DNA from: Macrostomum lignano
Lineage: Eukaryota
Direction: 5' to 3'
Length of the DNA: 64,000 bases
Assembly: GCA_002269645.1 (NCBI GenBank)
Contig: NIVC01001363.1
Span: 1-64,000 of the forward strand
Notes under the pieces: generated by a model
What the model was told of the DNA's origin: nothing
Seen by the model: only the letters and a program-made list of their open reading frames with translations
Database searches by the model: none
Made by a program: the position numbers and the translations under genes
In this document: positions 1-64,000 of the stretch, piece by piece
Layout: every line of letters begins with the position of its first letter
Numbering within the stretch: position 1 is the first letter of the stretch

Positions 1-3000
1 AACTCTGTGTCCTTGACTGTTTAACTCCTGTCCTTGACTGTTTAACTCCGTGTCCTTGACTGTTAACTCCGTGTCCTTGACTGTTTAACTCTGTGTCCTT
101 GATGTTTAACTCGTGTCCTTGACTGTTTAACTCTGTGTCCTTGACTGTTTAACTCCGTGTCCTTGACTGTTAACTCTGTGTCCTTGACTGTTTAACTCTG
201 TGTCCTTGACTGTTTAACTTCTGTGTCCTTGACTGTTTAACTCCGTGTCCTTGACTGTTTTAACTTGTGTCCTTGACTGTTTAACTCCGTGTCCTTGACT
301 GTTTAACTCTGTGTCCTTGACTGTTTAACTCTGTGTCCTTGACTGTTTAATCCGTGTCCTTGACTGTTTAACTCTGTGTCCTTGACTGTTTAACTCTGTG
401 TCCTTGACTGTTTAACTCTGTGTCCTTGACTGTTTAACTTGTGTCCTTGACTGTTTAACTCCGTGTCCTTGACTGTTTAACTCTGTCTTGACTGTTTAAC
501 TCTGTGTCCTTGACTGTTTAACTCTGTGTCCTTGACTGTTTAACTCTGTGTCCTTGACTGTTTAACTCCGTGTCCTTGACTGTTTAACTCTGTGTCCTTG
601 ACTGTTTAACTCTGTGTCCTTGACTGTTTAACTCTGTGTCCTTGACTGTTTAACTCTGTGTCCTTGACTGTTTTAACTCCGTGTCCTTGACTGTTTACTC
701 TGTGTCCTTGACTGTTTAACTCTGTGTCCTTGACTGTTTAACTCTGTCCTTGACTGTTTAACTCTGTGTCCTTGACTGTTTAACTCTGTGTCCTTGACTG
801 TTTAACTCTGTGTCCTTGACTGTTTAACTCTGTGTCCTTGACTGTTTAACTCTGTGTCCTTGACTGTTTAACTCTGTGTCCTTGACTGTTTAACTCGTGT
901 CCTTGACTGTTTAACTCCGTGTCCTTGACTGTTTAACTCTGTGTCCTTGACTGTTTAACTTGTGTCCTTGACTGTTTAACTCTGTGTCCTTGACTGTTTA
1001 ACTCTGTGTCCTTGACTGTTTAACTCTGTGTCCTTGACTGTTTAACTCTGTGTCCTTGACTGTTTAACTCTGTGTCCTTGACTGTTTAACTCTGTGTCCT
1101 TGACTGTTTAACTCTGTGTCCTTGACTGTTTAACTCTGTGTCCTTGACTGTTTAACTCTGTGTCCTTGACTGTTTAACTCTGTGTCCTTGACTGTTTAAC
1201 TTGTGTCCTTGACTGTTTATCTCCGTGTCCTTGACTGTTTAACTCTGTGTCCTTGACTGTTTAACTCTGTGTCCTTGACTGTTTAACTCTGTGTCCTTGA
1301 CTGTTTAACTCTGTGTCCTTGACTGTTTAACTCTGTGTCCTTGACTGTTTAACTCTGTGTCCTTGACTGTTTATCTCCGTGTCCTTGACTGTTTAACTCT
1401 GTGTCCTTGACTGTTTAACTCTGTGTCCTTGACTGTTTAACTCTGTGTCCTTGACTGTTTAACTCCGTGTCTTGACTGTTTAACTCTGTGTCCTTGACTG
1501 TTTAACTTGTGTCCTTGACTGTTTAGTGTCCTTGACTGTTTAACTCTGTGTCCTTGACTGTTTAACTCTGTGTCCTTGACTGTTTAACTCTGTGTCCTTG
1601 ACTGTTTAACTTGTGTCCTTGACTGTTTAACTCCGTGTCCTTGACTGTTTAACTCCGTGTCCTTGACTGTTTAACTCTGTGTCCTTGACTGTTTAACTCT
1701 GTGTCCTTGACTGTTTAACTCTGTGTCCTTGACTGTTTAACTCTGTTTGACTGTTTAACTCCGTGTCCTTGATGTTTGATTTTACTCTGTGTCCTTGACT
1801 GTTTAACTCTGTTCCTTGACTGTTTAACTCTGTGTCCTTGACTGTTTAACTCTGTGTCCTTGACTGTTTAACTCCGTGTCCTTGACTGTTTAACTCGTGT
1901 CCTTGACTGTTTAACTCTGTGTCCTTGACTGTTTAACTCTGTGTCCTTGACTGTTTAACTCTGTGTCCTTGACTGTTTAACTCTGTGTCCTTGACTGTTT
2001 AACTCTGTGTCCTTGACTGTTTAACTCTGTGTCCTTGACTGTTTAACTCTGTGTCCTTGACTGTTTAACTCTGTGTCCTTGACTGTTTAACTCTGTGTCC
2101 TTGACTGTTTAACTTGTGTCCTTGACTGTTTAACTTGTGTCCTTGACTGTTTAACTCTGTGTCCTTGACTGTTTAACTCTGTGTCCTTGACTGTTTAACT
2201 CTGTGTCCTTGACTGTTTAACTCTGTGTCCTTGACTGTTTAACTCTGTGTCCTTGACTGTTTAACTCTGTGTCCTTGACTGTTTAACTTGTGTCCTTGAC
2301 TGTTTAACTCTGTGTCCTTGACTGTTTAACTTGTGTCCTTGACTGTTTAACTCTGTGTCCTTGACTGTTTAACTCTGTGTCCTTGACTGTTTAACTCTGT
2401 GTCCTTGACTGTTTAACTCTGTGTCCTTGACTGTTTAACTCTGTGTCCTTGACTGTTTAACTCTGTGTCCTTGACTGTTTAACTCTGTGTCCTTGACTGT
2501 TTAACTCTGTGTCCTTGACTGTTTAACTCTGTGTCCTTGACTGTTTAACTCTGTGTCCTTGACTGTTTAACTCTGTGTCCTTGACTGTTTAACTCTGTGT
2601 CCTTGACTGTTTAACTCCGTGTCCTTGACTGTTTAACTCTGTGTCCTTGACTGTTTAACTCTGTGTCCTTGACTGTTTAACTCGTGTCCTTGACTGTTTA
2701 ACTCTGTGTCCTTGACTGTTTAACTCTGTGTCCTTGACTGTTTAACTCTGTGTCCTTGACTGTTTAACTCTGTGTCCTTGACTGTTTAACTCTGTGTCCT
2801 TGACTGTTTAACTCTGTGTCCTTGACTGTTTAACTCTGTGTCCTTGACTGTTTAACTCCGTGTCCTTGACTGTTTAACTCTGTGTCCTTGACTGTTTAAC
2901 TCTGTGTCCTTGACTGTTTAACTCTGTGTCCTTGACTGTTTAACTCTGTGTCCTTGACTGTTTAACTCTGTGTCCTTGACTGTTTAACTCTGTGTCCTTG

Positions 3001-6000
3001 ACTGTTTAACTCTGTGTCCTTGACTGTTTAACTCTGTGTCCTTGACTGTTTAACTCTGTGTCCTTGACTGTTTAACTCTGTGTCCTTGACTGTTTAACTC
3101 TGTGTCCTTGACTGTTTAACTCTGTGTCCTTGACTGTTTAACTCTGTGTCCTTGACTGTTTAACTGTGTCCTTGACTGTTTAACTCTGTGTCCTTGACTG
3201 TTTAACTCTGTGTCCTTGACTGTTTAACTCTGTGTCCTTGACTGTTTAACTCTGTGTCCTTGACTGTTTAACTCTGTGTCCTTGACTGTTTAACTCTGTG
3301 TCCTTGACTGTTTAACTCTGTGTCCTTGACTGTTTAACTCTGTGTCCTTGACTGTTTAACTCTGTGTCCTTGACTGTTTAACTCTGTGTCCTTGACTGTT
3401 TAACTCTGTGTCCTTGACTGTTTAACTCCGTGTCCTTGACTGTTTAACTCTGTGTCCTTGACTGTTTAACTCTGTGTCCTTGACTGTTTAACTGTGTCCT
3501 TGACTGTTTAACTCTGTGTCCTTGACTGTTTAACTGTGTCCTTGACTGTTTAACTCTGTGTCCTTGACTGTTTAACTCTGTGTCCTTGACTGTTTAACTC
3601 TGTGTCCTTGACTGTTTAACTCTGTGTCCTTGACTGTTTAACTCTGTGTCCTTGACTGTTTAACTCTGTGTCCTTGACTGTTTAACTCCGTGTCCTTGAC
3701 TGTTTAACTCTGTGTCCTTGACTGTTTAACTCTGTGTCCTTGACTGTTTAACTCTGTGTCCTTGACTGTTTAACTCTGTGTCCTTGACTGTTTAACTCTG
3801 TGTCCTTGACTGTTTAACTCTGTGTCCTTGACTGTTTAACTCTGTGTCCTTGACTGTTTAACTCCGTGTCCTTGACTGTTTAACTCTGTGTCCTTGACTG
3901 TTTAACTCTGTGTCCTTGACTGTTTAACTCTGTGTCCTTGACTGTTTAACTCTGTGTCCTTGACTGTTTAACTCTGTGTCCTTGACTGTTTAACTCTGTG
4001 TCCTTGACTGTTTAACTCTGTGTCCTTGACTGTTTAACTCTGTGTCCTTGACTGTTTAACTCTGTGTCCTTGACTGTTTAACTCTGTGTCCTTGACTGTT
4101 TAACTCTGTGTCCTTGACTGTTTAACTCTGTGTCCTTGACTGTTTAACTCTGTGTCCTTGACTGTTTAACTCTGTGTCCTTGACTGTTTAACTCTGTGTC
4201 CTTGACTGTTTAACTCTGTGTCCTTGACTGTTTAACTCTGTGTCCTTGACTGTTTAACTCTGTGTCCTTGACTGTTTAACTCTGTGTCCTTGACTGTTTA
4301 ACTCTGTGTCCTTGACTGTTTAACTCTGTGTCCTTGACTGTTTAACTCTGTGTCCTTGACTGTTTAACTCTGTGTCCTTGACTGTTTAACTCTGTGTCCT
4401 TGACTGTTTAACTCTGTGTCCTTGACTGTTTAACTCTGTGTCCTTGACTGTTTAACTCCGTGTCCTTGACTGTTTAACTCTGTGTCCTTGACTGTTTAAC
4501 TCTGTGTCCTTGACTGTTTAACTCTGTGTCCTTGACTGTTTAACTTGTGTCCTTGACTGTTTAACTCTGTGTCCTTGACTGTTTAACTCTGTGTCCTTGA
4601 CTGTTTAACTCTGTGTCCTTGACTGTTTAACTCTGTGTCCTTGACTGTTTAACTCTGTGTCCTTGACTGTTTAACTCTGTGTCCTTGACTGTTTAACTCC
4701 GTGTCCTTGACTGTTTAACTCCGTGTCCTTGACTGTTTAACTCTGTGTCCTTGACTGTTTAACTCTGTGTCCTTGACTGTTTAACTCTGTGTCCTTGACT
4801 GTTTAACTCTGTGTCCTTGACTGTTTAACTCTGTGTCCTTGACTGTTTAACTCTGTGTCCTTGACTGTTTAACTCCGTGTCCTTGACTGTTTAACTCTGT
4901 GTCCTTGACTGTTTAACTCCGTGTCCTTGACTGTTTAACTCTGTGTCCTTGACTGTTTAACTCTGTGTCCTTGACTGTTTAACTCCGTGTCCTTGACTGT
5001 TTAACTCTGTGTCCTTGACTGTTTAACTCTGTGTCCTTGACTGTTTAACTCTGTGTCCTTGACTGTTTAACTCTGTGTCCTTGACTGTTTAACTCTGTGT
5101 CCTTGACTGTTTAACTCTGTGTCCTTGACTGTTTAACTCTGTGTCCTTGACTGTTTAACTCTGTGTCCTTGACTGTTTAACTCTGTGTCCTTGACTGTTT
5201 AACTCTGTGTCCTTGACTGTTTAACTCTGTGTCCTTGACTGTTTAACTCTGTGTCCTTGACTGTTTAACTCTGTGTCCTTGACTGTTTAACTCTGTGTCC
5301 TTGACTGTTTAACTCTGTGTCCTTGACTGTTTAACTCTGTGTCCTTGACTGTTTAACTCTGTGTCCTTGACTGTTTAACTCTGTGTCCTTGACTGTTTAA
5401 CTCTGTGTCCTTGACTGTTTAACTCTGTGTCCTTGACTGTTTAACTCTGTGTCCTTGACTGTTTAACTCTGTGTCCTTGACTGTTTAATCTCGTGTCCTT
5501 GACTGTTTAACTCTGTGTCCTTGACTGTTTAACTCTGTGTCCTTGACTGTTTAACTCTGTGTCCTTGACTGTTTAACTCTGTGTCCTTGACTGTTTAACT
5601 CTGTGTCCTTGACTGTTTAACTCTGTGTCCTTGACTGTTTAACTCTGTGTCCTTGACTGTTTAACTCTGTGTCCTTGACTGTTTAACTCTGTGTCCTTGA
5701 CTGTTTAACTCTGTGTCCTTGACTGTTTAACTCTGTGTCCTTGACTGTTTAACTCTGTGTCCTTGACTGTTTAACTCTGTGTCCTTGACTGTTTAACTCT
5801 GTGTCCTTGACTGTTTAACTCTGTGTCCTTGACTGTTTAACTCTGTGTCCTTGACTGTTTAACTCTGTGTCCTTGACTGTTTAACTCTGTGTCCTTGACT
5901 GTTTAACTCTGTGTCCTTGACTGTTTAACTCTGTGTCCTTGACTGTTTAACTCTGTGTCCTTGACTGTTTAACTCTGTGTCCTTGACTGTTTAACTCGTG

Positions 6001-9000
6001 TCCTTGACTGTTTAACTCTGTGTCCTTGACTGTTTAACTCTGTGTCCTTGACTGTTTAACTCTGTGTCCTTGACTGTTTAACTCTGTGTCCTTGACTGTT
6101 TAACTCTGTGTCCTTGACTGTTTAACTCTGTGTCCTTGACTGTTTAACTCTGTGTCCTTGACTGTTTAACTCTGTGTCCTTGACTGTTTAACTCTGTGTC
6201 CTTGACTGTTTAACTCTGTGTCCTTGACTGTTTAACTCTGTGTCCTTGACTGTTTAACTCTGTGTCCTTGACTGTTTAACTCGTGTCCTTGACTGTTTAA
6301 CTCTGTGTCCTTGACTGTTTAACTCTGTGTCCTTGACTGTTTAACTCTGTGTCCTTGACTGTTTAACTCTGTGTCCTTGACTGTTTAACTCTGTGTCCTT
6401 GACTGTTTAACTCTGTGTCCTTGACTGTTTAACTCTGTGTCCTTGACTGTTTAACTCTGTGTCCTTGACTGTTTAACTCTGTGTCCTTGACTGTTTAACT
6501 CTGTGTCCTTGACTGTTTAACTCTGTGTCCTTGACTGTTTAACTCTGTGTCCTTGACTGTTTAACTCTGTGTCCTTGACTGTTTAACTCTGTGTCCTTGA
6601 CTGTTTAACTCCGTGTCCTTGACTGTTTAACTCTGTGTCCTTGACTGTTTAACTCTGTGTCCTTGACTGTTTAACTCCGTGTCCTTGACTGTTTAACTCT
6701 GTGTCCTTGACTGTTTAACTCTGTGTCCTTGACTGTTTAACTCTGTGTCCTTGACTGTTTAACTCTGTGTCCTTGACTGTTTAACTCTGTGTCCTTGACT
6801 GTTTAACTCTGTGTCCTTGACTGTTTAACTCTGTGTCCTTGACTGTTTAACTCTGTGTCCTTGACTGTTTAACTCTGTGTCCTTGACTGTTTAACTCTGT
6901 GTCCTTGACTGTTTAACTCTGTGTCCTTGACTGTTTAACTCTGTGTCCTTGACTGTTTAACTCTGTGTCCTTGACTGTTTATCTGTGTCCTTGACTGTTT
7001 AACTCTGTGTCCTTGACTGTTTAACTCTGTGTCCTTGACTGTTTAACTCTGTGTCCTTGACTGTTTAACTCTGTGTCCTTGACTGTTTAACTCTGTGTCC
7101 TTGACTGTTTAACTCTGTGTCCTTGACTGTTTAACTCTGTGTCCTTGACTGTTTAACTCTGTGTCCTTGACTGTTTAACTCCGTGTCCTTGACTGTTTAA
7201 CTCTGTGTCCTTGACTGTTTAACTTGTGTCCTTGACTGTTTAACTCTGTGTCCTTGACTGTTTAACTTTGTGTCCTTGACTGTTTAACTCCGTGTCCTTG
7301 ACTGTTTAACTCTGTGTCCTTGACTGTTTAACTCCGTGTCCTTGACTGTTTAACTCTGTGTCCTTGACTGTTTAACTCTGTGTCCTTGACTGTTTAACTC
7401 TGTGTCCTTGACTGTTTAACTCCGTGTCCTTGACTGTTTAACTCTGTGTCCTTGACTGTTTAACTCTGTGTCCTTGACTGTTTAACTCTGTGTCCTTGAC
7501 TGTTTAACTCTGTGTCCTTGACTGTTTAACTCTGTGTCCTTGACTGTTTAACTCCGTGTCCTTGACTGTTTAACTCTGTGTCCTTGACTGTTTAACTCTG
7601 TGTCCTTGACTGTTTAACTCTGTGTCCTTGACTGTTTAACTCTGTGTCCTTGACTGTTTAACTCCGTGTCCTTGACTGTTTAACTCTGTGTCCTTGACTG
7701 TTTAACTCTGTGTCCTTGACTGTTTAACTCTGTGTCCTTGACTGTTTAACTCTGTGTCCTTGACTGTTTAACTCTGTGTCCTTGACTGTTTAACTCTGTG
7801 TCCTTGACTGTTTAACTCCGTGTCCTTGACTGTTTAACTCCGTGTCCTTGACTGTTTAACTCTGTGTCCTTGACTGTTTAACTCTGTGTCCTTGACTGTT
7901 TAACTCTGTGTCCTTGACTGTTTAACTCTGTGTCCTTGACTGTTTAACTCTGTGTCCTTGACTGTTTAACTCTGTGTCCTTGACTGTTTAACTCTGTGTC
8001 CTTGACTGTTTAACTCTGTGTCCTTGACTGTTTAACTTGTGTCCTTGACTGTTTAACTCTGTGTCCTTGACTGTTTAACTTGTGTCCTTGACTGTTTAAC
8101 TCTGTGTCCTTGACTGTTTATCTCCGTGTCCTTGACTGTTTAACTCTGTGTCCTTGACTGTTTAACTCTGTGTCCTTGACTGTTTAACTCTGTGTCCTTG
8201 ACTGTTTAACTCTGTGTCCTTGACTGTTTAACTCTGTGTCCTTGACTGTTTAACTCTGTGTCCTTGACTGTTTAACTCTGTGTCCTTGACTGTTTAACTC
8301 TGTGTCCTTGACTGTTTAACTCTGTGTCCTTGACTGTTTAACTCTGTGTCCTTGACTGTTTAACTCTCCGTGTCCTTGACTGTTTAACTCTGTGTCCTTG
8401 ACTGTTTAACTCTGTGTCCTTGACTGTTTAACTCTGTGTCCTTGACTGTTTAACTCCGTGTCCTTGACTGTTTAACTCTGTGTCCTTGACTGTTTAACTC
8501 TGTGTCCTTGACTGTTTAACTCTGTGTCCTTGACTGTTTAACTCTGTGTCCTTGACTGTTTAACTCTGTGTCCTTGACTGTTTAACTCTGTGTCCTTGAC
8601 TGTTTAACTCTGTGTCCTTGACTGTTTAACTCTGTGTCCTTGACTGTTTAACTCTGTGTCCTTGACTGTTTAACTCTGTGTCCTTGACTGTTTAACTCTG
8701 TGTCCTTGACTGTTTAACTTGTGTCCTTGACTGTTTAACTCTGTGTCCTTGACTGTTTAACTCTGTGTCCTTGACTGTTTAACTCTGTGTCCTTGACTGT
8801 TTAACTCTGTGTCCTTGACTGTTTAACTCTGTGTCCTTGACTGTTTAACTCCGTGTCCTTGACTGTTTAACTCTGTGTCCTTGACTGTTTAACTCTGTGT
8901 CCTTGACTGTTTAACTCTGTGTCCTTGACTGTTTAACTCTGTGTCCTTGACTGTTTAACTCTGTGTCCTTGACTGTTTAACTCTGTGTCCTTGACTGTTT

Positions 9001-10505
9001 AACTCTGTGTCCTTGACTGTTTAACTCTGTGTCCTTGACTGTTTAACTCTGTGTCCTTGACTGTTTAACTCTGTGTCCTTGACTGTTTAACTCTGTGTCC
9101 TTGACTGTTTAACTCTGTGTCCTTGACTGTTTATCTCCGTGTCCTTGACTGTTTAACTCTGTGTCCTTGACTGTTTAACTCTGTGTCCTTGACTGTTTAA
9201 CTCCGTGTCCTTGACTGTTTAACTCCGTGTCCTTGACTGTTTAACTCTGTGTCCTTGACTGTTTAACTCTGTGTCCTTGACTGTTTAACTCTGTGTCCTT
9301 GACTGTTTAACTCTGTGTCCTTGACTGTTTAACTCTGTGTCCTTGACTGTTTAACTCTGTGTCCTTGACTGTTTATCTGTGTCCTTGACTGTTTAACTCT
9401 GTGTCCTTGACTGTTTAACTCTGTGTCCTTGACTGTTTAACTCTGTGTCCTTGACTGTTTAACTCTGTGTCCTTGACTGTTTAACTTGTGTCCTTGACTG
9501 TTTAACTCTGTGTCCTTGACTGTTTATCTGTGTCCTTGACTGTTTAACTCTGTGTCCTTGACTGTTTAACTCTGTGTCCTTGACTGTTTAACTCCGTGTC
9601 CTTGACTGTTTAACTCTGTGTCCTTGACTGTTTAACTCTGTGTCCTTGACTGTTTAACTCTGTGTCCTTGACTGTTTAACTCTGTGTCCTTGACTGTTTA
9701 ACTCCGTGTCCTTGACTGTTTAACTCCGTGTCCTTGACTGTTTAACTCTGTGTCCTTGACTGTTTAACTCTGTGTCCTTGACTGTTTAACTCTGTGTCCT
9801 TGACTGTTTAACTCTGTGTCCTTGACTGTTTAACTCTGTGTCCTTGACTGTTTAACTCCGTGTCCTTGACTGTTTAACTCTGTGTCCTTGACTGTTTAAC
9901 TCTGTGTCCTTGACTGTTTAACTCCGTGTCCTTGACTGTTTAACTCTGTGTCCTTGACTGTTTAACTTGTGTCCTTGACTGTTTAACTCCGTGTCCTTGA
10001 CTGTTTAACTCTGTGTCCTTGACTGTTTAACTCTTGTGTCCTTGACTGTTTAACTCCGTGTCCTTGACTGTTTAACTTTGTGTCCTTGACTGTTTAACTC
10101 CGTGTCCTTGACTGTTTAACTCCGTGTCCTTGACTGTTTAACTCTGTGTCCTTGACTGTTTAACTCTGTGTCCTTGACTGTTTAACTCCGTGTCCTTGAC
10201 TGTTTAACTTTGTGTCCTTGACTGTTTAACTCCGTGTCCTTGACTGTTTAACTCCGTGTCCTTGACTGTTTAACTCTGTGTCCTTGACTGTTTAACTCTG
10301 TGTCCTTGACTGTTTAACTCTGTGTCCTTGACTGTTTAACTCCGTGTCCTTGACTGTTTATCTCCGTGTCCTTGACTGTTTAACTCTGTGTCCTTGACTG
10401 TTTAACTCTGTGTCCTTGACTGTTTAACTCCGTGTCCTTGACTGTTTAACTCCGTGTCCTTGACTGTTTAACTCTGTGTCCTTGACTGTTTAACTTTGTG
10501 TCCTC
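1..10505. repeat. 22-bp tandem satellite, consensus AACTCTGTGTCCTTGACTGTTT, about 475 copies, runs off the window start
   Basis: Direct 22-nt periodicity (GTCCTTGA at 2401, 2423 and so on). Variants include CTCCGTGT, AACTTGTGT and TATCTCCGT. TAA occurs on both strands and 22 is not a multiple of 3, so every frame is closed. The array ends at ...CTTTGTGTCCTCAAAG. Confidence 0.99.
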
Positions 10506-11195
10506 AAAGAGCCACTGGTAGTAAATAATTTTCAAATAACATTTTGTTGCTCCATCCCATTATTTCTCCGGTATCTGTGAGTCCCATCTCAGGGCTTCCT
10601 AATTAATAAAATTGTACGGCCGATCTCGCAGTCAGCTGAAGTCTCCCTGCGAGTAAGGCTGTGATGCCGCCCACAGTCATTTAGATGAAGTGCGCTGGAA
10701 TAAGTGCACTCTCGACCTTCCAGACTCGCTCTCGGCTCTCGCCACCGCGTCCCCACAGTTTTAGGATTAGTCTCTTGATATATCCGCATTTACTAAATTA
10801 TTCTATCTGATAGGATGCACTAATACTACTGATAGAAACTACTGTACCCTAGCTAGCCTGCGGGCACAGCAGCCATCAATCAATTTAAAGTAGCAAACTT
10901 TAATAAGGAGGCTAGCATTAGCCAGTAGACCAGTGAAAGCAAAAACGAATGACACGAGAGAGACATGAGACCGAAGTATTAAGAAGCTAAGATAAGGAGA
11001 GGAGATGAGATGAAAAGAGAGGAAAGGAGATTTTGATCCTGTTATAGCTTTTATATCTAAAATGAGCATTGGCACTTCAGTGCCAGTATTTTTCAGGGAA
11101 GTAGTTTAGGTCCAAAGACAGCAACAGGATAAAACAACAATCGATATAAAATTACGAGCTAAAATTCATAAAAATTCAACAAGAAGAGGAGATGA

Positions 11196-12620
11196 GACGA
11201 AAGGAGATAAGAGGTAAAGAGATGAGAGGAGAGAAGAGGAGAGGAGAGGAGAGGAGAGGAGAGGAGAGGAGAGGAGAGAAGAGGAGAGGAGGGGAGAGGA
11301 GAGGAGAGGAGAGGAGAGGAGAGGAGAGGAGAGGAGAGGAGAGGAGAGGAGAGGAGAGGAGAGGAGAGGAGAGGAGAGGAGAGGAGAAGATAGGGTAGGA
11401 GAGGAGAGGAGATGAGAGGAGAGGAGAGGAGAGGAGAGGAGAGGAGAGGAGAGGAGATGAGAGGAGAGGAGAGGAGAGGATAGGAGAGGAGAGGAGAGGA
11501 GAGGAGAGGAGAGGAGAGGAGAGGAGAGGAGGAGAGGAGAGGAGAGGAGATGAGAGGAGAGGAGAGGAGAGGAGGGGAGAGGAGAGGAGAGGAGGGAGAG
11601 GGAGAGGAGAGGAGAGGAGAGAGGAGAGGAGAGGAGAGGAGAGGAGAGGAGAGGAGAGGAGAGGAGAGGAGAGGAGAGGAGAGGAGATGAGAGGAGGAGA
11701 GGAGAGGAGGGAGAGGAGGGGAGAGGAGAGAGAGGAGAGGAGGGGAGAGGAGAGGAGAGGAGAGGAGAGGAGAGGAGAGGAGAGGAGAGGAGAGGAGAGG
11801 AGATGAGAGGAGAGGAGAGGAGAGTAGAGGAGAGGAGGGGAGAGGAGAGGAGAGGAGAGGAGAGGAGAGGAGGGGAGAGGAGAGGAGAGGAGAGGAGGGG
11901 AGAGGAGAGGAGAGGAGAGGAGGGGAGAGGAGAGGAGAGGAGAGGAGAGGAGAGGAGAGGAGAGAGGAGAGGAGAGGAGATGAGAGGAGAGGAGAGGAGA
12001 GGAGAGTAGAGGAGAGAGGAGAGGAGAGGAGAGGAGACGAGACGAGAGGAGAGGAGAGGAGGGAGGAGAGGAGAGGAGAGGAGAGGAGAGGAGAGGAGAG
12101 GAGAGAGGAGGAGAGGAGAGGAGAGAGAGGAGGGAGAGGAGAGGAGAGGAGAGGAGAGGAGGGAGAGGAAGGAGGAGAGGAGAGAGAGGAGAGGAGAGGA
12201 GGAGGGAGAGGAGAGGAGAGAGAGGAGAGAAGGAGAGGAGAGAGAGGAGAGGAGAGGAGAGGAGAGGAGACGAAAGGAGATAAGAGGTAAAGAGATGAGA
12301 GGAGAGGAGAGGAGAGGAGATAAGAGGTAAAGAGATGAGAGGAGGGAGAGGAGAGGAGAGGAGAGGAGAGGAGAGGAGAGGAGAGGAGAGGAGAGGAGAC
12401 GAGACGAAAGGAGATAAGAGGTAAAGAGATGAGAGGAGAGAAGAGGAGAGGAGGGAGAGGAGAGGAGAGAGAGGAGAGGAGAGGAGAGGGAGGAGAGGAG
12501 AGGAGAGGAGAGGAGAGGAGAGGAGAGGAGAGGAGAGGAGAGGAGAGGAGAGGAGAGGAGAGGAGAGGAGAGGAGAGGAGAGGAGAGGAGAGGAGAGGAG
12601 AGGAGAGGAGAGGAGAGAAG
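11196..12620. repeat. (GAGAG)n pentanucleotide microsatellite
   Basis: AGGAG periodicity; source of the spurious LLSSP and GEERR ORFs. Confidence 0.97.
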
Positions 12621-12629
12621 GCAGTCTAA

Positions 12630-12965
12630 TTGGCCGCAGAAGTGCCAGGCTGAGCCAAGCGCCTAAGTTACGAGTAATTAGCAAGGGGGCGCAGCCACAA
12701 AGCTGGGCCGGCGACAGCCAAGCCGCAGCCAGCGAGGAGGCCGGAGGTCGTGCCCGATCCGCTGACCTCCGAGCACGCACAAGCTCACACTGGGTGTATC
12801 TTACAGCATGTACACACTCTACGCTTTGGGGGTTGGCCTTCATAGACGTAAATCTCTGACGTCAAGCCCGAAGGCCCATTTCCGTGTAGGAATCTGAATT
12901 AATTTGCCCGCGCACGGAATCGAACCCAGGTCCACTGGCCCGAGAGTCATACGCGTGGCCTCTAG
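12630..12965 (-). mobile_element. possible degenerate tRNA-derived SINE
   Basis: The minus strand has a perfect Pol III B-box, GGGTTCGATTCC (12916-12927), after a tRNA-like stretch CTAGAGGCCACGCGTATGACTCTCGGGCCAGTGGACCT. There is no clean A-box or cloverleaf, and the extent is approximate. Confidence 0.3.
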
Positions 12966-13206
12966 AAAATGCATTTGCACACTGTGTCTGGGAAGCCAAA
13001 AGTTATTGGCTACTATAATTTATTGCGTCCGCACAAAAATACCGAGGATCAGGTTTGAGTCGGTGTTTTAAATACTGCCGTCTGGTTTCCTGAGCTCAGT
13101 GCCTATTGGCTAGCATTGCCAGGGTTTAATTAAATGCGTTTGGCTTATACTGATGAGCGGGCTTGGCGTGGTGGCCGAGGCGCTTGAGGGCACAGGGGAG
13201 CTGGGG

Positions 13207-13450
13207 TCAGTCAGTCAGTCAGTCAGTCAGTCAGTCAGTCAGTCAGTCAGTCAGTCAGTCAGTCAGTCAGTCAGTCAGTCAGTCAGTCAGTCAGACAGTC
13301 AGTCAGTCAGTCAGTCAGTCAGTCAGTCAGTCAGTCAGTCAGTCAGTCAGTCAGTCAGTCAGTCAGTCAGTCAGTCAGTCAGTCAGTCAGTCAGTCAGTC
13401 AGTCAGTCAGTCAGTCAGTCAGTCAGTCAGTCAGTCAGACAGTCAGTCAG
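13207..13450. repeat. (CAGT)n microsatellite
   Basis: Near-perfect tetranucleotide run. Confidence 0.98.
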
Positions 13451-13454
13451 GTGG

Positions 13455-14075
13455 AAAGCAGAGGGGGAGAAGCAGAGGGGGGGAAGCAGAGGGGGAGAAG
13501 CAGAGGGGGGGAAGCAGAGGGGGGAGAAGCAGAGGGGGAGAAGCAGAGGGGGGGGAAGCAGAGGGGGGAAGCAGAGGGGAAGCAGAGGGGGGGAAGCAGA
13601 GGGGAAGAAGCAGAGGGGAGAAGCAGAGGGGGAGAAGCAGAGGGGGGGGAAGCAGAGGGGGAAGCAGAGGGGGGAAGCAGAGGGGAAGAAGCAGAGGGGG
13701 AGAAGCAGAGGGGGAGAAGCAGAGGGGGGGAAGCAGAGGGGGGGAAGCAGAGGGGAGAAGCAGAGGGGAAGAAGCAGAGGGGAGAAGCAGAGGGGGAGAA
13801 GCAGAGGGGTAAGCAGAGGGGGAGAAGCAGAGGGGGAGAAGCAGAGGGGAGAAGCAGAGGGGGAGAAGCAGAGGGGGAGAAGCAGAGGGGGAGAAGCAGA
13901 GGGGGAGAAGCAGAGGGGGAGAAGCAGAGGGGGAGAAGCAGAGGGGGAGAAGCAGAGGGGGAGAAGCAGAGGGGAGAAGCAGAGGGGGAGAAGCAGAGGG
14001 GGAGAAGCAGAGGGGGAGAAGCAGAGGGGTAAGCAGAGGGGGAGAAGCAGAGGGGGAGAAGCAGAGGGGTAAGCA
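13455..14075. repeat. about 13-bp minisatellite GAAGCAGAGGGG(G), copy 1
   Basis: Tandem units with a variable G run; the same family recurs at 15886-16286. Confidence 0.95.
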
Positions 14076-14526
14076 GAGGTTGGGAAGGAGAGGGGAAGAG
14101 GAGTCACCCTCGCCGCATTCCAGGCTTATCTGACCCTGGGCATCTCTCAGTCCGGACCGTGGCAATAAATTCGCCTGGCCTTAGTGACGGCCCGGCAGGG
14201 CAGGGTGGGGGGAGGGCAGCAGCCGTTAGCGAGGTGCGGCGCAGCTAGCTGTGAAGGCAAAACATTGGATCGTATCGGATGCAGGCAGCTTCAGGGCAAC
14301 GAATTGGTGGTGGTGGGACGGGGGTGGACCGTGTAAAATCAGACACACGGGGTGTGTGGAAAATGTCTATATAATCTAGTGTATAAGTTTTCCTGACTAC
14401 CATAAGTGACAATGACAAGAATGGTTAGGATAGTATGGGAAAATTGATACTTGATTTATGATGGGATTTTGAGATATGATTGGGAATTTGGGTGAGAAAG
14501 TATATATAATTAAGGAATGTTCAGTG

Positions 14527-15050
14527 AAGAGGGTAGGGAGAGGTGGGTAGAGAGAGGTGGATAGAGAGAGGAGGGTATAGAGGAGGGTAAAGAGAGGAGG
14601 GTAGAAAGGAGGGTAGGGAGGAGGGTAGATAGGAGGGTAGAGAAAGGAGGATAGAGAGGAAGGTAGAGAGAGAGGAGGGTAGAGAGGAGGGTGGAGAGGA
14701 GGGTAGGGAGAGGATGGTAGAGAGAGGAGGGTAAAGAGGAGGGTAGAGAGGAGGGTAGGGAGGAGGGTAGGGAGGAGGGTAGGGAGAGGAGGGTAGGGAG
14801 AGGAGGGTAGAGAGGAGGGTGGAGAGGAGGTAGAGAGGAGGGTAGGGAGGAGGGTAGGAGGAGGGTAGAGAGGAGGGTAGAGAGGAGGGTAGAGAGGAGG
14901 TAGAGAGGAGGGTAGGAGAGGAGGGGTAGGGAGAGGAGGGTAGGGAGAGGAGGGTAGGGAGAGGAGGTAGGGAGAGGAGGGTAGGGAGAGGAGGGTAGGG
15001 AGAGGAGGGTAGAGAGGAGGGTAGAGAGGAGGGAGAGAGAGGAGGGCAGA
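14527..15050. repeat. purine-rich degenerate minisatellite (GAGAGGAGGGTAG-like)
   Basis: Tandem periodicity of about 12-13 bp. Confidence 0.9.
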
Positions 15051-15235
15051 TGGAGGCAGTCAAGTTTGCAGGAATAGTGAGGCGGTAATGAGCGTCAGAA
15101 AGTTAAATAAGCGAACTCTCCCCGTGACTGGGGGTGACTTGACGGCAACAGAGAAGAGTTGAAAGACGGCAGAACTGAGGAATGAGAAGAATCGCCATCA
15201 ATAACAGTGAGTAGCACTATTGTTCGGCAACTCAC

Positions 15236-15349
15236 AATAAATCCGCGGTACCACTGTTTGATCTGCTTCTTAGTAAAGTTGGTATTAGTCATTAGGAACT
15301 GCATGTCCTCCTTTGGCAGTTTTTTTCTTGGCCCGATGGCGTTTCCCAT
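15236..15349 (-). CDS. first coding exon of a neuronal calcium sensor (NCS/frequenin/neurocalcin family, NCS-2-like EF-hand protein)
   Basis: MGNAIGPRKKLPKEDMQFLMTNTNFTKKQIKQWYRGFI matches the NCS N-terminus (MG...KL.KED..FL..NT.F....IK.WY.GF). Phase-0 GTGAGT donor at 15235; a TTTTTCAG acceptor lies 24 nt upstream of the ATG. The EF-hand exons were not found. Confidence 0.9.
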
Positions 15350-15578
15350 TGCTTGGCTGCTCCGAGAGTTCAGCTGAAAAATAAATGCTGTTCGCTGTGC
15401 AGGAGGGGAGCTGCCGCACTGCCAGCCTTACCCCCCTATTTATACTGCACAGGCCTTTCTGGCACCCCGTGCGTCTCTCTCCCGAGAGAGGAGGAAGTGG
15501 CCGGTCTGTGGGTGCAAGGGAGGTCCCTGATCCCCTCGTCCAATCCTTCCAATAGTTTCCCATTTGATTGGGACTGGC

Positions 15579-15581
<3 letters not shown>

Positions 15582-15629
<48 letters not shown>

Positions 15630-15650
15630 TCTCTCTCTCTCTCTCTCTCT
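15582..15650. repeat. (CT)n microsatellite
   Basis: Dinucleotide run. Confidence 0.98.
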
Positions 15651-15885
15651 GTCCGTATTCCAAAGCCGCAGAGCTTTCGGACAGAGCGTCCGGAGTGTGG
15701 AAACTTCGAATCAAGGAGTGCCAGACGAAGCTCTCTGGAGCGTTTGGCAAGCGCGGAGGGTCCATGATCAAACACAACTCCTGTGGGCGAATCTATGGAA
15801 GATGTGACCTTAGTAGTGACCTTAGATGTGACCTTAGTTCTTTCCCTATGTTCCATAGAATCTACTCTGACTTTAAAATTTAAAG

Positions 15886-16286
15886 TGGAGAAGCAGAGGG
15901 GAGAAGCAGAGGGGGAGAAGCAGAGGGGGAGAAGCAGAGGGGGAGAAGCAGAGGGGGGGAAGCAGAGGGGGGGAAGCAGAGGGGAGAAGCAGAGGGGAAG
16001 AAGCAGAGGGGGAGAAGCAGAGGGGGAGAAGCAGAGGGGAGAAGCAGAGGGGGGAAGCAGAGGGGAAGAAGCAGAGGGGAGAAGCAGAGGGGAGAAGCAG
16101 AGGGGGGGAAGCAGAGGGGGGGAAGCAGAGGGGAGAAGCAGAGGGGGGGGAAGCAGAGGGGGAAGCAGAGGAGGAGAAGCAGAGGGAGAAGCAGAGGGGA
16201 GAAGCAGAGGGGAAGAAGCAGAGGGGGAGAAGCAGAGGGGGAGAAGCAGAGGGGGAAAGCAGAGGGGGAGAAGCAGAGGGGGAGAA
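15886..16286. repeat. about 13-bp minisatellite GAAGCAGAGGGG(G), copy 2
   Basis: Same unit and orientation as 13455-14075. Confidence 0.95.
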
Positions 16287-16654
16287 GCTCTTCCCATGTT
16301 GATCGGAGTCAGAGGGGGCTAAAATGCATAGGTGTACACACACACACACGCACACACCAAAAGTTCACTTTGCAACTGATTGCCAGCGGGACAGCGTCTG
16401 TAAAACGGGCGCCGCAGCGGCTTTCCTCGTTTTTTCCCGTTCCCATTTCGCATCCCCAATTGAGGATTCTGGGCTGGCAGCAGCAGCTTCCTTGCTCCCC
16501 TAACTCCTTCCCCATCAGAGTGTGCCTTGTTGTTGGGGCCGGGACAAGCATTGAAAGAATTGACTGAAGAAAACAGGGAGGGGGGGCAGACAGGCAGTCA
16601 AAAGAGGGAGCGAGCGGTGTGTGGTTTTATAAGCGGAAATGATTCTCACCTTCG

Positions 16655-17570
16655 TCTCTCACCCAGTCTCTCACCCAGTTCTCTCACCCTGTCTCTCACC
16701 CTGTCTCTCACCCTGTCTCTCCCCACTTGTCTCTCACCCTGTCTCTCACCCTGTCTCTCACCCTGTCTCTCACCCTGTCTCTCACCTGTCTCTCAACCTG
16801 TCTCTCACCCAGTCTCTCACCCAGTCTCTCACCCAGTCTCTCACCCTGTCTCTCACCCTGTCTCTCACCCTGTCTCTCACCCTGTCTCTCACCCTGTCTC
16901 TCACCCAGTCTCTCACCCAGTCTCTCACCCTGTCTCTCACCCAGTCTCTCACCCTGTCTCTCACCCAGTCTCTCACCCTGTCTCTCACCCTGTCTCTCAC
17001 CCTGTCTCTCACCCTGTCTCTCACCCTGTCTCTCACCCTGTCTCTCACCCTGTCTCTCACCCTGTCCTCTCACCCTGTCCTCTCATCCTGCCTTTCACAC
17101 CTGTCTCTCACCTGTCTCTCAACCTGTCTCTCACCCAGTCTCTCACCCAGTCTCTCACCCAGTCTCTCACCCTGTCTCTCACCCTGTCTCTCACCCTGTC
17201 TCTCACCCTGTCTCTCCCCTGTCTCTCACCCTGTCTCTCACCCAGTCTCTCACCCTGTCTCTCACCCTGTCTCTCACCCTGTCTCTCACCCTGTCTCTCA
17301 CCCTGTCTCTCACCCTGTCTCTCACCCTGTCTCTCACCCAGTCTCTCACCCTGTCTCTCACCCTGTCTCTCACCCTGTCTCTCACCCTGTCTCTCACCCT
17401 GTCTCTCACCCTGTCTCTCACCCTGTCTTCTCACCCAGTCTCTCACCCTGTCTCTCACCCTGTCTCTCACCCTGTCTCTCACCCTGTCTCTCACCCTGTC
17501 TCTCACCCTGTCTCTCACCCTGTCTCTCACCCTGTCTCTCACCCTGTCTCTCACCCAGTCTCTCATCCAG
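16655..17570. repeat. 12-bp minisatellite CTCTCACCCTGT
   Basis: Tandem periodicity; the reverse-complement array is at 21572-22616. Confidence 0.96.
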
Positions 17571-18682
17571 GCCTTATACCTGGATTAAAAATTTAAAATC
17601 AACACACTCGTAAAAACGTCACTTCAGTCAGGCAGAAACTTGCAAAAAGAATTATTTTATATAAAGTTATTTTTTTCCCAGGTGCAACTGAGAGCGCAGC
17701 TGTAGCGACTGCTTACCTGTGTCCCCTATTCACTTTTCAGCCCTTTACCCAGCCGCAAACCTCCCCGTGCAAGGCCTTCTAAAAGCAATAGGGTTATTGC
17801 TAGCAGCTGCTGCGCTGTGCCCTGCATTCCCCTCCGAAGCAGGCGTCTGCTCAAGGCGAGATCAATAGGAGCCAGGCAATGCAGTTCGCCCACTTAGCGC
17901 TCTCGATTTCACTTTCAAAGCTTAAAGGCGGTGAAGTGAAACCAAAAACTCTTGCAACAACTCCAGCAGTTTCTCTCCTCCGTATTTCCCCATGGCAACC
18001 TGGCGCCAGGGCTGTAAAAGTTGCTGATTTCACAATGCTAAAATGCGTGCTTTTCTGAACGCATCCGAACTGCTTGTAGTTCTGGCATTTGGCAATACAA
18101 CAATGGAGCCCTGGTACAACCTTTGGCGGGTTTGGCATCATTGGGTTTGAATTAGCACGACCAAGCCCCAAATGAAGGAACCGAATCCCGATGCGCGGCT
18201 ATTACAAGTATTGCAAGAGTCTCATGAGCACACTTGGAGTTACAGAGAAGCTCAGGAAGTTTACTTCCGGGCAATCCAAAGTAATTCTGATGCGCTGCAA
18301 TTACAACGTATATATATGGCGTATTTCACAACTCGCGACTCCGTCACTGCCACAAAAATACACAGGCCGCTCACCAACCGATGGCGGCGACCTTCGTCTT
18401 CTTCTCGCTCCTGTCTCGACTCCAAATAAAAACGATCCGCCCGCATCCGGTCCAGCGCGATCCCGCAGCTCCCCATCCGCCCCCGGCTTTCAGATTAGGG
18501 AGATGAAATGCGAGCGTCTGCTGCACTCAATGCAGTGCCCTGCGGCGGGGTCGCGCCCGGCTCTTGATAGCTATGGAGCATGGCGTGCGCTGTGCCAGCT
18601 GAGTCGCTCCACATCCTCCTCTGCCTCCCCCCCCCCACTCGCGACAAGCATAGCGAGGGGGCGGGGCGTTCAATTGCGACTA

Positions 18683-20188
<1,506 letters not shown>

Positions 20189-20635
20189 AAGTTTCCTTGT
20201 CCAGATGCCCAGCAGTGCCAACTGCTTCCCAATTGCAACACAAGAAAGCAACGACAGGCTGCATAATGTAAAAGGAGACCGCGGTGCTGCAGGGATAAAT
20301 TAATTTGCATAAATTTAGCTAGTAGAAGAGAGATGACCTGCTTCCAATCTCGTGTCCTCACATGGAAGCAGGACAGTTACCAGACCGATGCGAGCTGTGA
20401 GAGGCATTTCCAGCAGTTAAAGTACATTTTATTAGAATATTTAACAGCTATAGTTCGCTGTAGCTCGTAGTTTAGGTGTTCAGTTTAGTTGATTCAGACT
20501 ATGCTACCGAATCCGAGAAACTAGTAGTAAATAGCGGACTTCAATGCACTGCAGCCTTGAACTATATAATCTATAATCTATTTGTAATATCATGTCCGTT
20601 TTAATAGCTGAAAGGGTTAATTAATTCGCAAACTA

Positions 20636-21185
20636 GAGAGGCAGAGAGGAGAGAGGAGAGAGAAAAGTGGAGAGGAGAGAGGAGAGAGGTGAGGTGAGAG
20701 GAGAGTGCAGAAAGGAGCGGAGAGAGGAGAGGAGAGAGGAGAGAGGAGAGGGGAGAGAAGAGAGGAGAAAGGAGAAAGGAGAAAGGAGAGAGGAGAGTGG
20801 AGAAAGGAGCGGAGAGAGGAGAGGAGAGAGGAGAGGGGAGAGGAGGGAGGAGAGAGGAGAAAGGAGAGAGTAGAGAGGAGAGAGGAGACAGGAGAGGAGA
20901 GAGGAGAGAGGAGAGAGGAGAGGGGAGAGGAGAGAGGTGAGGAGAGAGGAGAGAGGAGAGAGGAGAGAGGAGAGAGGAGAGAGCAGAGCAGAGAGGAGAG
21001 TGGAGAGTGGAGAAAGGAGCGGAGAGAGGAGAGGAGAGAGGAGAGGAGAGGAGAGGATAGAGGAGAGAGGAGAAAGGAGAGAGAAGAGAGGAGAGCAGAG
21101 AGGAGAGAGGAGAGAGGAGAGAGGAGAAAGGAGAAAGAAGAGAGGAGAGCAGAGAGGAGAGTGGAGAGAGGAGAGAGAAGAGAAG
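20636..21185. repeat. GA-rich degenerate repeat (GAGAGGA-like)
   Basis: Low-complexity purine tract. Confidence 0.9.
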
Positions 21186-21571
21186 CCCCATGTAAACCAG
21201 CAGGCAAAACACACTGCCAACTGCATTCACAACAATCAGCTTTCATGACCGTATGAAACGAGAAACGGCAGTATTATTAAATTATCGACTGTTATTTTCA
21301 TTTTATGATTCTCTCACTTGCTGGCGAAGCTGCAAGCCTGCAATCTGTGTAGCGAGTCGAGCAGCCCTGGGTGGAACAGAACAAAATGCTTGTAGCGTTC
21401 TGCTAGTCAAGCCAGCAGGCCACACAGCCAGCAGATCAAGTAGCTATTCGAATTTCTGCTTGTTCAAGAAGCCCCTGCTGCAGCCAAACTGTGCATTGCG
21501 ACGTCAAGGAGATTTGAATACAGAATTTAGAGTGAAATTTTCAAGAACGTTTAAGCACGTCTCAGAACGTC

Positions 21572-22616
21572 TCAGACAGGGTGAGAGACAGGGTGAGAGA
21601 CTGGGTGAGAGACAGGGTGAGAGACAGGGTGAGAGACAAGCTGAGAGACAGGGTGAGAGACAGGGTGAGAGACTGGGTGAGAGACAGGGTGAGAGCAGGA
21701 GTGAGAGACTGGGTGAGAGAAGGGTGAGAGACGGGTGAGAGACAGGTAAGAGACAGGGTGAGAGACTGAGGAGACTGAGAGACAGGGTGGAGACAGGGTG
21801 AGAGACTGAGAGACTGAGAGACAGGGTGAGAGAGAGAGACAGGTGTGAGAGACAGGGTGAGAGACTTGAGAGACTGGGTAGAGACAGGGTGAGAGAGACA
21901 GGGTGGAGAGACAAGCTGAGAGACATGGGTGAGAGACAGGGTGAGAGGCAGGGTGAGAGACACTGTGCAGCGACGTGAAGGAGGACAGACAGAGTGACAA
22001 GAACGTGAGAGAGAACGTGACAGTGAGACAGGGTGAGAGACTGGTGAGAGACAGGGTGAGAGACAGGGTGAGAGACAAGCTGAGAGACAGGGTGAGAGAC
22101 AGGGTGAGAGACTGGGTGAGAGACAGGGTGAGAGACTGGGTGAGAGAACGGGAGAGAGACAGGGTGAGAGACTGGGTGAGAGACAGGGTGAGAGACTGGG
22201 TGAGAGACAGGGTAAGAGACAGGGTGAGAGACAGGGTGAGAGACTGGGTTAGAGACAGGGTGAGAGACAGGGTGAGAGACAAGCTGAGAGACTGGGTGAG
22301 AGACAGGGTGAGAGGCAGGGTGAGAGACAGGGTGAGAGACAGGGTGAGAGACAGGGGGACAGACAGGGTGAGAGACTGGGTGAGAGACAGGGTGAGAGAC
22401 AGGGGGACAGACAGGGTGAGGGACAGGGTGAGAGACAGGGGGACAGACAGGGTGAGAGACAGGAGTGAGAGGCTGGGTGAGAGGCAGGGTGAGAGACAGG
22501 GTGAGAGACAGGGGGACAGACAGGGTGAGAGACAGGGTGAGAGACACGGTGAGAGACAGGGGGACAGACAGGGTGAGAGACAGGAGTGAGAGGCTGGGTG
22601 AGACAGATGGAGACAC
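21572..22616. repeat. 12-bp minisatellite ACAGGGTGAGAG (reverse complement of the 16655-17570 unit)
   Basis: Tandem periodicity, with a short interruption near 21960-22020. Confidence 0.95.
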
Positions 22617-23049
22617 ACCGTATAAGAGTTAAAGGCAACTCCAGATAGCAGATCCGTGGTACTCGTAGGCCTGCTTGGTTCCTTCACTTTCTTGGATATT
22701 AATTTCAAGATGTAGAAAAATATGGAAAAGGAAATGTAATATTGCGCCCCACAGACACTGAGACACCGAGACAGGGTATGCAAATGAGAAAGTTCATCTC
22801 TGTTTAACATTGTAAACAGTCTTTCAGTGCGACACTGACTGTTGACAAAGTTTTTTTCGGATGCATAGACTGTGGTGCTGGCAATAATGTAGGTAAACCT
22901 TTCCGCTTGGAATCTACTTTTTTGTAGCCATCTTAGTGTGCATGCCGAATGGCTCCTGTGGATACCGCAGAGCCACAGGGGGAGAAGAGACAAGAATCGA
23001 AGACAGGAGGAGAAGACAAGATTGGAGAGACAAAAGAGAAGATAGGAAG

Positions 23050-24795
23050 AGAGAGACAGAAGGGAACACATGATCAGAGGAGATAGGAAGGGAAGACAGG
23101 AAGGGAGAGACAGGAAGGGAGAGACAGGAAGGGAGAGACAGGAAGGGAGAGACAGGAAGGGAGAGACAGGAAGGGAGAGACAGGAAGGGAGAGACAGGAA
23201 GGGAGAGACAGGAAGGGAGAGACAGGAAGGGAGAGACAGGAAGGGAGACACAGGAAGAGAAGGCAGGAAGGGAGAGACAGGAAGGGAGAGACAGGAAGGG
23301 AGAGACAGGAAGGGAGAGACAGGAAGGGAGAGACAGGAAGGGAGAGACAGGAAGGGAAGACAGGAAGGGAAGGCAGGAAGGGAGAGACAGAAGGGAAGAC
23401 AGGAAGGGAAGGCAGGAAGGGAGAGACAGAAGGGAAGACAGGAAGGGAAGACAGAAGGGAAGACAGGAAGGGAAGACAGGAAGGGAGAGACAGGAAGGGA
23501 GAGACAGGAAGGGAGAGACAGGAAGGGAGAGACAGGAAGGGAGAGACAGGAAGGGAGAGACAGGAAGGGAGAGACAGGAAGGGAGACACAGGAAGAGAAG
23601 GCAGGAAGGGAGAGACAGGAAGGGAGAGACAGGAAGGGAGAGACAGGAAGGGAGAGACAGGAAGGGAGAGACAGGAAGGGAGAGACAGGAAGGGAGAGAC
23701 AGGAAGGGAGAGACAGGAAGGGAGAGACAGGAAGGGAGAGACAGGAAGGGAGACACAGGAAGAGAAGGCAGGAAGGGAGAGACAGGAAGGGAGAGACAGG
23801 AAGGGAGAGACAGGAAGGGAGAGACAGGAAGGGAGAGACAGGAAGGGAGAGACAGGAAGGGAGAGACAGAAGGGAACACAGGATCAGGAGATAGGAAGGG
23901 AAGACAGGAAGGGAAGACAGGAAGAGAAGACAGGAAGGGAAGACAGGAAGGGAAGACCGGAAAGGAAGTCAGGAAAGGAAGTCAGGAAGGGAAGACATGA
24001 AGGGAAGACAGGAAGGGAAGACAGAAAAGAAAGTCAGGAAAGGAAGTCAGGAAGGGAGACACAGGAAGGGAGAGACAGAAGGGAAGGCAGGAAGGGAAGA
24101 CAGGAAGGGAAGACAGGAAGAGAAGGCAGGAAGGGAGAGACAGAAGGGAAGACAGGAAGGGAGAGACAGGAAGGGAGAGACAGAAGGGAAGGCAGGAAGG
24201 GAAGACAGGAAGGGAAGGCAGGAAGGGAGAGACAGAAGGGAAGACAGGAAGGGAAGACAGGAAGGGAGAGACAGAAGGGAAGACAGGAAGGGAAGACAGA
24301 AAGGGAGAGACAGGAAGGGAGAGACGGGAAGGGAGAGACAGGAAGAGAAGGAAGGAAGGAAGAGACAGAAGGGAAGACAGGAAGGGAAGACAGGAAGGGA
24401 GAGACAGGAAGGGAGAGACAGAAGGGAAGACAGGAAGGGAAGGCAGGAAGGGAGAGACAGAAGGGAAGACAGGAAGGGAAGGCAGGAAGGGAGAGACAGA
24501 AGGGAAGACAGGAAGGGAAGACAGAAGGGAAGACAGGAAGGGAAGACAGGAAGGGAGAGACAGGAAGGGAGAGACAGGAAGGGAGAGACAGGAAGAGAAG
24601 GCAGGAAGGGAGAGACAGGAAGGGAGAGACAGGAAGAGAAGGCAGGAAGGGAGAGACAGGAAGGGAGAGACAGGAAGAGAAGGCAGGAAGGGAGAGACAG
24701 AAGGGAAGACAGGAAGGGAAGACAGGAAGGGAAGACAGGAAGGGAGACACAGGAAGAGAAGGCAGGAAGGGAGAGACAGAAGGGAAGACAGAAAG
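23050..24795. repeat. 12-16-bp purine-rich minisatellite GACAGGAAGGGA(GAGA)
   Basis: Tandem periodicity. Confidence 0.95.
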
Positions 24796-25064
24796 GGCAT
24801 GTAGACAGAATGTATGTATTCAGACATGTAGACTGAAAGAGACGGAGGAAATGACGCAGGAGGGAAACAGAGGGAGAGATCTACTAAAAATGAGGGTAGG
24901 AAGAGTGACAGAAGTTCGTACGCAGATTTTGACAGCATGCAGTGTTTCTACGCTCGTATATAGCTCATCAGATCTATAGTTGTCAGGATTACTTCAAGAG
25001 ACCATTTGACGCCATTTCCCCGCTGCTAGTTCAAACTCTAACTAAAAGAAGCCCATGCTTTCCG

Positions 25065-25111
25065 CTAGCCAATCAGAGGGATTCCAGCTTAAAGTACAAG
25101 CCATTATAAAG
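25065..25111 (+). promoter_or_regulatory. putative core promoter of the ankyrin-repeat gene
   Basis: AGCCAATCAG (CCAAT at 25069) and TATAAA (25105-25110) lie about 50-90 nt upstream of the ATG at 25159. Confidence 0.45.
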
Positions 25112-25158
25112 TATCGCTAACGCTGAATGACGCCACCAGACGGACAAGACTGTGAGAA

Positions 25159-25455
25159 ATGCCGGCAGACTCGGAGCTCAGGCGGCAGCGGCTGTTTGAA
25201 GCCATTCGGGGCGGCGATCTTCGATCAGTTCGTCGACAGCTGATTGGCGCGGCGGCCAGACGGGATCTCGACAGTTTCATCGACGAGGACGGAGCGACAC
25301 CGCTGATGGCAGCTTGCGCGATCGGGCACCTGGCGATGGTGAAGCTGCTGGTCAGGCTGGGCGCCAGTGTCAGCACCTGCGACAGCATTGGCTGGGACCC
25401 GGTGACCACCGCCTGCTGGCATCATCAGCCGCGTGTGCTGGAGTTCCTGCTAGCG
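25159..25455 (+). CDS. first coding exon of an ankyrin-repeat protein
   Basis: LFEAIRGGDL...DEDGATPLMAACAIGHLAMVKLLVRLGASVSTCDSIGWDPVTTACWHHQPRVLEFLLA contains ankyrin consensus (G.TPL..A...GH...VK.L...GA). Phase-0 donor GCG|GTCAGG at 25456. Downstream exons were not identified. Confidence 0.85.
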
Positions 25456-25549
25456 GTCAGGCGGCTGCAGCACGCTCGGAACAGGCGCTACGCTTGAGGA
25501 CTGCGCGTTGGGACTTGGCTTGAATTTCACTACAGAGATGCACTTCAAG

Positions 25550-26480
25550 GAAGGGTGCTGAAGGATTGCGGGAGGGTGCTGAAGGATTGCGGGAGGGTGC
25601 TGAATGACCGGAGAGGTTGCTGAATGACCGGAGAGGTTGCTGAATGACAGGGGGAGGATGCTGAATGACCGGGGGAGGATGCTGAATGATCGGGGGAGGG
25701 TGCTGAATGATCGGGGAGGGTGCTGAATGATCGGGGGAGGGTGCTGAATGATCGGGGAGGGTGCTGAATGATCGGGGGAGGGTGCTGAATGATCGGGGGA
25801 GGGTGCTGAATGACCGGGGAGGTGCTGAATGACCGGGGAGGGTGCTGAATGATCGGGGGAGGGTGCTGAATGATCGGGGGAGGGTGCTGAATGACCGGGG
25901 AGGGTGCTGAATGACAGGGGGAGGGTGCTGAATGATCGGGGGAGGGTGCTGAATGACCGGGGGAGGGTGCTGAATGACCGGAGAGGTTGCTGAATGACAG
26001 GGGGAGGGTGCTGAATGATCGGGGGAGGGTGCTGAATGACCGGGGGAGGGTGCTGAATGACCGGGGAGGGTGCTGAATGACAGGGGAGGGTGCTGAATGA
26101 TCGGGGAGGGTGCTGAATGACCGGGGAGGGTGCTGAATGACCGGAGAGGTTGCTGAATGACAGGGGGAGGGTGCTGAATGATCGGGGAGGGTGCTGAATG
26201 ATCGGGGGAGGGTGCTGAATGATCGGGGGAGGGTGCTGAATGATCGGGGGAGGGTGCTGAAGGATCGGGCGAAGGTGATGAAGGATTGGAAGGATTAAGG
26301 AGGGTGCTGAAGGAGTAGGGAAGGTGCTGAATGATTGGGGGAGGGTGCTGAATGATCGGGGGAGGGTGCTGAAGGATCAAGCGAAGTTGATGAAGGATTG
26401 GAAGGATTAAGGAGGGTGCTGAAGGAGTAGGGAAGGTGCTGAATGATTGGGGGAGGGTGCTGAATGATCGGGGGAGGGTG
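25550..26480. repeat. 20-21-bp minisatellite GGGAGGGTGCTGAATGA(T/C)CGG
   Basis: Tandem periodicity; lies in intron 1 of the ankyrin gene. Confidence 0.95.
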
Positions 26481-27029
26481 CTGCAGGGTTGGGTGGTTGC
26501 CATTGAAGTGAGGACCGGAAATGCAGCCGTATTACACGTGAATGTTTGGAATGTACATGCCTATCCATCTCAAAGCTCTTTAACGCCACGTATACTTTTT
26601 AAAACAATTTTCATTGCAATATCGTTTCGAGCCTGCGCCCAATTACATTTATGTCTTCTTTTATATTACAAACTAATCTGTCTGCATGCGATGTCAGTCT
26701 GCTGCACTGCACATGCGCCATTCTGCACGCGCTGCAATATCTGATGAAAAATCGCCTAATGCAGGCAATTACGCTTGTACTTTAATGAAAGTGCACTATT
26801 TTAGTATTGGTTGCCATCAGGTACATGTATATACTGTTTGAATTTTACCTGATGAATTTGCCATCAGGTAAATGAATATACTGCTTGAATTTTAAACAAA
26901 CAAGAAAACGAATTCATAAGTAATTGCCTGTCAATTTCTTGAGGGACAGGCGAGTTACCTTCAGTGATTGCGTTAATTTCCATCGAGGGACCGCGGAGTC
27001 TAACCATTTGACTACCGAACGTAAACCTG

Positions 27030-27285
27030 ATCTAAGCCTAAGCTGAACCTTATATTACACTGTAAATCTAATTCCTAAACCCGTACCTGAATTCCTAAAC
27101 TCATACCAAAGTTCCTAAACCCAGACCTAAACCCATATCTAAACCCTTAACTAAACCCATACCTAAACCAATACCTAAAATCATATCTAAACCCTAAACA
27201 AAATCCAAACCTAAATCTAATTCCTAAACCGAAACCTGAACCCAAGTTTAAACCCTAATTCCTAATCCAAACCTAAACCCTAAAA
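27030..27285. repeat. degenerate C-strand telomere-like tract (CCTAAA / AACCCTAA)
   Basis: Many CCTAAAC, AAACCCTAA and TCCTAAAC units with irregular spacing. Confidence 0.6.
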
Positions 27286-28312
27286 ATTTGACAGTCAAAT
27301 TAAGCGCACCTGATGCACTACCCCTCTCAAATACATGTGATCGTACATGTGATGCAATGGAGACCATCATGGGTTTAAAGAAGGTCAAGGCGGTTAGAGA
27401 ACCCAGGAAACAACAGAAGTCTCTCTGTCTACGGTGCTAAAAGCCAAAAATAGCACAGAATCTCGCCTGCGGCGCTAAAATTTCAATTGAAATTCTACAT
27501 TGATTTGAGCCATCTTTGACCCTCAGTTTATCAGGTATCAGACAGTGCCTTCTTGGAATCTCGCATGTGAAACTGGAGAGTCAAAAAATTAGGTCAACAA
27601 GTCCGGCCCTCAGCTCTAACTGCGTCAGAATCACAATGCGACTGCGTGCCATCCCCAGAACAGCGGCAGTGCGGTTGCACTAAAGACCAAGTCTCATTCT
27701 AAAGCGACCTCGCTTTGCACTGCAGACGCAAAAACTTCAATTGCCCCCCCCCCCTGTTGCTTGAGCCGAACGATAAGCGTGCAGCTGTGCAACTATAAAT
27801 CAGTTTTATTTTCCATTTGGAATGCATAATATTCACGATGCTACTGACATATTAATATCATCAGCAAATAAAAGACACGAATTCATAAATTGATTTATCA
27901 ATATCAGTTCTCTTATCGAAACTCATAGGAAAAAATGTAAGTTTATCAAGTTGTAAGGGGGCGTAGCCTTTGCGGAGCCTAGCGCAGGCTCTGGTGTGCC
28001 AGCGGCGCAGGCTCGATTCCAAGTGCAGTCACATTAATTTGGGGCTGAATTGGAATCTCGGCTTGGCTCTGCTCGTGCAATTAACGGCCTTGAGGCCCAA
28101 CCCCAAGGCACAGTGAAGTGTACATGCCTAAAGATAAATAAAATAAGGGCCGCTGTACACTCCTGTGTGAGTGTGTGCCTGTGCATATGCCTGCGTACGT
28201 ATCCGCGCGCTTGTGTGCCTGCTCAGGGGAATCGGCGGAATGGGCAGTAATGCCTCTCGCCGGTTGTGACAATGTCGCACAGGATGGCGCCAGGATGCAC
28301 CACAGATACGAG

Positions 28313-28755
28313 AATAACTAGATGATGGGCCACTCAGGCACATATACTTAGTAAAACAGCTTTCTACTTTCAGTTCAGTAGCAAAGAAGAAAACATAAGC
28401 TATTTTATAAAAATACGAGCGTAAAGCCAGCTCAAATGACCTTGAGTTTAGAAGTTTAGAAGCCCGAGCTTGCAGGCGTAAATAGCTTCCTAATTGGTTC
28501 AGCAGTGATGTACATTAGCCAGTCCACTGAAATGTACATGGCAGCTTTAGACTGGAATTCCGAGAAAGGCAATAAAAATTGTGGTGCGCGGAGGAGGAGG
28601 GTAGCATGGAAAGGCGCGGTTGGAGGGTTTAAGCTGGGGTAAGAGCCAATAAATGAGCCTTGGCTTTAAAAATACATTAAATTGCTTCTGTTTAACTTAC
28701 TACTGAACTGAAAGTAGCTTACACGCAAATGTGCTGAGTGGTCTATCTAGTTATT
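28313..28755. mobile_element. MITE-like non-autonomous element, copy 1 (about 440 bp)
   Basis: Imperfect terminal inverted repeats AATAACTAGATGATGGGCCACTCAG ... CTGAGTGGTCTATCTAGTTATT. A diverged inverted copy lies at 45358-45789. Confidence 0.6.
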
Positions 28756-29039
28756 TCAGTATCTGTGGGATGCACACAGCCACCTTGCCTCTAATAAAAA
28801 ATTATCAAGCTTAAAGTCGCAAAATTTTCATGTTAAGTTTTCAGCAATCACTTAATATTTATTAAATGCACTAACAATCAGAAGTCAGCAAGCCGATAAA
28901 GTTGCTATGTACACACACAGGTGAATACGTCACAGATGAATGCCTGCAACATTTTTAGATAGCCAAAAGTTACGACACAGCCGTGAAGTAGACCGAGACT
29001 GATCCGAACACACACAGGCAGACTTGAGGCAGACACACG

Positions 29040-29865
29040 TACAAAAAGACACTACGGACAGAGATAGGCAGACACAAACATTATGGACGGAGACAGGCAG
29101 ACAGAGGTACAGAAAGAGACAGACAGTGAGACAGACAGACAGAAGTACAGAAAGAGACAGACAGACAGACAGAGACAGACAGGACAGACAGGCAGGACAG
29201 AGACAGGCAGACAGAGACAGGCAAGGCAGACAGAGACAGGCAGACAGGACAGAGACAGAGACAGGCAAGACAGACAGACAGACAGAGACAGACAGACAGG
29301 ACAGAGACAGGCAGACAGACAGAGACAGGCAGACAGACAGAGACAGACAGACAGAGACAGGCAGACAGACAGAGACAGGCAGACAGTCAGGAAAGACAGG
29401 CAGGACAGACAGAGACAGGCAGACAGACAGAGACAGGCAGACAGGCAGGAAAGACAGGCAGGACAGGCAGGAAAGACAGGCAGGACAGACAGGACAGAGA
29501 CAGGTAGACAGACAGAGACAGGCAGACAGACAGGCAGACAGAGACAGGCAGACAGACAGACAGACAGAGACAGACAGAGACAGGCAGACAGACAGAGACA
29601 GGCAGACAGACAGGCAGACAGAGACAGACAGAGACAGGCAGACAGACAGAGACAGGCAGACAGACAGAGACAGGCAGACAGACAGAGACAGGCAGACAGA
29701 CAGAGACAGGCAGACAGACAGAGACAGACAGACAGAGACAGGCAGACAGACAGAGACAGGCAGACAGGCAGACAGAGACAGGCAGACAGGCAGACAGAGA
29801 CAGGCGGACAGACAGAGACAGGCAGACAGACAGAGACAGGCAGACAGGCAGACAGACAGACAGGC
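29040..29865. repeat. (GACA)n-based compound microsatellite
   Basis: Direct periodicity; abuts the SNAPC1-like stop codon. Confidence 0.96.
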
Positions 29866-29866
29866 C

Positions 29867-31338
29867 TCATTCGTTGTCCCCAGCGGGCCCGGCGCCGCCG
29901 CCATCCCCCGCAGGCAGCCCGGCCCACCTGTCGCAGGCCCGCTCGACCCGCTCAGTCGCCAGTTCGTCGACGACGCGCAAAGCTGGTGCGTCGGCCGCTA
30001 GCGGCGTCTTCAAAGCGACGTACTGGGCCAGCAGGGCGCGCATGGTCTCGAGGCGCTCCTCGCCCAGCAGACAGCGAAGCGGCTCGCGGTCCCCGGCGAG
30101 TCGCCTGCGAGCCTCCTCGGCGGCCGAGCAGAGCGGAGGCGGGGCGCTGGGGTAGCAGGGCAGCGGCTGGGCGCACAGCTGGAAGGCGCCGCGCAGCTGC
30201 AGGTAGCGCAGACAGTAAAGAGCGTCGCAGTGGCCCTCCTGGCAGAGCTGCTGGCGCAGTTCGGACAGGCGCTGCCACTGGGAGAGGCTCAGGCGGATTA
30301 GCGTGTTCACCTGTGTAAATTAAGTCATTAATCCAAATTCCCTTAATATTATTAAGTAAATAATAGTAGTTGATGTTAAAATACCAGGTTGTGATTTGAT
30401 CAACTTAGATACTCAAATTATAGAATTCTAAATATAATTCCCAGGTCCCCAATCTACATCCTTAACCTGGATCTAAATTCCAGATCCTCATGAAATTACA
30501 TTGAGGATCTGGGATTCTGATTGAGGATCAGGGATTTTGATTGGGGATCTGAATTTTGATTGAGGATCTGGGATTTTGATTGGGGATCTGAGATTTTGAT
30601 TGGGGATCTGGGATTTTGATTGGGGATCTGAGATTTTGATTGGGGATCTGGGATTTTGATTGGGGATCTGAGATTTTGATTGGGGATCTGAGATTTTGAT
30701 TGGGGATCTGGGATTTTGATTGGGGATCTGAGATTTTGATTGGGGATCTGGGATTTTGATTGGGGATCAGGCATTTTGATTGGATATCTGTGATTTGAGA
30801 CCCCAAGAGAGAATCCTACGCAATAAAATATCAGTGAAAACATTATAAAGAGCCGTCATATTGCCGGAGAACTCACCATTGGCGCCAGCTGTACATAGTA
30901 GGCGTACATCAGATACAGGGCACCAATTCGCAGCAGTGTAGAGTAGGGCGGCTGGCTATACAGAGCCAGGAGATGGAACAGGCATTGGGAAAAGTCCAGT
31001 AGCTCCTCCACGCTGCCGCGGCCTCGGCACAGTTCGGCCATGCCTCGTTGGGTAAACAGGGCGCCGAAAGCGGCGAATCTGGCCACGCCGGCCTCCGAGA
31101 AGGCGCGCAAAAAGCTGTCAATGTCTTCTTGAAGACCGGCAGCGGGATGTTGCTGTTGCTGCTCCTGCTGCAAAGATTGATCCACCCGCTCTCTCACCGC
31201 CTGTTTATCCGTGGCATGACGGCGCATTCGGCTAGCGGCCGTAATCAAGTCGTCCTCGTCGATAGAAGAGTCTGTGGAGGCGGCTGCATAGTCGGGATCG
31301 CTGCTTCCGCCAGTCGGGTCTGCGTCTGCTGATGCCAT
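29867..31338 (-). CDS. SNAPC1: snRNA-activating protein complex subunit 1 (SNAP43)-like; two exons, 31338-30877 and 30310-29867; 301 aa
   Basis: EDIDSFLRAF...RFAAFGALF...CRGR...ELLDF...PPYSTLLRIGALYLMYAYYVQ joined to LIRLSLSQWQRL...HCDALYCLRYL..RGAFQLCAQP follows the SNAPC1 N-terminal domain pattern. Phase-0 ATG|GTGAGT donor and TTTACACAG|GTG acceptor; TGA at 29869-29867. Confidence 0.85.
30500..30790. repeat. 21-bp minisatellite TTTTGATTGGGGATCTG(G/A)GA inside the SNAPC1-like intron
   Basis: Tandem periodicity. Confidence 0.9.
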
Positions 31339-31414
31339 CGCCAGAGCAGAGCCAAACTGGAAGGCGTATCAATACTGACTTTACATGCTGGCGTATGGAC
31401 AGCGTGCGTGTTGT

Positions 31415-31770
31415 TTGCGGAAACATCCTGGAGGCTGGGGAGATCATAAAGGACACATCCTGGACCTGGTGGTTGGGGACATTATAAAGGACACATCCAG
31501 GAGGCTGGAGACATCATAAAGGACACATCCTGGAGGCTGGGACATCATGGAGAACACATCCTGGAAGCTGGGGACATCAAGAAGGACACATCCTGGAGGC
31601 TGGGACATCATGAAGGACACATCCTGGAGGCTGGGACATCAAGAAGGACACACTATGAAGGCTGGAGGACATGAAGGACACACTATGAAGTCTAGATGAC
31701 ATCACAAAGGACACATTCTGGAGACTAAAAGACATCATGAAGGATACACTCCAGGGGCTGAAAGACATGA
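31415..31770. repeat. about 26-bp degenerate minisatellite GGACACATCCTGGAGGCTGGGACATCA.. upstream of the SNAPC1-like gene
   Basis: Tandem periodicity decaying toward the 3' end. Confidence 0.9.
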
Positions 31771-34045
31771 AGAAGTCATTTATTGTTTTAGGTATTTATT
31801 AATATAAGTCATCCAAGGCTAAATTGTCTCTTTTAATAAAACTATTATTGCTATATTGTAATGACTTCCCAATTCCCATATATTATTAGTTTATAATTAT
31901 AAGCTAGTTTATTTTGAACATTGAATTGGTTCATTCTGCTTAGTCTAACTTTTTTTATTGATTTATTGATCTCTACCCTAACTTTAGCCCTAGTACAGTT
32001 TTTGAAATTATAGAAGCTAATCTCTCTATTTGACTTTAAAAATATATACTTGGTCTATTTATAAATTGGTATTATTTTATTTTATTTGTAAAAATTTGAC
32101 CAAATATAATTAATATAATAGACAATTGAAAATGAAAGTTTAGGCCATTTTGTATATTTAATATTGATTTAAAATGATTATGGAAAACTATAAATTTTAT
32201 ACTATACATTGATTTTTTGATTCCTAAACCTTAAATGAAAAAAGCCATAACAAGCTTGTAAAACATAGTTGTCATAAAACAATAAATAAAAATTACAAAC
32301 TTTTCATTTGACCTATTAGTATTCATTATCTAATGCAAATATGAGGTGGAAGGCCTTTTTGTTTCAATAGATGGAATAGCAGCAAAGATTTTGCGCTGCT
32401 TTGCGTATATATTTATATTACAAATAGCGCGAGATTATTGAGGGACCTAGGGAGGTGCACACATGTGGCGTGGCATGATTGGCTACACAAACCCCCCTGG
32501 CTTAGCAAGCCAGCTAGCGCGGTACACCACCATCCCACCTCAGCTAGAAAGAGGTTGGCGGGGAGGTTTCTAGTGCAGCTACACTGGTGCTGCCAGTTGC
32601 ATAGTCTGGCTGCCACAAATATATCTTATAACAATAAGATAGGGATTATAGGCCTACTTATAGTCAAACATAAAAAAATGCATATATATATAATTTTTGA
32701 GCTTATTTGATAGAAACCAAATGAATTACAATTGCTCCTATCTCTAACATTAGTCAGTGATAACAAATAGGCCTAAACTGATATAAAAATATTATATTAT
32801 ACATGAGTCAATTAAAATATAAAAGAATGACCATTGTTCTAAAACCATTATATTTTTTATATTGCACTGTATATTTATTTTAACCAATATCAATACTTTA
32901 AAAGAACTAAGGGTATAAGTCCAGTTGAAAGGCCAAATATTGACTTAATATCTTAAGCATTTAAATATTGAAACTTGGAATGATCTCACACTTTCATTCA
33001 ATAAAATAGTTTGACTTCAAATTGATGCTTACAAAACAATTCTACAATTTTCCATAGTAAAACAAACATTGACAAATGTATATACATTTAAAAGCATAGG
33101 GCTAATGTGACATGGCCCTAAGGCCAATATCAATATGGTATGGTCTATGATCTAGTCTATGAAAATATGGCAAAGGTGGCTTTGATATGATATTAGGCCT
33201 AGTCTGTGATCTAAACCAAAGCACCTTGGCCCACATAAAATAAAAGTTTTGTAACATGCATGGCATGAGCAACATTCTATTCAATGCATATATAAAGAGT
33301 TTTTGTAGCATCACTTTTTCTACTGGATAAAGATAGATCTAGGCCTAGCCGCCTAGCACACTACTATCCACATTTATTGTTTTTTGACTTTGAATGAAAA
33401 GTACTGAACTCTATTTGGCTATCCTACACTTTCAGTTTAGTTTAGTTTTTAGTTTATAGCTCCTTCTTGGTATATAAACATATGTGCACCCCCCCGATTT
33501 ACACCAGCTGTGCGAGTGTGCGACTTGCTTTTTGACCAAAAATGCAACTTACCTATGAAAGTAATGTCTTCTTTGAGTCCCAAAATCTTCCAAGAAGTGT
33601 ATTAAAAGTTATTAAACCTATTAAATGTTTATTTATGTCTTCTTTTTTATTATTTTTTACGCGAATTATGAACCTCAAAGTGTATTAAACTTTGCAAAAC
33701 ATTTATCATAATTTTTTTAATGTTATATTTGTTTTACCGACTCATTTCACTAATGCGAAGCTTTCGGTCCTCTGTTAACTCGATCTGCTCTTTGAATATT
33801 TTCGTGCTCATGTAAATCCGATTTGGTCATGTGGGCTATGGTTTTGGAGTGTTACATGTATGTATCATGAGCAGATTATGGAGTGTATCATCACGAATTG
33901 TAGGGAGTATCCTGAGCTGATTACACATATATAGGCCGGGTTTATCAGGGGAGGGTGTATCAGGAAGTGAACTGTGGGGATCTCTGTTTCGAAGTCTAAA
34001 TATATGGCTTAATATATAACCGTTAAAAATGTTTCCCACTTTCTT

Positions 34046-34440
34046 CACAGCCCGAAGGTAGCTGCTGGCGAGGAACCGCTTTCCATTGTGAAGTTATCCT
34101 GCAGCTAGAGAATAATCATGGTACCTGGGGCAGTACATGTACCTACGGCAGCAGGCTGAGGCCAACAGCAGAACGAGCTCGAGATCCAATTATAGCAGCA
34201 GCTTGAAACTCGATCAACACATCAGCTCTGCACTCTCAACACCTTAGCTCTGCACTCTCAACACCTCAGCTCTGCACTCTTAACACCTCAGCTCTACGCT
34301 CTCAATACCTCAGCAGCTCTGCACTCTCCGTTGTAATGCATAATTAAAAGTCTCGTATAGAACGCTTAATTTTGTTTCAAGCACTTAACAATTTTGCTTT
34401 AAAATTTCATCAAGTGAAAATCAATGGAAAATAATATATT
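34046..34440 (+). pseudogene. decayed nanos paralog lacking the zinc finger
   Basis: CACAG|CCCGAAGGTAGCT...GAGGAACCGCTTTCCATTGTGAAG aligns with the acceptor and start of nanos exon 2 (43898-43945). A frameshift and TAG follow, then remnants of the Gln repeat, then sequence matching the nanos 3' UTR (GCTCTGCACTCT...TTTGCTTTAAAATT). Confidence 0.8.
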
Positions 34441-34659
34441 CAATAAGCGGGTTCTGCAATTACGAGTAGAGATCGGAGCGAAGAAGGCGGAAAGGAACGG
34501 AGTCTCAATCTCATCCACCTCTCCAGTCTCATCACATCAGTCTCACTTTTTAATGTGACAGAAGGCCCGCCAGACTTACAGACGCGGCGCAAGGACGCAA
34601 CCGGTTCGTGGAGTGAACTCAGATCCTCCCCGAGATTCCCCACCGCAGCTCTCGAGGCC

Positions 34660-34730
34660 TCAGCCAATGGCGGCAGCGCTGCGGCAAAACTCAAAGCGCT
34701 CAGTAGCGAGTTGCGGGGCCATAAATCACA
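34660..34730 (+). promoter_or_regulatory. CCAAT + ATAAA promoter-like module (copy P1)
   Basis: AGCCAATGG (34664) and CCATAAATCAC (34721). The same module recurs at 41311/41367 and, inverted, at about 55270-55340 and 62550-62750. Confidence 0.4.
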
Positions 34731-34884
34731 GGTGGGCAGCCGCTTTGACAAACAGCAGCTCACATCCCGCACGATCTGCAGGTGTGGACTCTTAGCTTTC
34801 TTTTCCTCATTTTTAGCAACTTGTCTACCAGTTCAGTCTCAGTTACAACAGGTTTCAGACATGCAGAGCAGCTTGTCACACAGA

Positions 34885-35480
34885 TTGGCAGAGGGGGTGG
34901 GGGATCAGCAGGGGGTCAGATTAGCAGAGGGTTGCGGATTGGCAGAGGGTGAGAAGGGGTGGATTGGCAGAGGAGGCGGATTGGCAGAGGGGGCGGATTG
35001 GCAGAGGGGGCGGATTGGCAGAGGGGTCGGATTGGCAGAAGGGCAGATTGGCATTAGCAGGGGGGGCGGATTGGCAGAGGGGGCGGATTGGCAGAGGGGG
35101 CGGATTGGCAGAGGGGTCGGATTGGCAGAAGGGCAGATTGGCATTAGCAGGGGGGGGGCGGATTGGCAGAGGGGCGGATTGGCAGAGGAGGCGGATTGGC
35201 AGAGGGGGCGGATTGGCAGAGGGGTCAGATTGGCAGAGGGGGCGGATTGGCAGAGGAGGCGGATTGGCAGAGGGTGAGAAGGGGCGGATTGGCCGAGGGG
35301 GCGGATTGGCAGAGGGGGCGGATTGGCAGAGAGGCGTATTGGCAGAGGGGGCGAATTGGCAGAGGAGGCGGATTGGCAGAGGGGCAGATTATCAAAATCG
35401 GTGGCAGCAAACGAAAGTTCTGCCAATCCGCCCCTCTGCCAATCCGCCCCTTCATCCAATCCACCCCCTCTGCCAATCCG
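34885..35480. repeat. 16-17-bp minisatellite GGATTGGCAGAGGGGC (GC-box fused to inverted CCAAT)
   Basis: The repeating junction reads GGGGCGGATTGG. The last units are inverted. The counterpart array is at 61765-62360. Confidence 0.95.
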
Positions 35481-35859
35481 CCGCTCTCATATTGACCTTA
35501 CCTCTGATGTGAGAAACTGAGAAATGCAGAGGAAAATAAATCATTTCACTGTCAGATCTTCGGGTGTCGCGAAGCAAGTTGAAGCAAGGCTTAGAATTGG
35601 ACAGGACCACCCATGGAGAGGGACAATGGGAATGACAGCTTTTGGCTCCGCTTCTGCATTCTTCCACTCTGACTTCCCTCTCACTCACCTTCAAATGAAA
35701 TAGTAAAGCTCAGACAAGGACTTCTAGAGCTAGCGCCATGCTATTTTGCACCTGAGCTATTTTTAGGAGTCCCCGGCTCAGATCATGGAGTCCCACCTGG
35801 TGTTAACAACGCCGGCGATCTTCACTTAAAAATGTAAAGAAACCGAAAAGCCTATTCTG

Positions 35860-36467
35860 GCTCTCCCTCTACCTCTCCCTCTCCCTCTCTCTTCCTCTCC
35901 TTCTCCCTCTCCCTCTCCCTCTCCTTCTCCCTCTCCATCTCCCTCTTCCTCTCCCTCCCTTCTCTCTCTCCCTCTTCTCCCTCTCCCTCTCCCTCTCCTT
36001 CTCCCTCTCCATCTCCCTCTTCCTCTCCCTCCCTTCTCTCTCTCCCTCTTCTCCCTCTCCCTCTCTCTTCCTCTCCTTTTCCCCCTCCCTCTTCATCTCC
36101 CTCTTCCTCTCCCTCTCCCTCTCCCTCTCCCTCTCTCTCCCTCTTCCTCTCTCTTCCTCTCCCTCTCCCTCTCTTCACCCTCTCCCTCTCTCTTCCTCTC
36201 CTTCTCCCTCTCCCTCTCCCTCTCCTTCTCCCTCTCCATCTCCCTCTTCCTCTCCCTCCCTTCTCTCTCTCCCTCTTCTCCCTCTCCCTCTCTCTTCCTC
36301 TCCTTTTCCCCCTCCCTCTTCATCTCCCTCTTCCTCTCCTTCTCCCTCTCCCTCTCTCTCCCTCTTCCTCTCCTTCTCCCTCACCCCCTCTCTCTCCCTC
36401 TTCCTCTCCCTCTCCCTCTCTTCTTCCTCTCCCTCTCCCTCTCTTCACCCTCTCCCTCTCCCTCCCC
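35860..36467. repeat. CT-rich low-complexity tract (mirror at 61063-61385)
   Basis: Polypyrimidine tract; length differs between the arms. Confidence 0.92.
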
Positions 36468-37334
36468 ATGCAACACAAAACCTCGAACTTTCACTTCTCT
36501 CCCTCAGCTGCCCTCACCCAATTCAAATCTCACTGCTCCTCAGGCCGGCATGGCAACTCCCAGATCGCTCGAGTCTCTCCAGCAGCCGCAGACACCTGGG
36601 CTGGTCGAGAGGCGACCGCGAATTCCCGCTTGGAAACCGCTTGGCAACGGAGAGCCGTCTCCAGCTGCAGCCAGCCTGCGGCCTCTCAACCCCGCTACCC
36701 TCAACCTTTAAGTCCACCTGGAAGTCGAGCCTTCAAACCGGTTCGAAAACCCAGAGCTGGCCTTAGCAACCGCCGCAGACCCACCTACCTGTGGAGTCTC
36801 AACTCGACTGATTCTAAAAATAGCACAGCCGGCAGTGCAGGCGTCCTTGAACCTCACGCAAGGAGCAAGGACCCGAATAACTTTTGGTCTGTCCTTGCGG
36901 ACCCTCAGCCACTGAGGCCCATCCCTCTGTGTAATATCCCAAGCTTTATTTAGCGTTAATTTCAGTCTTAAAACAAGCGCTGCATCTTTTTAATGAATTC
37001 AACAAAATTTAGCAAAGATAATTGCATAGAAAATATTTACTAAGGCTTTGTACAAAGCAGCATATTGAGTTTATTTTATCCTACTTATATTAACTGAATG
37101 TAATTACAAGTGGGCAAAAATTACTGGTTGTTATACTTTTAAAGTCATGCAGCTGAGCAAGAAAGTTGCGGTTATTTGCTTTGAAAATTACAAGCAGACA
37201 ACTATAGAATCGTGTAACTCATGCAAAATTGAAGATGTAAGAAGCGATTCGGAAACAGTTTGGCCTTAAATGTGCAATCGAAATATTTTATGCGATGCGC
37301 CGATGGGAAATCAATTCAGAAGAGAGGCAAAAGC

Positions 37335-37790
37335 AAGGGGTCAAGGGAGTCATTAGGGTCAAGGGGAGTCAGTGGAGTCAAAGGGAGTCAGTGGGGTCAA
37401 GGGGAGTCAGTGGGGTCAAAGGGAGTCAGTGGGGTCAAGGGGAGTCAGTGGGGTCAAGGGAGTCAGTGGGGTCAAGGGGAGTCAGTAGGGTCAAGGGCAT
37501 TCAGTGGGGTCAAGGGAGTCAGTGGGGTCAAGGGGATTCAGTGGGGTCAAGGGGAATCAGTGGGGTCAAGGGGAGTCAGTGGGGTCAAGGGGAGTTAGTG
37601 GGGTCAAGGAGAGTCAGTGGGGTCAAGGGGATTCAGTGGGGTCAAGGGGAATCAGTGGGGTCAAGGGGAGTCAGTGGGGTCAAGGAGAGTCAGTGGGGTC
37701 AAGGGGAGTCAGTGGGGTCAAGGGAGTCAGTGGGGTCAAGGGGATTCAGTGGGGTCAAGGGGAGTTAGTGGGGTCAAGGAGGGTTAGTGG
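37335..37790. repeat. 19-20-bp minisatellite GGGGTCAAGGGGAGTCAGT (mirror at 59785-60192)
   Basis: Tandem periodicity. Confidence 0.94.
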
Positions 37791-37959
37791 AATAAAGGTC
37801 AGCGATGCAATTGAGGATTACAAGTACTTGGTACATTTTTTGTAAACAAAAATGAGCGCATCCGACGTCCTTAGTTCGATTCGCGTGCTATGTAACAGTA
37901 AGGCAACAGTAATAGTAACTCTTTCAACTCAAAATCATAATTTTTTAGAGGCCTTCTCT

Positions 37960-38135
37960 AGGGGTGTCCGGGGTGCCGCTGTCTTGGGTGTCCTGGGGTG
38001 CCGCTGTCTTGGGGTGTCCTGGGGTGCCGCTATCTTGGGTGTCCTGGGGTGCCGCTGTCTTGGGTGTCCTGGGGTGCCGCTGTCTTGGGTGTCCTGGGGT
38101 GCCGCTGTCTTGGGTGTCCTGGGGTGCCGCTGTCT
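37960..38135. repeat. 25-26-bp minisatellite CTGGGGTGCCGCTGTCTTGGGTGTC just 3' of the TIS11-like stop (mirror at 58785-59608)
   Basis: About 7 units on the left arm versus about 32 on the right. Confidence 0.94.
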
Positions 38136-38154
38136 CTTCGGGTGTCTTCCATGT

Positions 38155-40095
38155 TCAGTGCAGAAAGGCGCATCGGCGGCCGAACCTGCAGTGCCCCGAG
38201 CTGAAGGCCAGGCAAGGCACGGTGCGGTACAGTGGGTGTCGAACCACCGACCTCAGCTCGGATTTTCCGTGGGCGAACCGGCACTTCGGACCGTAAGGAC
38301 AGCTGCCGCTCTCCTGCGATGGCGATTTCGGTGGGCCATGAGTATGACCGGGCTGAGGCTATCTATGACCCATGCCTGGCCTATGATGCCCATGACCTAT
38401 AATATCATGACCTATGCCTGGCCTATGATGCCCATGACCTAATATCTATGACCTATACCTGGCCTATGATGCCCATGACCTATAATATCATGACCTATGC
38501 CTGGCCTATGATGCCCATGACCTAATATCTAAGATCTATACCTGGCCTATGATGCCCATGACCTATAATATCATGACCTATGCCTGGCCTATGATGCCCA
38601 TGACCTAATATCTAAGATCTATACCTGGCCTATGATGCCCATGACCTAAAATCTATGACCTATACCTGGCCTATGATGCCCATGACCTATAATATCATGA
38701 CCTATGCCTGGCCTATGATGCCCATGACCTAATATCTATGACCTATACCTGGCCTATGATGCCCATGACCTATAATATCATGACCTATGCCTGGCCTATG
38801 ATGCCCATGACCTAATATCTAAGATCTATACCTGGCCTATGATGCCCATGACCTAATATCTATGACCTATACCTGGCCTATGATGCCCATGACCTATATT
38901 TGGCATTTGATGCCCATGACCTATAATATCGTGACCTATACTACCAATTACTTATAATACTTATGACCTATACTTTCTATGACTACTAGCCTCTCCGACG
39001 ACCAATCTATATGACCATCACTGTATTCCAACCCATTTATATGACCATCAATCCATATGAGCATCAATCTCGATGAGCACCCACTTCTATGACCATAAAT
39101 CTCAATAACCAGAAGCCACTATGACGATCAATATCTATGTCCATCACACCATACGACCACGAATTTTTATGACAATCCTGTGACCATCAGCCTCCATGAC
39201 CATCAATCCATGACTACGAATCGTCATGACCCATCAGTCTGTGGCTCTCAGACCCTATGACCATTAAACCCTATGCTTTACCAATGCATTTCTATAAGCC
39301 AAGATGCAGTCTACTTCGCACTCACAGAGTAGTTCAGGCAGAGTTCTGTTTTGTACTTCTCAGTGTCCAAGTCTCTTCTCCTTGAGCCCTCCTGTTCCTC
39401 CAGCAGCAGGTCGCTGACCAGCCGATCGATGAGGCAGAAAGTGTCTTCGTCCGTGATGACACTGGCTTGCTCTGAAATATGAAATTTGGATGATGATTGT
39501 TTGGGATTATTGGCTGAGTTCTAATGTGTTGGGTATGTTGTAAACATGTGTTGTGACTCCAGACTTGATGTGTGCTGAATGTGTTCTGAATGTGTTCTGA
39601 ATGTGTGCTGAATGTGTACTGAATGTGTACTGAATGTGTGCTGAATGTGTACTGAATGTGTGCTGAATGTGTACTGAATGTGTGCTGAATGTGTACTGAA
39701 TGTGTGCTGAATGTGTACTGAATGTGTGCTGAATGTGTACTGCATGTGTTCTGAATGTGTGCTGAATGTGTGCTGAATGTGTGCTGAATGTGTTCTGAAT
39801 GTGTGCTGAATGTGTACTGAATGTGTACTGAATGTGTGCTGAATGTGTGCTGAATGTGTACTAAATGTGTGCTGAATGTGTGCTGAATGTGTGCTGAATG
39901 TGTGCTGAATGTGTTCTGAATGTGTGCTGAATGTGTTCTGAATGCGTACTGAATCTGTAAAAAATGGGTGCTAAATGTGCAATAAATTCGATGAGCTGTC
40001 AATCAAAAATCCAGGTGCAGCAGAATTTGCTTACCTTCGCTCAGTCGCAGCTCTCCATAGGCGGTCAATCCGGAACTGGAACTGCAGCTGCTCAT
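38155..40095 (-). CDS. TIS11/ZFP36-family tandem CCCH zinc-finger protein, left-arm copy; exons 40095-40035, 39471-39326, 38313-38155; 121 aa
   Basis: The spliced product ends [12 protein letters not shown]|[52 protein letters not shown]. It has the KYKTEL lead-in, CX8CX5CX3H, an 18-aa linker and CX7CX5CX3H. GT-AG sites have matching phases (1, 0). Confidence 0.95.
38350..38950. repeat. about 40-bp ATGACC-rich minisatellite in TIS11-like intron 2 (mirror at about 58070-58560)
   Basis: Unit TATACCTGGCCTATGATGCCCATGACCTAATATCTATGACC, decaying into a degenerate ATGACC tract up to about 39290. Confidence 0.92.
39570..39950. repeat. 10-bp minisatellite CTGAATGTGT in TIS11-like intron 1 (mirror at 56703-57390)
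   Basis: Tandem periodicity; about 38 units versus about 68. Confidence 0.95.
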
Positions 40096-40184
40096 GGCTG
40101 GCTATCAAAATTGCTGAGCTGTGGTGAAAAGTTGAGTAGTGAGTTCGGATGATTTTCAGTTTCAAGCCGCACAGATCCTCAGTC

Positions 40185-40230
40185 CGCTTTTATCGCCTTT
40201 GAAGGGAGGGGACGCCTCCTGAGCCAATGG
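40185..40230 (-). promoter_or_regulatory. putative core promoter of the left TIS11-like gene
   Basis: CCAAT at 40224 and GATAAAA (minus strand, 40194-40188) lie about 95-130 nt upstream of the ATG. Both are conserved in the right arm and in the spacer copy. Confidence 0.4.
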
Positions 40231-40354
40231 GAGAAGCATGGAGAACCTCCGGGCCCCTTGAACCCCTCCCTCACCTTAGCGAATGGGAATCGCCCAGTTT
40301 CGAGCAAGCTTTGGGGTGAATAAAACTTGTAAAGAAACTGGTGGCTGAGTGAAA

Positions 40355-41075
40355 ATCCGCCCCTCTGACACTCCTCAATCCGCCCCTCTGACACTCCTCA
40401 ATCCGCCTCTCTGACACTCCTCAATCCGCCCCTCTGACACTCCTCAATCCGCCCCTCTGACACTCCTCAATCCGCCCCTCTGACACTCCTCAATCCGCCC
40501 CTCCGACACTCCCTAATCCGCCCCTCTGACACTCCTCAATCCGCCACTCTGACACTCCTCAATCCGCCACTCCGACACTCCCCAATCCACCCCTCTGACA
40601 CTCCTCAATCCGCCCCTCTGACACTCCCCAATCCACCCCTCTGACACTCCTCAATCCGCCCCTCTGACACTCCCCAATCCACCCCTCTGACACTCCTCAA
40701 TCCGCCCCTCTGACACTCCTCAATCCGCCCCTCTGACACTCCTCAATCCGCCCCTCTGACACTCCTCAATCCGCCCCTCTGACACTCCTCAATCCGCCCC
40801 TCTGACACTCCCCAATCCGCCCCTCTGACACTCCTCAATCCGCCCCTCTGACACTCCTCAATCCGCCCCTCTGACACTCCTCAATCCGCCCCTCTGACAC
40901 TCCTCAATCCGCCCCTATGACACTCCCCAATCCGCCCCTCTGACACTCCTCAATCCGCCCCTCTGACACTCCTCAATCCGCCCCTATGACACTCCCCAAT
41001 CCGCCCCTCTGACACTCCTCAATCCGCCCCTCTGACACTCCTCAATCCGCCACTCCGACACTCCCCAATCCGCCC
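40355..41075. repeat. 23-bp minisatellite (minus-strand unit GAGGGGCGGATTG(A/G)GGAGTGTCA) between the divergent TIS11-like and nanos genes
   Basis: About 31 units here, about 23 at 55570-56100 and about 8 at 50842-51033. Confidence 0.95.
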
Positions 41076-41614
41076 CAGTTTGCGAATTCGAGTCCGGGAA
41101 AAAAAGGGCGGCTCGGGAAATCCCACCAGACTTTGAGACGCCGTGCAGGGAAGCAGCAGGCAAAGCGTGGGCGGCCAGCATTTCGTGCGGGGGACTCGCA
41201 CTGATCCTCCACAACCGCAACCTCAGCCAGGACTCAACCCCCGCAGATCCCCGCAGACTCCGGCTGCCTGTCTGCGGTCGGCCTCAGCTCCGACCTGCGA
41301 GCTCTCAAAGCCAATGGCGGAGCGCTGCGGCAAAACTCAAAGTGCTCAGTAGCGAGATGCGGGGCCATAAATCACAGGTGGGCAGCACAAACAGCAGCTC
41401 ACACCTCACACCAGCTGCCTGCGTGGAATCAAAGCCCGGGCTTGCAAGCTGTCTGTAGGGTGGTGCATGTACTTTTAAACTCACCGCTTACAGTTGATCA
41501 AACACTAAACTACTAAAGTTTAGTTGAGTTGGTTTTGCTGCACTTTGGTCTTTGTTGGAATTAGAAAACTAACAGCTGTGTGAATTAGCTTTTTGGGTTC
41601 ATGTCATTCAAATT

Positions 41615-41995
41615 GAGGTTCAGGTCATTCAGATTGAGGTTCAGGTCATTGAGATTAAGGCTCAGGTCATTCAGATTGAGTTTCAGGTCATTCAGATTGA
41701 GGCTCAGGTCATTCAGATTGAGGTTCAGGTCATTCAGATTGAGTTTCAGGTCATTCAGATTAAGTTTCAGGTCATTCAGATTGAGGCTCAGGTCATTCAG
41801 ATTGAGGCTCAGGTCATTCAGATTGAGTTTCAGGTCATTCAGATTAAGTTTCAGGTCATTCAGATTGAGGCTCAGGTCATTCAGATTGAGTTTCAGGTCA
41901 TTCAGATTGAGGTTCAGGTCATTCAGATTGAGGTTCAGGTCATTGAGATTGAGGTTCAGGTCATTGAGATTGAGGTTCAGGTCATTCAGATTGTG
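41615..41995. repeat. 21-bp minisatellite TCAGGTCATTCAGATTGAGG(T/C) (mirror at 54290-55050; pieces at 49925-50055 and 50455-50700)
   Basis: Tandem periodicity; source of the spurious LNLNLND and FRSFRLR ORFs. Confidence 0.94.
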
Positions 41996-42364
41996 GCTTA
42001 TAGGTATTGCTCGTAACCGTATTTTACAGAAGAAAATCAATTGGATTTAAACTGCGCAGGACCACCCATTGGGAAAGACAATGGGAATGACAGCTTTTGG
42101 CTCCGCTTCTGAATTCTTCACTCTGACTTCTCTCTCTCTCAGTCTCTCTCTCTTAGTCTCTCTCTCGCAACAACCACCCCACCATGCGCACTGAAGAGGG
42201 GACGCCAAGCGTACACACAAACAAGGGGGTGCAAGGCACACGACTAACCCTAACACCCTCTAATAGAATTGGGGAGGTCAGATCATGGAGTCCCGGTGTT
42301 AACCAAGCCAGCATGCTTTACTTTAAAATGTAAAGAAAATGAAAATCCCTTCTGACTCTCCTCT

Positions 42365-42735
42365 CCCTGGCCCTCTCGCTTTCCCTCTCCTCTCCGCCCC
42401 TCTCCGCCCCTCTCCACCCCTCTCCGCCGCTCTCCGCTCCTCTCCGCCCCTCTCCACCCCTCTCCGCCCCTCTCCGCTCCTCTCCGCCTCTCTCCGCTCC
42501 TCTCCGCCCTTCTCCGCTCCTCTCCGCCCCTCTCCGCTCCTCTCCGCCCCTCTCCGCTCCTCTCCGCCCCTCTCCGCCCTTCTCCGCCCCTCTCCTCTCC
42601 TCTCCGCCCCTCTCCGGCCCTCTCAGGCCCTCTCCGGCCCTCTATGCCTCTCTCCACCTCTCTCCGTCCCTCTCCGCCCCTCGCTGTCCCTCTCCGGCCC
42701 ACTCCGCCTCTCTCCGCCCCTCTCCGCCCCTCACC
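42365..42735. repeat. 11-bp CTCTCCGCCCC-type minisatellite (mirror at 53585-54150)
   Basis: Tandem periodicity; contains repeated CCGCCCC GC-boxes. Confidence 0.92.
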
Positions 42736-43471
42736 GCGCTTTAAACAACTCCAATCTCCTCTCCTCTCTCTCAATCTTCCTTTCGCTCCTCAGGCCGGCA
42801 TTGCAACTCCCAGATCGCTCGAGTCGCTCCAGCAGCCGCAGCCACCTGGGCTGGCCGAGAGGCGACCGCGAATTCCCGCTTGGAAACCGCTTGGCAACGG
42901 AGAGCCGTCTCCAGCTGCAGCCAGCCTGCGGCCTCTCAGCTCCGTCACCCCCTTCCCAATCCGAGTCTCGTTTGGTTGCTGGGGCCATGGGAGTTGGGAG
43001 ACGGCCTGGAGACGCGTCAGTCTGAGATGGCCAGTCGAGTCCACCTGTGTAAAGCTGAGTTCTCGGCATCTCAACATTTCAAGATGGAATTGTATAAATG
43101 TATGCTAAAAATCAGGATTCTTTTTAAGTTTCAAGCTGCATAAATACTGAACTCCTGCTCAAGAAACTCAATTGTCAGTTGTGAAGAAAATATTCAGCTT
43201 TAAAATGAGAGAAAGACTGTGAAAACTGTGAAAACTTTGAACTGGCCTCGACTGTCACTGCCATGCAGTATTCTGTCTCCACCCTCTGTCTCCACCCCCA
43301 GTGAAAGCGCGTCAGCCAATAGCAGGCCGCCTCACACCCACAGGTGAAGATGATTGTCCGCATGGAGTATATTAGAGTGAATAATTTCTCAGATCTCAGG
43401 CAGACTAATTCCAATTCTAGGCTAACTGAAATCCGCAACCTACAGCTTCACCCAGCTTCTCTGCCTCATCA

Positions 43472-44629
43472 ATGCAGCCGTCAAGGAATCGCAGCTTCAT
43501 TGGCCTGAGGTGAGTTCTGAAAGCAGGTTTGAGTACAGGTGTCAGATTTATGCATATAAACTGACAATTAATCGCATCACTTCCTATTTTCTTTGTGTAT
43601 TTTTTGCGTGTGTTGCGTAGTTTTACCACTTTTAAATATAAGCCCGGCCCCTTCTCTATCTCACTTCTCTCCTATCCTATCTCTCTCTCCTATCTCGCTC
43701 TTCCAATTTTACGACCGATTAAAACTGCCACTGTCCGCCTGTTGCTAAATTTAGCTCTCTGTTAGCCCATTCTTTGTTATTTGTCCCACTAGTAATGGGA
43801 CAACAGGGCATGCTTTTGAGACCTACTTAGCTCAGCAGTGTATAACCTCCCTGCCGTCCTGATCAAGCCTAAATATAAAACTTCCCTGCACTCTCATCAC
43901 AGCCCGCGGGTAGCTGGAGAGGAACCGCTTCCCATTGTGAAGCACATTCTGCAGCTGCAGAATCAGTACCTGCAGTACCTGCGGCAGCAGACTGACACCC
44001 AGCAGCAGCTCCAGGTCGAGACCCAGCAGCAGCACGAGCTCGAGACCCAGCAGCAACTCCAGCTCGAGACCCAGCAGCAGCTCAAGCTCGAGACCCAGCA
44101 GCAGCTCCAGCTCGAGACCCAGCAGCAGCTCCAGCTCGAGACCCAGCAGCAGCTCCAGCTCGAGACCCAGCAGCAGCTCCAGCTCGAGACCCAGCAGCAG
44201 CACCATTTCGAGACCCAGCAGCAACTCCAGCTCGAGACCCAGCAGCAGCTCAAGCTCGAGACCCAGCAGCAGCTCCAGCTCGAGACCCAGCAGCAGCTCC
44301 AGCTCGAGACCCAGCAGCAGCTCCAGCTCCAGTTCCAGCCCGCTGCCGCCCCGCTGCCCAACGCCGCCCTGCAGCGCGCGGTGCTCGCCAGGAACGCCAG
44401 CCGGCCGCGCCGCCCCGTCTTCTGCGTCTTCTGCCGCAAGAACGGCGAGCCGGAGGCCTTCAGCAGCGGCCACACCCTGAAGGACGGCAACGGCAGCGTC
44501 GCCTGCCCGGTGCTCAGCCGCTTCACCTGCCCGCTGTGCGGCGCCACCGGCGGCAGCGCCCACACCGTGAAATACTGCCCGCTGGGCACCGGCCACGGCT
44601 GCGGCCGCAGGAAACTGACAGGACAGTGA
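43472..44629 (+). CDS. nanos: Nanos-family (CCHC)2 zinc-finger protein, left-arm copy; exons 43472-43509 and 43903-44629; 254 aa with 14 (LQLETQQQ) repeats
   Basis: [53 protein letters not shown] is the Nanos domain. ATG at 43472 with a phase-2 AG|GTGAGT donor fits the phase of the CATCACAG|C acceptor (765 nt in total). An upstream acceptor at 43445 leaves room for a further 5' exon. Confidence 0.92.
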
Positions 44630-45357
44630 CAGCCCTGCACTCTCAGCACCTCTTAACACCTCACTCTTAACCTGCACTCTTAACACCTCAGCTCTGCATG
44701 CACTCTCAACTGTAATGCAAACCAACTATACGTAAAATTTGCAATGCTTAATTTTGTTTTCTGCAACCAACCTTTGCTTTAAAATTAAAATTAATAAATA
44801 ATAAAGGAAAAATAAATATAATAAGTAAGTCAATAAGAGCAATTATTGTATGTCTGCAATCGGTCAATTTGCCACAAACGCGATTGTATAGTTCGCCTCT
44901 TGTTTTGTCTGAAAGTAATTTTAGGACATGGGTTAATGAGTATACCGGTGTTCATCTTCCTGAGTTCGAATTCCGAAGTTCGAGTTCTTGATGGCAGACA
45001 GACTCATTCGTTAGACTCTAACGTATTGCGCTATTCGAGATATTCGGCTTTCAATTTAATCAAAGAATCTAAAAATAAAGGTACATATGCGCTTCAGAAA
45101 GCAGGAACTTCTATTAATAACCATTTGGGATATACACTCGAATTCTTTCAGTTGAACTGAAAACTGCAGTAGAGAGAAACACAAGAGCATCGGGAATCTG
45201 TGCGGTGATGGGGAATCTCGGGGAGGATCTGTCTGAATCATCGCCACCAACCGCTGATAGAAATCTCTGGCAACCACGAAATATTGAGCCGTAAACGTTT
45301 GCTGGGAATAGAAATATTGAAGCCCATTATAACTTGCTCTATACCAGATACTAGACT

Positions 45358-45789
45358 AACTAGATAGGCCACTCAGCACACTTGCGTGCAAGCTACTTTC
45401 AGTAGTAAGTTAAACTGAAGCATTTTAATGTAATTTTTAAAGACAGGCTCTTACCCCCTAAACTTAAACCCTCAAACTCCCCCTACCTCTACCCCCGCCC
45501 GCCGCCAAAATTTTATTACCTTCCTCGGTGGTTCCAGCCTAAATCTGCCTTGTACATTTCAGTGGACTGGCTAATGTACATTTCAGTGGACTGGCTAATG
45601 TAGATTATGGCTGAACCAATTAGCAAGCTGTTTTCTTCTGCAAGCTTGGGCTTCTAAATTTATCAAAGTCATTTAATCTGACTTTATTCTATAAAATAGC
45701 TTGTGTATTATTGTTTATTGGTATACTGAACTTAAAGTTGAAAGCTGTTTTACTAAGTATACATTATGCTTGAGTGGCCCAATCTAGTC
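45358..45789. mobile_element. MITE-like element, copy 2 (inverted relative to 28313-28755)
   Basis: Ends CTAGATAGGCCACTCAGCA ... TGCTTGAGTGGCCCAATCTAG. Internal blocks match copy 1 in reverse (for example TGTACATTTCAGTGGACTGGCTAATGTA). Confidence 0.6.
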
Positions 45790-46639
45790 ATTCTATAGCA
45801 TCTGTGCTCTATGACTAATCTCATTTCCCTTTCCCACAAAACCTGCACGCTTTTAAGTAACGAGAATGAAAAAAAAACTATAATTAGGATTTTGGTTTCA
45901 TGTAACAAGTTTACCATAAGCACTATTCACTCTGACACAACAGTACACTGACACAACAGCACACTGACACAACAACACACTGACACATACATAACTCGCA
46001 ACAGAAATATCCTCCAGTTCTGTCCTGTGCATTAACATGGCTAACTATTCTAGAGAAAAGAAATTTTTAGAAACTGCGGTTGCTAAGCTAAGCCTTTTCG
46101 AACCGATTTGAGGCTGGGGTGGCGGAGCTGAGAGGCCTCTGGCTAGCTGCAGCTGGGGAAAGCTCTCCGTTGCCAGGCGGTTTCCAATCGGCAACTTTGG
46201 TTGCCTCTCGGCCCAGGTGGCTGCGTGAATGCTGTGTTAGGCTCCTCAATTTCTATTGGTTAAAATTTGCTGACGCGCAGTCCCAGCTGTTCCCATTGGC
46301 TGAGAAAGCTTGCAATGACCGCCGAGCCCCCCCCCCGAGGCCTTCGATGGGACTATAAAATGTTTATATTATTCTAATCTAACCGAATTCAAGCAGCACA
46401 AAACTGAAACTCCGTATTTTACAATCGTTAGTAAAATAAATTTAATTTCGATTAAATAAAATAATCTGCGTAAGAGCCATCACCGGCTGAAGCGCTCAAT
46501 ACTTACTTAGCTCGTATCAAGAAGAAGAATCTAACCGAATTCAAGCCAACCTCGATTTTAACAGTTAACTGGAGCATTGTCAGCCAATATGGCAAGTTAT
46601 ATATCCTGACTGTCTTTAGGCTTCCTGACCCTGACATAC

Positions 46640-48050
46640 CTCTATAGATCCTGGCACACCTCTATAGATCCTGGCACACCTCTATAGATCCTGGCACACC
46701 TCTATAGATCCTGGCACACCTCTATAGATCCTGGCACACCTCTATAGATCCTGGCACACCTCTATAGATCCTGGCACACCTCTATAGATCCTGGCACACC
46801 TCTATAGATCCTGGCACACCTCTATAGATCCTGGCACACCTCTATAGATCCTGGCACACCTCTATAGATCCTGGCACACCTCTATAGATCCTGACACACC
46901 TCTATAGATCCTGACACCTATAGATCCTGACACCTCTATAGATCCTGACACCTCTATAGATCCTGACACCTCTATAGATCCTGACACCTCTATAGATCCT
47001 GACACCTCTATAGATCCTGACACACCTCTATAGATCCTGACACCTCTATAGATCCTGACACCTCTATAGATCCTGACACCTCTATAGATCCTGACACCTC
47101 TATAGATCCTGACACCTCTATAGATCCTGACACCTCTATAGATCCTGACACCTCTATAGATCCTGACACCTCTATAGATCCTGACACCTCTATAGATCCT
47201 GACACCTCTATAGATCCTGACACCTCTATAGATCCTGACACCTCTATAGATCCTGACACCTCTATAGATCCTGACACACCTCTATAGATCCTGACACCTC
47301 TATAGATCCTGACACCTCTATAGATCCTGACACCTCTATAGATCCTGACACCTCTATAGATCCTGACACCTCTATAGATCCTGACACCTCTATAGATCCT
47401 GACACCTCTATAGATCCTGACACCTCTATATATCCTGACACACCTCTATAGATCCTGACACCTCTATAGATCCTGACACCTCTATAGATCCTGACACCTC
47501 TATAGATCCTGACACCTCTATATATCCTGACACACCTCTATAGATCCTGACACCTCTATAGATCCTGACACCTCTATAGATCCTGACACCTCTATAGATC
47601 CTGACACCTCTATAGATCCTGACACCTCTATAGATCCTGACACCTCTATAGATCCTGACACCTCTATAGATCCTGACACCTCTATAGATTCTGACACACC
47701 TCTATAGATCCTGACACCTCTATAGATTCTGACACACCTCTATAGATCCTGGCACCTCTCTAGGCTATAGATCGTGACACACCTCTATAGATCCTGGCAC
47801 CTCTCTAGGCTATAGATCGTGACACACCTCTATAGATCGTGACACACCTCTATAGATCGTGACACACCTCTTTAGATCGTGACACACCTCTATAGATCGT
47901 GGCACACCTCTATAGATCGTGACACACCTCTTTAGATCGTGACACACCTCTATAGATCGTGACACACCTCTTTAGATCGTGACACACCTCTATAGATCGT
48001 GACACACCTCTATAGATCGTGACACACCTCTATAGATCGTGACACACCTT
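46640..48050. repeat. 18-20-bp minisatellite CACCTCTATAGATCCTG(A/GCA)
   Basis: Tandem array made of three successive variant blocks; probably intron 1 of the spacer TIS11-like gene. Confidence 0.96.
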
Positions 48051-48188
48051 TACAGATGCTAACGCAAAGAAATGGACGCCATTAGATACCCTGCTTGCTA
48101 TTTTCAAGCCTTAACAATCAATAAAGCAGTCTAGAATCATACCACCAATGCATTAATTTTGTAAACCACTCTCAACTTCAAATTTCAG

Positions 48189-48947
48189 TCCACCTCTCCA
48201 AGCACTCCATCAACCGGAGCAGGCAGCCCCTGTATAGGCTCAGCTTCCAGTGCCGCAGTTTCAGCCGGACTGAAATTTAAAACAGAGTTGTGCCGGAACT
48301 TCGAAGTGAGTCCTACACAGCTCTGCTGCTCTTGCTGCTTTATTTTCGTAAAACCGCCATCTGACACCCCACCCACAACCTGCCCCTATCGTCTCTGACA
48401 CCCCCACAATCTGCCCCTATCCTCTCTAACACCCCCAATCTGCCCCTAATCCTCTCTGATAGGGTCCCTTGACAAGTCCCCATCCGCCCCCCGACAAGTC
48501 CCCATCCGCCCCTGACAAGTCCCCATCCGCCCCTGACAAGTCCCCATCCGCCCCTGACAAGTCCCCATCCGCCCCTGACAAGTCACCATCCGCCCCTGAC
48601 AAGTCACCATCCGCCCCTGACAAGTCACCATCCGCCCCTGACAAGTCACCATCCGCCCCTGACAAGTCACCAGCCGCCCCTGACAAGTCACCATCCGCCC
48701 CTGACAAGTCACCATCCGCCCCTGACAAGTCACCATCCGCCCCTGACAAGTCACCATCTGCATCCACCCCGCACTCCCGCAGCTCAGCGGCAGCTGCCCT
48801 TTCGCCAACCGGTGCCAATTCGCCCACGGCCCCGAGGAGCTGCGAGGCCGGCCCGACCGGCACTGGCTGTACAAAACGGAGCCCTGCCGCGCTTTCCATG
48901 GCGAAGGACTCTGCCGGTACGGCGGCCGCTGTCATTTTCTACACTGA
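48189..48947 (+). CDS. third, divergent TIS11/ZFP36-family tandem CCCH gene; exons 48189-48305 and 48783-48947; start exon unresolved
   Basis: ...LKFKTELCRNFE|LSGSCPFANRCQFAHGPEELRGRPDRHWLYKTEPCRAFHGEGLCRYGGRCHFLH* has two CX8CX5CX3H fingers. TTTCAG acceptor, GTGAGT donor and CGCAG acceptor; the intron falls at the same codon position as in the arm copies. Confidence 0.92.
48470..48760. repeat. 21-bp minisatellite GCCCCTGACAAGTCACCATCC in the intron of the spacer TIS11-like gene
   Basis: Tandem periodicity; source of the spurious APDKSPS ORF. Confidence 0.94.
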
Positions 48948-49481
48948 TTGACTTATGTGCATAGTGTATGTATGTATGTTTGTATTTATGTGTATATACG
49001 TCCATATGCTTAAAAATACAGATTTTACAGACTTATTTAATCAAAAGTCTGTACTCATGTTTCTCTATACTCGTGCTTTGAAATCTGTGACAATGAATTC
49101 ACAGATGGGTGGACTTTTTTATAAACCTTTCTGTAAAGTCTCCGTCTCATTCTCCGCTCCTCTCTGATCCCCTTCGCCCGCTCCGCCACTCTCCGCCAAT
49201 CTCCGCCCCTCTCTGCCCCTCTCCGTTCCTCTCCACCCCTCTCCGCCCCTCTCAGCCACTCTCCGCCCCTCTCCGCCCCTCTCCGCCCCTCTCAGCCACT
49301 CTCCGCCCCTCTCCGCTCCTCTCCGCTACTCTCCGCCCCTCTCCGCCCTCCCCGTCCTCTTTGCTTCTCTCCAGAAAAAATCAGAAGGGTGGGGACGGGA
49401 GAGGAGAGTCGGAGAGAGTGACAGGCTGGGAGAGAGTGACAGGCCGGGAGAGAGCGACTTTTTTTATTGTTTTAGACAATT

Positions 49482-49815
49482 AGTTTTTTATTGTCTGTTT
49501 AACAGCAATTATTTATGCTTCCTTGACCTTATTCGCTGAGGAGCGAAGATTTGCGCTCAGCTACGATATGAGCTGGAGACCATACGTACCCTCGTATATC
49601 GTTTGAGTCCAACTCGGTTGATTGCCAAGCGGAATTCTAATTGCGGCTCTGATGCGGCTTTTTCTCACCGCGGTGACCCAGCTGTGAGCTGCAGTCAGCA
49701 AAGCCGACCAGCCGAAGCGGTGAAGTCCGATCTGCAGCAGCTTGAGACACCTGGGATGCTCAGGTTGGCTCAGCTCTCCAAGTGTTCGTAACAGCCCAGT
49801 TCGAGTTGTGCTGAT
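49482..49815. repeat. 334-bp direct repeat, copy 1 (copy 2 at 51854-52187)
   Basis: Apparently identical text at an offset of 2372 (the ORF track shows the same peptides at both sites). Confidence 0.95.
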
Positions 49816-50054
49816 CAAACACTAAACTACTAAAGTTTAGTTGAGTTGGTTTTGCTGCACTTTGGTCTTTGTTGGAATTGGAAAACTAACAGCTGTGTGA
49901 ATTAGCTTTTTGGGTTCATGTCATTCAAATTGAAGTTCAGGTCATTCAGATTGAGGCTCAGGTCATTCAGATTGAGTTTCAGGTCATTCAGATTGAGGCT
50001 CAGGTCATTCAGATTGAGGCTCAGGTCATTCAGATTGAGTTTCAGGTCATTCAG

Positions 50055-51248
50055 AGGGGTGGAGAGGGCCGGAGAGGGGCGGAGAGGGCCGGAGACGGGC
50101 GGAGAGGGGCGGAGAGGGCCGGAGACGGGCGGAGAGGGGCGGAGAGGGCCGGAGAGGGCCGAAGAGGGGCGGAGAGTAGAGAAGAGGGGTGGAGAGGGGC
50201 GGAGAGGGACGGAGAGGGCCGAAGAGGGGCGGAGAGTAGAGAAGAGGGGTGGAGAGGGCCGGAGAGGGCCGGAGAGGGTCGGAGAGGGCCGGAGAGAAGA
50301 GGAGAGGGGCGGAGAGGTAGAGGTTGAGGTAGAAAGGCGAGGGAAAGCGAGAGGGCGAGGGAAAGGAGATGGAGAGGTAGAGTCAGAAGAGATTTTCAGT
50401 TTCTTGATACTTTGAAGTGAGCTGGCTGCTCTCCAAACATCGGGACTCCATGATTTTGAACCTGAATCTGAATAACCTGAACCTCAATCTGAATTACCTG
50501 AATCCCAATCTGAATGACTTAAACCTCAATTTGAATGATCTAACCCTCAATCTGAATGACCTGAACCTCAATCTAAATGACTGAACCCCAATCTGAATGA
50601 CCTGAACCCCAATCTGAATGACCTGAACCTCAATCTGAATGACCTGAGCCTCAATCTGAATGACCTGAGCCTCAATCTCAATGACCTGAACCTCAAGTAT
50701 GACCTGGAGGATCAGTGCGAGTTCCCCGCACGAAATGCTGGCCGCCCACGCTTTGCCTGCTGCTTCCCTGCACGGCATCTCAAAGTCTGGTGGGATTTCC
50801 CGAGCCGCCCTTTTGTTTCCCGGACTCGAATTCGCAAACTGGGGCGGATTGAGGAGTGTCAGAGGGGCGGATTGAGGATTGTCAGAGGGGCGGATTGAGG
50901 ATTGTCAGAGGGGCGGATTGGGGAGTGTCAGGGAGGCGGATTGAGGAGTGTCGGAGAGGCGGATTAAGGAGTGTCAGAGGGGCGGATTGAGGAGTGTCAG
51001 AGGGGCGGATTGAGGAGTGTCAGAGGGGCGGATTTTCACTCAGCCACCAGTTTCTATACAAGATTTATTCACCCCAAAGCTTGCTCGAAACTGGGCGATA
51101 CCCATTCGCTAAGGTGAGGGATTGGTTCAAGGGGCCCGGAGGTTCTCCTTGCTTCCCCCATTGGCTCAGGAGGCGCCCCCTCCCTTCAAAGGCGATAAAA
51201 GCGGCCTGAGGATCTGTGCGGATTGGAACTGAAAATCATCCGAACTCC
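50055..51248. repeat. condensed partial duplicate of the intergenic region, in right-arm orientation, without coding exons
   Basis: Successive blocks match about 53900-54350, 55440-55620 and 56300-56517; it stops about 45 nt before the TIS11-like ATG. Confidence 0.88.
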
Positions 51249-51249
51249 G

Positions 51250-51685
51250 AGAGAGTGACAGGCCGGGAGAGAGTGACAGGCTGGGAGAGAGAGACAGGCC
51301 GGGAGAGAGTGACAGGCGGGGAGAGAGTGACTGGCCGGGAGAGAGTGACAGGTCGGGAGAGAGTGACAGGCTGGGAGAGAGTGACAGGCTGGGAGAGAGT
51401 GACAGGCCGGGAGAGATTGACAGGCGGGGAGAGAGTGACAGGCCAGGAGAGAGTGACAGGCCGGGAGAGAGTGACAGGTCGGGAGAGAGTGACAGGTCGG
51501 GAGAGAGTGACAGGCCGGGAGAGAGTGACAGGCCGGGAGAGAGTGACAGGTCGGGAGAGAGTGACAGGTCGGGAGAGAGTGACAGGCCGGGAGAGAGTGA
51601 CAGGTCGGGAGAGAGTGACAGGTCGGGAGAGATTGACAGGCTGGGAGAGAGTGACAGGCCAGGAGAGAGTGACAGGCCGGGAGAG
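51250..51685. repeat. 20-bp minisatellite GGGAGAGAGTGACAGG(C/T)C-type
   Basis: Tandem periodicity; a short related stretch lies at about 49410-49455. Confidence 0.92.
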
Positions 51686-51853
51686 AGGAAAATCGCGGAG
51701 GCGCGATCAGGAAATGTAAGGTTTTTTGGAAGCAGTTCTTGAGGTGCTTTGTGAAGCTGCTGTGTTAAACGACTTATAGACTTCGGTCGGGGTCAGTCAG
51801 TCAGTCAGTCAGTCAGGCTGGGCCTCAAAGCAGGCTTCACAGCAGGGTTTGTC

Positions 51854-52187
51854 AGTTTTTTATTGTCTGTTTAACAGCAATTATTTATGCTTCCTTGACC
51901 TTATTCGCTGAGGAGCGAAGATTTGCGCTCAGCTACGATATGAGCTGGAGACCATACGTACCCTCGTATATCGTTTGAGTCCAACTCGGTTGATTGCCAA
52001 GCGGAATTCTAATTGCGGCTCTGATGCGGCTTTTTCTCACCGCGGTGACCCAGCTGTGAGCTGCAGTCAGCAAAGCCGACCAGCCGAAGCGGTGAAGTCC
52101 GATCTGCAGCAGCTTGAGACACCTGGGATGCTCAGGTTGGCTCAGCTCTCCAAGTGTTCGTAACAGCCCAGTTCGAGTTGTGCTGAT
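51854..52187. repeat. 334-bp direct repeat, copy 2
   Basis: Matches 49482-49815. Confidence 0.95.
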
Positions 52188-52588
52188 TCGCCATGGCAAC
52201 TAGCGGGAATGCAGAGCTCGGGGCCGAGACCAGGTGGGCCCGGCAGCGGAATGAAAGCAACTGGCTGCCCCCTCCGCTCTCCACCTCAATTTCACTTTGA
52301 GTCCGTCTGCCATCAAGAACTGGAACTTTGGAATTCGAACTCAGGACGATCAATATTCTCATCAACTAGAGTTCTAAAGGAACCACATCACAAGCGTGTT
52401 TGACAAATTGATGGATTGCAACTAATTTCATAACTTGCTAATTGATTATATATTATACTCGTAATTTTCTAATTAGTGTTTATTTAATAAAATTTTAAAG
52501 CAAAGATTACGAGTAGTTACAGAACACGAAACTAAGCATTCCATATTTTATGTGGTTAGTTTGTATTACAATTGAGAGTGCAGGGCTG

Positions 52589-53518
52589 TCACTGTCCTGT
52601 CAGTTTCCTGCGGCCGCAGCCGTGGCCGGTGCCCAGCGGGCAGTATTTCACGGTGTGGGCGCTGTCGCCAGTGGCGCCGCACAGCGGGCAGGTGAAGCGG
52701 CTGAGCACGGGGCAGACGACGCTGCCGTTGCCGTCCTTCAGGGTGTGGCCGCTGCTGAAGGCCTCCGGCTCGCCGTTCTTGCGGCAGAAGACGCAGAAGA
52801 CGGGGCGGCGCGGCCGGCTGGCGTTCCTGGCGAGCACCGCGCGCTGCAGGGCGGCGCGGCCGGCTGGCGTTCCTGGCGAGCACCGCGCGCTGCAGGCCGG
52901 CGTTGGGCAGCGGGGCGGCAGCGGGCTGGAACTGGAGCTGGTGCTGCTGCTGGGTCTCGAGCTGGAGCTGCTGCTGGGTCTCGAGCTGGTGCTGCTGCTG
53001 GGTCTCGAGCTGGAGCTGCTGCTGGGTCTCGAGCTGGTGCTGCTGCTGGGTCTCGAGCTGGAGCTGCTGCTGGGTCTCGAGCTGGAGCTGCTGCTGGGTC
53101 TCGAGCTGGAGCTGCTGCTGGGTCTCGAGCTGGTGCTGCTGCTGGGTCTCGAGCTGGAGCTGCTGCTGGGTCTCGAGCTGGTGCTGCTGCTGGGTCTCGA
53201 GCTGGAGCTGCTGCTGGGTTTCGAGCTGGAACTGCTGCTGGGTCTTGAGCTGGTGCTGCTGCTGGGTCTCGAGCTGGAGCTGCTGCTGGGTCTCGAGCTG
53301 GTGCTGCTGCTGGGTCTCGAGCTGGAGCTGCTGCTGGGTCTCGAGCTGGAGCTGCTGCTGGGTCTCGAGCTGGAGCGGCTGCTGGGTGTCAGTCTGCTGC
53401 CGCAGGTACTACAGGTACTGATTTTGCAGCTGCAGGAGTTCAGTGTTCGCGGTCGCCTCTCGGCCAGCCCAGGTGGCTGCGGCTGCTGGAGCGACTCGAG
53501 CGATCTGGGAGTTGCCAT
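52589..53518 (-). CDS. nanos: rearranged nanos copy: intronless 309-aa ORF with a Ser-rich N-terminus and an intact Nanos zinc finger (function uncertain, possibly a pseudogene)
   Basis: ATG at 53518, then about 19 (SSSSSSRP) units, then CVFCRKNGE...[28 protein letters not shown]. The ancestral Gln frame has a TAG (53412-53410) and a 46-bp duplication (52805-52896). Confidence 0.65.
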
Positions 53519-56500
53519 GCCGGCCTGAGGAGCGAAAGGGAGATTGAGAGAGAGGAGAGGAGATTGGAGTTGTTTAAAGCGCGGTGAGGGGCGGAGAGGG
53601 GCGGAGAGAGGCGGAGTGGGCCGGAGAGGGACAGCGAGGGGCGGAGAGGGACGGAGAGAGGTGGAGAGGGGCGGAGAGGGGCGGAGAGGGGTGGAGAGAG
53701 GCGGAGAGGAGAGGAGAGGGGCGGAGAGGGGCGGAGAGGGCCGGAGAGGGGCGGAGAGGGGCGGAGAGAGGCGGGGAGGGCCGGAGAGGGGCGGAGAGGG
53801 GTGGAGAGAGGCGGAGACGGCCGGAGAGGGGTGGAGAGGGGCGGAGAGGGCCGGAGAGGGGTGGAGAGTAAAGGAGAGGGGCGGAGAAGGGGCGGAGACG
53901 GGCGGAGAGGGGCGGGGAGGGACGGAGAGAGGCGGAGAGGGGCGGAGAGGGCCGGAGAGGGCCGAAGAGGGGCGGAGAGTAGAGGAGAGGGGCGGAGAGG
54001 GGCGGAGAGGGACGGAGAGGGGCGGAGAGAGGCGGAGAGGGGTGGAGAGGGCCGGATAGGGCCGGAGAGGGCCGGAGAGGGCCGGAGAGGGCCGGAGAGG
54101 GCCGGAGAGAAGAGGAGAGAAGAGGAGAGAAGAGGAGAGGGGCGGAGAGGTAGAGGTTGAGTTAGAAAGGCGAGGGAAAGCGAGAGGGCGAGGGAAAGGA
54201 GATGGAGAGGTAGAGTCAGAAGAGATTTTCAGTTTCTTGATATTTTGAAGTGAGCTGGCTGCTCTCCAAACATCGGGACTCCATGATTTTGAACCTGAAT
54301 CTGAATGACCAGAAACTCAATCTGAATGACCTGAACCTCAATCTGAATGACCTGAACCTCAATCTGAATGACCTGAACCTCAAGTTGAATGACCTGAACC
54401 TCAATCTGAATGACCTGAACCTCAATCTGAATGACCTGAAACTCAATCTGAATGACTTGAGCCTCAATCTGAATGACCTGAAACTCAATCTGAATGACAT
54501 GAAACTCAATCTGAATGACCTGAGCCTCAATCTCAATGACCTGAGCCTCAATCTAAATGACCTGAACCTCAATCTCAATGACCTGAAACTCAATCTGAAT
54601 GACCTGAGCCTCAATCTGAATGACCTGAGCCTCAATCTGAATGACCTGAACCTCAATCTGAATGACCTGAAACTCAATCTGAATGACCTGAGCCTCAATC
54701 TGAATGACCTGAACCTCAATCTCAATGACCTGAACCTCAATCTGAATGACCTGAAACTCAATCTGAATAACCTGAGCCTCAATCTGAATGACCTGAACCT
54801 CAATCTGAATGACCTGAAACTCAATCTGAATGACCTGAACCTCAATCTGAATGACTTGAACCTCAAGTTGAATGACCTGAACCTCAATCTGAATGACCTG
54901 AACCTCAATCTGAATGACCTGAGCCTCAATCTGAATGACCTGAACCTCAATCTGAATGACCTGAGCCTCAATCTGAATGACCTGAACCTCAATCTGAATG
55001 ACCTGAGCCTCAATCTGAATGACCTGAACTTCAATCTGAATGACCTGAACCCAAAAAGCTAATTCACACAGCTGTTAGTTTTCCAATTCCAACAAAGACC
55101 AAAGTGCAGCAAAACCAACTCAACTAAACTTTAGTAGTTTAGTGTTTGATCAACTGTAAGCGGTGAGTTTAAAAGTACATGCACCACCCTACAGACAGCT
55201 TGCAAGCCCGGGCTTTGATTCTACACAGGCAGCTGGTGTGAGGTGTGAGCTGCTGTTTGTGCTGCCCACCTGTGATTTATGGCCCCGCATCTCGCTACAG
55301 AGCACTTTGAGTTTTGCCGCAGCGCTCCGCCATTGGCTTTGAGAGCTCGCAGGTCGGAGCTGAGGCCGACCGCAGACAGGCAGCCGGAGTCTGTGGGGAT
55401 CTGCGGTGGGGAGTCCTGGCTGGGGTTGCGGTGGGGAGGATCAGTGCGAGTCCCCCGCACGAAATGCTGGCCGCCCACGCTTTGCCTGCTGTTTCCCTAC
55501 ACGGCGTCTCAAAGTCTGGTGGGATTTCCCGAGCCGCCCTTTTGGTTCCCGGACTCGAATTCGGAAACTGGGGCGGATTGGGGAGTGTCAGAGGGGCGGA
55601 TTGAGGAGTGTCAGAGGGGCGGATTGAGGAGTGTCAGAGTGGCGGATTGAGGAGTGTCAGAGGGGCGGATTGAGGAGTGTCAGAGGGGCGGATTGGGGAG
55701 TGTCAGAGTGGCGGATTGAGGAGTGTCAGAGGGGCGGATTGGGGAGTGTCAGAGGGGCGGATTGGGGAGTGTCAGAGGGGCGGATTGGGGAGTGTCAGAG
55801 GGGCGGATTGAGGAGTGTCAGAGTGGCGGATTGAGGAGTGTCAGAGGGGCGGATTGGGGAGTGTCAGAGTGGCGGATTGGGGAGTGTCGGAGGGGCGGAT
55901 TGGGGAGTGTCAGAGGGGCGGATTGGGGAGTGTCGGAGGGGCGGATTGGGGAGTGTCGGAGGGGCGGATTGAGGAGTGTCAGAGTGGCGGATTGAGGAGT
56001 GTCAGAGGGGCGGATTGGGGAGTGTCGGAGGGGCGGATTGAGGAGTGTCAGAGGGGCGGATTGAGGAGTGTCAGAGGGGCGGATTGAGGAGTGTCAGAGT
56101 GACATGAAGTGTGTCAGAGTGAATTCCCCAAATCCATTTGAGGAAATAGTTTCATAGCTTCGTTTTCATTTGATTCATGGTGTCATCGTGTCATTTCCTT
56201 AATTTTGCTTTCTGCTGCTTTTTCGCAATGCTTTGCCTTACCTTATGAGAGGGGGTCATCAGAACGGGATGTCTCTTATCTCCAGAAAGTTAAGCATTGA
56301 TTTTCACTCAGCCACCAGTTTCTATACAAGATTTATTCACCCCAAAGCTTGCTCGAAACTGGGCGATTCCCATTCGCTAAGGTGAGGGATTGGTTCAAGG
56401 GGCCCGGAGGTTCTCCTTGCTTCCCCCATTGGCTCAGGAGGCGTCCCCTCCCTTCAAAGGCGATAAAAGCGGCCTGAGGATCTGTGCGGCTTGAAACTGA

Positions 56501-56560
56501 AAATCACCCGAACTCACTACTCAACTTTTCACCACAGCTCAGCAATTTTGATAGCCAGCC

Positions 56561-58766
56561 ATGAGCAGCTGCAGTTCCAGTTCCGGATTGACCACCTATG
56601 GAGAGCTGCGACTGAGCGAAGGTAAGCAAATTCTGCTGCACCTGGATTTTTGATTGACAGCTCATTGAGTTTATTGCACATTTAGCACCCATTTATTACA
56701 GATTCAGTACGCATTCAGCACACATTCAGCACACATTCAGAACACATTCAGCACACATTCAGAACACATTCAGCACACATTCAGCACGCATTCAGAACAC
56801 ATTCAGCACACATTCAGCACACATTCAGCACACATTCAGAACACATCTACACACATTCAGAACACATCTACACACATTCAGAACACATTCAGCACACATT
56901 CAGCACACATTCAGCACACATTCAGCACACATTCAGCACACATTCAGAACACATTCAGTACACATTCAGTACACATTCAGAACACATTCAGAACACATCT
57001 ACACACATTCAGCACACATTCAGCACACATTCAGCACACATTCAGAACACATTCAGCACACATTCAGAACACATTCAGCACACATTCAGTACACATTCAG
57101 CACACATTCAGTACACATTCAGAACACATTCAGTACACATTCAGTACACATTCAGCACACATTCAGCACACATTCAGCACACATTCAGTACACATTCAGT
57201 ACACATTCAGCACACATTCAGAACACATCTACACACATTCAGCACACATTCAGAACACATCTACACACATTCAATACACATTCAGCACACATTCAGCACA
57301 CATTCAGCACACATTCAGTACACATTCAGTACACATTCAGTACACATTCAGTACGCATTCAGCACACATTCAGTACACATTCAGAACACATAAAGTCTGG
57401 AGTCACAAGACATGTTTACAACATACCCAACACAGTAGAACTCAGCCAATAATTCCAAACAATCATCATCCAAATTTCATATTTCAGAGCAAGCCAGTGT
57501 CATCACGGACGAAGACACTTTCTGCCTCATCGACAGGCTGGTCGGCGACCTGCTGCTGGAGGAACAGGAGGGCTCAAGGAGAAGAGACTTGGACAATGAG
57601 AAGTACAAAACAGAGCTCTGCCTGAACTACTCTGTGAGTGCGAAGTAGACTGCATCTTGGCTTATAGAAATGCATTGGTAAAGCATAGGGTTTAATGGTC
57701 ATAGGGTCTGAGAGCCACAGACTGATGGGTCATGACGATTCGTAGTCATGGATTGATGGTCATGGAGGCTGATGGTCACAGGATTGTCATAAAAATTCGT
57801 GGTCGTATGGTGTGATGGACATAGATATTGATCGTCATAGTGGCTTCTGGTTATTGAGATATTTGGTCATAGAAGTGGGTGCTCATCGAGGTTGATGCTC
57901 ATTGCTCGAGGTTGATGGATTGATGGTCATATAGATGGGTTGGAATACAGTGATGGTTATATAGATGGGTTGCAATACAGTGATGGTCATATAGATTGGT
58001 CGTCGGAGAGGCTAGTAGTCATAGAAAGTATAGGTCATATGTATTATAAGCCATTGGTAGTATAGGTCACGATATTATAGGTCATGGACATCAGAGGCCA
58101 AATATAGGTCATGGGCATTATAGGCCAGGTATAGGTCATAGATATTAGGTCATGGGCATTATAGGCCAGGTATAGGTCATAAATATTAGGTCATGGGCAT
58201 CATAGGCCAGGTATAGGTCATAGATATTAGGTCATGGGCATCATAGGCAAGGTATAGGTCATAGTTATTAGGTCATGGGCATCATAGGCCAGGCATAGGT
58301 CATGATATTATATTATAGGTCATGGCCATCATAGGCCAGGTATAGGTCATAGATATTAGGTCATGGGCATCATAGGCCAGGCATAGGTCATGATATTATA
58401 GGTCATGGGCATCATAGACCAGGTATAGGTCATAGATATTAGGTCATGGGCATCATAGGCCAGGTATAGGTCATAGATATTAGGTCATGGGCATCATAGG
58501 CCAGGTATAGGTCATAGATATTAGGTCATGGGCATCATAGGCCAGGTATAGGTCATAGATAGCCTCAGCCCGGTCATACTCATGGCCCACCGAAATCGCC
58601 ATCGCAGGAGAGCGGCAGCTGTCCTTACGGTCCGAAGTGCCGGTTCGCCCACGGCAAATCCGAGCTGAGGTCGGTGGTTCGACACCCACTGTACCGCACC
58701 GTGCCTTGCCTGGCCTTCAGCTCGGGGCACTGCAGGTTCGGCCGCCGATGCGCCTTTCTGCACTGA
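56561..58766 (+). CDS. TIS11/ZFP36-family tandem CCCH protein, right-arm copy; exons 56561-56621, 57488-57633, 58608-58766; 121 aa
   Basis: Same structure as the left copy with splice sites intact. Seven substitutions in 366 nt by eye (4 synonymous, 3 replacements, all outside the fingers). Confidence 0.95.
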
Positions 58767-61764
58767 ACATGGAAGACACCCGAAGAGACAGCGGCACCCC
58801 AGGACACCCAAGACAGCGGCACCCCAGGACACCCAAGACAGCGGCACCCCAGGACACCCCAAGACAGCGGCACCCCAGGACACCCAAGACAGCGGCACCC
58901 CAGGACACCCTAAGACAGCGGCACCCCAGGACACCCTAAGACAGCGGCACCCCAGGACACCCTAAGACAGCGGCACCCCAGGACACCCCAAGACAGCGGC
59001 ACCCCAGGACACCCAAGACAGCGGCACCCCAGGACACCCTAAGACAGCGGCACCCCAGGACACCCTAAGACAGCGGCACCCCAGGACACCCTAAGACAGC
59101 GGCACCCCAGGACACCCCAAGACAGCGGCACCCCAGGACACCCCATGACAGCGGCACCCCAGGACACCTAAGACAGCGGCACCCCAGGACACCCAAGACA
59201 GCGGCACCCCAGGACACCCTAAGACAGCGGCACCCCAGGACACCCTAAGACAGCGGCACCCCAGGACACCCTAAGACAGCGGCACCCCAGGACACCCCAA
59301 GACAGCGGCACCCCAGGACACCCAAGACAGCGGCACCCCAGGACACCCTAAGACAGCGGCACCCCAGGACACCCTAAGACAGCGGCACCCCAGGACACCC
59401 TAAGACAGCGGCACCCCAGGACACCCCAAGACAGCGGCACCCCAGGACACCCCATGACAGCGGCACCCCAGGACACCCTAAGACAGCGGCACCCCAGGAC
59501 ACCCAAGACAGCGGCACCCCAGGACACCCTAAGACAGCGGCACCCCAGGACACCCTAAGACAGCGGCACCCCAGGACACCCAAGACAGCGGCACCCCAGG
59601 ACACTCCAAGGGAAGGCCTCTAAAAAATTATGATTTTGAGTTGAAAGAGTTACTATTACTGTTGCCTTACTGTTACATAGTACGCGAATCGAACTAAGGA
59701 CGTCGGATGCGCTCATTTTTGTTTACAAAAAATGTACCAAGTACTTGTAATCCTCAATTGCATCGCTGACCTTTATTCCACTAACCCTCCTTGACCCCAC
59801 TAACTCCCCTTGACCCCACTGACTCCCCTTGACCCCACTGAATCCCCTTGACCCCACTGACTCCCCTTGACCCCACTGAATCCCCTTGACCCCACTGACT
59901 CCCTTGACCCCACTGACTCCCCTTGACCCCACTGACTCCCTTGACCCCACTGAATGCCCTTGACCCTACTGACTCCCCTTGACCCCACTGACTCCCTTGA
60001 CCCCACTGACTCCCCTTGACCCCACTGACTCCCCTTGACCCCACTGACTCCCTTTGACTCCACTGACTCCCCTTGACCCTAATGACTCCCTTGACCCCAC
60101 TGACTCCCTTTGACCCCACTGACTCCCCTTGACCCCACTGACTCCCTTTGACTCCACTGACTCCCCTTGACCCTAATGACTCCCTTGACCCCTTGCTTTT
60201 GCCTCTCTTCTGAATTGATTTCCCATCGGCGCATCGCATAAAATATTTCGATTGCACATTTAAGGCCAAACTGTTTCCGAATCGCTTCTTACATCTTCAA
60301 TTTTGCATGAGTTACACGATTCTATAGTTGTCTGCTTGTAATTTTCAAAGCAAATAACCGCAACTTTCTTGCTCAGCTGCATGACTTTAAAAGTATAACA
60401 ACCAGTAATTTTTGCCCACTTGTAATTACATTCAGTTAATATAAGTAGGATAAAATAAACTCAATATGCTGCTTTGTACAAAGCCTTAGTAAATATTTTC
60501 TATGCAATTATCTTTGCTAAATTTTGTTGAATTCATTAAAAAGATGCAGCGCTTGTTTTAAGACTGAAATTAACGCTAAATAAAGCTTGGGATATTACAC
60601 AGAGGGATGGGCCTCAGTGGCTGAGGGTCCGCAAGGACAGACCAAGAGTTATTCGGGTCCTTGCTCCTTGCGTGAGGTTCAAGGACGCCTGCACTGCCGG
60701 CTGTGCTATTTTTAGAATCAGTCGAGTTGAGACTCCACAGGTAGGTGGGTCTGCGGCGGTTGCTAAGGCCAGCTCTAGGTTTTCGAACCGGTTTGAAGGC
60801 TCGACTTCCAGGTGGACTTAAAGGTTGAGGGTAGCGGGTTGAGAGGCCGCAGGCTGGCTGCAGCTGGAGACGGCTCTCCGTTGCCAAGCGGTTTCCAAGC
60901 GGGAATTCGCGGTCGCCTCTCGGCCAGCCCAGGTGTCTGCGGCTGCTGGAGCGACTCGAGCGATCTGGGAGTTGCCATGCCGGCCTGAGGAGCAGTGAGA
61001 TTTGAATTGGGTGAGGGCAGCTGAGGGAGAGAAGTGAAAGTTCGAGGTTTTGTGTTGCATGGGGAGGGAGAGGGAGAGGGTGAAGAGAGGGAGAGGGAGA
61101 GGGAGAAGAGAGGGAGAGGGAGAGGGTGAAGAGAGGGAGAGGGAGAGGGTAAAGTAGAGGAAGAGGGAGAGAGAGAGAGGAAGAGGGAGAGAGAGGGAGA
61201 GGGAGAAGGAGAGGGAGAGGGAGAGGGAGAAGAGAGGGAGAGGGAGAGGGTGAAGAGAGGGAGAGGGAGAGGGAGAGAGAGAGGGAGAGGGTAAAGTAGA
61301 GGGAGAGGGAGAGGGAGAGGGAGAGGGTGAAGAGAGGGAGAGGGAGAGGGAGGGGGAAAAGGAGAGGGAGAGAGAGGTAGAGGGGAGCCAGAATAGGCTT
61401 TTCGGTTTCTTTACATTTTCAAGTGAAGATCGCCGGCGTTGTTAACACCAGGTGGGACTCCATGATCTGAGCCGGGGACTCCTAAAAATAGCTCAGGTGC
61501 AAAATAGCATGGCGCTAGCTCTAGAAGTCCTTGTCTGAGCTTTACTGTTTCATTTGAAGGTGAGTGAGAGGGAAGTCAGAGTGGAAGAATTCAGAAGCGA
61601 AGCCAAAATCTGTCATTCCCATTGTCCCTCTCCATGGGTGGTCCTGTCCAATTCTAAGCCTTGCTTCAACTTGCTTCGCGACACCCGAAGATCTGACAGT
61701 GAAATGATTTATTTTCCTCTGCATTTCTCAGGTTCTCGCATCAGCTGTAAGGTCAATATGAGAG

Positions 61765-62360
61765 CGGCGGATTGGCAGAGGGGGCGGATGGGCAGAGGGG
61801 GCGGATTGGCAAAGGGGGCGGATTGGCAGAAGGGAGCGGATTAGCAGAGGGGGCGGATTGGCAGAGGGAACGGAGAGGGGGCGGATTGGCAGAGGGGGCG
61901 GATTGGCAGAGGGGAGCGGATTGGCAGAGGGACGGATTGGCAAAGGGGGCGGATTGGCAAAGGGGGCGGATTGTCAGAGGGGCGGATTGGATGAAGGGGC
62001 GGATTGGCAGAGGGGCGGATTGGCAGAGGGGCGGATTGGATGAAGGGGCGGATTGGCAGAGGGGCGGATTGTCAGAGGGGCGGATTGACAGAGGGGCGGA
62101 TTGGCAGAGGGGCGGATCGGCAGAGGGGCGGATTGGCAGAGGGGCCGATTGACAGAGGGGCGGATTGGCAGAGGGGCGGATCGGCAGAGGGGCGGATTGG
62201 CAGAGGGGCCGATTGACAGAGGGGCGGATTGGCAGAGGGGCGGATTGACAGAGGGGCGGATTGGCAGAGGGGCGGATCGGCAGAGGGGCGGATTGGCAGA
62301 GGAGCGGATTGGCAGAGGAGCGGATTGGCAGAGGGGGCGGATTGGCAGAGAGGGGCAGAT
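61765..62360. repeat. 16-17-bp minisatellite GGATTGGCAGAGGGGC, right arm
   Basis: Same unit as 34885-35480. Confidence 0.94.
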
Positions 62361-63064
62361 TATCAAAATCGGTGGCAGCAAACGAAAGTTCTGCCAATCT
62401 GTGTGACAAGCTGCTCTGCATGTCTGAAACCTGTTGTAACTGAGACTGAACTGGTAGACAAGTTGCTAAAAATGAGGAAAAGAAAGCTAAGAGTCCACAC
62501 ACGCAGCTCGTGCGGGATGTGAGCTGCTGCTTGTCAAAGCGGCTGCCCACCTGTGATTTATGGCCCCGCAACTCGCTACTGAGCGCTTTGAGTTTTGCCG
62601 CAGCGCTGCCGCCATTGGCTGAGGCATAGAGATCTAGAACTAGAATTAGAACTACTGGTGAGCTAGAACTACATGTAGAACTACTAGATCTAGATTTCCT
62701 TGGCTGAGGCTTTGAGTTTTGCCGCAGCGCTGCCGCCATTGGCTGAGGCCTCGAGAGCTGCGGTGGGGAATCTCGGGGAGGATCTGAGTTCACTCCACGA
62801 ACCGGTTGCGTCCCTGCGCCGTCTATAAGTCTGGCGGGCCTTCCCGAGCTGTCACATTAAAAATATCCCTGTGCATGTTTGCTATAAATTGTTTTAAACT
62901 GCAAATCGCCGCAGAAATTGCTTAAAATCCAAAACCGGTGTGAAGAGAGGATCTGTGTAGATAAAAAATTGAGCTGAATTTAGTAACAGATTTCACAGGT
63001 GGGTCAGCGTTTGTTGCTAAGTGCAGCACTGGGGTTTTGAGGACCAAAGCAAGAGGGAAGCAGA

Positions 63065-63720
63065 GAGAGGTGGATGAGACTGAGAGAGGTGAGATGAGAC
63101 TGAGAGAGGTGAGATGAGACTGAGAGAGGTGAGATGAGACTGAGAGAGGTGAGATGAGACTGAGATAGGTGAGATGAGACTGAGAGAGGTGAGATGAGAC
63201 TGAGAGAGGTGAGATGAGACTGAGATAGGTGAGATGAGACTGAGATAGGTAAGATGAGACTGAGAGAGGTGAGATGAGACTGAGAGAGGTGAGATGAGAC
63301 TGAGATAGGTGAGATGAGACTGAGATAGGTGAGATGAGACTGAGATAGGTGAGATGAGACTGAGATAGGTGAGATGAGACGAGAGAGGTGAGATGAGACT
63401 GAGATAGGTGAGATGAGACGAGAGAGGTGAGATGAGACTGAGAGAGATGAGATGAGATGGAGATAGGTGAGATGAGACTGAGATAGGTGAGATGAGACTG
63501 AGATAGGTGAGATGAGACTGAGAGAGGTGAGATGAGACTGAGATAGGTGAGATGAGACTGAGATAGGTGAGATGAGACTGAGATAGGTGAGATGAGACGA
63601 GAGAGGTGAGATGAGACTGAGAGAGATGAGATGAGATTGAGATAGGTGAGATGAGACTGAGATAGGTGAGATGAGACTGAGATAGATGAGATGAGACTGA
63701 GAGAGGTGAGATGAGACTAG
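63065..63720. repeat. 20-bp minisatellite GAGACTGAGA(G/T)AGGTGAGAT
   Basis: Tandem periodicity just outside the right arm; a faint reverse-complement remnant lies at about 34500-34546. Confidence 0.95.
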
Positions 63721-64000
63721 GAAAAGTTAGATAAGATGAGGTTCAGAAGCGAGAGTCGGTATTAAGTGCCCAGCAAGCTGGTGCCCATTATCCAGTCAAA
63801 CCAGACCCATAAGTCGTAGAGCGAGTTATGGGACTCGCTGTCTCTGCAAGGATTCGATGTACTTTAGAGTCAAAGCTTGGCATTCATTGGCATGGGTGGT
63901 CCAGTTTGATTCTACTGTTACGGAAAGGAAAACTCAAACAGCATTCATTGAATGTGGCAGTCCCTTGGCTTGACTGGGTGAAATGATTTATGGCAGGCCA

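Follow-up and report, generated by a model that had tools for sequence, protein, structure and literature searches.

The 64,000-nucleotide window of Macrostomum lignano DNA analyzed here (contig NIVC01001363.1 of assembly GCA_002269645.1) contains what is probably a genuine, lineage-specific cluster of nanos and tandem-CCCH zinc finger (TZF) genes that arose by tandem and then inverted duplication and is now partly decaying, a reading to which we assign a probability of about 0.62. Within 29 kb, there are three TZF genes and three copies of nanos, of which one is intact, one is damaged and one is a relic (Table 1). M. lignano is a transgenic and RNAi-amenable flatworm model for the study of stem cells and the germline, and no studies characterizing its nanos genes were found in the literature searched.

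Table 1. Features of the nanos/TZF cluster, with positions in the window.
Feature	Positions	Strand	Remarks
Nanos relic outside the left arm	34037-34447	+	5′ part of exon 2, 76% identity to 43889-44049
Left arm of the inverted duplication	34561-45006		10,446 bp; tandem-array-masked BLAST chain and raw chain
Near-identical inter-arm tract	36470-38359		1.9 kb; right-arm counterpart 58562-61058
Left-arm TZF gene	38155-40095	-	121 aa; exons 40095-40035, 39471-39326, 38313-38155
Left-arm nanos gene	43316-44629	+	254 aa, two exons; AGCCAAT at 43316, TATATTA near 43368
24-bp minisatellite in left nanos exon 2	43997-44329	+	In-frame (LETQQQLQ)n, 13.9 copies
Spacer	45007-52297		7.3 kb, not simple unique sequence
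Spacer TZF promoter-like region	46250-46360	+	Two ATTGG boxes and TATAAAA
Spacer TZF gene	48189-48947	+	Exons 48189-48305, 48783-48947
TZF upstream/core-promoter relic	50705-51247	+	94-98% identity to 55435-55763 and 56299-56515
Right arm of the inverted duplication	52298-62843		10,546 bp; masked BLAST chain and raw chain
Right-arm nanos remnant	52589-53518	-	Zinc finger intact at 52804-52592
Right-arm TZF gene	56561-58766	+	121 aa; exons 56561-56621, 57488-57633, 58608-58766

Structure of the inverted duplication

The inverted repeat is far beyond chance. A repeat search identified 200 inverted pairs, the longest of which was 751 nt at 100% identity, and in a self-BLAST the inverted blocks formed a collinear chain, with blocks of up to 2020 nt at 93.8%. 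The outer and inner ends of both arms were set with the tandem arrays masked. An earlier note on this DNA had described a palindrome at 34547-62863 with arms of about 10.5 kb, which agrees almost to the base with the masked outer ends and with the arm lengths found here. The linked, co-amplified gene families it proposed were recovered as well, including a third CCCH gene between the arms, the nanos relic adjoining the left arm, and a head-to-head spacing of about 3.4 kb in the left arm, which measures 3377 bp from the ATG at 40095 to that at 43472. The note had also placed a gene pair in each arm; this holds for the spliced TZF gene in both arms and for the left nanos, but the right nanos is damaged. 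Its remark that no nanos-TIS11 cluster is known to have been described is matched by the literature searched, in which no such description was found.

Minisatellites make up 47% of the inverted structure and about 45% of the intergenic region between nanos and TZF, with copy numbers that differ between the arms. In unique sequence, the arms are 96.2% identical over 4,558 nt (BLAST, arrays masked), and only the 1.9-kb near-identical tract reaches about 99.5%. The unique blocks in this tract are 99.4-99.6% identical between the arms and include the 751-nt perfect stretch. The tract spans the last exon of the TZF gene and its flank as far as the first ATTAAA/AATAAA signals, suggesting a recent arm-to-arm conversion that homogenized this exon and its 3′ flank. 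However, constraint on a long 3′UTR, rather than gene conversion, could also be the cause. Besides the third TZF gene, two identical copies of a 334-bp direct repeat (49482-49815 and 51854-52187) are located in the spacer, as is a TZF-promoter relic that stops about 45 bp short of the position of the ATG and is followed by an 18-bp array. A 10.5-kb satellite is located 24 kb from the cluster, and the neighboring genes, SNAPC1 and an ankyrin-repeat gene, are ordinary.

Tandem CCCH zinc finger genes

The gene models of the cluster were derived solely from the reading frame and the splice-site consensus. Exact matches to the window cover 382 of 386 aa of one UniProt model from M. lignano and 306 of 379 aa of another, and the UniProt predictions for the region are chimeric, with sense, antisense and out-of-frame pieces fused. 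In the left-arm TZF gene, which has two stretches matching Pfam zf-CCCH (1.1e-15), both introns are GT-AG, the first in phase 1 and the second in phase 0 within zinc finger 1. The right-arm TZF gene has an ATTGGCT box about 135 bp and GATAAAAG about 100 bp before the ATG. Between the left and right copies, 7 of 366 nt are different (about 2% coding divergence), and the open reading frame, all six splice sites and the promoter motifs are intact in both. Three of these differences are non-synonymous and four are synonymous, numbers too small to prove purifying selection.

Members of the TTP/ZFP36/TIS11 family are recognized by two C-x8-C-x5-C-x3-H fingers, (R/K)YKTELC lead-ins and an 18-residue linker. 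In the arm TZF proteins, finger 1 is canonical while finger 2 reads C-x7-C-x5-C-x3-H, the lead-ins are KYKTELC and LYRTVPC, and the linker has 18 residues. In the spacer TZF protein, both fingers are canonical, the lead-ins are KFKTELC and LYKTEPC, and the linker has 19 residues. The family is further characterized by binding to AU-rich elements of the UAUUUAU type and by a C-terminal CNOT1 motif that links RNA binding with deadenylation. This C-terminal CNOT1-binding motif is absent from all three TZF reading frames, which end in FLH* at the last zinc-finger histidine, and no GT donor is present at these ends in any of the three genes. CCR4-NOT would thus not be recruitable via the usual C-terminal motif, and the argument of the earlier note that these proteins recruit CCR4-NOT loses its basis, as the arm TZF proteins lack the tail that this would need. 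From their family membership, the TZF products are predicted to be RNA-binding-domain-only members of the TTP/TIS11 type, with a sequence match to TIS11d in PDB at 1.2e-20.

The spacer TZF gene shares just 58% identity with the arm TZF genes across the finger domain, yet zinc finger 1 is split by an intron at an identical position and in an identical phase. No cis ATG exon that fits the acceptor of the spacer gene in frame was found. The acceptor, TTTCAG/TCC, is in phase 0 and fits the spliced-leader acceptor motif [T/C]TNCAG, and the spliced leader of M. lignano ends in ATG (PMC8629364, PMC10468722). Since the acceptor is in phase 0, a spliced-leader AUG would yield a 94-aa reading frame; an in-frame AUG has a one-in-three probability by chance. 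Most likely, the predicted transcript is matured by spliced-leader trans-splicing, which supplies the start codon, and the roughly 1.8 kb downstream of the promoter-like region, with an 18-bp array at 46638-48045, is a putative outron.

Nanos genes

The left nanos gene, predicted to be the sole complete nanos gene in the cluster, consists of a first coding exon at 43472-43509 (donor GTGAGT) and a second at 43903-44629 with the acceptor CATCACAG, which is kept in the nanos relic. The zf-nanos domain (PF05741, cut-off 27 bits) was identified in both the left copy (83.1 bits, E 1.6e-23) and the right copy (86.2 bits, E 1.8e-24). According to a regular expression search and reading, both fit the pattern C-x2-C-x12-H-x10-C followed by C-x2-C-x7-H-x4-C, and all eight zinc ligands are invariant when the copies are aligned with the sequences of six other animals. 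The left copy has a derived glycine in finger 2 at a position where animals usually have an aspartic acid, which is present in the right copy. In germ cells, Nanos represses its target mRNAs together with Pumilio, and vertebrate Nanos recruits CCR4-NOT through an N-terminal motif, the NIM (F-x-x-W-x-D-Y-x-x-L). The vertebrate NIM was not found in the 254-aa model, but since it defines vertebrate Nanos only, this does not exclude membership in the Nanos family, and by such membership the left nanos product would be a CCHC zinc-finger translational repressor, unusual in its in-frame tract of a Q-rich repeat of eight residues. The nanos 3′UTR contains no UAUUUAU, AUUUA or UGUANAUA motifs.

The right nanos lacks the equivalent of left-arm positions 42873-43948, which comprise the promoter, exon 1, the intron and the start of exon 2. 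The start of exon 2 is kept in the relic and in P0014, the gene model of a diverged M. lignano paralogue, which gives the polarity of the deletion. In the ancestral frame, a CAG codon has become a TAG stop, and a frameshift results from a 46-bp duplication. The counterpart of the minisatellite (52935-53387) has 18.9 copies and is translated in a different frame, and only via this alternative frame through the repeat does a 309-aa ATG reading frame survive. As judged from these lesions, the right nanos has decayed, with its promoter and first exon gone, although the surviving reading frame and the more consensus-like aspartic acid in finger 2 mean that the label of pseudogene could be wrong. 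In the nanos relic, the 5′ part of exon 2 abuts 3′UTR-like sequence, and the repeat tract and the zinc finger are deleted.

Origin of the cluster and alternative explanations

The cluster probably goes back to a small TZF gene with nanos as its existing neighbor, and the pair would first have been copied in tandem. Traces of this stage would be the nanos relic, the divergent spacer TZF gene, and an intra-arm direct repeat (34.66-36.69 kb and 41.31-42.94 kb), in which 34662-34740, 35602-35687 and 36535-36688 match 41309-41386, 42057-42141 and 42785-42938 at 97% identity. A unit of about 10.5 kb would next have been copied in inverted orientation in this minisatellite-rich, recombination-prone region, after which the copies would have diverged and partly decayed, with both arm TZF genes and the left nanos staying intact and the last TZF exon and its 3′ flank being homogenized by the recent conversion event. 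The linkage of nanos and TZF would exist because the genes were duplicated together, and a CCAAT/TATA core promoter of its own precedes each gene. Any or all of the gene copies might be silent. The host genome has undergone a recent whole-genome duplication (PMC7053086). Tandem and simple repeats account for 15% of it, and with 180 Mb in duplicated blocks of at least 95% identity, an inverted structure of this kind is unexceptional there (PMC5730564).

It is very improbable that the structure is an assembly artefact, caused either by the inverted misjoining of a haplotig or homeologue as one of the arms or by long-read fold-back chimerism. Fold-back chimeras have perfect arms and no spacer, whereas the arms here are 3.8% divergent and are further distinguished by a 1.1-kb deletion, the 46-bp duplication and unequal array copy numbers, and the 7.3-kb spacer holds its own TZF paralogue. 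Such an error would be favored by the redundancy of M. lignano assemblies and by the extra copies of the large chromosome in the sequenced line (PMC5730564), and also by the older gene model P0012, which implies a conflicting, fold-back-like order that is absent from the window. However, P0009 and P0013 are exact matches and collinear through both arm-spacer junctions, although these UniProt models may share raw reads with the assembly. We also consider it unlikely that the cluster is decaying duplicated DNA in a satellite-rich chromosome region, with copies that are unexpressed or becoming pseudogenes, and with the working nanos and TZF genes located elsewhere. The relic and the damaged nanos within 20 kb, the promoter-only TZF relic, the derived glycine, the C-x7-C spacing and degenerate YRTVPC lead-in of the arm TZF finger 2, and the abundance of arrays with a large satellite nearby all point in that direction. 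Against it stand the two arm TZF genes, which have kept reading frames, splice sites and promoter motifs despite their divergence, the left nanos with its zinc ligands, strong Pfam score and coherent two-exon structure, and the N-terminal nanos peptide, of which 26 of 29 residues are conserved in P0014; ordinary genes also adjoin the cluster.

It is also unlikely, though less so, that nanos and TZF form a co-regulated cassette along the lines of the earlier note. The two would then be expressed together in germline or stem cells from a shared 3.3-kb divergent intergenic region and act on common mRNAs, and the palindrome would serve to preserve the copies by conversion between the arms, as in the amplicons of mammalian sex chromosomes. 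The genes are head-to-head in both arms, an AGCCAAT/ATTGGCT box is located 35-55 bp upstream of a TATA-like element in all three promoter types, the linkage of nanos to a TZF of the spacer type recurs in P0014, which combines nanos-like and spacer-type TZF pieces, and the near-identical tract is consistent with sequence exchange between the arms. The TZF proteins POS-1, MEX-5/6, OMA-1/2 and PIE-1 of Caenorhabditis elegans act in the germline and control nos-2 translation. Spermatogenesis in Schistosoma depends on a CCCH protein that is enriched in nanos-1+ germline stem cells (PMC7817839). However, the arms are just 96.2% identical and the right nanos was not rescued by conversion, nearly half of the intergenic region is minisatellite with unequal copy numbers, each gene has a separate core promoter, the nanos 3′UTR has no ARE or Pumilio-type motif, and the TZF proteins have no CNOT1-binding tail. 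A speculative extension, which we regard as doubtful indeed, is that nanos and a family of "headless" TZF mini-proteins, which consist of the RNA-binding domain and have no tail for recruiting CCR4-NOT, cooperate or compete on shared germline or neoblast mRNAs and form a conserved divergent module of macrostomids, in which local inverted duplication and conversion between the arms preserve TZF dosage and the minisatellite tunes the Nanos effector region.

The locus supplies workable gene models to replace the chimeric predictions. That nanos is present as several linked copies at different stages of decay bears on the design of probes, RNAi and knock-outs, and the small family of TZF-only proteins consists of nanos neighbors worth testing beside nanos. 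The locus would also illustrate, in compact form, a tandem duplication followed by an inverted one, with gene conversion in patches, in a genome that is rich in minisatellites and was duplicated recently.

Comparison with known systems

On present evidence, the nanos/TZF cluster is not a new kind of system. The TZF proteins resemble the TTP/ZFP36/TIS11 family (TIS11d, 1RGO; TTP, 1M9O) in their two CCCH fingers, YKTELC-type lead-ins and standard spacing, with matches to PDB entries at 1e-20 to 3e-18, but they are only 94-121 aa long, end without the CNOT1-binding motif, have finger 1 split by an intron, and deviate in finger 2 of the arm copies and in the linker of the spacer copy. As in the Nanos family (zebrafish nanos, 3ALR; Drosophila Nanos, 5KL1), both CCHC fingers are canonically spaced, and the nanos domain is 48-60% identical to those of other animals. 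The M. lignano nanos differs from the family in that the N-terminal half is an in-frame minisatellite of variable copy number, in the absence of the vertebrate-type NOT1-interacting motif, and in having two exons and several linked copies that differ in decay. By analogy with C. elegans, small tandem-CCCH RNA-binding proteins and nanos could conceivably act in one pathway, but the genes are unclustered in C. elegans and the M. lignano nanos 3′UTR has no ARE-like motifs.

The earlier note had likened the structure to the ampliconic palindromes of mammalian sex chromosomes (human Y P1-P8 and X-linked), in which ongoing gene conversion keeps the arms about 99.9% identical or more and gene expression is restricted to the germline or testis. 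Both have a large inverted repeat with a spacer and mirrored gene copies, at least one arm-to-arm exchange appears to have occurred in M. lignano, and the gene families are classically germline. The analogy is not supported: arm identity is 96.2% versus >99.9%, with only the 1.9-kb tract looking homogenized, nanos has decayed in one arm, with TZF intact in both, and duplicated blocks are common in the host genome. Furthermore, the M. lignano arms are about 10 kb long and half minisatellite, and the species is a hermaphrodite without sex chromosomes. The cluster shares with the genome-wide duplicated blocks of M. lignano (Wudarski et al. 2017, PMC5730564) the identity range of at least 95%, the repeat-rich context and the existence of several paralogous copies (P0014 and possibly P0012), but it is a local inverted duplication on one contig rather than a homeologous block elsewhere.

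Geometry of the inverted duplication

The palindrome described in the earlier note is real, with an extent and arm sizes essentially as given there. In the stretch from 30 to 64 kb, a repeat search returned 200 inverted pairs of up to 751 nt at 100% identity (36691-37441 / 60088-60838), and the self-comparison proposed in that note, performed with BLAST, gave a collinear inverted chain with blocks of up to 2020 nt at 93.8%. Tandem arrays throughout the window (67 TRF rows) blur the raw inverted-repeat picture and account for 13,218 of the 28,283 bp of the inverted structure (47%). The arm ends and the arm identity were taken after masking of the arrays. The arms are then 96.2% identical over 4,558 nt of unique collinear sequence, with a patchy distribution: most blocks are at 94-97.6%, identity falls to 74% at the inner arm ends, and it reaches 99.4-99.6% in all three unique blocks of 36470-38359. 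Neither Rfam nor tRNA scans gave a match anywhere in the window.

Features of the inverted duplication and its flank
Feature	Coordinates	Strand	Size or product	Basis or content
Left arm	34561-45006		10,446 bp	array-masked alignment
Spacer	between inner ends 45006/52298		7.3 kb	array-masked alignment
Right arm	62843-52298		10,546 bp	array-masked alignment
Left-arm TZF, three exons	40095-40035, 39471-39326, 38313-38155	-		motif scans, tblastn, DNA reading
Right-arm TZF, three exons	56561-56621, 57488-57633, 58608-58766	+		motif scans, tblastn, DNA reading
Spacer TZF, exons	48189-48305, 48783-48947	+		motif scans, tblastn, DNA reading
Promoter-like region of spacer TZF	46250-46360			two ATTGG boxes, TATAAAA
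Promoter-only relic of arm TZF upstream region (spacer)	50705-51247			
Left-arm nanos, two exons	AGCCAAT 43316, TATATTA near 43368, ATG 43472, stop 44629	+	254 aa	
Nanos relic, outside left arm	34037-34447			CACAG/CCCG acceptor, exon-2 start, then 3'UTR-like sequence

Tandem-CCCH genes of the arms

Each arm contains a spliced tandem-CCCH zinc-finger gene (TZF) of a TTP/ZFP36/TIS11-like type, as the earlier note had stated; the models combine six-frame motif scans, tblastn and reading of the DNA. All introns are GT-AG with matching phases (donors GTAAGC and GTGAGT, acceptors TTTCAG and TCGCAG), and intron 2 interrupts zinc finger 1 between CLNYS and ESGSC. Upstream of the ATG lie an ATTGGCT box at about 135 bp and a GATAAAAG element at about 100 bp. 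The 121-aa product has an acidic, hydrophobic N-terminus and matches Pfam zf-CCCH at 1.1e-15 in two stretches. Finger 1 reads KYKTELC-x...-C-x5-C-x3-H and is followed by an 18-residue linker, while finger 2, of the form C-x7-C with the lead-in YRTVPC, ends in a histidine that is immediately followed by the stop codon. Between the two copies, 7 of 366 coding positions differ (three non-synonymous, four synonymous), and the splice sites are identical. When the nanos finger and the arm TZF served as queries in word-indexed protein searches, the output was either empty or limited to TZF proteins of protists and fungi.

The spacer TZF gene

The third CCCH gene, which had been noted in the spacer, is also present, and both of its fingers are canonical. 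It shares only 58% identity with the arm protein over the fingers, but its intron has the same position and phase. The best PDB matches are to the C3H1 protein 9Y10 (6e-21), TIS11d 1RGO (1e-20) and TTP 1M9O (3e-18). When the possible cis ATG exons were enumerated, none joined the best acceptor in frame, and this led to a model of trans-splicing. Approximately 30% of the genes in M. lignano receive a 35-nt spliced leader (SL), CGGTCTCTTACTGCGAAGACTCAATTTATTGCATG, with [T/C]TNCAG as the leading acceptor motif (PMC8629364), and the terminal ATG of the leader is probably a start codon (PMC10468722). The acceptor of the spacer TZF is TTTCAG/TCC in phase 0. Trans-splicing is proposed because addition of the SL ATG creates an uninterrupted 94-aa ORF here, unlike in exon 2 of the arm TZF or of nanos, where the same addition leads to stops. 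Transcription would start from a promoter at 46.3 kb and continue through a 1.8-kb outron with an 18-bp array; the gene would then be completed at 48188/48189 by SL trans-splicing, with the SL supplying the ATG. We infer that the spacer TZF is matured in this manner, a frame match alone being expected by chance in one case out of three.

The nanos copies

The nanos gene of the left arm is complete. Its intron extends from the donor GTGAGT at 43510 to the acceptor CATCACAG, which ends at 43902, and the protein has all eight zinc ligands at canonical spacing, matching Pfam zf-nanos at 1.6e-23 and the structures of zebrafish Nanos (2.4e-19) and Drosophila Nanos (2.6e-18) in PDB. Roughly one third of the protein is encoded by an in-frame 24-bp minisatellite, which is read as (LETQQQLQ)n in 13.9 copies. 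This minisatellite is open in all frames, and it covers 43997-44329 (13.9 copies) versus 52935-53387 (18.9 copies) in the right arm.

The earlier suggestion of a nanos gene in each arm thus holds for the left arm, while the right copy is not its equivalent. It lacks a counterpart of left-arm positions 42873-43948, a stretch that includes the promoter, exon 1 and the intron as well as 46 nt at the start of exon 2. Read in the ancestral frame, the right copy has TAG in place of a CAG, and its frame is shifted by a 46-bp duplication directly upstream of the finger. An ATG ORF of 309 aa is retained (53518-52589), but its survival depends entirely on the stop-free repeat being read as SSRPSSSS and on the duplication, which restores the frame of the finger. 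A look-up of this exact product found no record. The finger domains of the two copies are separated by two synonymous and two non-synonymous changes, and the right copy has the animal-consensus Asp at the G/D position. The zinc-finger-less nanos relic adjoining the left arm, also recognized in the earlier note, keeps the acceptor and the start of exon 2. On sequence grounds, this relic and the diverged paralogue A0A1I8JQP0 (P0014) together show that the left-arm nanos structure is ancestral and that the deletion happened in the right arm.

The nanos 3'UTR opens with a short tandem motif (approximately CTGCACTCTTAACAC) at 44636-44710, 34214-34327 and 52575-52588, with three to four copies in the left gene, a single copy in the right one and a larger number in the relic. 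The motif may be a regulatory element or mere slippage. Searches of the nanos 3'UTRs for ARE, AUUUA, UGUANAUA, Pumilio or miR-430-type motifs found none. The simplest model, in which the TZF proteins act directly on nanos mRNA, was discarded since ARE, AUUUA and UGUANAUA are missing from these 3'UTRs.

Public protein models and paralogues

An exhaustive HMMER search with the nanos finger gave 1,848 matches, the top ones of which (97, 91, 90 and 62% identity) are “Nanos-type domain-containing proteins” of M. lignano in UniProt/UniParc. Matches at 55-62% were considered as macrostomid orthologues and rejected, as they are arthropod-type and other animal Nanos proteins. The four M. lignano models (A0A1I8F3U0, A0A1I8F7U6, A0A1I8JQP0 and UPI0007A1496E) are chimeric predictions that join sense, antisense and out-of-frame pieces across 7-10 kb of this locus, and none is a plausible nanos protein.

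A0A1I8F3U0 (P0009) has 382 of its 386 residues exactly and collinearly in the window on the minus strand, from 55400 in the right arm to 48188 in the spacer, and A0A1I8F7U6 (P0013) matches with 306 of 379 residues on the plus strand, from 41123 in the left arm to about 49.7 kb in the spacer. These exact matches identify the window as M. lignano. Since the two models cross the junctions, both arm-spacer junctions are present in the assembly behind them, which may share raw reads with the assembly of the window. In P0014, two pieces of nanos are in sense orientation, and the model also includes the conserved N-terminal peptide AGEEPLPIVKHILQLQNRYMQYLRQQADT and a TZF piece of the spacer type (79% over 39 aa). 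Nanos and TZF are hence linked at another locus as well, apparently in tandem orientation in that case. In UPI0007A1496E (P0012), compared with 36657-49749 of the window, left-type nanos flanks inverted spacer pieces on both sides, an order that is absent here. This order may reflect a second palindromic locus or haplotype, or else a fold-back misassembly in an older contig. A reading of P0012 as the reverse complement of the window was dropped, as exact mapping shows left-type sequence on both sides.

Proposed duplication history

Within the left arm, 34.66-36.69 kb is repeated directly at 41.31-42.94 kb in four collinear blocks of up to 97% identity, with the relic nanos ahead of the first copy and the intact nanos after the second. 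An inverted fragment of this direct-repeat element (46116-46225) lies just upstream of the spacer TZF promoter. An element of about 150 bp is found at 36535-36688, 42785-42938, 46116-46225 (inverted), 53446-53533 and 60840-60993, in copies that are 80-99% identical. Both nanos and the spacer TZF have it close to their promoters or upstream regions, and it is seen again at the distal end of the putative 3' flank of the TZF. In the spacer, a 334-bp direct repeat at 100% identity (49482-49815 and 51854-52187) brackets the promoter-only TZF relic. The enclosed 2-kb block consists of right-arm-like pieces, the relic included, and has the appearance of a local duplication or insertion of very recent date.

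A history of tandem followed by inverted duplication may be inferred. The simplest starting point would be an older tandem array in which nanos and TZF genes alternated. An inverted duplication of about 10.5 kb would have followed, of about the same age as the other duplicates at about 95% identity in the genome. Afterwards, parts would have been deleted, arrays would have expanded, and at least one recent conversion between the arms would have taken place. The conversion would span the last TZF exon and its flank as far as the first ATTAAA/AATAAA signals, which are located 1.16-1.20 kb downstream in the left arm and 1.77-1.81 kb downstream in the right arm. The genome of M. lignano was recently duplicated as a whole (PMC7053086), and approximately 180 Mb of it is in non-repetitive duplicated blocks of at least 95% identity (PMC5730564).

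The remainder of the window

The genes neighbouring the palindrome are ordinary ones: two SNAPC1 exons at 29870-31368 on the minus strand (Pfam 7.8e-15 and 1e-6) and an ankyrin-repeat exon at 25156-25494 on the plus strand (Ank_2 1.8e-11). A possible first exon of an N-myristoylated EF-hand-type protein (MGNAIGPRKK...QWYRGF) is located at about 15303-15427 on the minus strand, and had no match in the Pfam search. Positions 1-10504 are occupied by about 480 copies of a 22-bp satellite (AACTCTGTGTCCTTGACTGTTT; 97% match), which extends past the window start and suggests a heterochromatic or chromosome-end neighbourhood; a literature search for its sequence returned chance primer matches only. 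Two 12-bp arrays, (TCTCACCCTGTC)n at 16644-17570 and (AGACAGGGTGAG)n at 21574-22603, are mutual reverse complements (84-92% identical) and form, with a (ATCCATCT)n array between them (18687-20186), another inverted structure, which consists entirely of arrays. An unclassified dispersed repeat, inverted at 79% identity (45345-45794 / 28311-28765), is possibly a transposon fragment. GC3 is near 100%, and this, along with the satellites, prompted us to consider a germline-restricted chromosome, of lamprey or another species, an origin refuted by the matches to M. lignano; a literature search for it was also empty.

Function and comparison with known systems

Domain family membership, ORF integrity and signals are what the DNA itself displays. 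By analogy, Nanos would be a translational repressor and the TZF proteins would bind RNA. The predicted TZF proteins cannot use the C-terminal NOT1 contact of the TTP type, because they have no sequence after finger 2. This TZF-only architecture is mildly unusual, as is the presence of a coding minisatellite in nanos. In schistosomes, a CCCH protein is enriched in nanos-1+ germline stem cells and needed for spermatogenesis (PMC7817839), which offers a parallel for the nanos-TZF locus, not evidence. In practical terms, the locus is mainly of value for the correct gene models that it offers for a model organism and for a concrete, easily testable hypothesis that nanos and TZF are co-regulated.

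The earlier note knew of no nanos-TIS11 cluster, and the literature that we searched for a nanos-TIS11/TZF cluster likewise contained no description; the adjacency appears to be undescribed, and it recurs in a paralogue. The analogy to the amplicons of mammalian sex chromosomes is not supported by the comparison. The likeness is in the geometry, but the sex-chromosome palindromes are defined by near-perfect arm identity, whereas the arms in M. lignano diverge to the extent measured here and the nanos gene has decayed in one of them. The better fit is a segmental duplication, local and inverted, of the sort of redundancy for which this genome is known.

What the first reader, a model, noticed from the sequence alone, without database searches (positions are those of the whole stretch)
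38155..40095. Minimal finger-only TIS11-like proteins that stop right at the last zinc-binding His
Seen: all three CCCH genes have TGA immediately after the final His, and the arm copies are only 121 aa. Finger 2 of the arm copies is CX7CX5CX3H with a LYRTVP lead-in, while the aromatic stacking residues are retained. Known: canonical TTP/TIS11 proteins have a C-terminal CNOT1-binding tail, and the isolated tandem finger binds AU-rich elements and can act dominant-negatively. Inference: these are RNA readers with no recognisable effector tail. They may be competitors or stabilisers, or specificity partners that borrow the effector function of the neighbouring Nanos (by analogy with Pumilio-Nanos), possibly with altered finger-2 specificity.
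Basis: partly seen in the sequence, partly recalled or inferred. Interest (0 to 1): 0.72.

Follow-up and report, generated by a model that had tools for sequence, protein, structure and literature searches.

The report
Tail-less mini TIS11-type RNA-binding genes
Two near-identical genes in the arms of a DNA palindrome, plus an older diverged copy between them, encode very small tristetraprolin/TIS11-type RNA-binding proteins that really do end at the last zinc-binding histidine; this is an unusual variant of a well-known family, but how it acts and whether it works with the neighbouring Nanos genes is untested.

Summary
Window 38155-40095 (- strand) is a three-exon gene with GT-AG introns and compatible phases. 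It encodes 121 aa: a 58-aa N-terminal part and a TTP/TIS11-type tandem CCCH zinc finger (TZF). TGA follows the last His directly. A mirror copy lies at 56561-58766 (+), and a diverged third copy at 48189-48947 (+) stops at the same codon.

Finger 2 of the arm copies is CX7CX5CX3H with lead-in LYRTVP, and the aromatic positions are kept. The best solved-structure matches are TIS11d (1RGO) and TTP (1M9O). AlphaFold models both fingers with confidence.

Arm and central copies are old paralogs: 58% identical, synonymous sites saturated, dN/dS about 0.18. They share rare residues and the stop position, so the missing tail is an old, selected feature rather than fresh damage.

"Finger-only" is overstated, because 58 residues precede the fingers, including a low-confidence predicted helix. 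No NOT1-binding motif is present.

The Nanos-partner idea has no support. One Nanos copy has no ATG, the other is frame-shifted, and neither shows a NOT1-interacting motif.

My best reading is an occupancy-type AU-rich-element binder. The source organism and expression are unknown.

The parts
40187..40228 (-). Putative core promoter of the left-arm gene: inverted CCAAT box (ATTGG, 40228..40224) and TATA-like box (GATAAAAG, 40194..40187), about 95 nt upstream of the ATG. There is no upstream ATG in the presumed 5' UTR.
   Evidence: Read directly from the sequence. The segment is kept in three copies: 40141-40545, 56299-56515 and 50843-51247. Function is inferred only.
40035..40095 (-). Left-arm TZF gene, exon 1. 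ATG at 40095..40093; encodes [20 protein letters not shown] plus 1 nt; donor G|GTAAGC.
   Evidence: In-frame stops lie just upstream of the ATG.
39326..39471 (-). Left-arm TZF gene, exon 2 (146 nt). It encodes the acidic, Leu-rich N-terminal segment (…[22 protein letters not shown]…) and the first half of finger 1 ([11 protein letters not shown]). The intron splits finger 1 after C-x4.
   Evidence: Acceptor TTTCAG|AG, donor TCT|GTGAGT.
38155..38313 (-). Left-arm TZF gene, exon 3. It encodes the rest of finger 1, the 18-aa linker and finger 2 (CX7CX5CX3H, 38214..38158). The TGA at 38157..38155 follows the last His directly.
56561..58766 (+). Right-arm mirror copy of the gene (exons 56561-56621, 57488-57633, 58608-58766). 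It also encodes 121 aa. There are 7 nucleotide differences from the left copy: 3 non-synonymous, all N-terminal (A12T, S40G, T57N), and 4 synonymous.
48189..48305 (+). Central paralog, exon holding the S/T/P-rich segment and the first half of finger 1 (…GLKFKTELCRNFE|GTGAGT). The exon that would carry the start codon was not found.
48783..48947 (+). Central paralog, last exon (acceptor CCGCAG|CTC). It holds the rest of finger 1, a 19-aa linker and a canonical CX8CX5CX3H finger 2 with lead-in LYKTEP. TGA follows the last His directly.
43838..44629 (+). Left-arm Nanos ORF, divergent from the TZF gene and about 3.7 kb away. The Nanos zinc-finger domain is at 44423-44578. The N-terminal part is a 24-nt coding minisatellite (LETQQQLQ)n. 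There is no ATG on this strand in 43850-44640.
52589..53518 (-). Right-arm Nanos ORF (zinc-finger domain 52640-52795). It has a 46-nt tandem duplication before the domain and a TAG in the left-type frame. The ORF stays open only in another frame of the minisatellite.
50843..51247 (+). Third, truncated copy of the arm promoter and 5' UTR segment. It ends about 46 nt before the position where the ATG would be and is followed by an 18-nt minisatellite.

Best explanation
These are real, long-maintained, lineage-specific paralogs of the tristetraprolin/TIS11 (ZFP36) family whose reading frame ends at the last zinc ligand.

Shown:
- Both arm copies have an intact three-exon gene.
- Finger 1 and the 18-residue linker are canonical, and all eight zinc ligands are present.
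- The fold is predicted with confidence and matches the TIS11d-RNA complex best.
- Arm and central paralogs are as far from each other as from ZFP36 proteins of other animals, yet they share rare residues and the same stop codon. Amino-acid change between them is about five times slower than silent change.

Inferred:
- The protein binds single-stranded U/A-rich RNA (UAUUUAU-like) through the two fingers. Finger 2 of the arm copies probably reads a changed or relaxed half-site.
- There is no C-terminal region and no NOT1-binding motif, so the protein most likely acts by occupancy. It would sit on AU-rich elements and either shield them from tail-bearing family members and from deadenylation, or block them sterically. 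It would not recruit CCR4-NOT through a tail.
- Any effector contact would have to come from the 58-residue N-terminal part.
- The pairing with Nanos in an ampliconic palindrome suggests germline or early-embryo use. That is context only.
For: - Gene model, phases and splice sites.
- Stop directly after His in three copies whose 3' flanks are unrelated.
- Pfam zf-CCCH, two stretches per protein.
- PDB sequence matches: 9y10, TIS11d 1RGO (E = 9e-21) and TTP 1M9O.
- AlphaFold with 40 sequences: per-10-residue block means 93/95/91 over residues 61-90 (finger 1 and start of linker) and 90/89/86 over 101-121 (finger 2). Foldseek top hit is 1RGO, E = 1.7e-6, 55% identity; POS-1 is second.
- Arm versus central TZF: 38/65 identical, pS 0.70 (saturated), pN 0.29, dN/dS about 0.18.
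- Rare residues shared by arm and central copies: L97 (1 of 37 homologs), P102 (3), A105 (1), R112 (2), L120 (4).
- No CNBD-like motif, whereas 10 homologs have RLP[IV]F at or near the C-terminus.
- Among the 97 TTP-type proteins in the 150 best representatives, no tail is shorter than 3 aa, the median tail is 132 aa, and the shortest protein is 143 aa.
- An isolated TZF inhibits Ccr4-Not deadenylation in vitro (Zfs1 TZF, PMC6340701).
- The CNBD is a conserved C-terminal helix that binds NOT1, and the TTP IDRs carry the effector contacts (PMC12350847).
Against: - There are no transcripts, so expression, the 3' end and splicing are unverified.
- No AATAAA or ATTAAA lies within 1 kb downstream of the arm stop codons, and none within 750 nt for the central copy.
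- The left/right arm comparison gives no selection signal: 3 non-synonymous versus 4 synonymous changes, exon divergence 1.9% against 2.8% in unique non-coding DNA.
- The central copy has no identifiable start exon.
- dS is saturated, so the dN/dS value is rough.
- The N-terminal part could hold an effector motif, which would make 'occupancy only' wrong.
- RNA binding by a CX7 finger 2 with the LYRTVP lead-in is untested.
Confidence: 0.5

Rival explanations
1. Mini-adaptor. The effector has not been lost but sits in front of the fingers. The acidic, Leu-rich segment (residues about 28-57, …[22 protein letters not shown]…) would form an amphipathic helix that docks on CCR4-NOT or another decay or repression factor. 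The 121-aa protein would then be a minimal but complete mRNA-decay adaptor, arranged like S. pombe Zfs1 (effector region N-terminal, TZF at the C-terminal end).
For: - A helix is predicted at 28-44 and 31-57.
- Zfs1 has its RNA-binding domain at the C-terminal end and recruits Ccr4-Not through its N-terminal low-complexity region (PMC6340701).
- The N-terminal IDR of TTP also contacts CCR4-NOT (PMC12350847).
- Decapod proteins of 674-870 aa have the TZF only 3-4 aa from the C-terminus.
Against: - The helix pLDDT is only about 50-58.
- The segment does not match the RLP[IV]F NOT1-binding signature.
- Homologs show no comparable N-terminal motif.
- One of the three left/right amino-acid differences puts a Gly inside the helix (S40G). 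N-terminal changes run 3 non-synonymous to 2 synonymous.
- The known exon of the central paralog has no such segment.
Confidence: 0.2
2. Decaying ampliconic copies. The three TZF genes and the two Nanos ORFs would be non-functional passengers of an unstable, minisatellite-ridden palindrome, and the intact frames would be a leftover kept alike by arm-to-arm gene conversion.
For: - 56% of the window is tandem arrays.
- The Nanos copies look compromised.
- A truncated promoter-only copy exists.
- The central copy lacks a start exon.
- There is no nearby poly(A) signal.
- The two arms show no clear selective signal.
Against: - Arm and central paralogs are saturated at silent sites, yet they keep all 16 zinc ligands, the aromatic residues, the splice sites and the same stop, with dN/dS about 0.18. 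A pseudogene of that age would be riddled with stops and frameshifts.
Confidence: 0.15
3. Hidden tail. The TGA would be bypassed in some transcripts by splicing from a donor upstream of the stop into a downstream exon that encodes a conventional effector tail.
For: - It cannot be excluded without RNA data.
- The lack of a close poly(A) signal leaves room for long 3' regions.
Against: - No GT lies between finger 2's third Cys and the stop. The only donor-like site in the arm exon (CAG|GTTCGG) lies inside finger 2 and would destroy it (read from the sequence).
- The 3' flanks of arm and central copies are unrelated, a 25/26-nt minisatellite versus AT-rich unique DNA, yet the stop is at the same codon.
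Confidence: 0.07
4. Nanos partner. The tail-less TZF protein would supply RNA specificity and the neighbouring Nanos protein the CCR4-NOT contact, as with Pumilio-Nanos. The converse is also possible: the TZF protein could regulate nanos mRNA, as POS-1 does for nos-2 in C. elegans.
For: - The TZF gene and Nanos ORF are co-duplicated head to head about 3.7 kb apart in both arms.
- TIS11-like CCCH proteins and nanos are discussed together in the C. elegans germline literature (PMC9686995, seen). That POS-1 controls nos-2 translation is my own knowledge.
Against: - Nanos L has no ATG.
- Nanos R is frame-shifted and reads the repeat in another frame.
- No NOT1-interacting motif was found.
- No UAUUUAU lies in the sense strand downstream of either Nanos ORF.
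- No interaction data exist.
Confidence: 0.05

Closest known systems
Tristetraprolin / TIS11 (ZFP36, ZFP36L1, ZFP36L2) family; TIS11d TZF-ARE structure 1RGO and TTP TZF 1M9O
   Same: - Two CCCH fingers, each with an (R/K)YKTEL-type lead-in.
- An 18-residue linker in the arm copies.
- Conserved aromatic residues.
- 55% identity to the TIS11d TZF, which is also the best fold match.
   Different: - No residues follow the last His, so there is no C-terminal IDR and no NOT1-binding domain.
- The protein is 121 aa, against 143-1212 aa for the 97 TTP-type representatives (among the best 150) whose last TZF I could delimit.
- Arm finger 2 is CX7 with lead-in LYRTVP and Leu instead of Arg/Lys after the first Cys of both fingers.
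- An intron splits finger 1. That vertebrate ZFP36 genes have their single intron far upstream of the TZF is my own knowledge and was not tested.
S. pombe Zfs1
   Same: A TTP-family protein whose TZF is at the C-terminal end. Its effector contacts lie in the N-terminal region, and its isolated TZF inhibits deadenylation (PMC6340701).
   Different: Zfs1 is 404 aa with an N-terminal disordered region of about 320 aa that holds several Ccr4-Not-binding stretches. Here only 58 residues precede the fingers.
Uncharacterised decapod proteins (Macrobrachium rosenbergii / M. nipponense, P0040 cluster)
   Same: An 18-linker TTP-type TZF placed 3 aa from the C-terminus (…CQFLHDLE).
   Different: They are 742-754 aa (the three named Macrobrachium members) with further CCCH fingers and a very long N-terminal part. 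They still have a 3-aa tail and a canonical CX8 finger 2.
C. elegans POS-1 (6NZL) and related germline CCCH proteins (MEX-5, OMA-1)
   Same: Small germline TIS11-like TZF proteins without a TTP-type NOT1-binding tail. POS-1 is the second-best fold hit.
   Different: Sequence similarity is much lower than to TIS11d (E = 1e-14 versus 1e-20). POS-1 has regions on both sides of the fingers.

Membership tests
TTP/TIS11 (ZFP36) tandem zinc finger family | Two CX8CX5CX3H fingers | tested here: inconclusive
   Finger 1 is CX8CX5CX3H in all copies. Finger 2 is CX8 in the central copy but CX7 in both arm copies. None of the 18-linker TZFs among the 150 best representatives has CX7 in finger 2. AlphaFold still models arm finger 2 with block-mean pLDDT 86-90.
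TTP/TIS11 (ZFP36) tandem zinc finger family | Exactly 18 residues between the His of finger 1 and the first Cys of finger 2 | tested here: met
   The arm copies have 18 (residues 85-102). The central copy has 19.
TTP/TIS11 (ZFP36) tandem zinc finger family | (R/K)YKTEL lead-in before each finger | tested here: inconclusive
   Finger 1 has KYKTEL (arm) or KFKTEL (central). Finger 2 has LYRTVP (arm) or LYKTEP (central). L97 occurs in 1 of 37 homologs, V101 in 0 and P102 in 3.
TTP/TIS11 (ZFP36) tandem zinc finger family | Significant sequence and fold similarity to solved TTP-family TZF domains | tested here: met
   By sequence, 1RGO E = 9e-21 and 1M9O E = 4.5e-20. By fold, Foldseek places 1RGO top, E = 1.7e-6 and TM 0.61 normalised on the target.
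TTP/TIS11 (ZFP36) tandem zinc finger family | C-terminal NOT1-binding domain (RLP[IV]F…-type amphipathic helix) | tested here: not met
   The protein ends at the last His. No [RK]x0-1[LIM]P[IVL]F occurs anywhere in the arm or central sequences, while 10 homologs in the fetched set have it. This feature is common in the family but not universal; S. pombe Zfs1 is treated as a family member and works through its N-terminal region.
TTP/TIS11 (ZFP36) tandem zinc finger family | High-affinity binding to UUAUUUAUU-type AU-rich elements | not testable with these tools
   This needs EMSA, fluorescence anisotropy or RNA Bind-n-Seq with recombinant protein.
Nanos (the neighbouring gene, considered as partner) | Two CCHC zinc fingers (Pfam zf-nanos) | tested here: met
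   PF05741 E = 1.8e-24. Drosophila 5KL1 and zebrafish 3ALR both match at E about 1e-19.
Nanos (the neighbouring gene, considered as partner) | Intact translatable ORF with an N-terminal effector / NOT1-interacting motif | tested here: not met
   The left copy has no ATG. The right copy has a 46-nt duplication and an in-frame TAG relative to the left copy. No FxxWxDYL-like motif lies near either ORF.

The most novel reading that the evidence does not exclude
The window would be part of a germline-limited or sex-limited ampliconic palindrome. Its amplified unit would be a head-to-head pair of RNA regulators, a repeat-expanded Nanos and a minimal tail-less TIS11-type reader, working together as a two-part repressor. 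The TZF protein would give AU-rich-element specificity with a re-tuned second finger, and Nanos or the N-terminal helix would give the effector contact. This would be a new Pumilio-independent way of aiming Nanos.
Probability: 0.06. Interest if true: 0.8.

Novelty: new variant of a known kind. Interest (0 to 1): 0.42.

Why it matters
TTP-family proteins are textbook adaptors that join an RNA-reading domain to CCR4-NOT through disordered tails. Until now this has been studied mostly with engineered truncations.

The arm copies also offer a natural variant of finger 2 (CX7, LYRTVP lead-in, no basic residue after Cys1) for studying how TZF specificity is set.

The setting, a 26-kb palindrome that co-amplifies this gene with Nanos, recalls the ampliconic germline gene arrays of sex chromosomes and germline-restricted chromosomes. 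It would gain weight if the source organism and chromosome were known.

Tried and rejected
- **Source organism.** Not identified. The word-index searches gave only distant hits: TZF at most 59% identity, Nanos 57% to frog nanos2, and nothing for the SNAPC1-like exon. Exact look-ups of three window ORFs found nothing. A metagenome scan for the 22-nt satellite found nothing. There are no Rfam or tRNA hits and no telomere repeats. CpG o/e of 0.75 is not diagnostic. The nearest named TZF relatives come from scattered taxa, namely a teleost ZFP36, an annelid, a scorpion and an amoebozoan, so the domain is too conserved to place the source.
- **Relocated NOT1-binding motif.** From memory, the N-terminal [12 protein letters not shown] looked a little like the TTP C-terminal motif. 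A consensus drawn from the fetched homologs (RLP[IV]F) does not match it, so I dropped it as a membership claim.
- **Start exon of the central copy.** No ATG exon with a plausible donor lies in the 3.5 kb upstream.
- **Arm exon 1 as a degenerate duplicate of the finger-1 exon.** The alignment score is within the range of shuffles.
- **Auto-regulatory AU-rich elements.** One UAUUUAU lies 36 nt after the central stop and none lies after the arm stops. The excess over shuffles across the window comes from an AT-rich block.
- **Poly(A) signals.** None is nearby.
- **Bacterial promoter/terminator scan.** Irrelevant for this eukaryotic DNA.
- **Literature.** The key phylogenetic reviews of the family (PMC3976581, PMC5376222) are not held. 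No paper linking germline-specific chromosomes, Nanos and CCCH genes was found.
- **P0001.** This 125-aa transcript looked like a tail-less relative, but its last residues are a translated sequencing adapter (a recognition from memory), so its end is an artefact.
Full report
**What is in the window**

The window is eukaryotic DNA of unusual repetitiveness. Tandem Repeats Finder arrays with score of at least 200 cover 56% of it, including 10.5 kb of a 22-nt satellite at the left end.

Between about 35.4 and 61.8 kb lies a large palindrome. Its arms match at 94-100% outside differences in minisatellite copy number. A six-frame scan for CCCH fingers finds three TIS11-like genes, one in each arm and one in the spacer. 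A scan for Nanos fingers finds one Nanos ORF in each arm.

**The observation checks out in every particular**

The left-arm gene lies on the minus strand. Its parts are:
- Exon 1, 40095..40035: ATG, donor G|GTAAGC, phase 1.
- Exon 2, 39471..39326: acceptor TTTCAG|AG, donor TCT|GTGAGT.
- Exon 3, 38313..38155: acceptor TCGCAG|GAGAGC.

These join into 366 nt, giving 121 codons and TGA. The finding's coordinates are exactly ATG to stop.

The protein is [121 protein letters not shown].

The right arm has the same three exons (56561-56621, 57488-57633, 58608-58766) with the same splice sites.

The central gene has an exon at 48189-48305 (…GLKFKTELCRNFE|GTGAGT) and a last exon at 48783-48947, which ends …CRYGGRCHFLH*. 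In all three the DNA reads CAC TGA.

Arm finger 2 is CX7CX5CX3H with lead-in LYRTVP. The central finger 2 is CX8 with lead-in LYKTEP. An intron splits finger 1 after C-x4 in all copies.

**Family assignment**

- Pfam finds two zf-CCCH stretches in each protein.
- The best solved relatives are 9y10, TIS11d (1RGO, E = 9e-21) and TTP (1M9O). The alignments run from the KYKTEL lead-in to the last His and show a one-residue gap in arm finger 2.
- AlphaFold with a 10-sequence alignment gave a poor model.
- With 40 sequences, AlphaFold modelled both fingers with confidence: block means 91-95 over residues 61-90 and 86-90 over 101-121. Residues 1-60 stayed low, with a helix at 31-57 at pLDDT about 50-58.
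- Foldseek puts the TIS11d-ARE complex first (E = 1.7e-6, 55% identity) and POS-1 second.

**How unusual the proteins are**

The exhaustive HMMER search found 10,111 homologs, none closer than 62% identity. Among the 150 best representatives, 97 carry a TTP-type TZF. For these:
- The shortest tail after the last His is 3 aa. It belongs to four clusters of 674-870 aa; the one cluster that carries names is from the decapod Macrobrachium.
- The median tail is 132 aa.
- The shortest protein is 143 aa.
- None of the 18-linker TZFs has CX7 in finger 2.

A column-by-column comparison with 37 canonical homologs shows two things. The invariant positions are all kept: zinc ligands, K61, T62, E63, R94, T100, G114, R116 and F119. 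The arm copies nevertheless carry residues that are rare or absent elsewhere:
- L66 and L104 in place of Arg/Lys after the first Cys of each finger.
- R81 in place of Gln.
- L97, V101 and P102 in the second lead-in.
- F113 in place of Tyr, and A118.

Five rare states are shared by arm and central copies (L97, P102, A105, R112, L120), as is the stop position. This marks them as sister paralogs of one subfamily.

**Age and selection**

Arm and central TZFs are only 38/65 identical, no closer than either is to ZFP36 proteins of other animals. Over 63 aligned codons, pS is 0.70 (saturated) and pN is 0.29, so dN/dS is about 0.18. The duplication is therefore old and the fingers have been under purifying selection since.

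The stop directly after His is shared even though the 3' flanks are unrelated. The arms have a 25/26-nt minisatellite starting 28 nt after the stop, and the central copy has AT-rich unique DNA. So the missing tail is an ancestral, tolerated or selected feature of this subfamily, not recent damage.

The two arm copies differ at 7 of 363 coding positions. Three are non-synonymous, all in the N-terminal part, and four are synonymous, two of them in the fingers. Exon divergence (1.9%) is not clearly lower than in unique introns and promoter (about 2.8%), so this comparison says nothing about selection.

"Finger-only" is too strong, because 58 of the 121 residues precede the fingers.

The gene has a plausible promoter: an inverted CCAAT box at 40228-40224 and a TATA-like box at 40194-40187, with no upstream ATG in the presumed 5' UTR.

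No NOT1-binding signature is present. Ten of the fetched homologs have RLP[IV]F at or near the C-terminus, and the window proteins have nothing like it. The N-terminal helix does not match it, and homologs have no comparable N-terminal motif.

The Nanos idea finds no support:
- The left Nanos ORF (43838-44629) has no ATG on its strand anywhere in 43850-44640.
- The right one (52589-53518) has a 46-nt tandem duplication and a TAG in the left-type frame. It stays open only by reading the 24-nt coding minisatellite in another frame.
- No FxxWxDYL-type motif lies near either.

**Mechanism**

Literature read here establishes three points. [quoted passage not shown] TTP uses both of its disordered regions for several CCR4-NOT contacts (PMC12350847). 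S. pombe Zfs1 has its TZF at the C-terminal end and its effector contacts in a long N-terminal region, and the Zfs1 TZF alone inhibits deadenylation (PMC6340701).

On that basis my best reading (confidence 0.5) is a genuine U/A-rich RNA binder that acts by occupancy. The rivals are:
- The N-terminal helix is a short effector motif (0.2).
- The copies are decaying passengers of the palindrome (0.15).
- A hidden tail is added by splicing (0.07).
- The protein is a Nanos partner or a regulator of nanos mRNA (0.05).

**Weak points**

- There are no transcripts.
- No poly(A) signal lies within 1 kb of the arm stops.
- The central copy lacks a recognisable start exon.
- The organism could not be identified despite many attempts.

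**Verdict**

It is a new variant of a known kind: a tail-less, 121-aa TTP-family protein with a modified second finger, duplicated in a palindrome next to Nanos. Its interest is moderate. That would rise if the locus proved to be germline- or sex-limited and expressed.

Noticed in passing
window 35431-61817: A palindrome of about 26 kb. Its arms (about 35.4-44.4 kb and 52.8-61.8 kb) are 94-100% alike apart from minisatellite copy number. Each arm carries a TZF gene and a divergently oriented Nanos ORF. The symmetry centre (about 48.3-48.8 kb) falls within the central TZF gene, in a non-palindromic spacer of about 8 kb.
   Followed up: partly
window 43838-44629 (+) and 52589-53518 (-): The two Nanos ORFs have a 24-nt coding minisatellite in front of the zinc-finger domain and read it in different frames, (LETQQQLQ)n versus (SSRPSSSS)n. 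The right copy has a 46-nt tandem duplication that resets the frame, plus a TAG in the left-type frame. The left copy has no ATG on its strand in 43850-44640 but has a TATAAAA at about 43872.
   Followed up: partly
window 49812-51247 (+): A third, truncated copy of the arm segment that lies between Nanos and the TZF gene, promoter and 5' UTR included. It stops about 46 nt short of where the ATG would be and runs into an 18-nt minisatellite (51249-51687).
   Followed up: no
window 29870-31368 (-): Two exons of a SNAPC1-like gene (Pfam PF09808, E = 8e-15 and 1e-6). No homolog turned up in the word-index protein search, so the gene is very divergent.
   Followed up: partly
window 25156-25494 (+): An exon-like ORF encoding ankyrin repeats (Pfam Ank_2 / Ank_4, E about 1e-11).
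   Followed up: no
window about 15311-15427 (-): A likely first exon of a neuronal-calcium-sensor-type gene: [39 protein letters not shown]. It has an N-terminal MG start and matches NCS-1 and neurocalcin (E = 2e-4).
   Followed up: no
window 1-10504: 10.5 kb of a 22-nt satellite (AACTCTGTGTCCTTGACTGTTT, about 480 copies, 97% matches). In all, 56% of the window is tandem arrays with periods of 4-26 nt and higher-order units.
   Followed up: partly
window 36550-36711, 42644-43108, 46116-46225, 53400-53518, 60829-60941: A dispersed repeat whose translation begins [14 protein letters not shown]… occurs at least five times. One copy supplies the only ATG of the right-arm Nanos ORF.
   Followed up: no
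window 48983-48989 (+): A UAUUUAU heptamer, the core TTP-family binding site, lies 36 nt downstream of the central gene's stop, in AT-rich (TATG)n-like DNA. No such site follows the arm genes.
   Followed up: partly
window 40035-40095 (-) versus 48250-48305 (+): Arm exon 1 (…[16 protein letters not shown]|G) loosely resembles the end of the central finger-1 exon (…AAVSAGLKFKTELCRNFE|G), as if it were a degenerate duplicate of that exon. The DNA alignment score is not above the best shuffle.
   Followed up: yes
protein P0001 (eukprot transcript): The apparent short tail CLLYTSDAADE after its second finger looks like a translated Nextera adapter (recognised from memory, not checked with a tool). 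This 'near tail-less' relative is therefore probably an assembly artefact.
   Followed up: yes

Follow-up and report, generated by a model that had tools for sequence, protein, structure and literature searches.

The right-arm copy of nanos in a palindromic locus of Macrostomum lignano is probably a young non-processed (duplicated) pseudogene, and the uninterrupted frame of 309 amino acids that runs through it into an intact Nanos zinc finger would be a by-product of its lesions rather than a repair. The window analysed is a stretch of 64,000 nucleotides (positions 1 to 64,000 of contig NIVC01001363.1, assembly GCA_002269645.1), to which all positions below refer. We infer that the copy is non-functional from the loss of its 5' regulatory and coding parts, together with the absence of any statistical excess of openness in the frame. 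The lesions, a frame geometry that does not depend on the order in which they arose, and the polarity of an ATG/ATT difference at the start of the frame are read directly from the sequence. A sequence-only reading of the same DNA had proposed that a compensated frameshift rescued this copy as a new Nanos with a swapped low-complexity domain. The geometry of that proposal stands; the step from there to a rescue and a new Nanos found no support in any test, and one premise, about the start codon, proved to be reversed.

The two copies lie on the inverted arms of a ~10.4-kb palindrome, separated by a unique spacer of about 7.3 kb. Substitutions between the arms amount to 2.5-5%, with 15% in the innermost 300 bp, and the arms differ further in satellite copy numbers and by structural changes. 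Tandem repeats occupy 58% of the window, in a genome where simple or tandem repeats make up 15% and duplicated blocks 180 Mb (PMC5730564). The arms, the left copy and a third relic of the gene are placed as follows.

34030-34480, plus strand: third, older nanos relic, in which the acceptor, the beginning of exon 2 (PKVAAGEEPLSIVK), about two degenerate repeat units and motifs of the 3'UTR survive
34647-45006, plus strand: left arm of the palindrome, from arm comparison
62635-52298, minus strand: right arm of the palindrome, from arm comparison
43473-44629, plus strand: left-arm nanos, predicted two-exon model of 254 aa, apparently intact
43473-43510, plus strand: predicted exon 1 of left nanos
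43511-43902, plus strand: predicted intron of left nanos
43903-44629, plus strand: predicted exon 2 of left nanos
43997-44329, plus strand: left 24-bp repeat, 13.9 units
44417-44587, plus strand: left nanos finger, 96.5% identical in protein to the right finger

The left gene model is deduced from a GTGAGT donor, a cag acceptor and frame continuity: the ATG stands at 43473, the donor (AG/GTGAGT) follows 43510, the acceptor (cag/) precedes 43903, the two exons join without a change of frame and the stop comes at 44629, with a CCAAT at 43316 and a TATATTA at 43368 upstream. Gene pairs on palindrome arms are familiar, for example from the ampliconic genes of sex chromosomes. The nanos paralogues are like them in being inverted, on arms that have diverged by a few percent around a unique spacer. 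Unlike ampliconic palindromes, the nanos arms are short, satellite-rich and structurally divergent, with no clear arm-to-arm homogenisation.

The right copy is colinear with the left one over an upstream module, the repeat, the finger and the 3'UTR, sharing the flanks of its parent as non-processed pseudogenes do. It also bears what marks such pseudogenes, namely disabling lesions or the loss of promoter and first exon: a deletion, a stop codon at 53411 and a 46-bp (+1) duplication. Its parts are these.

53446-53583, minus strand: right copy of the upstream module, with TTTAAA (53578-53573), CCAAT (53567-53563), a pyrimidine tract plus AG (53526-53525) and an ATG (53518-53516)
53432-53445, minus strand: deletion junctions, where a 13-nt island (ACTGAACTCCTGC) is kept between deletions of 273 and 794 bp
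52935-53387, minus strand: right 24-bp coding minisatellite, of 18.9 units in which CTC and CAC variants alternate
52631-52801, minus strand: right Nanos zinc finger, C-X2-C-X12-H-X10-C and C-X2-C-X7-H-X4-C, with all eight ligands
52589-53518, minus strand: 309-aa ORF, made of a 43-codon N-terminus (module and junction), the Ser-rich 24-bp array, a linker and the Nanos zinc finger
52479-52484, minus strand: retained AATAAA poly(A) signal, about 105 nt past the stop codon

The gap of about 1.07 kb that had been noticed against the left copy comprises left positions 42873-43145 and 43159-43952, which makes 1,067 bp; the island at 53444-53432 corresponds to left 43146-43158, and a CTGC microhomology lies at the second junction. 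With this segment went the CCAAT at 43316, the TATATTA at 43368, the exon-1 ATG at 43473, the donor (43510/GTGAGT), the whole intron with its acceptor, and 50 nt at the beginning of exon 2. In the ancestral, Gln-coding frame the reported nonsense change is also present: TAG at 53411-53409 (minus strand) in the right copy vs CAG in the left. The same change is silent in the Ser-coding frame (TGC>TGT) and creates a GT dinucleotide. Another change specific to the right copy, AGA>AAA, replaces R by K in the Ser frame and is silent in the Gln frame. These right-specific changes outside the finger (TGC>TGT, AGA>AAA) show no pattern.

The tandem duplication of 46 bp was recovered by TRF at 52803-52902 (minus strand; 2.2 copies, 98% matches), and since 46 is 3x15+1 it shifts the frame by +1. 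In the left copy the unit occurs once, flanked by direct repeats GCCGCCC at 44363 and 44409, that is, 46 bp apart, an arrangement that fits an origin by replication slippage between them. The 24-bp repeat counts 18.9 units on the right vs 13.9 on the left, and a 62-bp repeat block of the 3'UTR, present in the left copy and in the older relic, is absent from the right copy.

The resemblance to non-processed pseudogenes is thus a matter of several traits at once: an origin by local duplication, the loss of the 5' region and of the initiator exon, a nonsense change together with a frameshift in the parental frame, and an age too young for further decay. After the duplication of the locus, a two-part deletion associated with microhomology took away the promoter-like region together with exon 1, the intron and 50 nt at the start of exon 2. 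The right copy also gained the CAG>TAG change and the 46-bp slippage duplication between the GCCGCCC repeats, and its coding minisatellite grew from about 14 to about 19 units.

What sets this copy apart is its open frame. As the sequence-only reading had claimed, an uninterrupted ATG-initiated ORF of 309 aa does exist at 52589-53518 (minus strand), and the 24-bp repeat, QQQLQLET in the ancestral frame, reads SSSSSSRP in the frame of the ORF, the product of which is 40% Ser. Three-frame translation of the right copy gives an Ala-rich peptide, AAAPARDP, in the third sense frame. The compensation was correctly described too: the deletion junction sets the ATG of the module in the Ser frame and the 46-bp duplication brings back the frame of the finger, so that a segment in a new frame is bounded by two events and the downstream frame is restored, as in a compensated frameshift. 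The Ser frame is the only one of the right copy that runs from an ATG into the intact Nanos finger. No parental N-terminal sequence is translated in it, exon 1 and 50 nt of exon 2 being deleted and the rest being read in another frame. The ORF is accordingly devoid of the inherited N-terminal effector region, putative in the parent, that serves Nanos proteins for recruitment of the deadenylase complex.

In most non-processed pseudogenes an ATG-initiated frame no longer reaches an intact domain, and the right copy is uncommon in this respect, owing to a coding minisatellite free of stops and an ancestral ATG upstream. Chance would suffice for the geometry: the deletion may simply have set this ancestral ATG into the AGC (Ser) frame, and, the CAG-rich repeat being stop-free in every sense frame, the +1 shift of the duplication would happen to lead the Ser frame into the finger.

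CAG-rich repeats yield polyGln, polySer and polyAla from their three frames, as is seen in repeat-associated non-AUG translation. The 24-bp repeat behaves alike in giving Gln-, Ser- and Ala-rich peptides. The difference is that non-AUG translation draws on one mRNA, and here the Ser frame would be reached through an ordinary AUG after a genomic rearrangement. Protein segments derived from frameshifts were reportedly the subject of earlier work, by Raes & Van de Peer in 2005 and by Okamura et al. in 2006. The right copy resembles frameshift-derived tandem-repeat segments (Osmanli et al., 2025, PMC12871928), where translation of a repeat changes frame, the repeat remains open, the downstream frame is recovered through a second event and a new low-complexity segment results. 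Those cases come from expressed or conserved genes; the right copy, by contrast, is known from its sequence, and the event that changed its frame is the very deletion that removed the promoter.

The start codon belongs to a low-copy 5' module, found five times in the window: the right copy listed above and the following four.

42785-42950, plus strand: left module copy, in which 42800-42802 read ATT
36535-36700, plus strand: module copy c3
60993-60840, minus strand: module copy c4
46225-46116, minus strand: module copy c5, degenerate, with non-triplet gaps

The contrast between ATGGCAACT at 53518 on the right and ATTGCAACT at 42800 on the left is real. Its direction is the opposite of what had been supposed. 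Four of the module copies still have this stretch and could be aligned over it; three of them (right, c3 and c4) have the ATG, and so does a left-type, undeleted copy in another, older M. lignano assembly (public model P0006, which reads ...IPAWKPLGNGEPSPAAASLRPLSSVTP); for this reason the ATT is the derived state, in the left copy, and the ATG, far from being an enabling gain of the right copy, is ancestral there. Likewise, the deletion is derived in the right copy, since the module copies c3, c4 and left extend beyond its breakpoint. The module was also considered as a conserved coding exon and rejected as such: from the ATG, the ORFs of c3 and c4 reach only 53 and 67 aa, their tails differ, and c5 has its non-triplet gaps.

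Is the frame more open than it should be? Its length and openness are no greater than chance would give, for the repeat is poor in stops, an antisense frame is open as well, shuffled sequence often stays open and long ATG-initiated ORFs abound nearby. Five of the six reading frames of the 24-bp unit, namely all three sense and two antisense ones, contain no stop. Across the 930 nt of the ORF one antisense frame has no stop at all, which gives an ORF of 318 aa, and upstream of the ATG another 266 codons in the frame of the ORF, running through a (CCTCTCCGCC)n satellite, are free of stops as well. The part of the ORF that lies outside the repeat and is not read in the parental frame comes to only about 215 nt, and dinucleotide-preserving shuffles of these segments remained open in 24% of trials. 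Were an indel to shift the frame somewhere from the TAG to the finger, one possible shift in two would enter the Ser frame. The window holds 74 ORFs of at least 120 aa and 11 ATG-initiated ORFs of at least 300 aa; each of these 11 is 59-95% tandem repeat, and the 309-aa ORF is the shortest. By the shuffles, the antisense frame and the ORF count of the window, the new-frame ORF is neither longer nor more open than composition predicts.

The last 70 residues of the ORF are a bona fide Nanos zinc finger, with E values of about 1e-19 to the solved fingers of Drosophila (5KL1) and zebrafish (3ALR) Nanos; its ligands stand in FCVFC...H...C and CPLC...H...C. Pfam PF05741 (zf-nanos, cut-off 27 bits) matches ORF residues 242-294 with 86.2 bits (E=1.8e-24), over profile positions 1-53 of 54, and the left finger scores 83.1 bits. 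Like the family (PF05741; 5KL1, 3ALR), the ORF has a C-terminal double CCHC finger with canonical spacing. Unlike the parent, it has an unrelated N-terminal part that comes from another frame and from the upstream module.

GDSAH on the right vs GGSAH on the left was confirmed, the codons being GAC at 52665 and GGC at 44553, and a second difference was found, V on the right (GTC at 52716) vs A on the left (GCC at 44502). That GDSAH is the consensus also holds, since 125 of 175 homologue domains have D at this position and just three have G. The V recurs in P0004, a divergent nanos-type model of M. lignano that does not map to the window. As D is the family majority and P0004 has V, both amino-acid differences appear to be derived in the left copy. 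The ancestral V and D would show only that the right finger is not yet decayed, as expected at about 1% divergence per lineage. In 231 nt the two fingers differ at four sites (1.7%; ~98% identity), two of them synonymous (CCG/CCC, ACC/ACT) and two non-synonymous (A/V, G/D); the resulting pN/pS of 0.33 (Fisher p=0.26) has, with four sites, no power to detect constraint. Against the arm baseline of 2.5-5%, the 1.7% of the finger is not a significant difference. Nor is the similarity of the fingers significant evidence of selection or gene conversion, with about four differences seen and about eight expected from a baseline of 2.9%.

Some features of the right copy would permit expression. The ATG at 53518 is the first in about 750 nt of the upstream minus strand, in the context GCCGGCATGG, with G at -3 and +4. 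TTTAAA and CCAAT lie 45-60 nt upstream of it, and 6 nt before it an AG closes a long pyrimidine tract. In M. lignano, 30-39% of genes are SL trans-spliced, with a 35-nt SL that ends in ATG (PMC5730564, PMC8629364), so that the loss of promoter and start codon is less decisive than it would be elsewhere; long polycistronic or operon-like precursor transcripts are common in this species as well (PMC5730564). An SL spliced at 53526-53525 would be in frame (ATG/GCC GGC ATG). The AG at this place was nevertheless rejected as a specific trans-splice site: the acceptor motif of the species, YTNCAG (PMC8629364), recurs in every repeat unit.

One may then ask whether the right copy is translated from the ATG at 53518 into a 309-aa neo-paralogue, in which a disordered N-terminal region rich in Ser, Arg and Pro would precede a normal Nanos finger. 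This is unlikely. Transcription would have to start at a cryptic promoter (the TTTAAA at 53578 together with GC-box-like CCGCCCC motifs of a 10-bp satellite), or else a longer precursor would be SL trans-spliced. Without the ancestral N-terminus, the Ser-rich protein might still bind RNA or Pumilio but would lack the usual effector region. In favour of this reading, the two frame changes compensate exactly, the intact finger keeps its ancestral V and D, no other AUG precedes the start codon within about 750 nt and positions -3 and +4 are both G, an in-frame SL is possible at 53526-53525, the poly(A) signal is kept and CAG>TAG leaves the protein of the Ser frame unaltered; frameshifted tandem repeats are, besides, a recognised source of new protein segments (PMC12871928). 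Yet composition fully explains the openness of the ORF, its ATG is ancestral and no enabling gain, the promoter-like region and exon 1 are deleted, the AG site is unspecific (YTNCAG being found throughout the repeat), AGA>AAA alters a residue of the Ser-frame protein, and the resources reached hold no record of such a protein or transcript. That the product would be a germline Nanos with a new Ser/Arg/Pro-rich region, born from a slippage-compensated minisatellite frameshift and expressed through a cryptic promoter or an SL, we regard as rather unlikely too. Were the frame translated, it would be a very recent, dated, stepwise and mechanistically transparent birth of a low-complexity domain fused to a conserved RNA-binding finger.

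The retention of the eight ligands and of the family-majority residues, the ATG context, the pyrimidine tract with its AG, the AATAAA and SL trans-splicing count against the pseudogene reading.

Public records were explored in several ways. Exact-sequence look-ups of the 309-aa product and an 80-aa C-terminal piece, of the antisense 318-aa product, of a left ORF of 263 aa and of the spliced left product returned no record, and control ORFs from the M. lignano genome, among them a SNAPC1 exon, were likewise without a match. A word-indexed search with the C-terminal 100-116 aa matched none of the proteins that an exhaustive representative search does retrieve, namely Nanos proteins of M. lignano and of other organisms. 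No description of nanos in M. lignano was found in a literature search.

Among the models retrieved, UniProt A0A1I8F3U0 (M. lignano) is 99% identical over the finger, and its exons map to the right-copy locus on the minus strand. One exon ends exactly before the TAG, using the GT that the mutation created, and the model resumes at the AG before RPRRPVFC; the model also has an "intron" that crosses the real stop codon, and satellite ORFs are chained after it. P0006 includes an antisense translation of the finger, and P0007 follows the Ser frame over part of the left copy. These UniProt models of the locus are stop-avoiding predictions, not transcripts.

These models bring forward another candidate product, a cis-spliced Nanos without the repeat, with the donor CCT/GTAGTA (GT at 53412-53411, from CAG>TAG) and the acceptor AG at 52819-52818 before RPRRPVFC. 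Such a GT-AG intron of 595 nt would drop the stop, the repeat and the duplication while keeping the frame, and public model P0001, which maps to the right-copy locus, does read NQYL/RPRRPVFC. This product is nonetheless highly improbable: its donor, GTAGT, deviates from the species consensus GT[G/A]AG (PMC8629364), its frame contains no ATG from the stop at 53576 down to the donor, and the public model that supports it skips the real stop and chains satellite ORFs, as its sister P0006 has an antisense finger.

The deletion junction and the V and D alleles are found as well in a public model from an earlier assembly (ML2). This bears on the idea that long-read mis-assembly produced the palindrome, the deletion or the 46-bp duplication; such an error would not be out of place in a region that is 58% tandem repeat. 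Palindromic artefacts are known for PacBio data. Here such an artefact was set aside because the arms are diverged and a spacer separates them: with 2.5-5% divergence, different satellite numbers and structure, and 7.3 kb of unique sequence in between, these are not copies that differ at the level of errors. The ML2 model shows the same deletion junction, the same V and D and the same exon end at the TAG, with the reservation that the reads behind the two assemblies may not be independent. A clean 46-bp duplication between direct repeats is, in addition, typical of biological slippage. Mis-assembly is therefore very unlikely.

If the right copy is a pseudogene, as we prefer, it is a worked example of how stop-free minisatellites and GC-rich satellites yield long, domain-containing ORFs. 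Such ORFs mislead gene predictors, as witnessed by the UniProt models that chain satellite ORFs and cross stop codons. This is of use for annotating the highly repetitive, partly polyploid genome of M. lignano and for nanos RNAi, reporters and knock-outs. Targeting of nanos calls for caution, with at least two near-identical fingers and a relic at the locus, and with the further nanos-type model P0004 outside the window.

A role at the RNA level can also be envisaged. Lying on one arm of an inverted repeat, the right copy might, through convergent or read-through transcription, give a non-coding RNA, complementary to the left nanos mRNA over about 650 nt of coding sequence and repeat, and thereby feed small-RNA or antisense regulation of nanos. 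Hairpin-RNA and pseudogene-siRNA loci are known from other animals, and the regulatory idea is derived from them. The inverted orientation, the 7.3-kb spacer and the 98% identity of the fingers would suit it, as would the long precursor transcripts common in M. lignano (PMC5730564). Against it, no sequence feature requires such a role, and an Rfam search returned zero matches at the gathering threshold. We hold it to be quite unlikely.

Finally, the older relic at 34030-34480 places the pseudogene interpretation of the right copy in the context of the locus. Its finger is deleted and it contains in-frame stops; having lost the finger, it indicates that the locus has a history of nanos duplication and loss. 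The expansion of the 24-bp array appears confined to the lineage of the left and right copies.

The left and right nanos copies lie on opposite arms of a large palindrome, with a further remnant of the gene beside it:

34647-45006 (+) and 62635-52298 (-): arms of an inverted duplication of ~10.4 kb, separated by a 7.3-kb spacer
34030-34480 (+): third and older nanos relic, adjoining the left arm just outside the palindrome

Both arms carry the same order of minisatellites, with periods of 11, 23, 21 and 10 bp and differing copy numbers, and the series is present a third time, in part, within the spacer (49151-51687). What the relic retains is a splice acceptor, the beginning of exon 2 (PKVAAGEEPLSIVK), some two degenerate copies of the 24-bp coding unit and the repeat motifs of the 3'UTR. 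Its zinc finger has been deleted, and in-frame stops are present.

The left nanos, apparently an intact gene copy, appears to hold the derived state at both amino-acid differences of the finger, V>A and D>G (44501-44553, +). At the second position, aspartate is found in 125 of the 175 homologue domains and glycine in only three of them. The same A/G pair recurs in two other protein models of M. lignano, P0006 and P0007. In the right copy, the CAG>TAG change in the ancestral glutamine frame gives rise to a GT dinucleotide at 53412-53411 (-). A public model of the locus, A0A1I8F3U0, takes this GT as a donor and the AG at 52819-52818 (-) as the end of a 595-nt GT-AG "intron" that keeps the frame, excising the stop, the repeat and the 46-bp duplication. 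Public models of the nanos locus also chain together satellite ORFs and antisense finger sequence.

Two further kinds of sequence have copies upstream of the gene:

42785-42950, 53583-53446, 36535-36700, 60993-60840 and 46225-46116: five copies of a low-copy module of ~165 bp
42389-42737 (+) and 53581-54215 (-): satellite of 10-bp units, (CCTCTCCGCC)n, immediately 5' of left and right nanos, respectively

Every intact copy of the module has a pyrimidine tract followed by AG, with an ATG 6 nt further on; only the left nanos copy has ATT in its place. In the further copies c3, c4 and c5, a CCAAT box lies ~50 nt upstream. The module may be a piece of a mobile element, a promoter or a fragment of a 5' exon. 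Dozens of GC-box-like CCGCCCC motifs are scattered through the satellite upstream of both nanos copies. The satellite lacks any ATG in the direction of the gene, and across it the frame of the right ORF stays open up to a stop at 54319.

Just past the left stop codon stands another repeat:

44647-44708 (+): 62-bp block of 13-bp repeats (CTCTTAACACCTCA)

The left copy has this block and the relic an expanded form of it; the right copy (compared at 52582, -) lacks it. Past it, the left and right 3' flanks share only ~70-85% identity, a divergence far above that of the coding part.

Tandem repeats make up 58% of the whole window. Positions 1-10504 form one tandem-repeat block (~10.5 kb) of constant composition (GC 0.41, AT skew -0.53). 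An ORF at 30856-31338 (-), with a significant match to the SNAPC1 domain (snRNA-activating complex subunit 1; PF09808, E=6.7e-15), probably represents one exon of a genuine gene adjoining the repeat-rich block.
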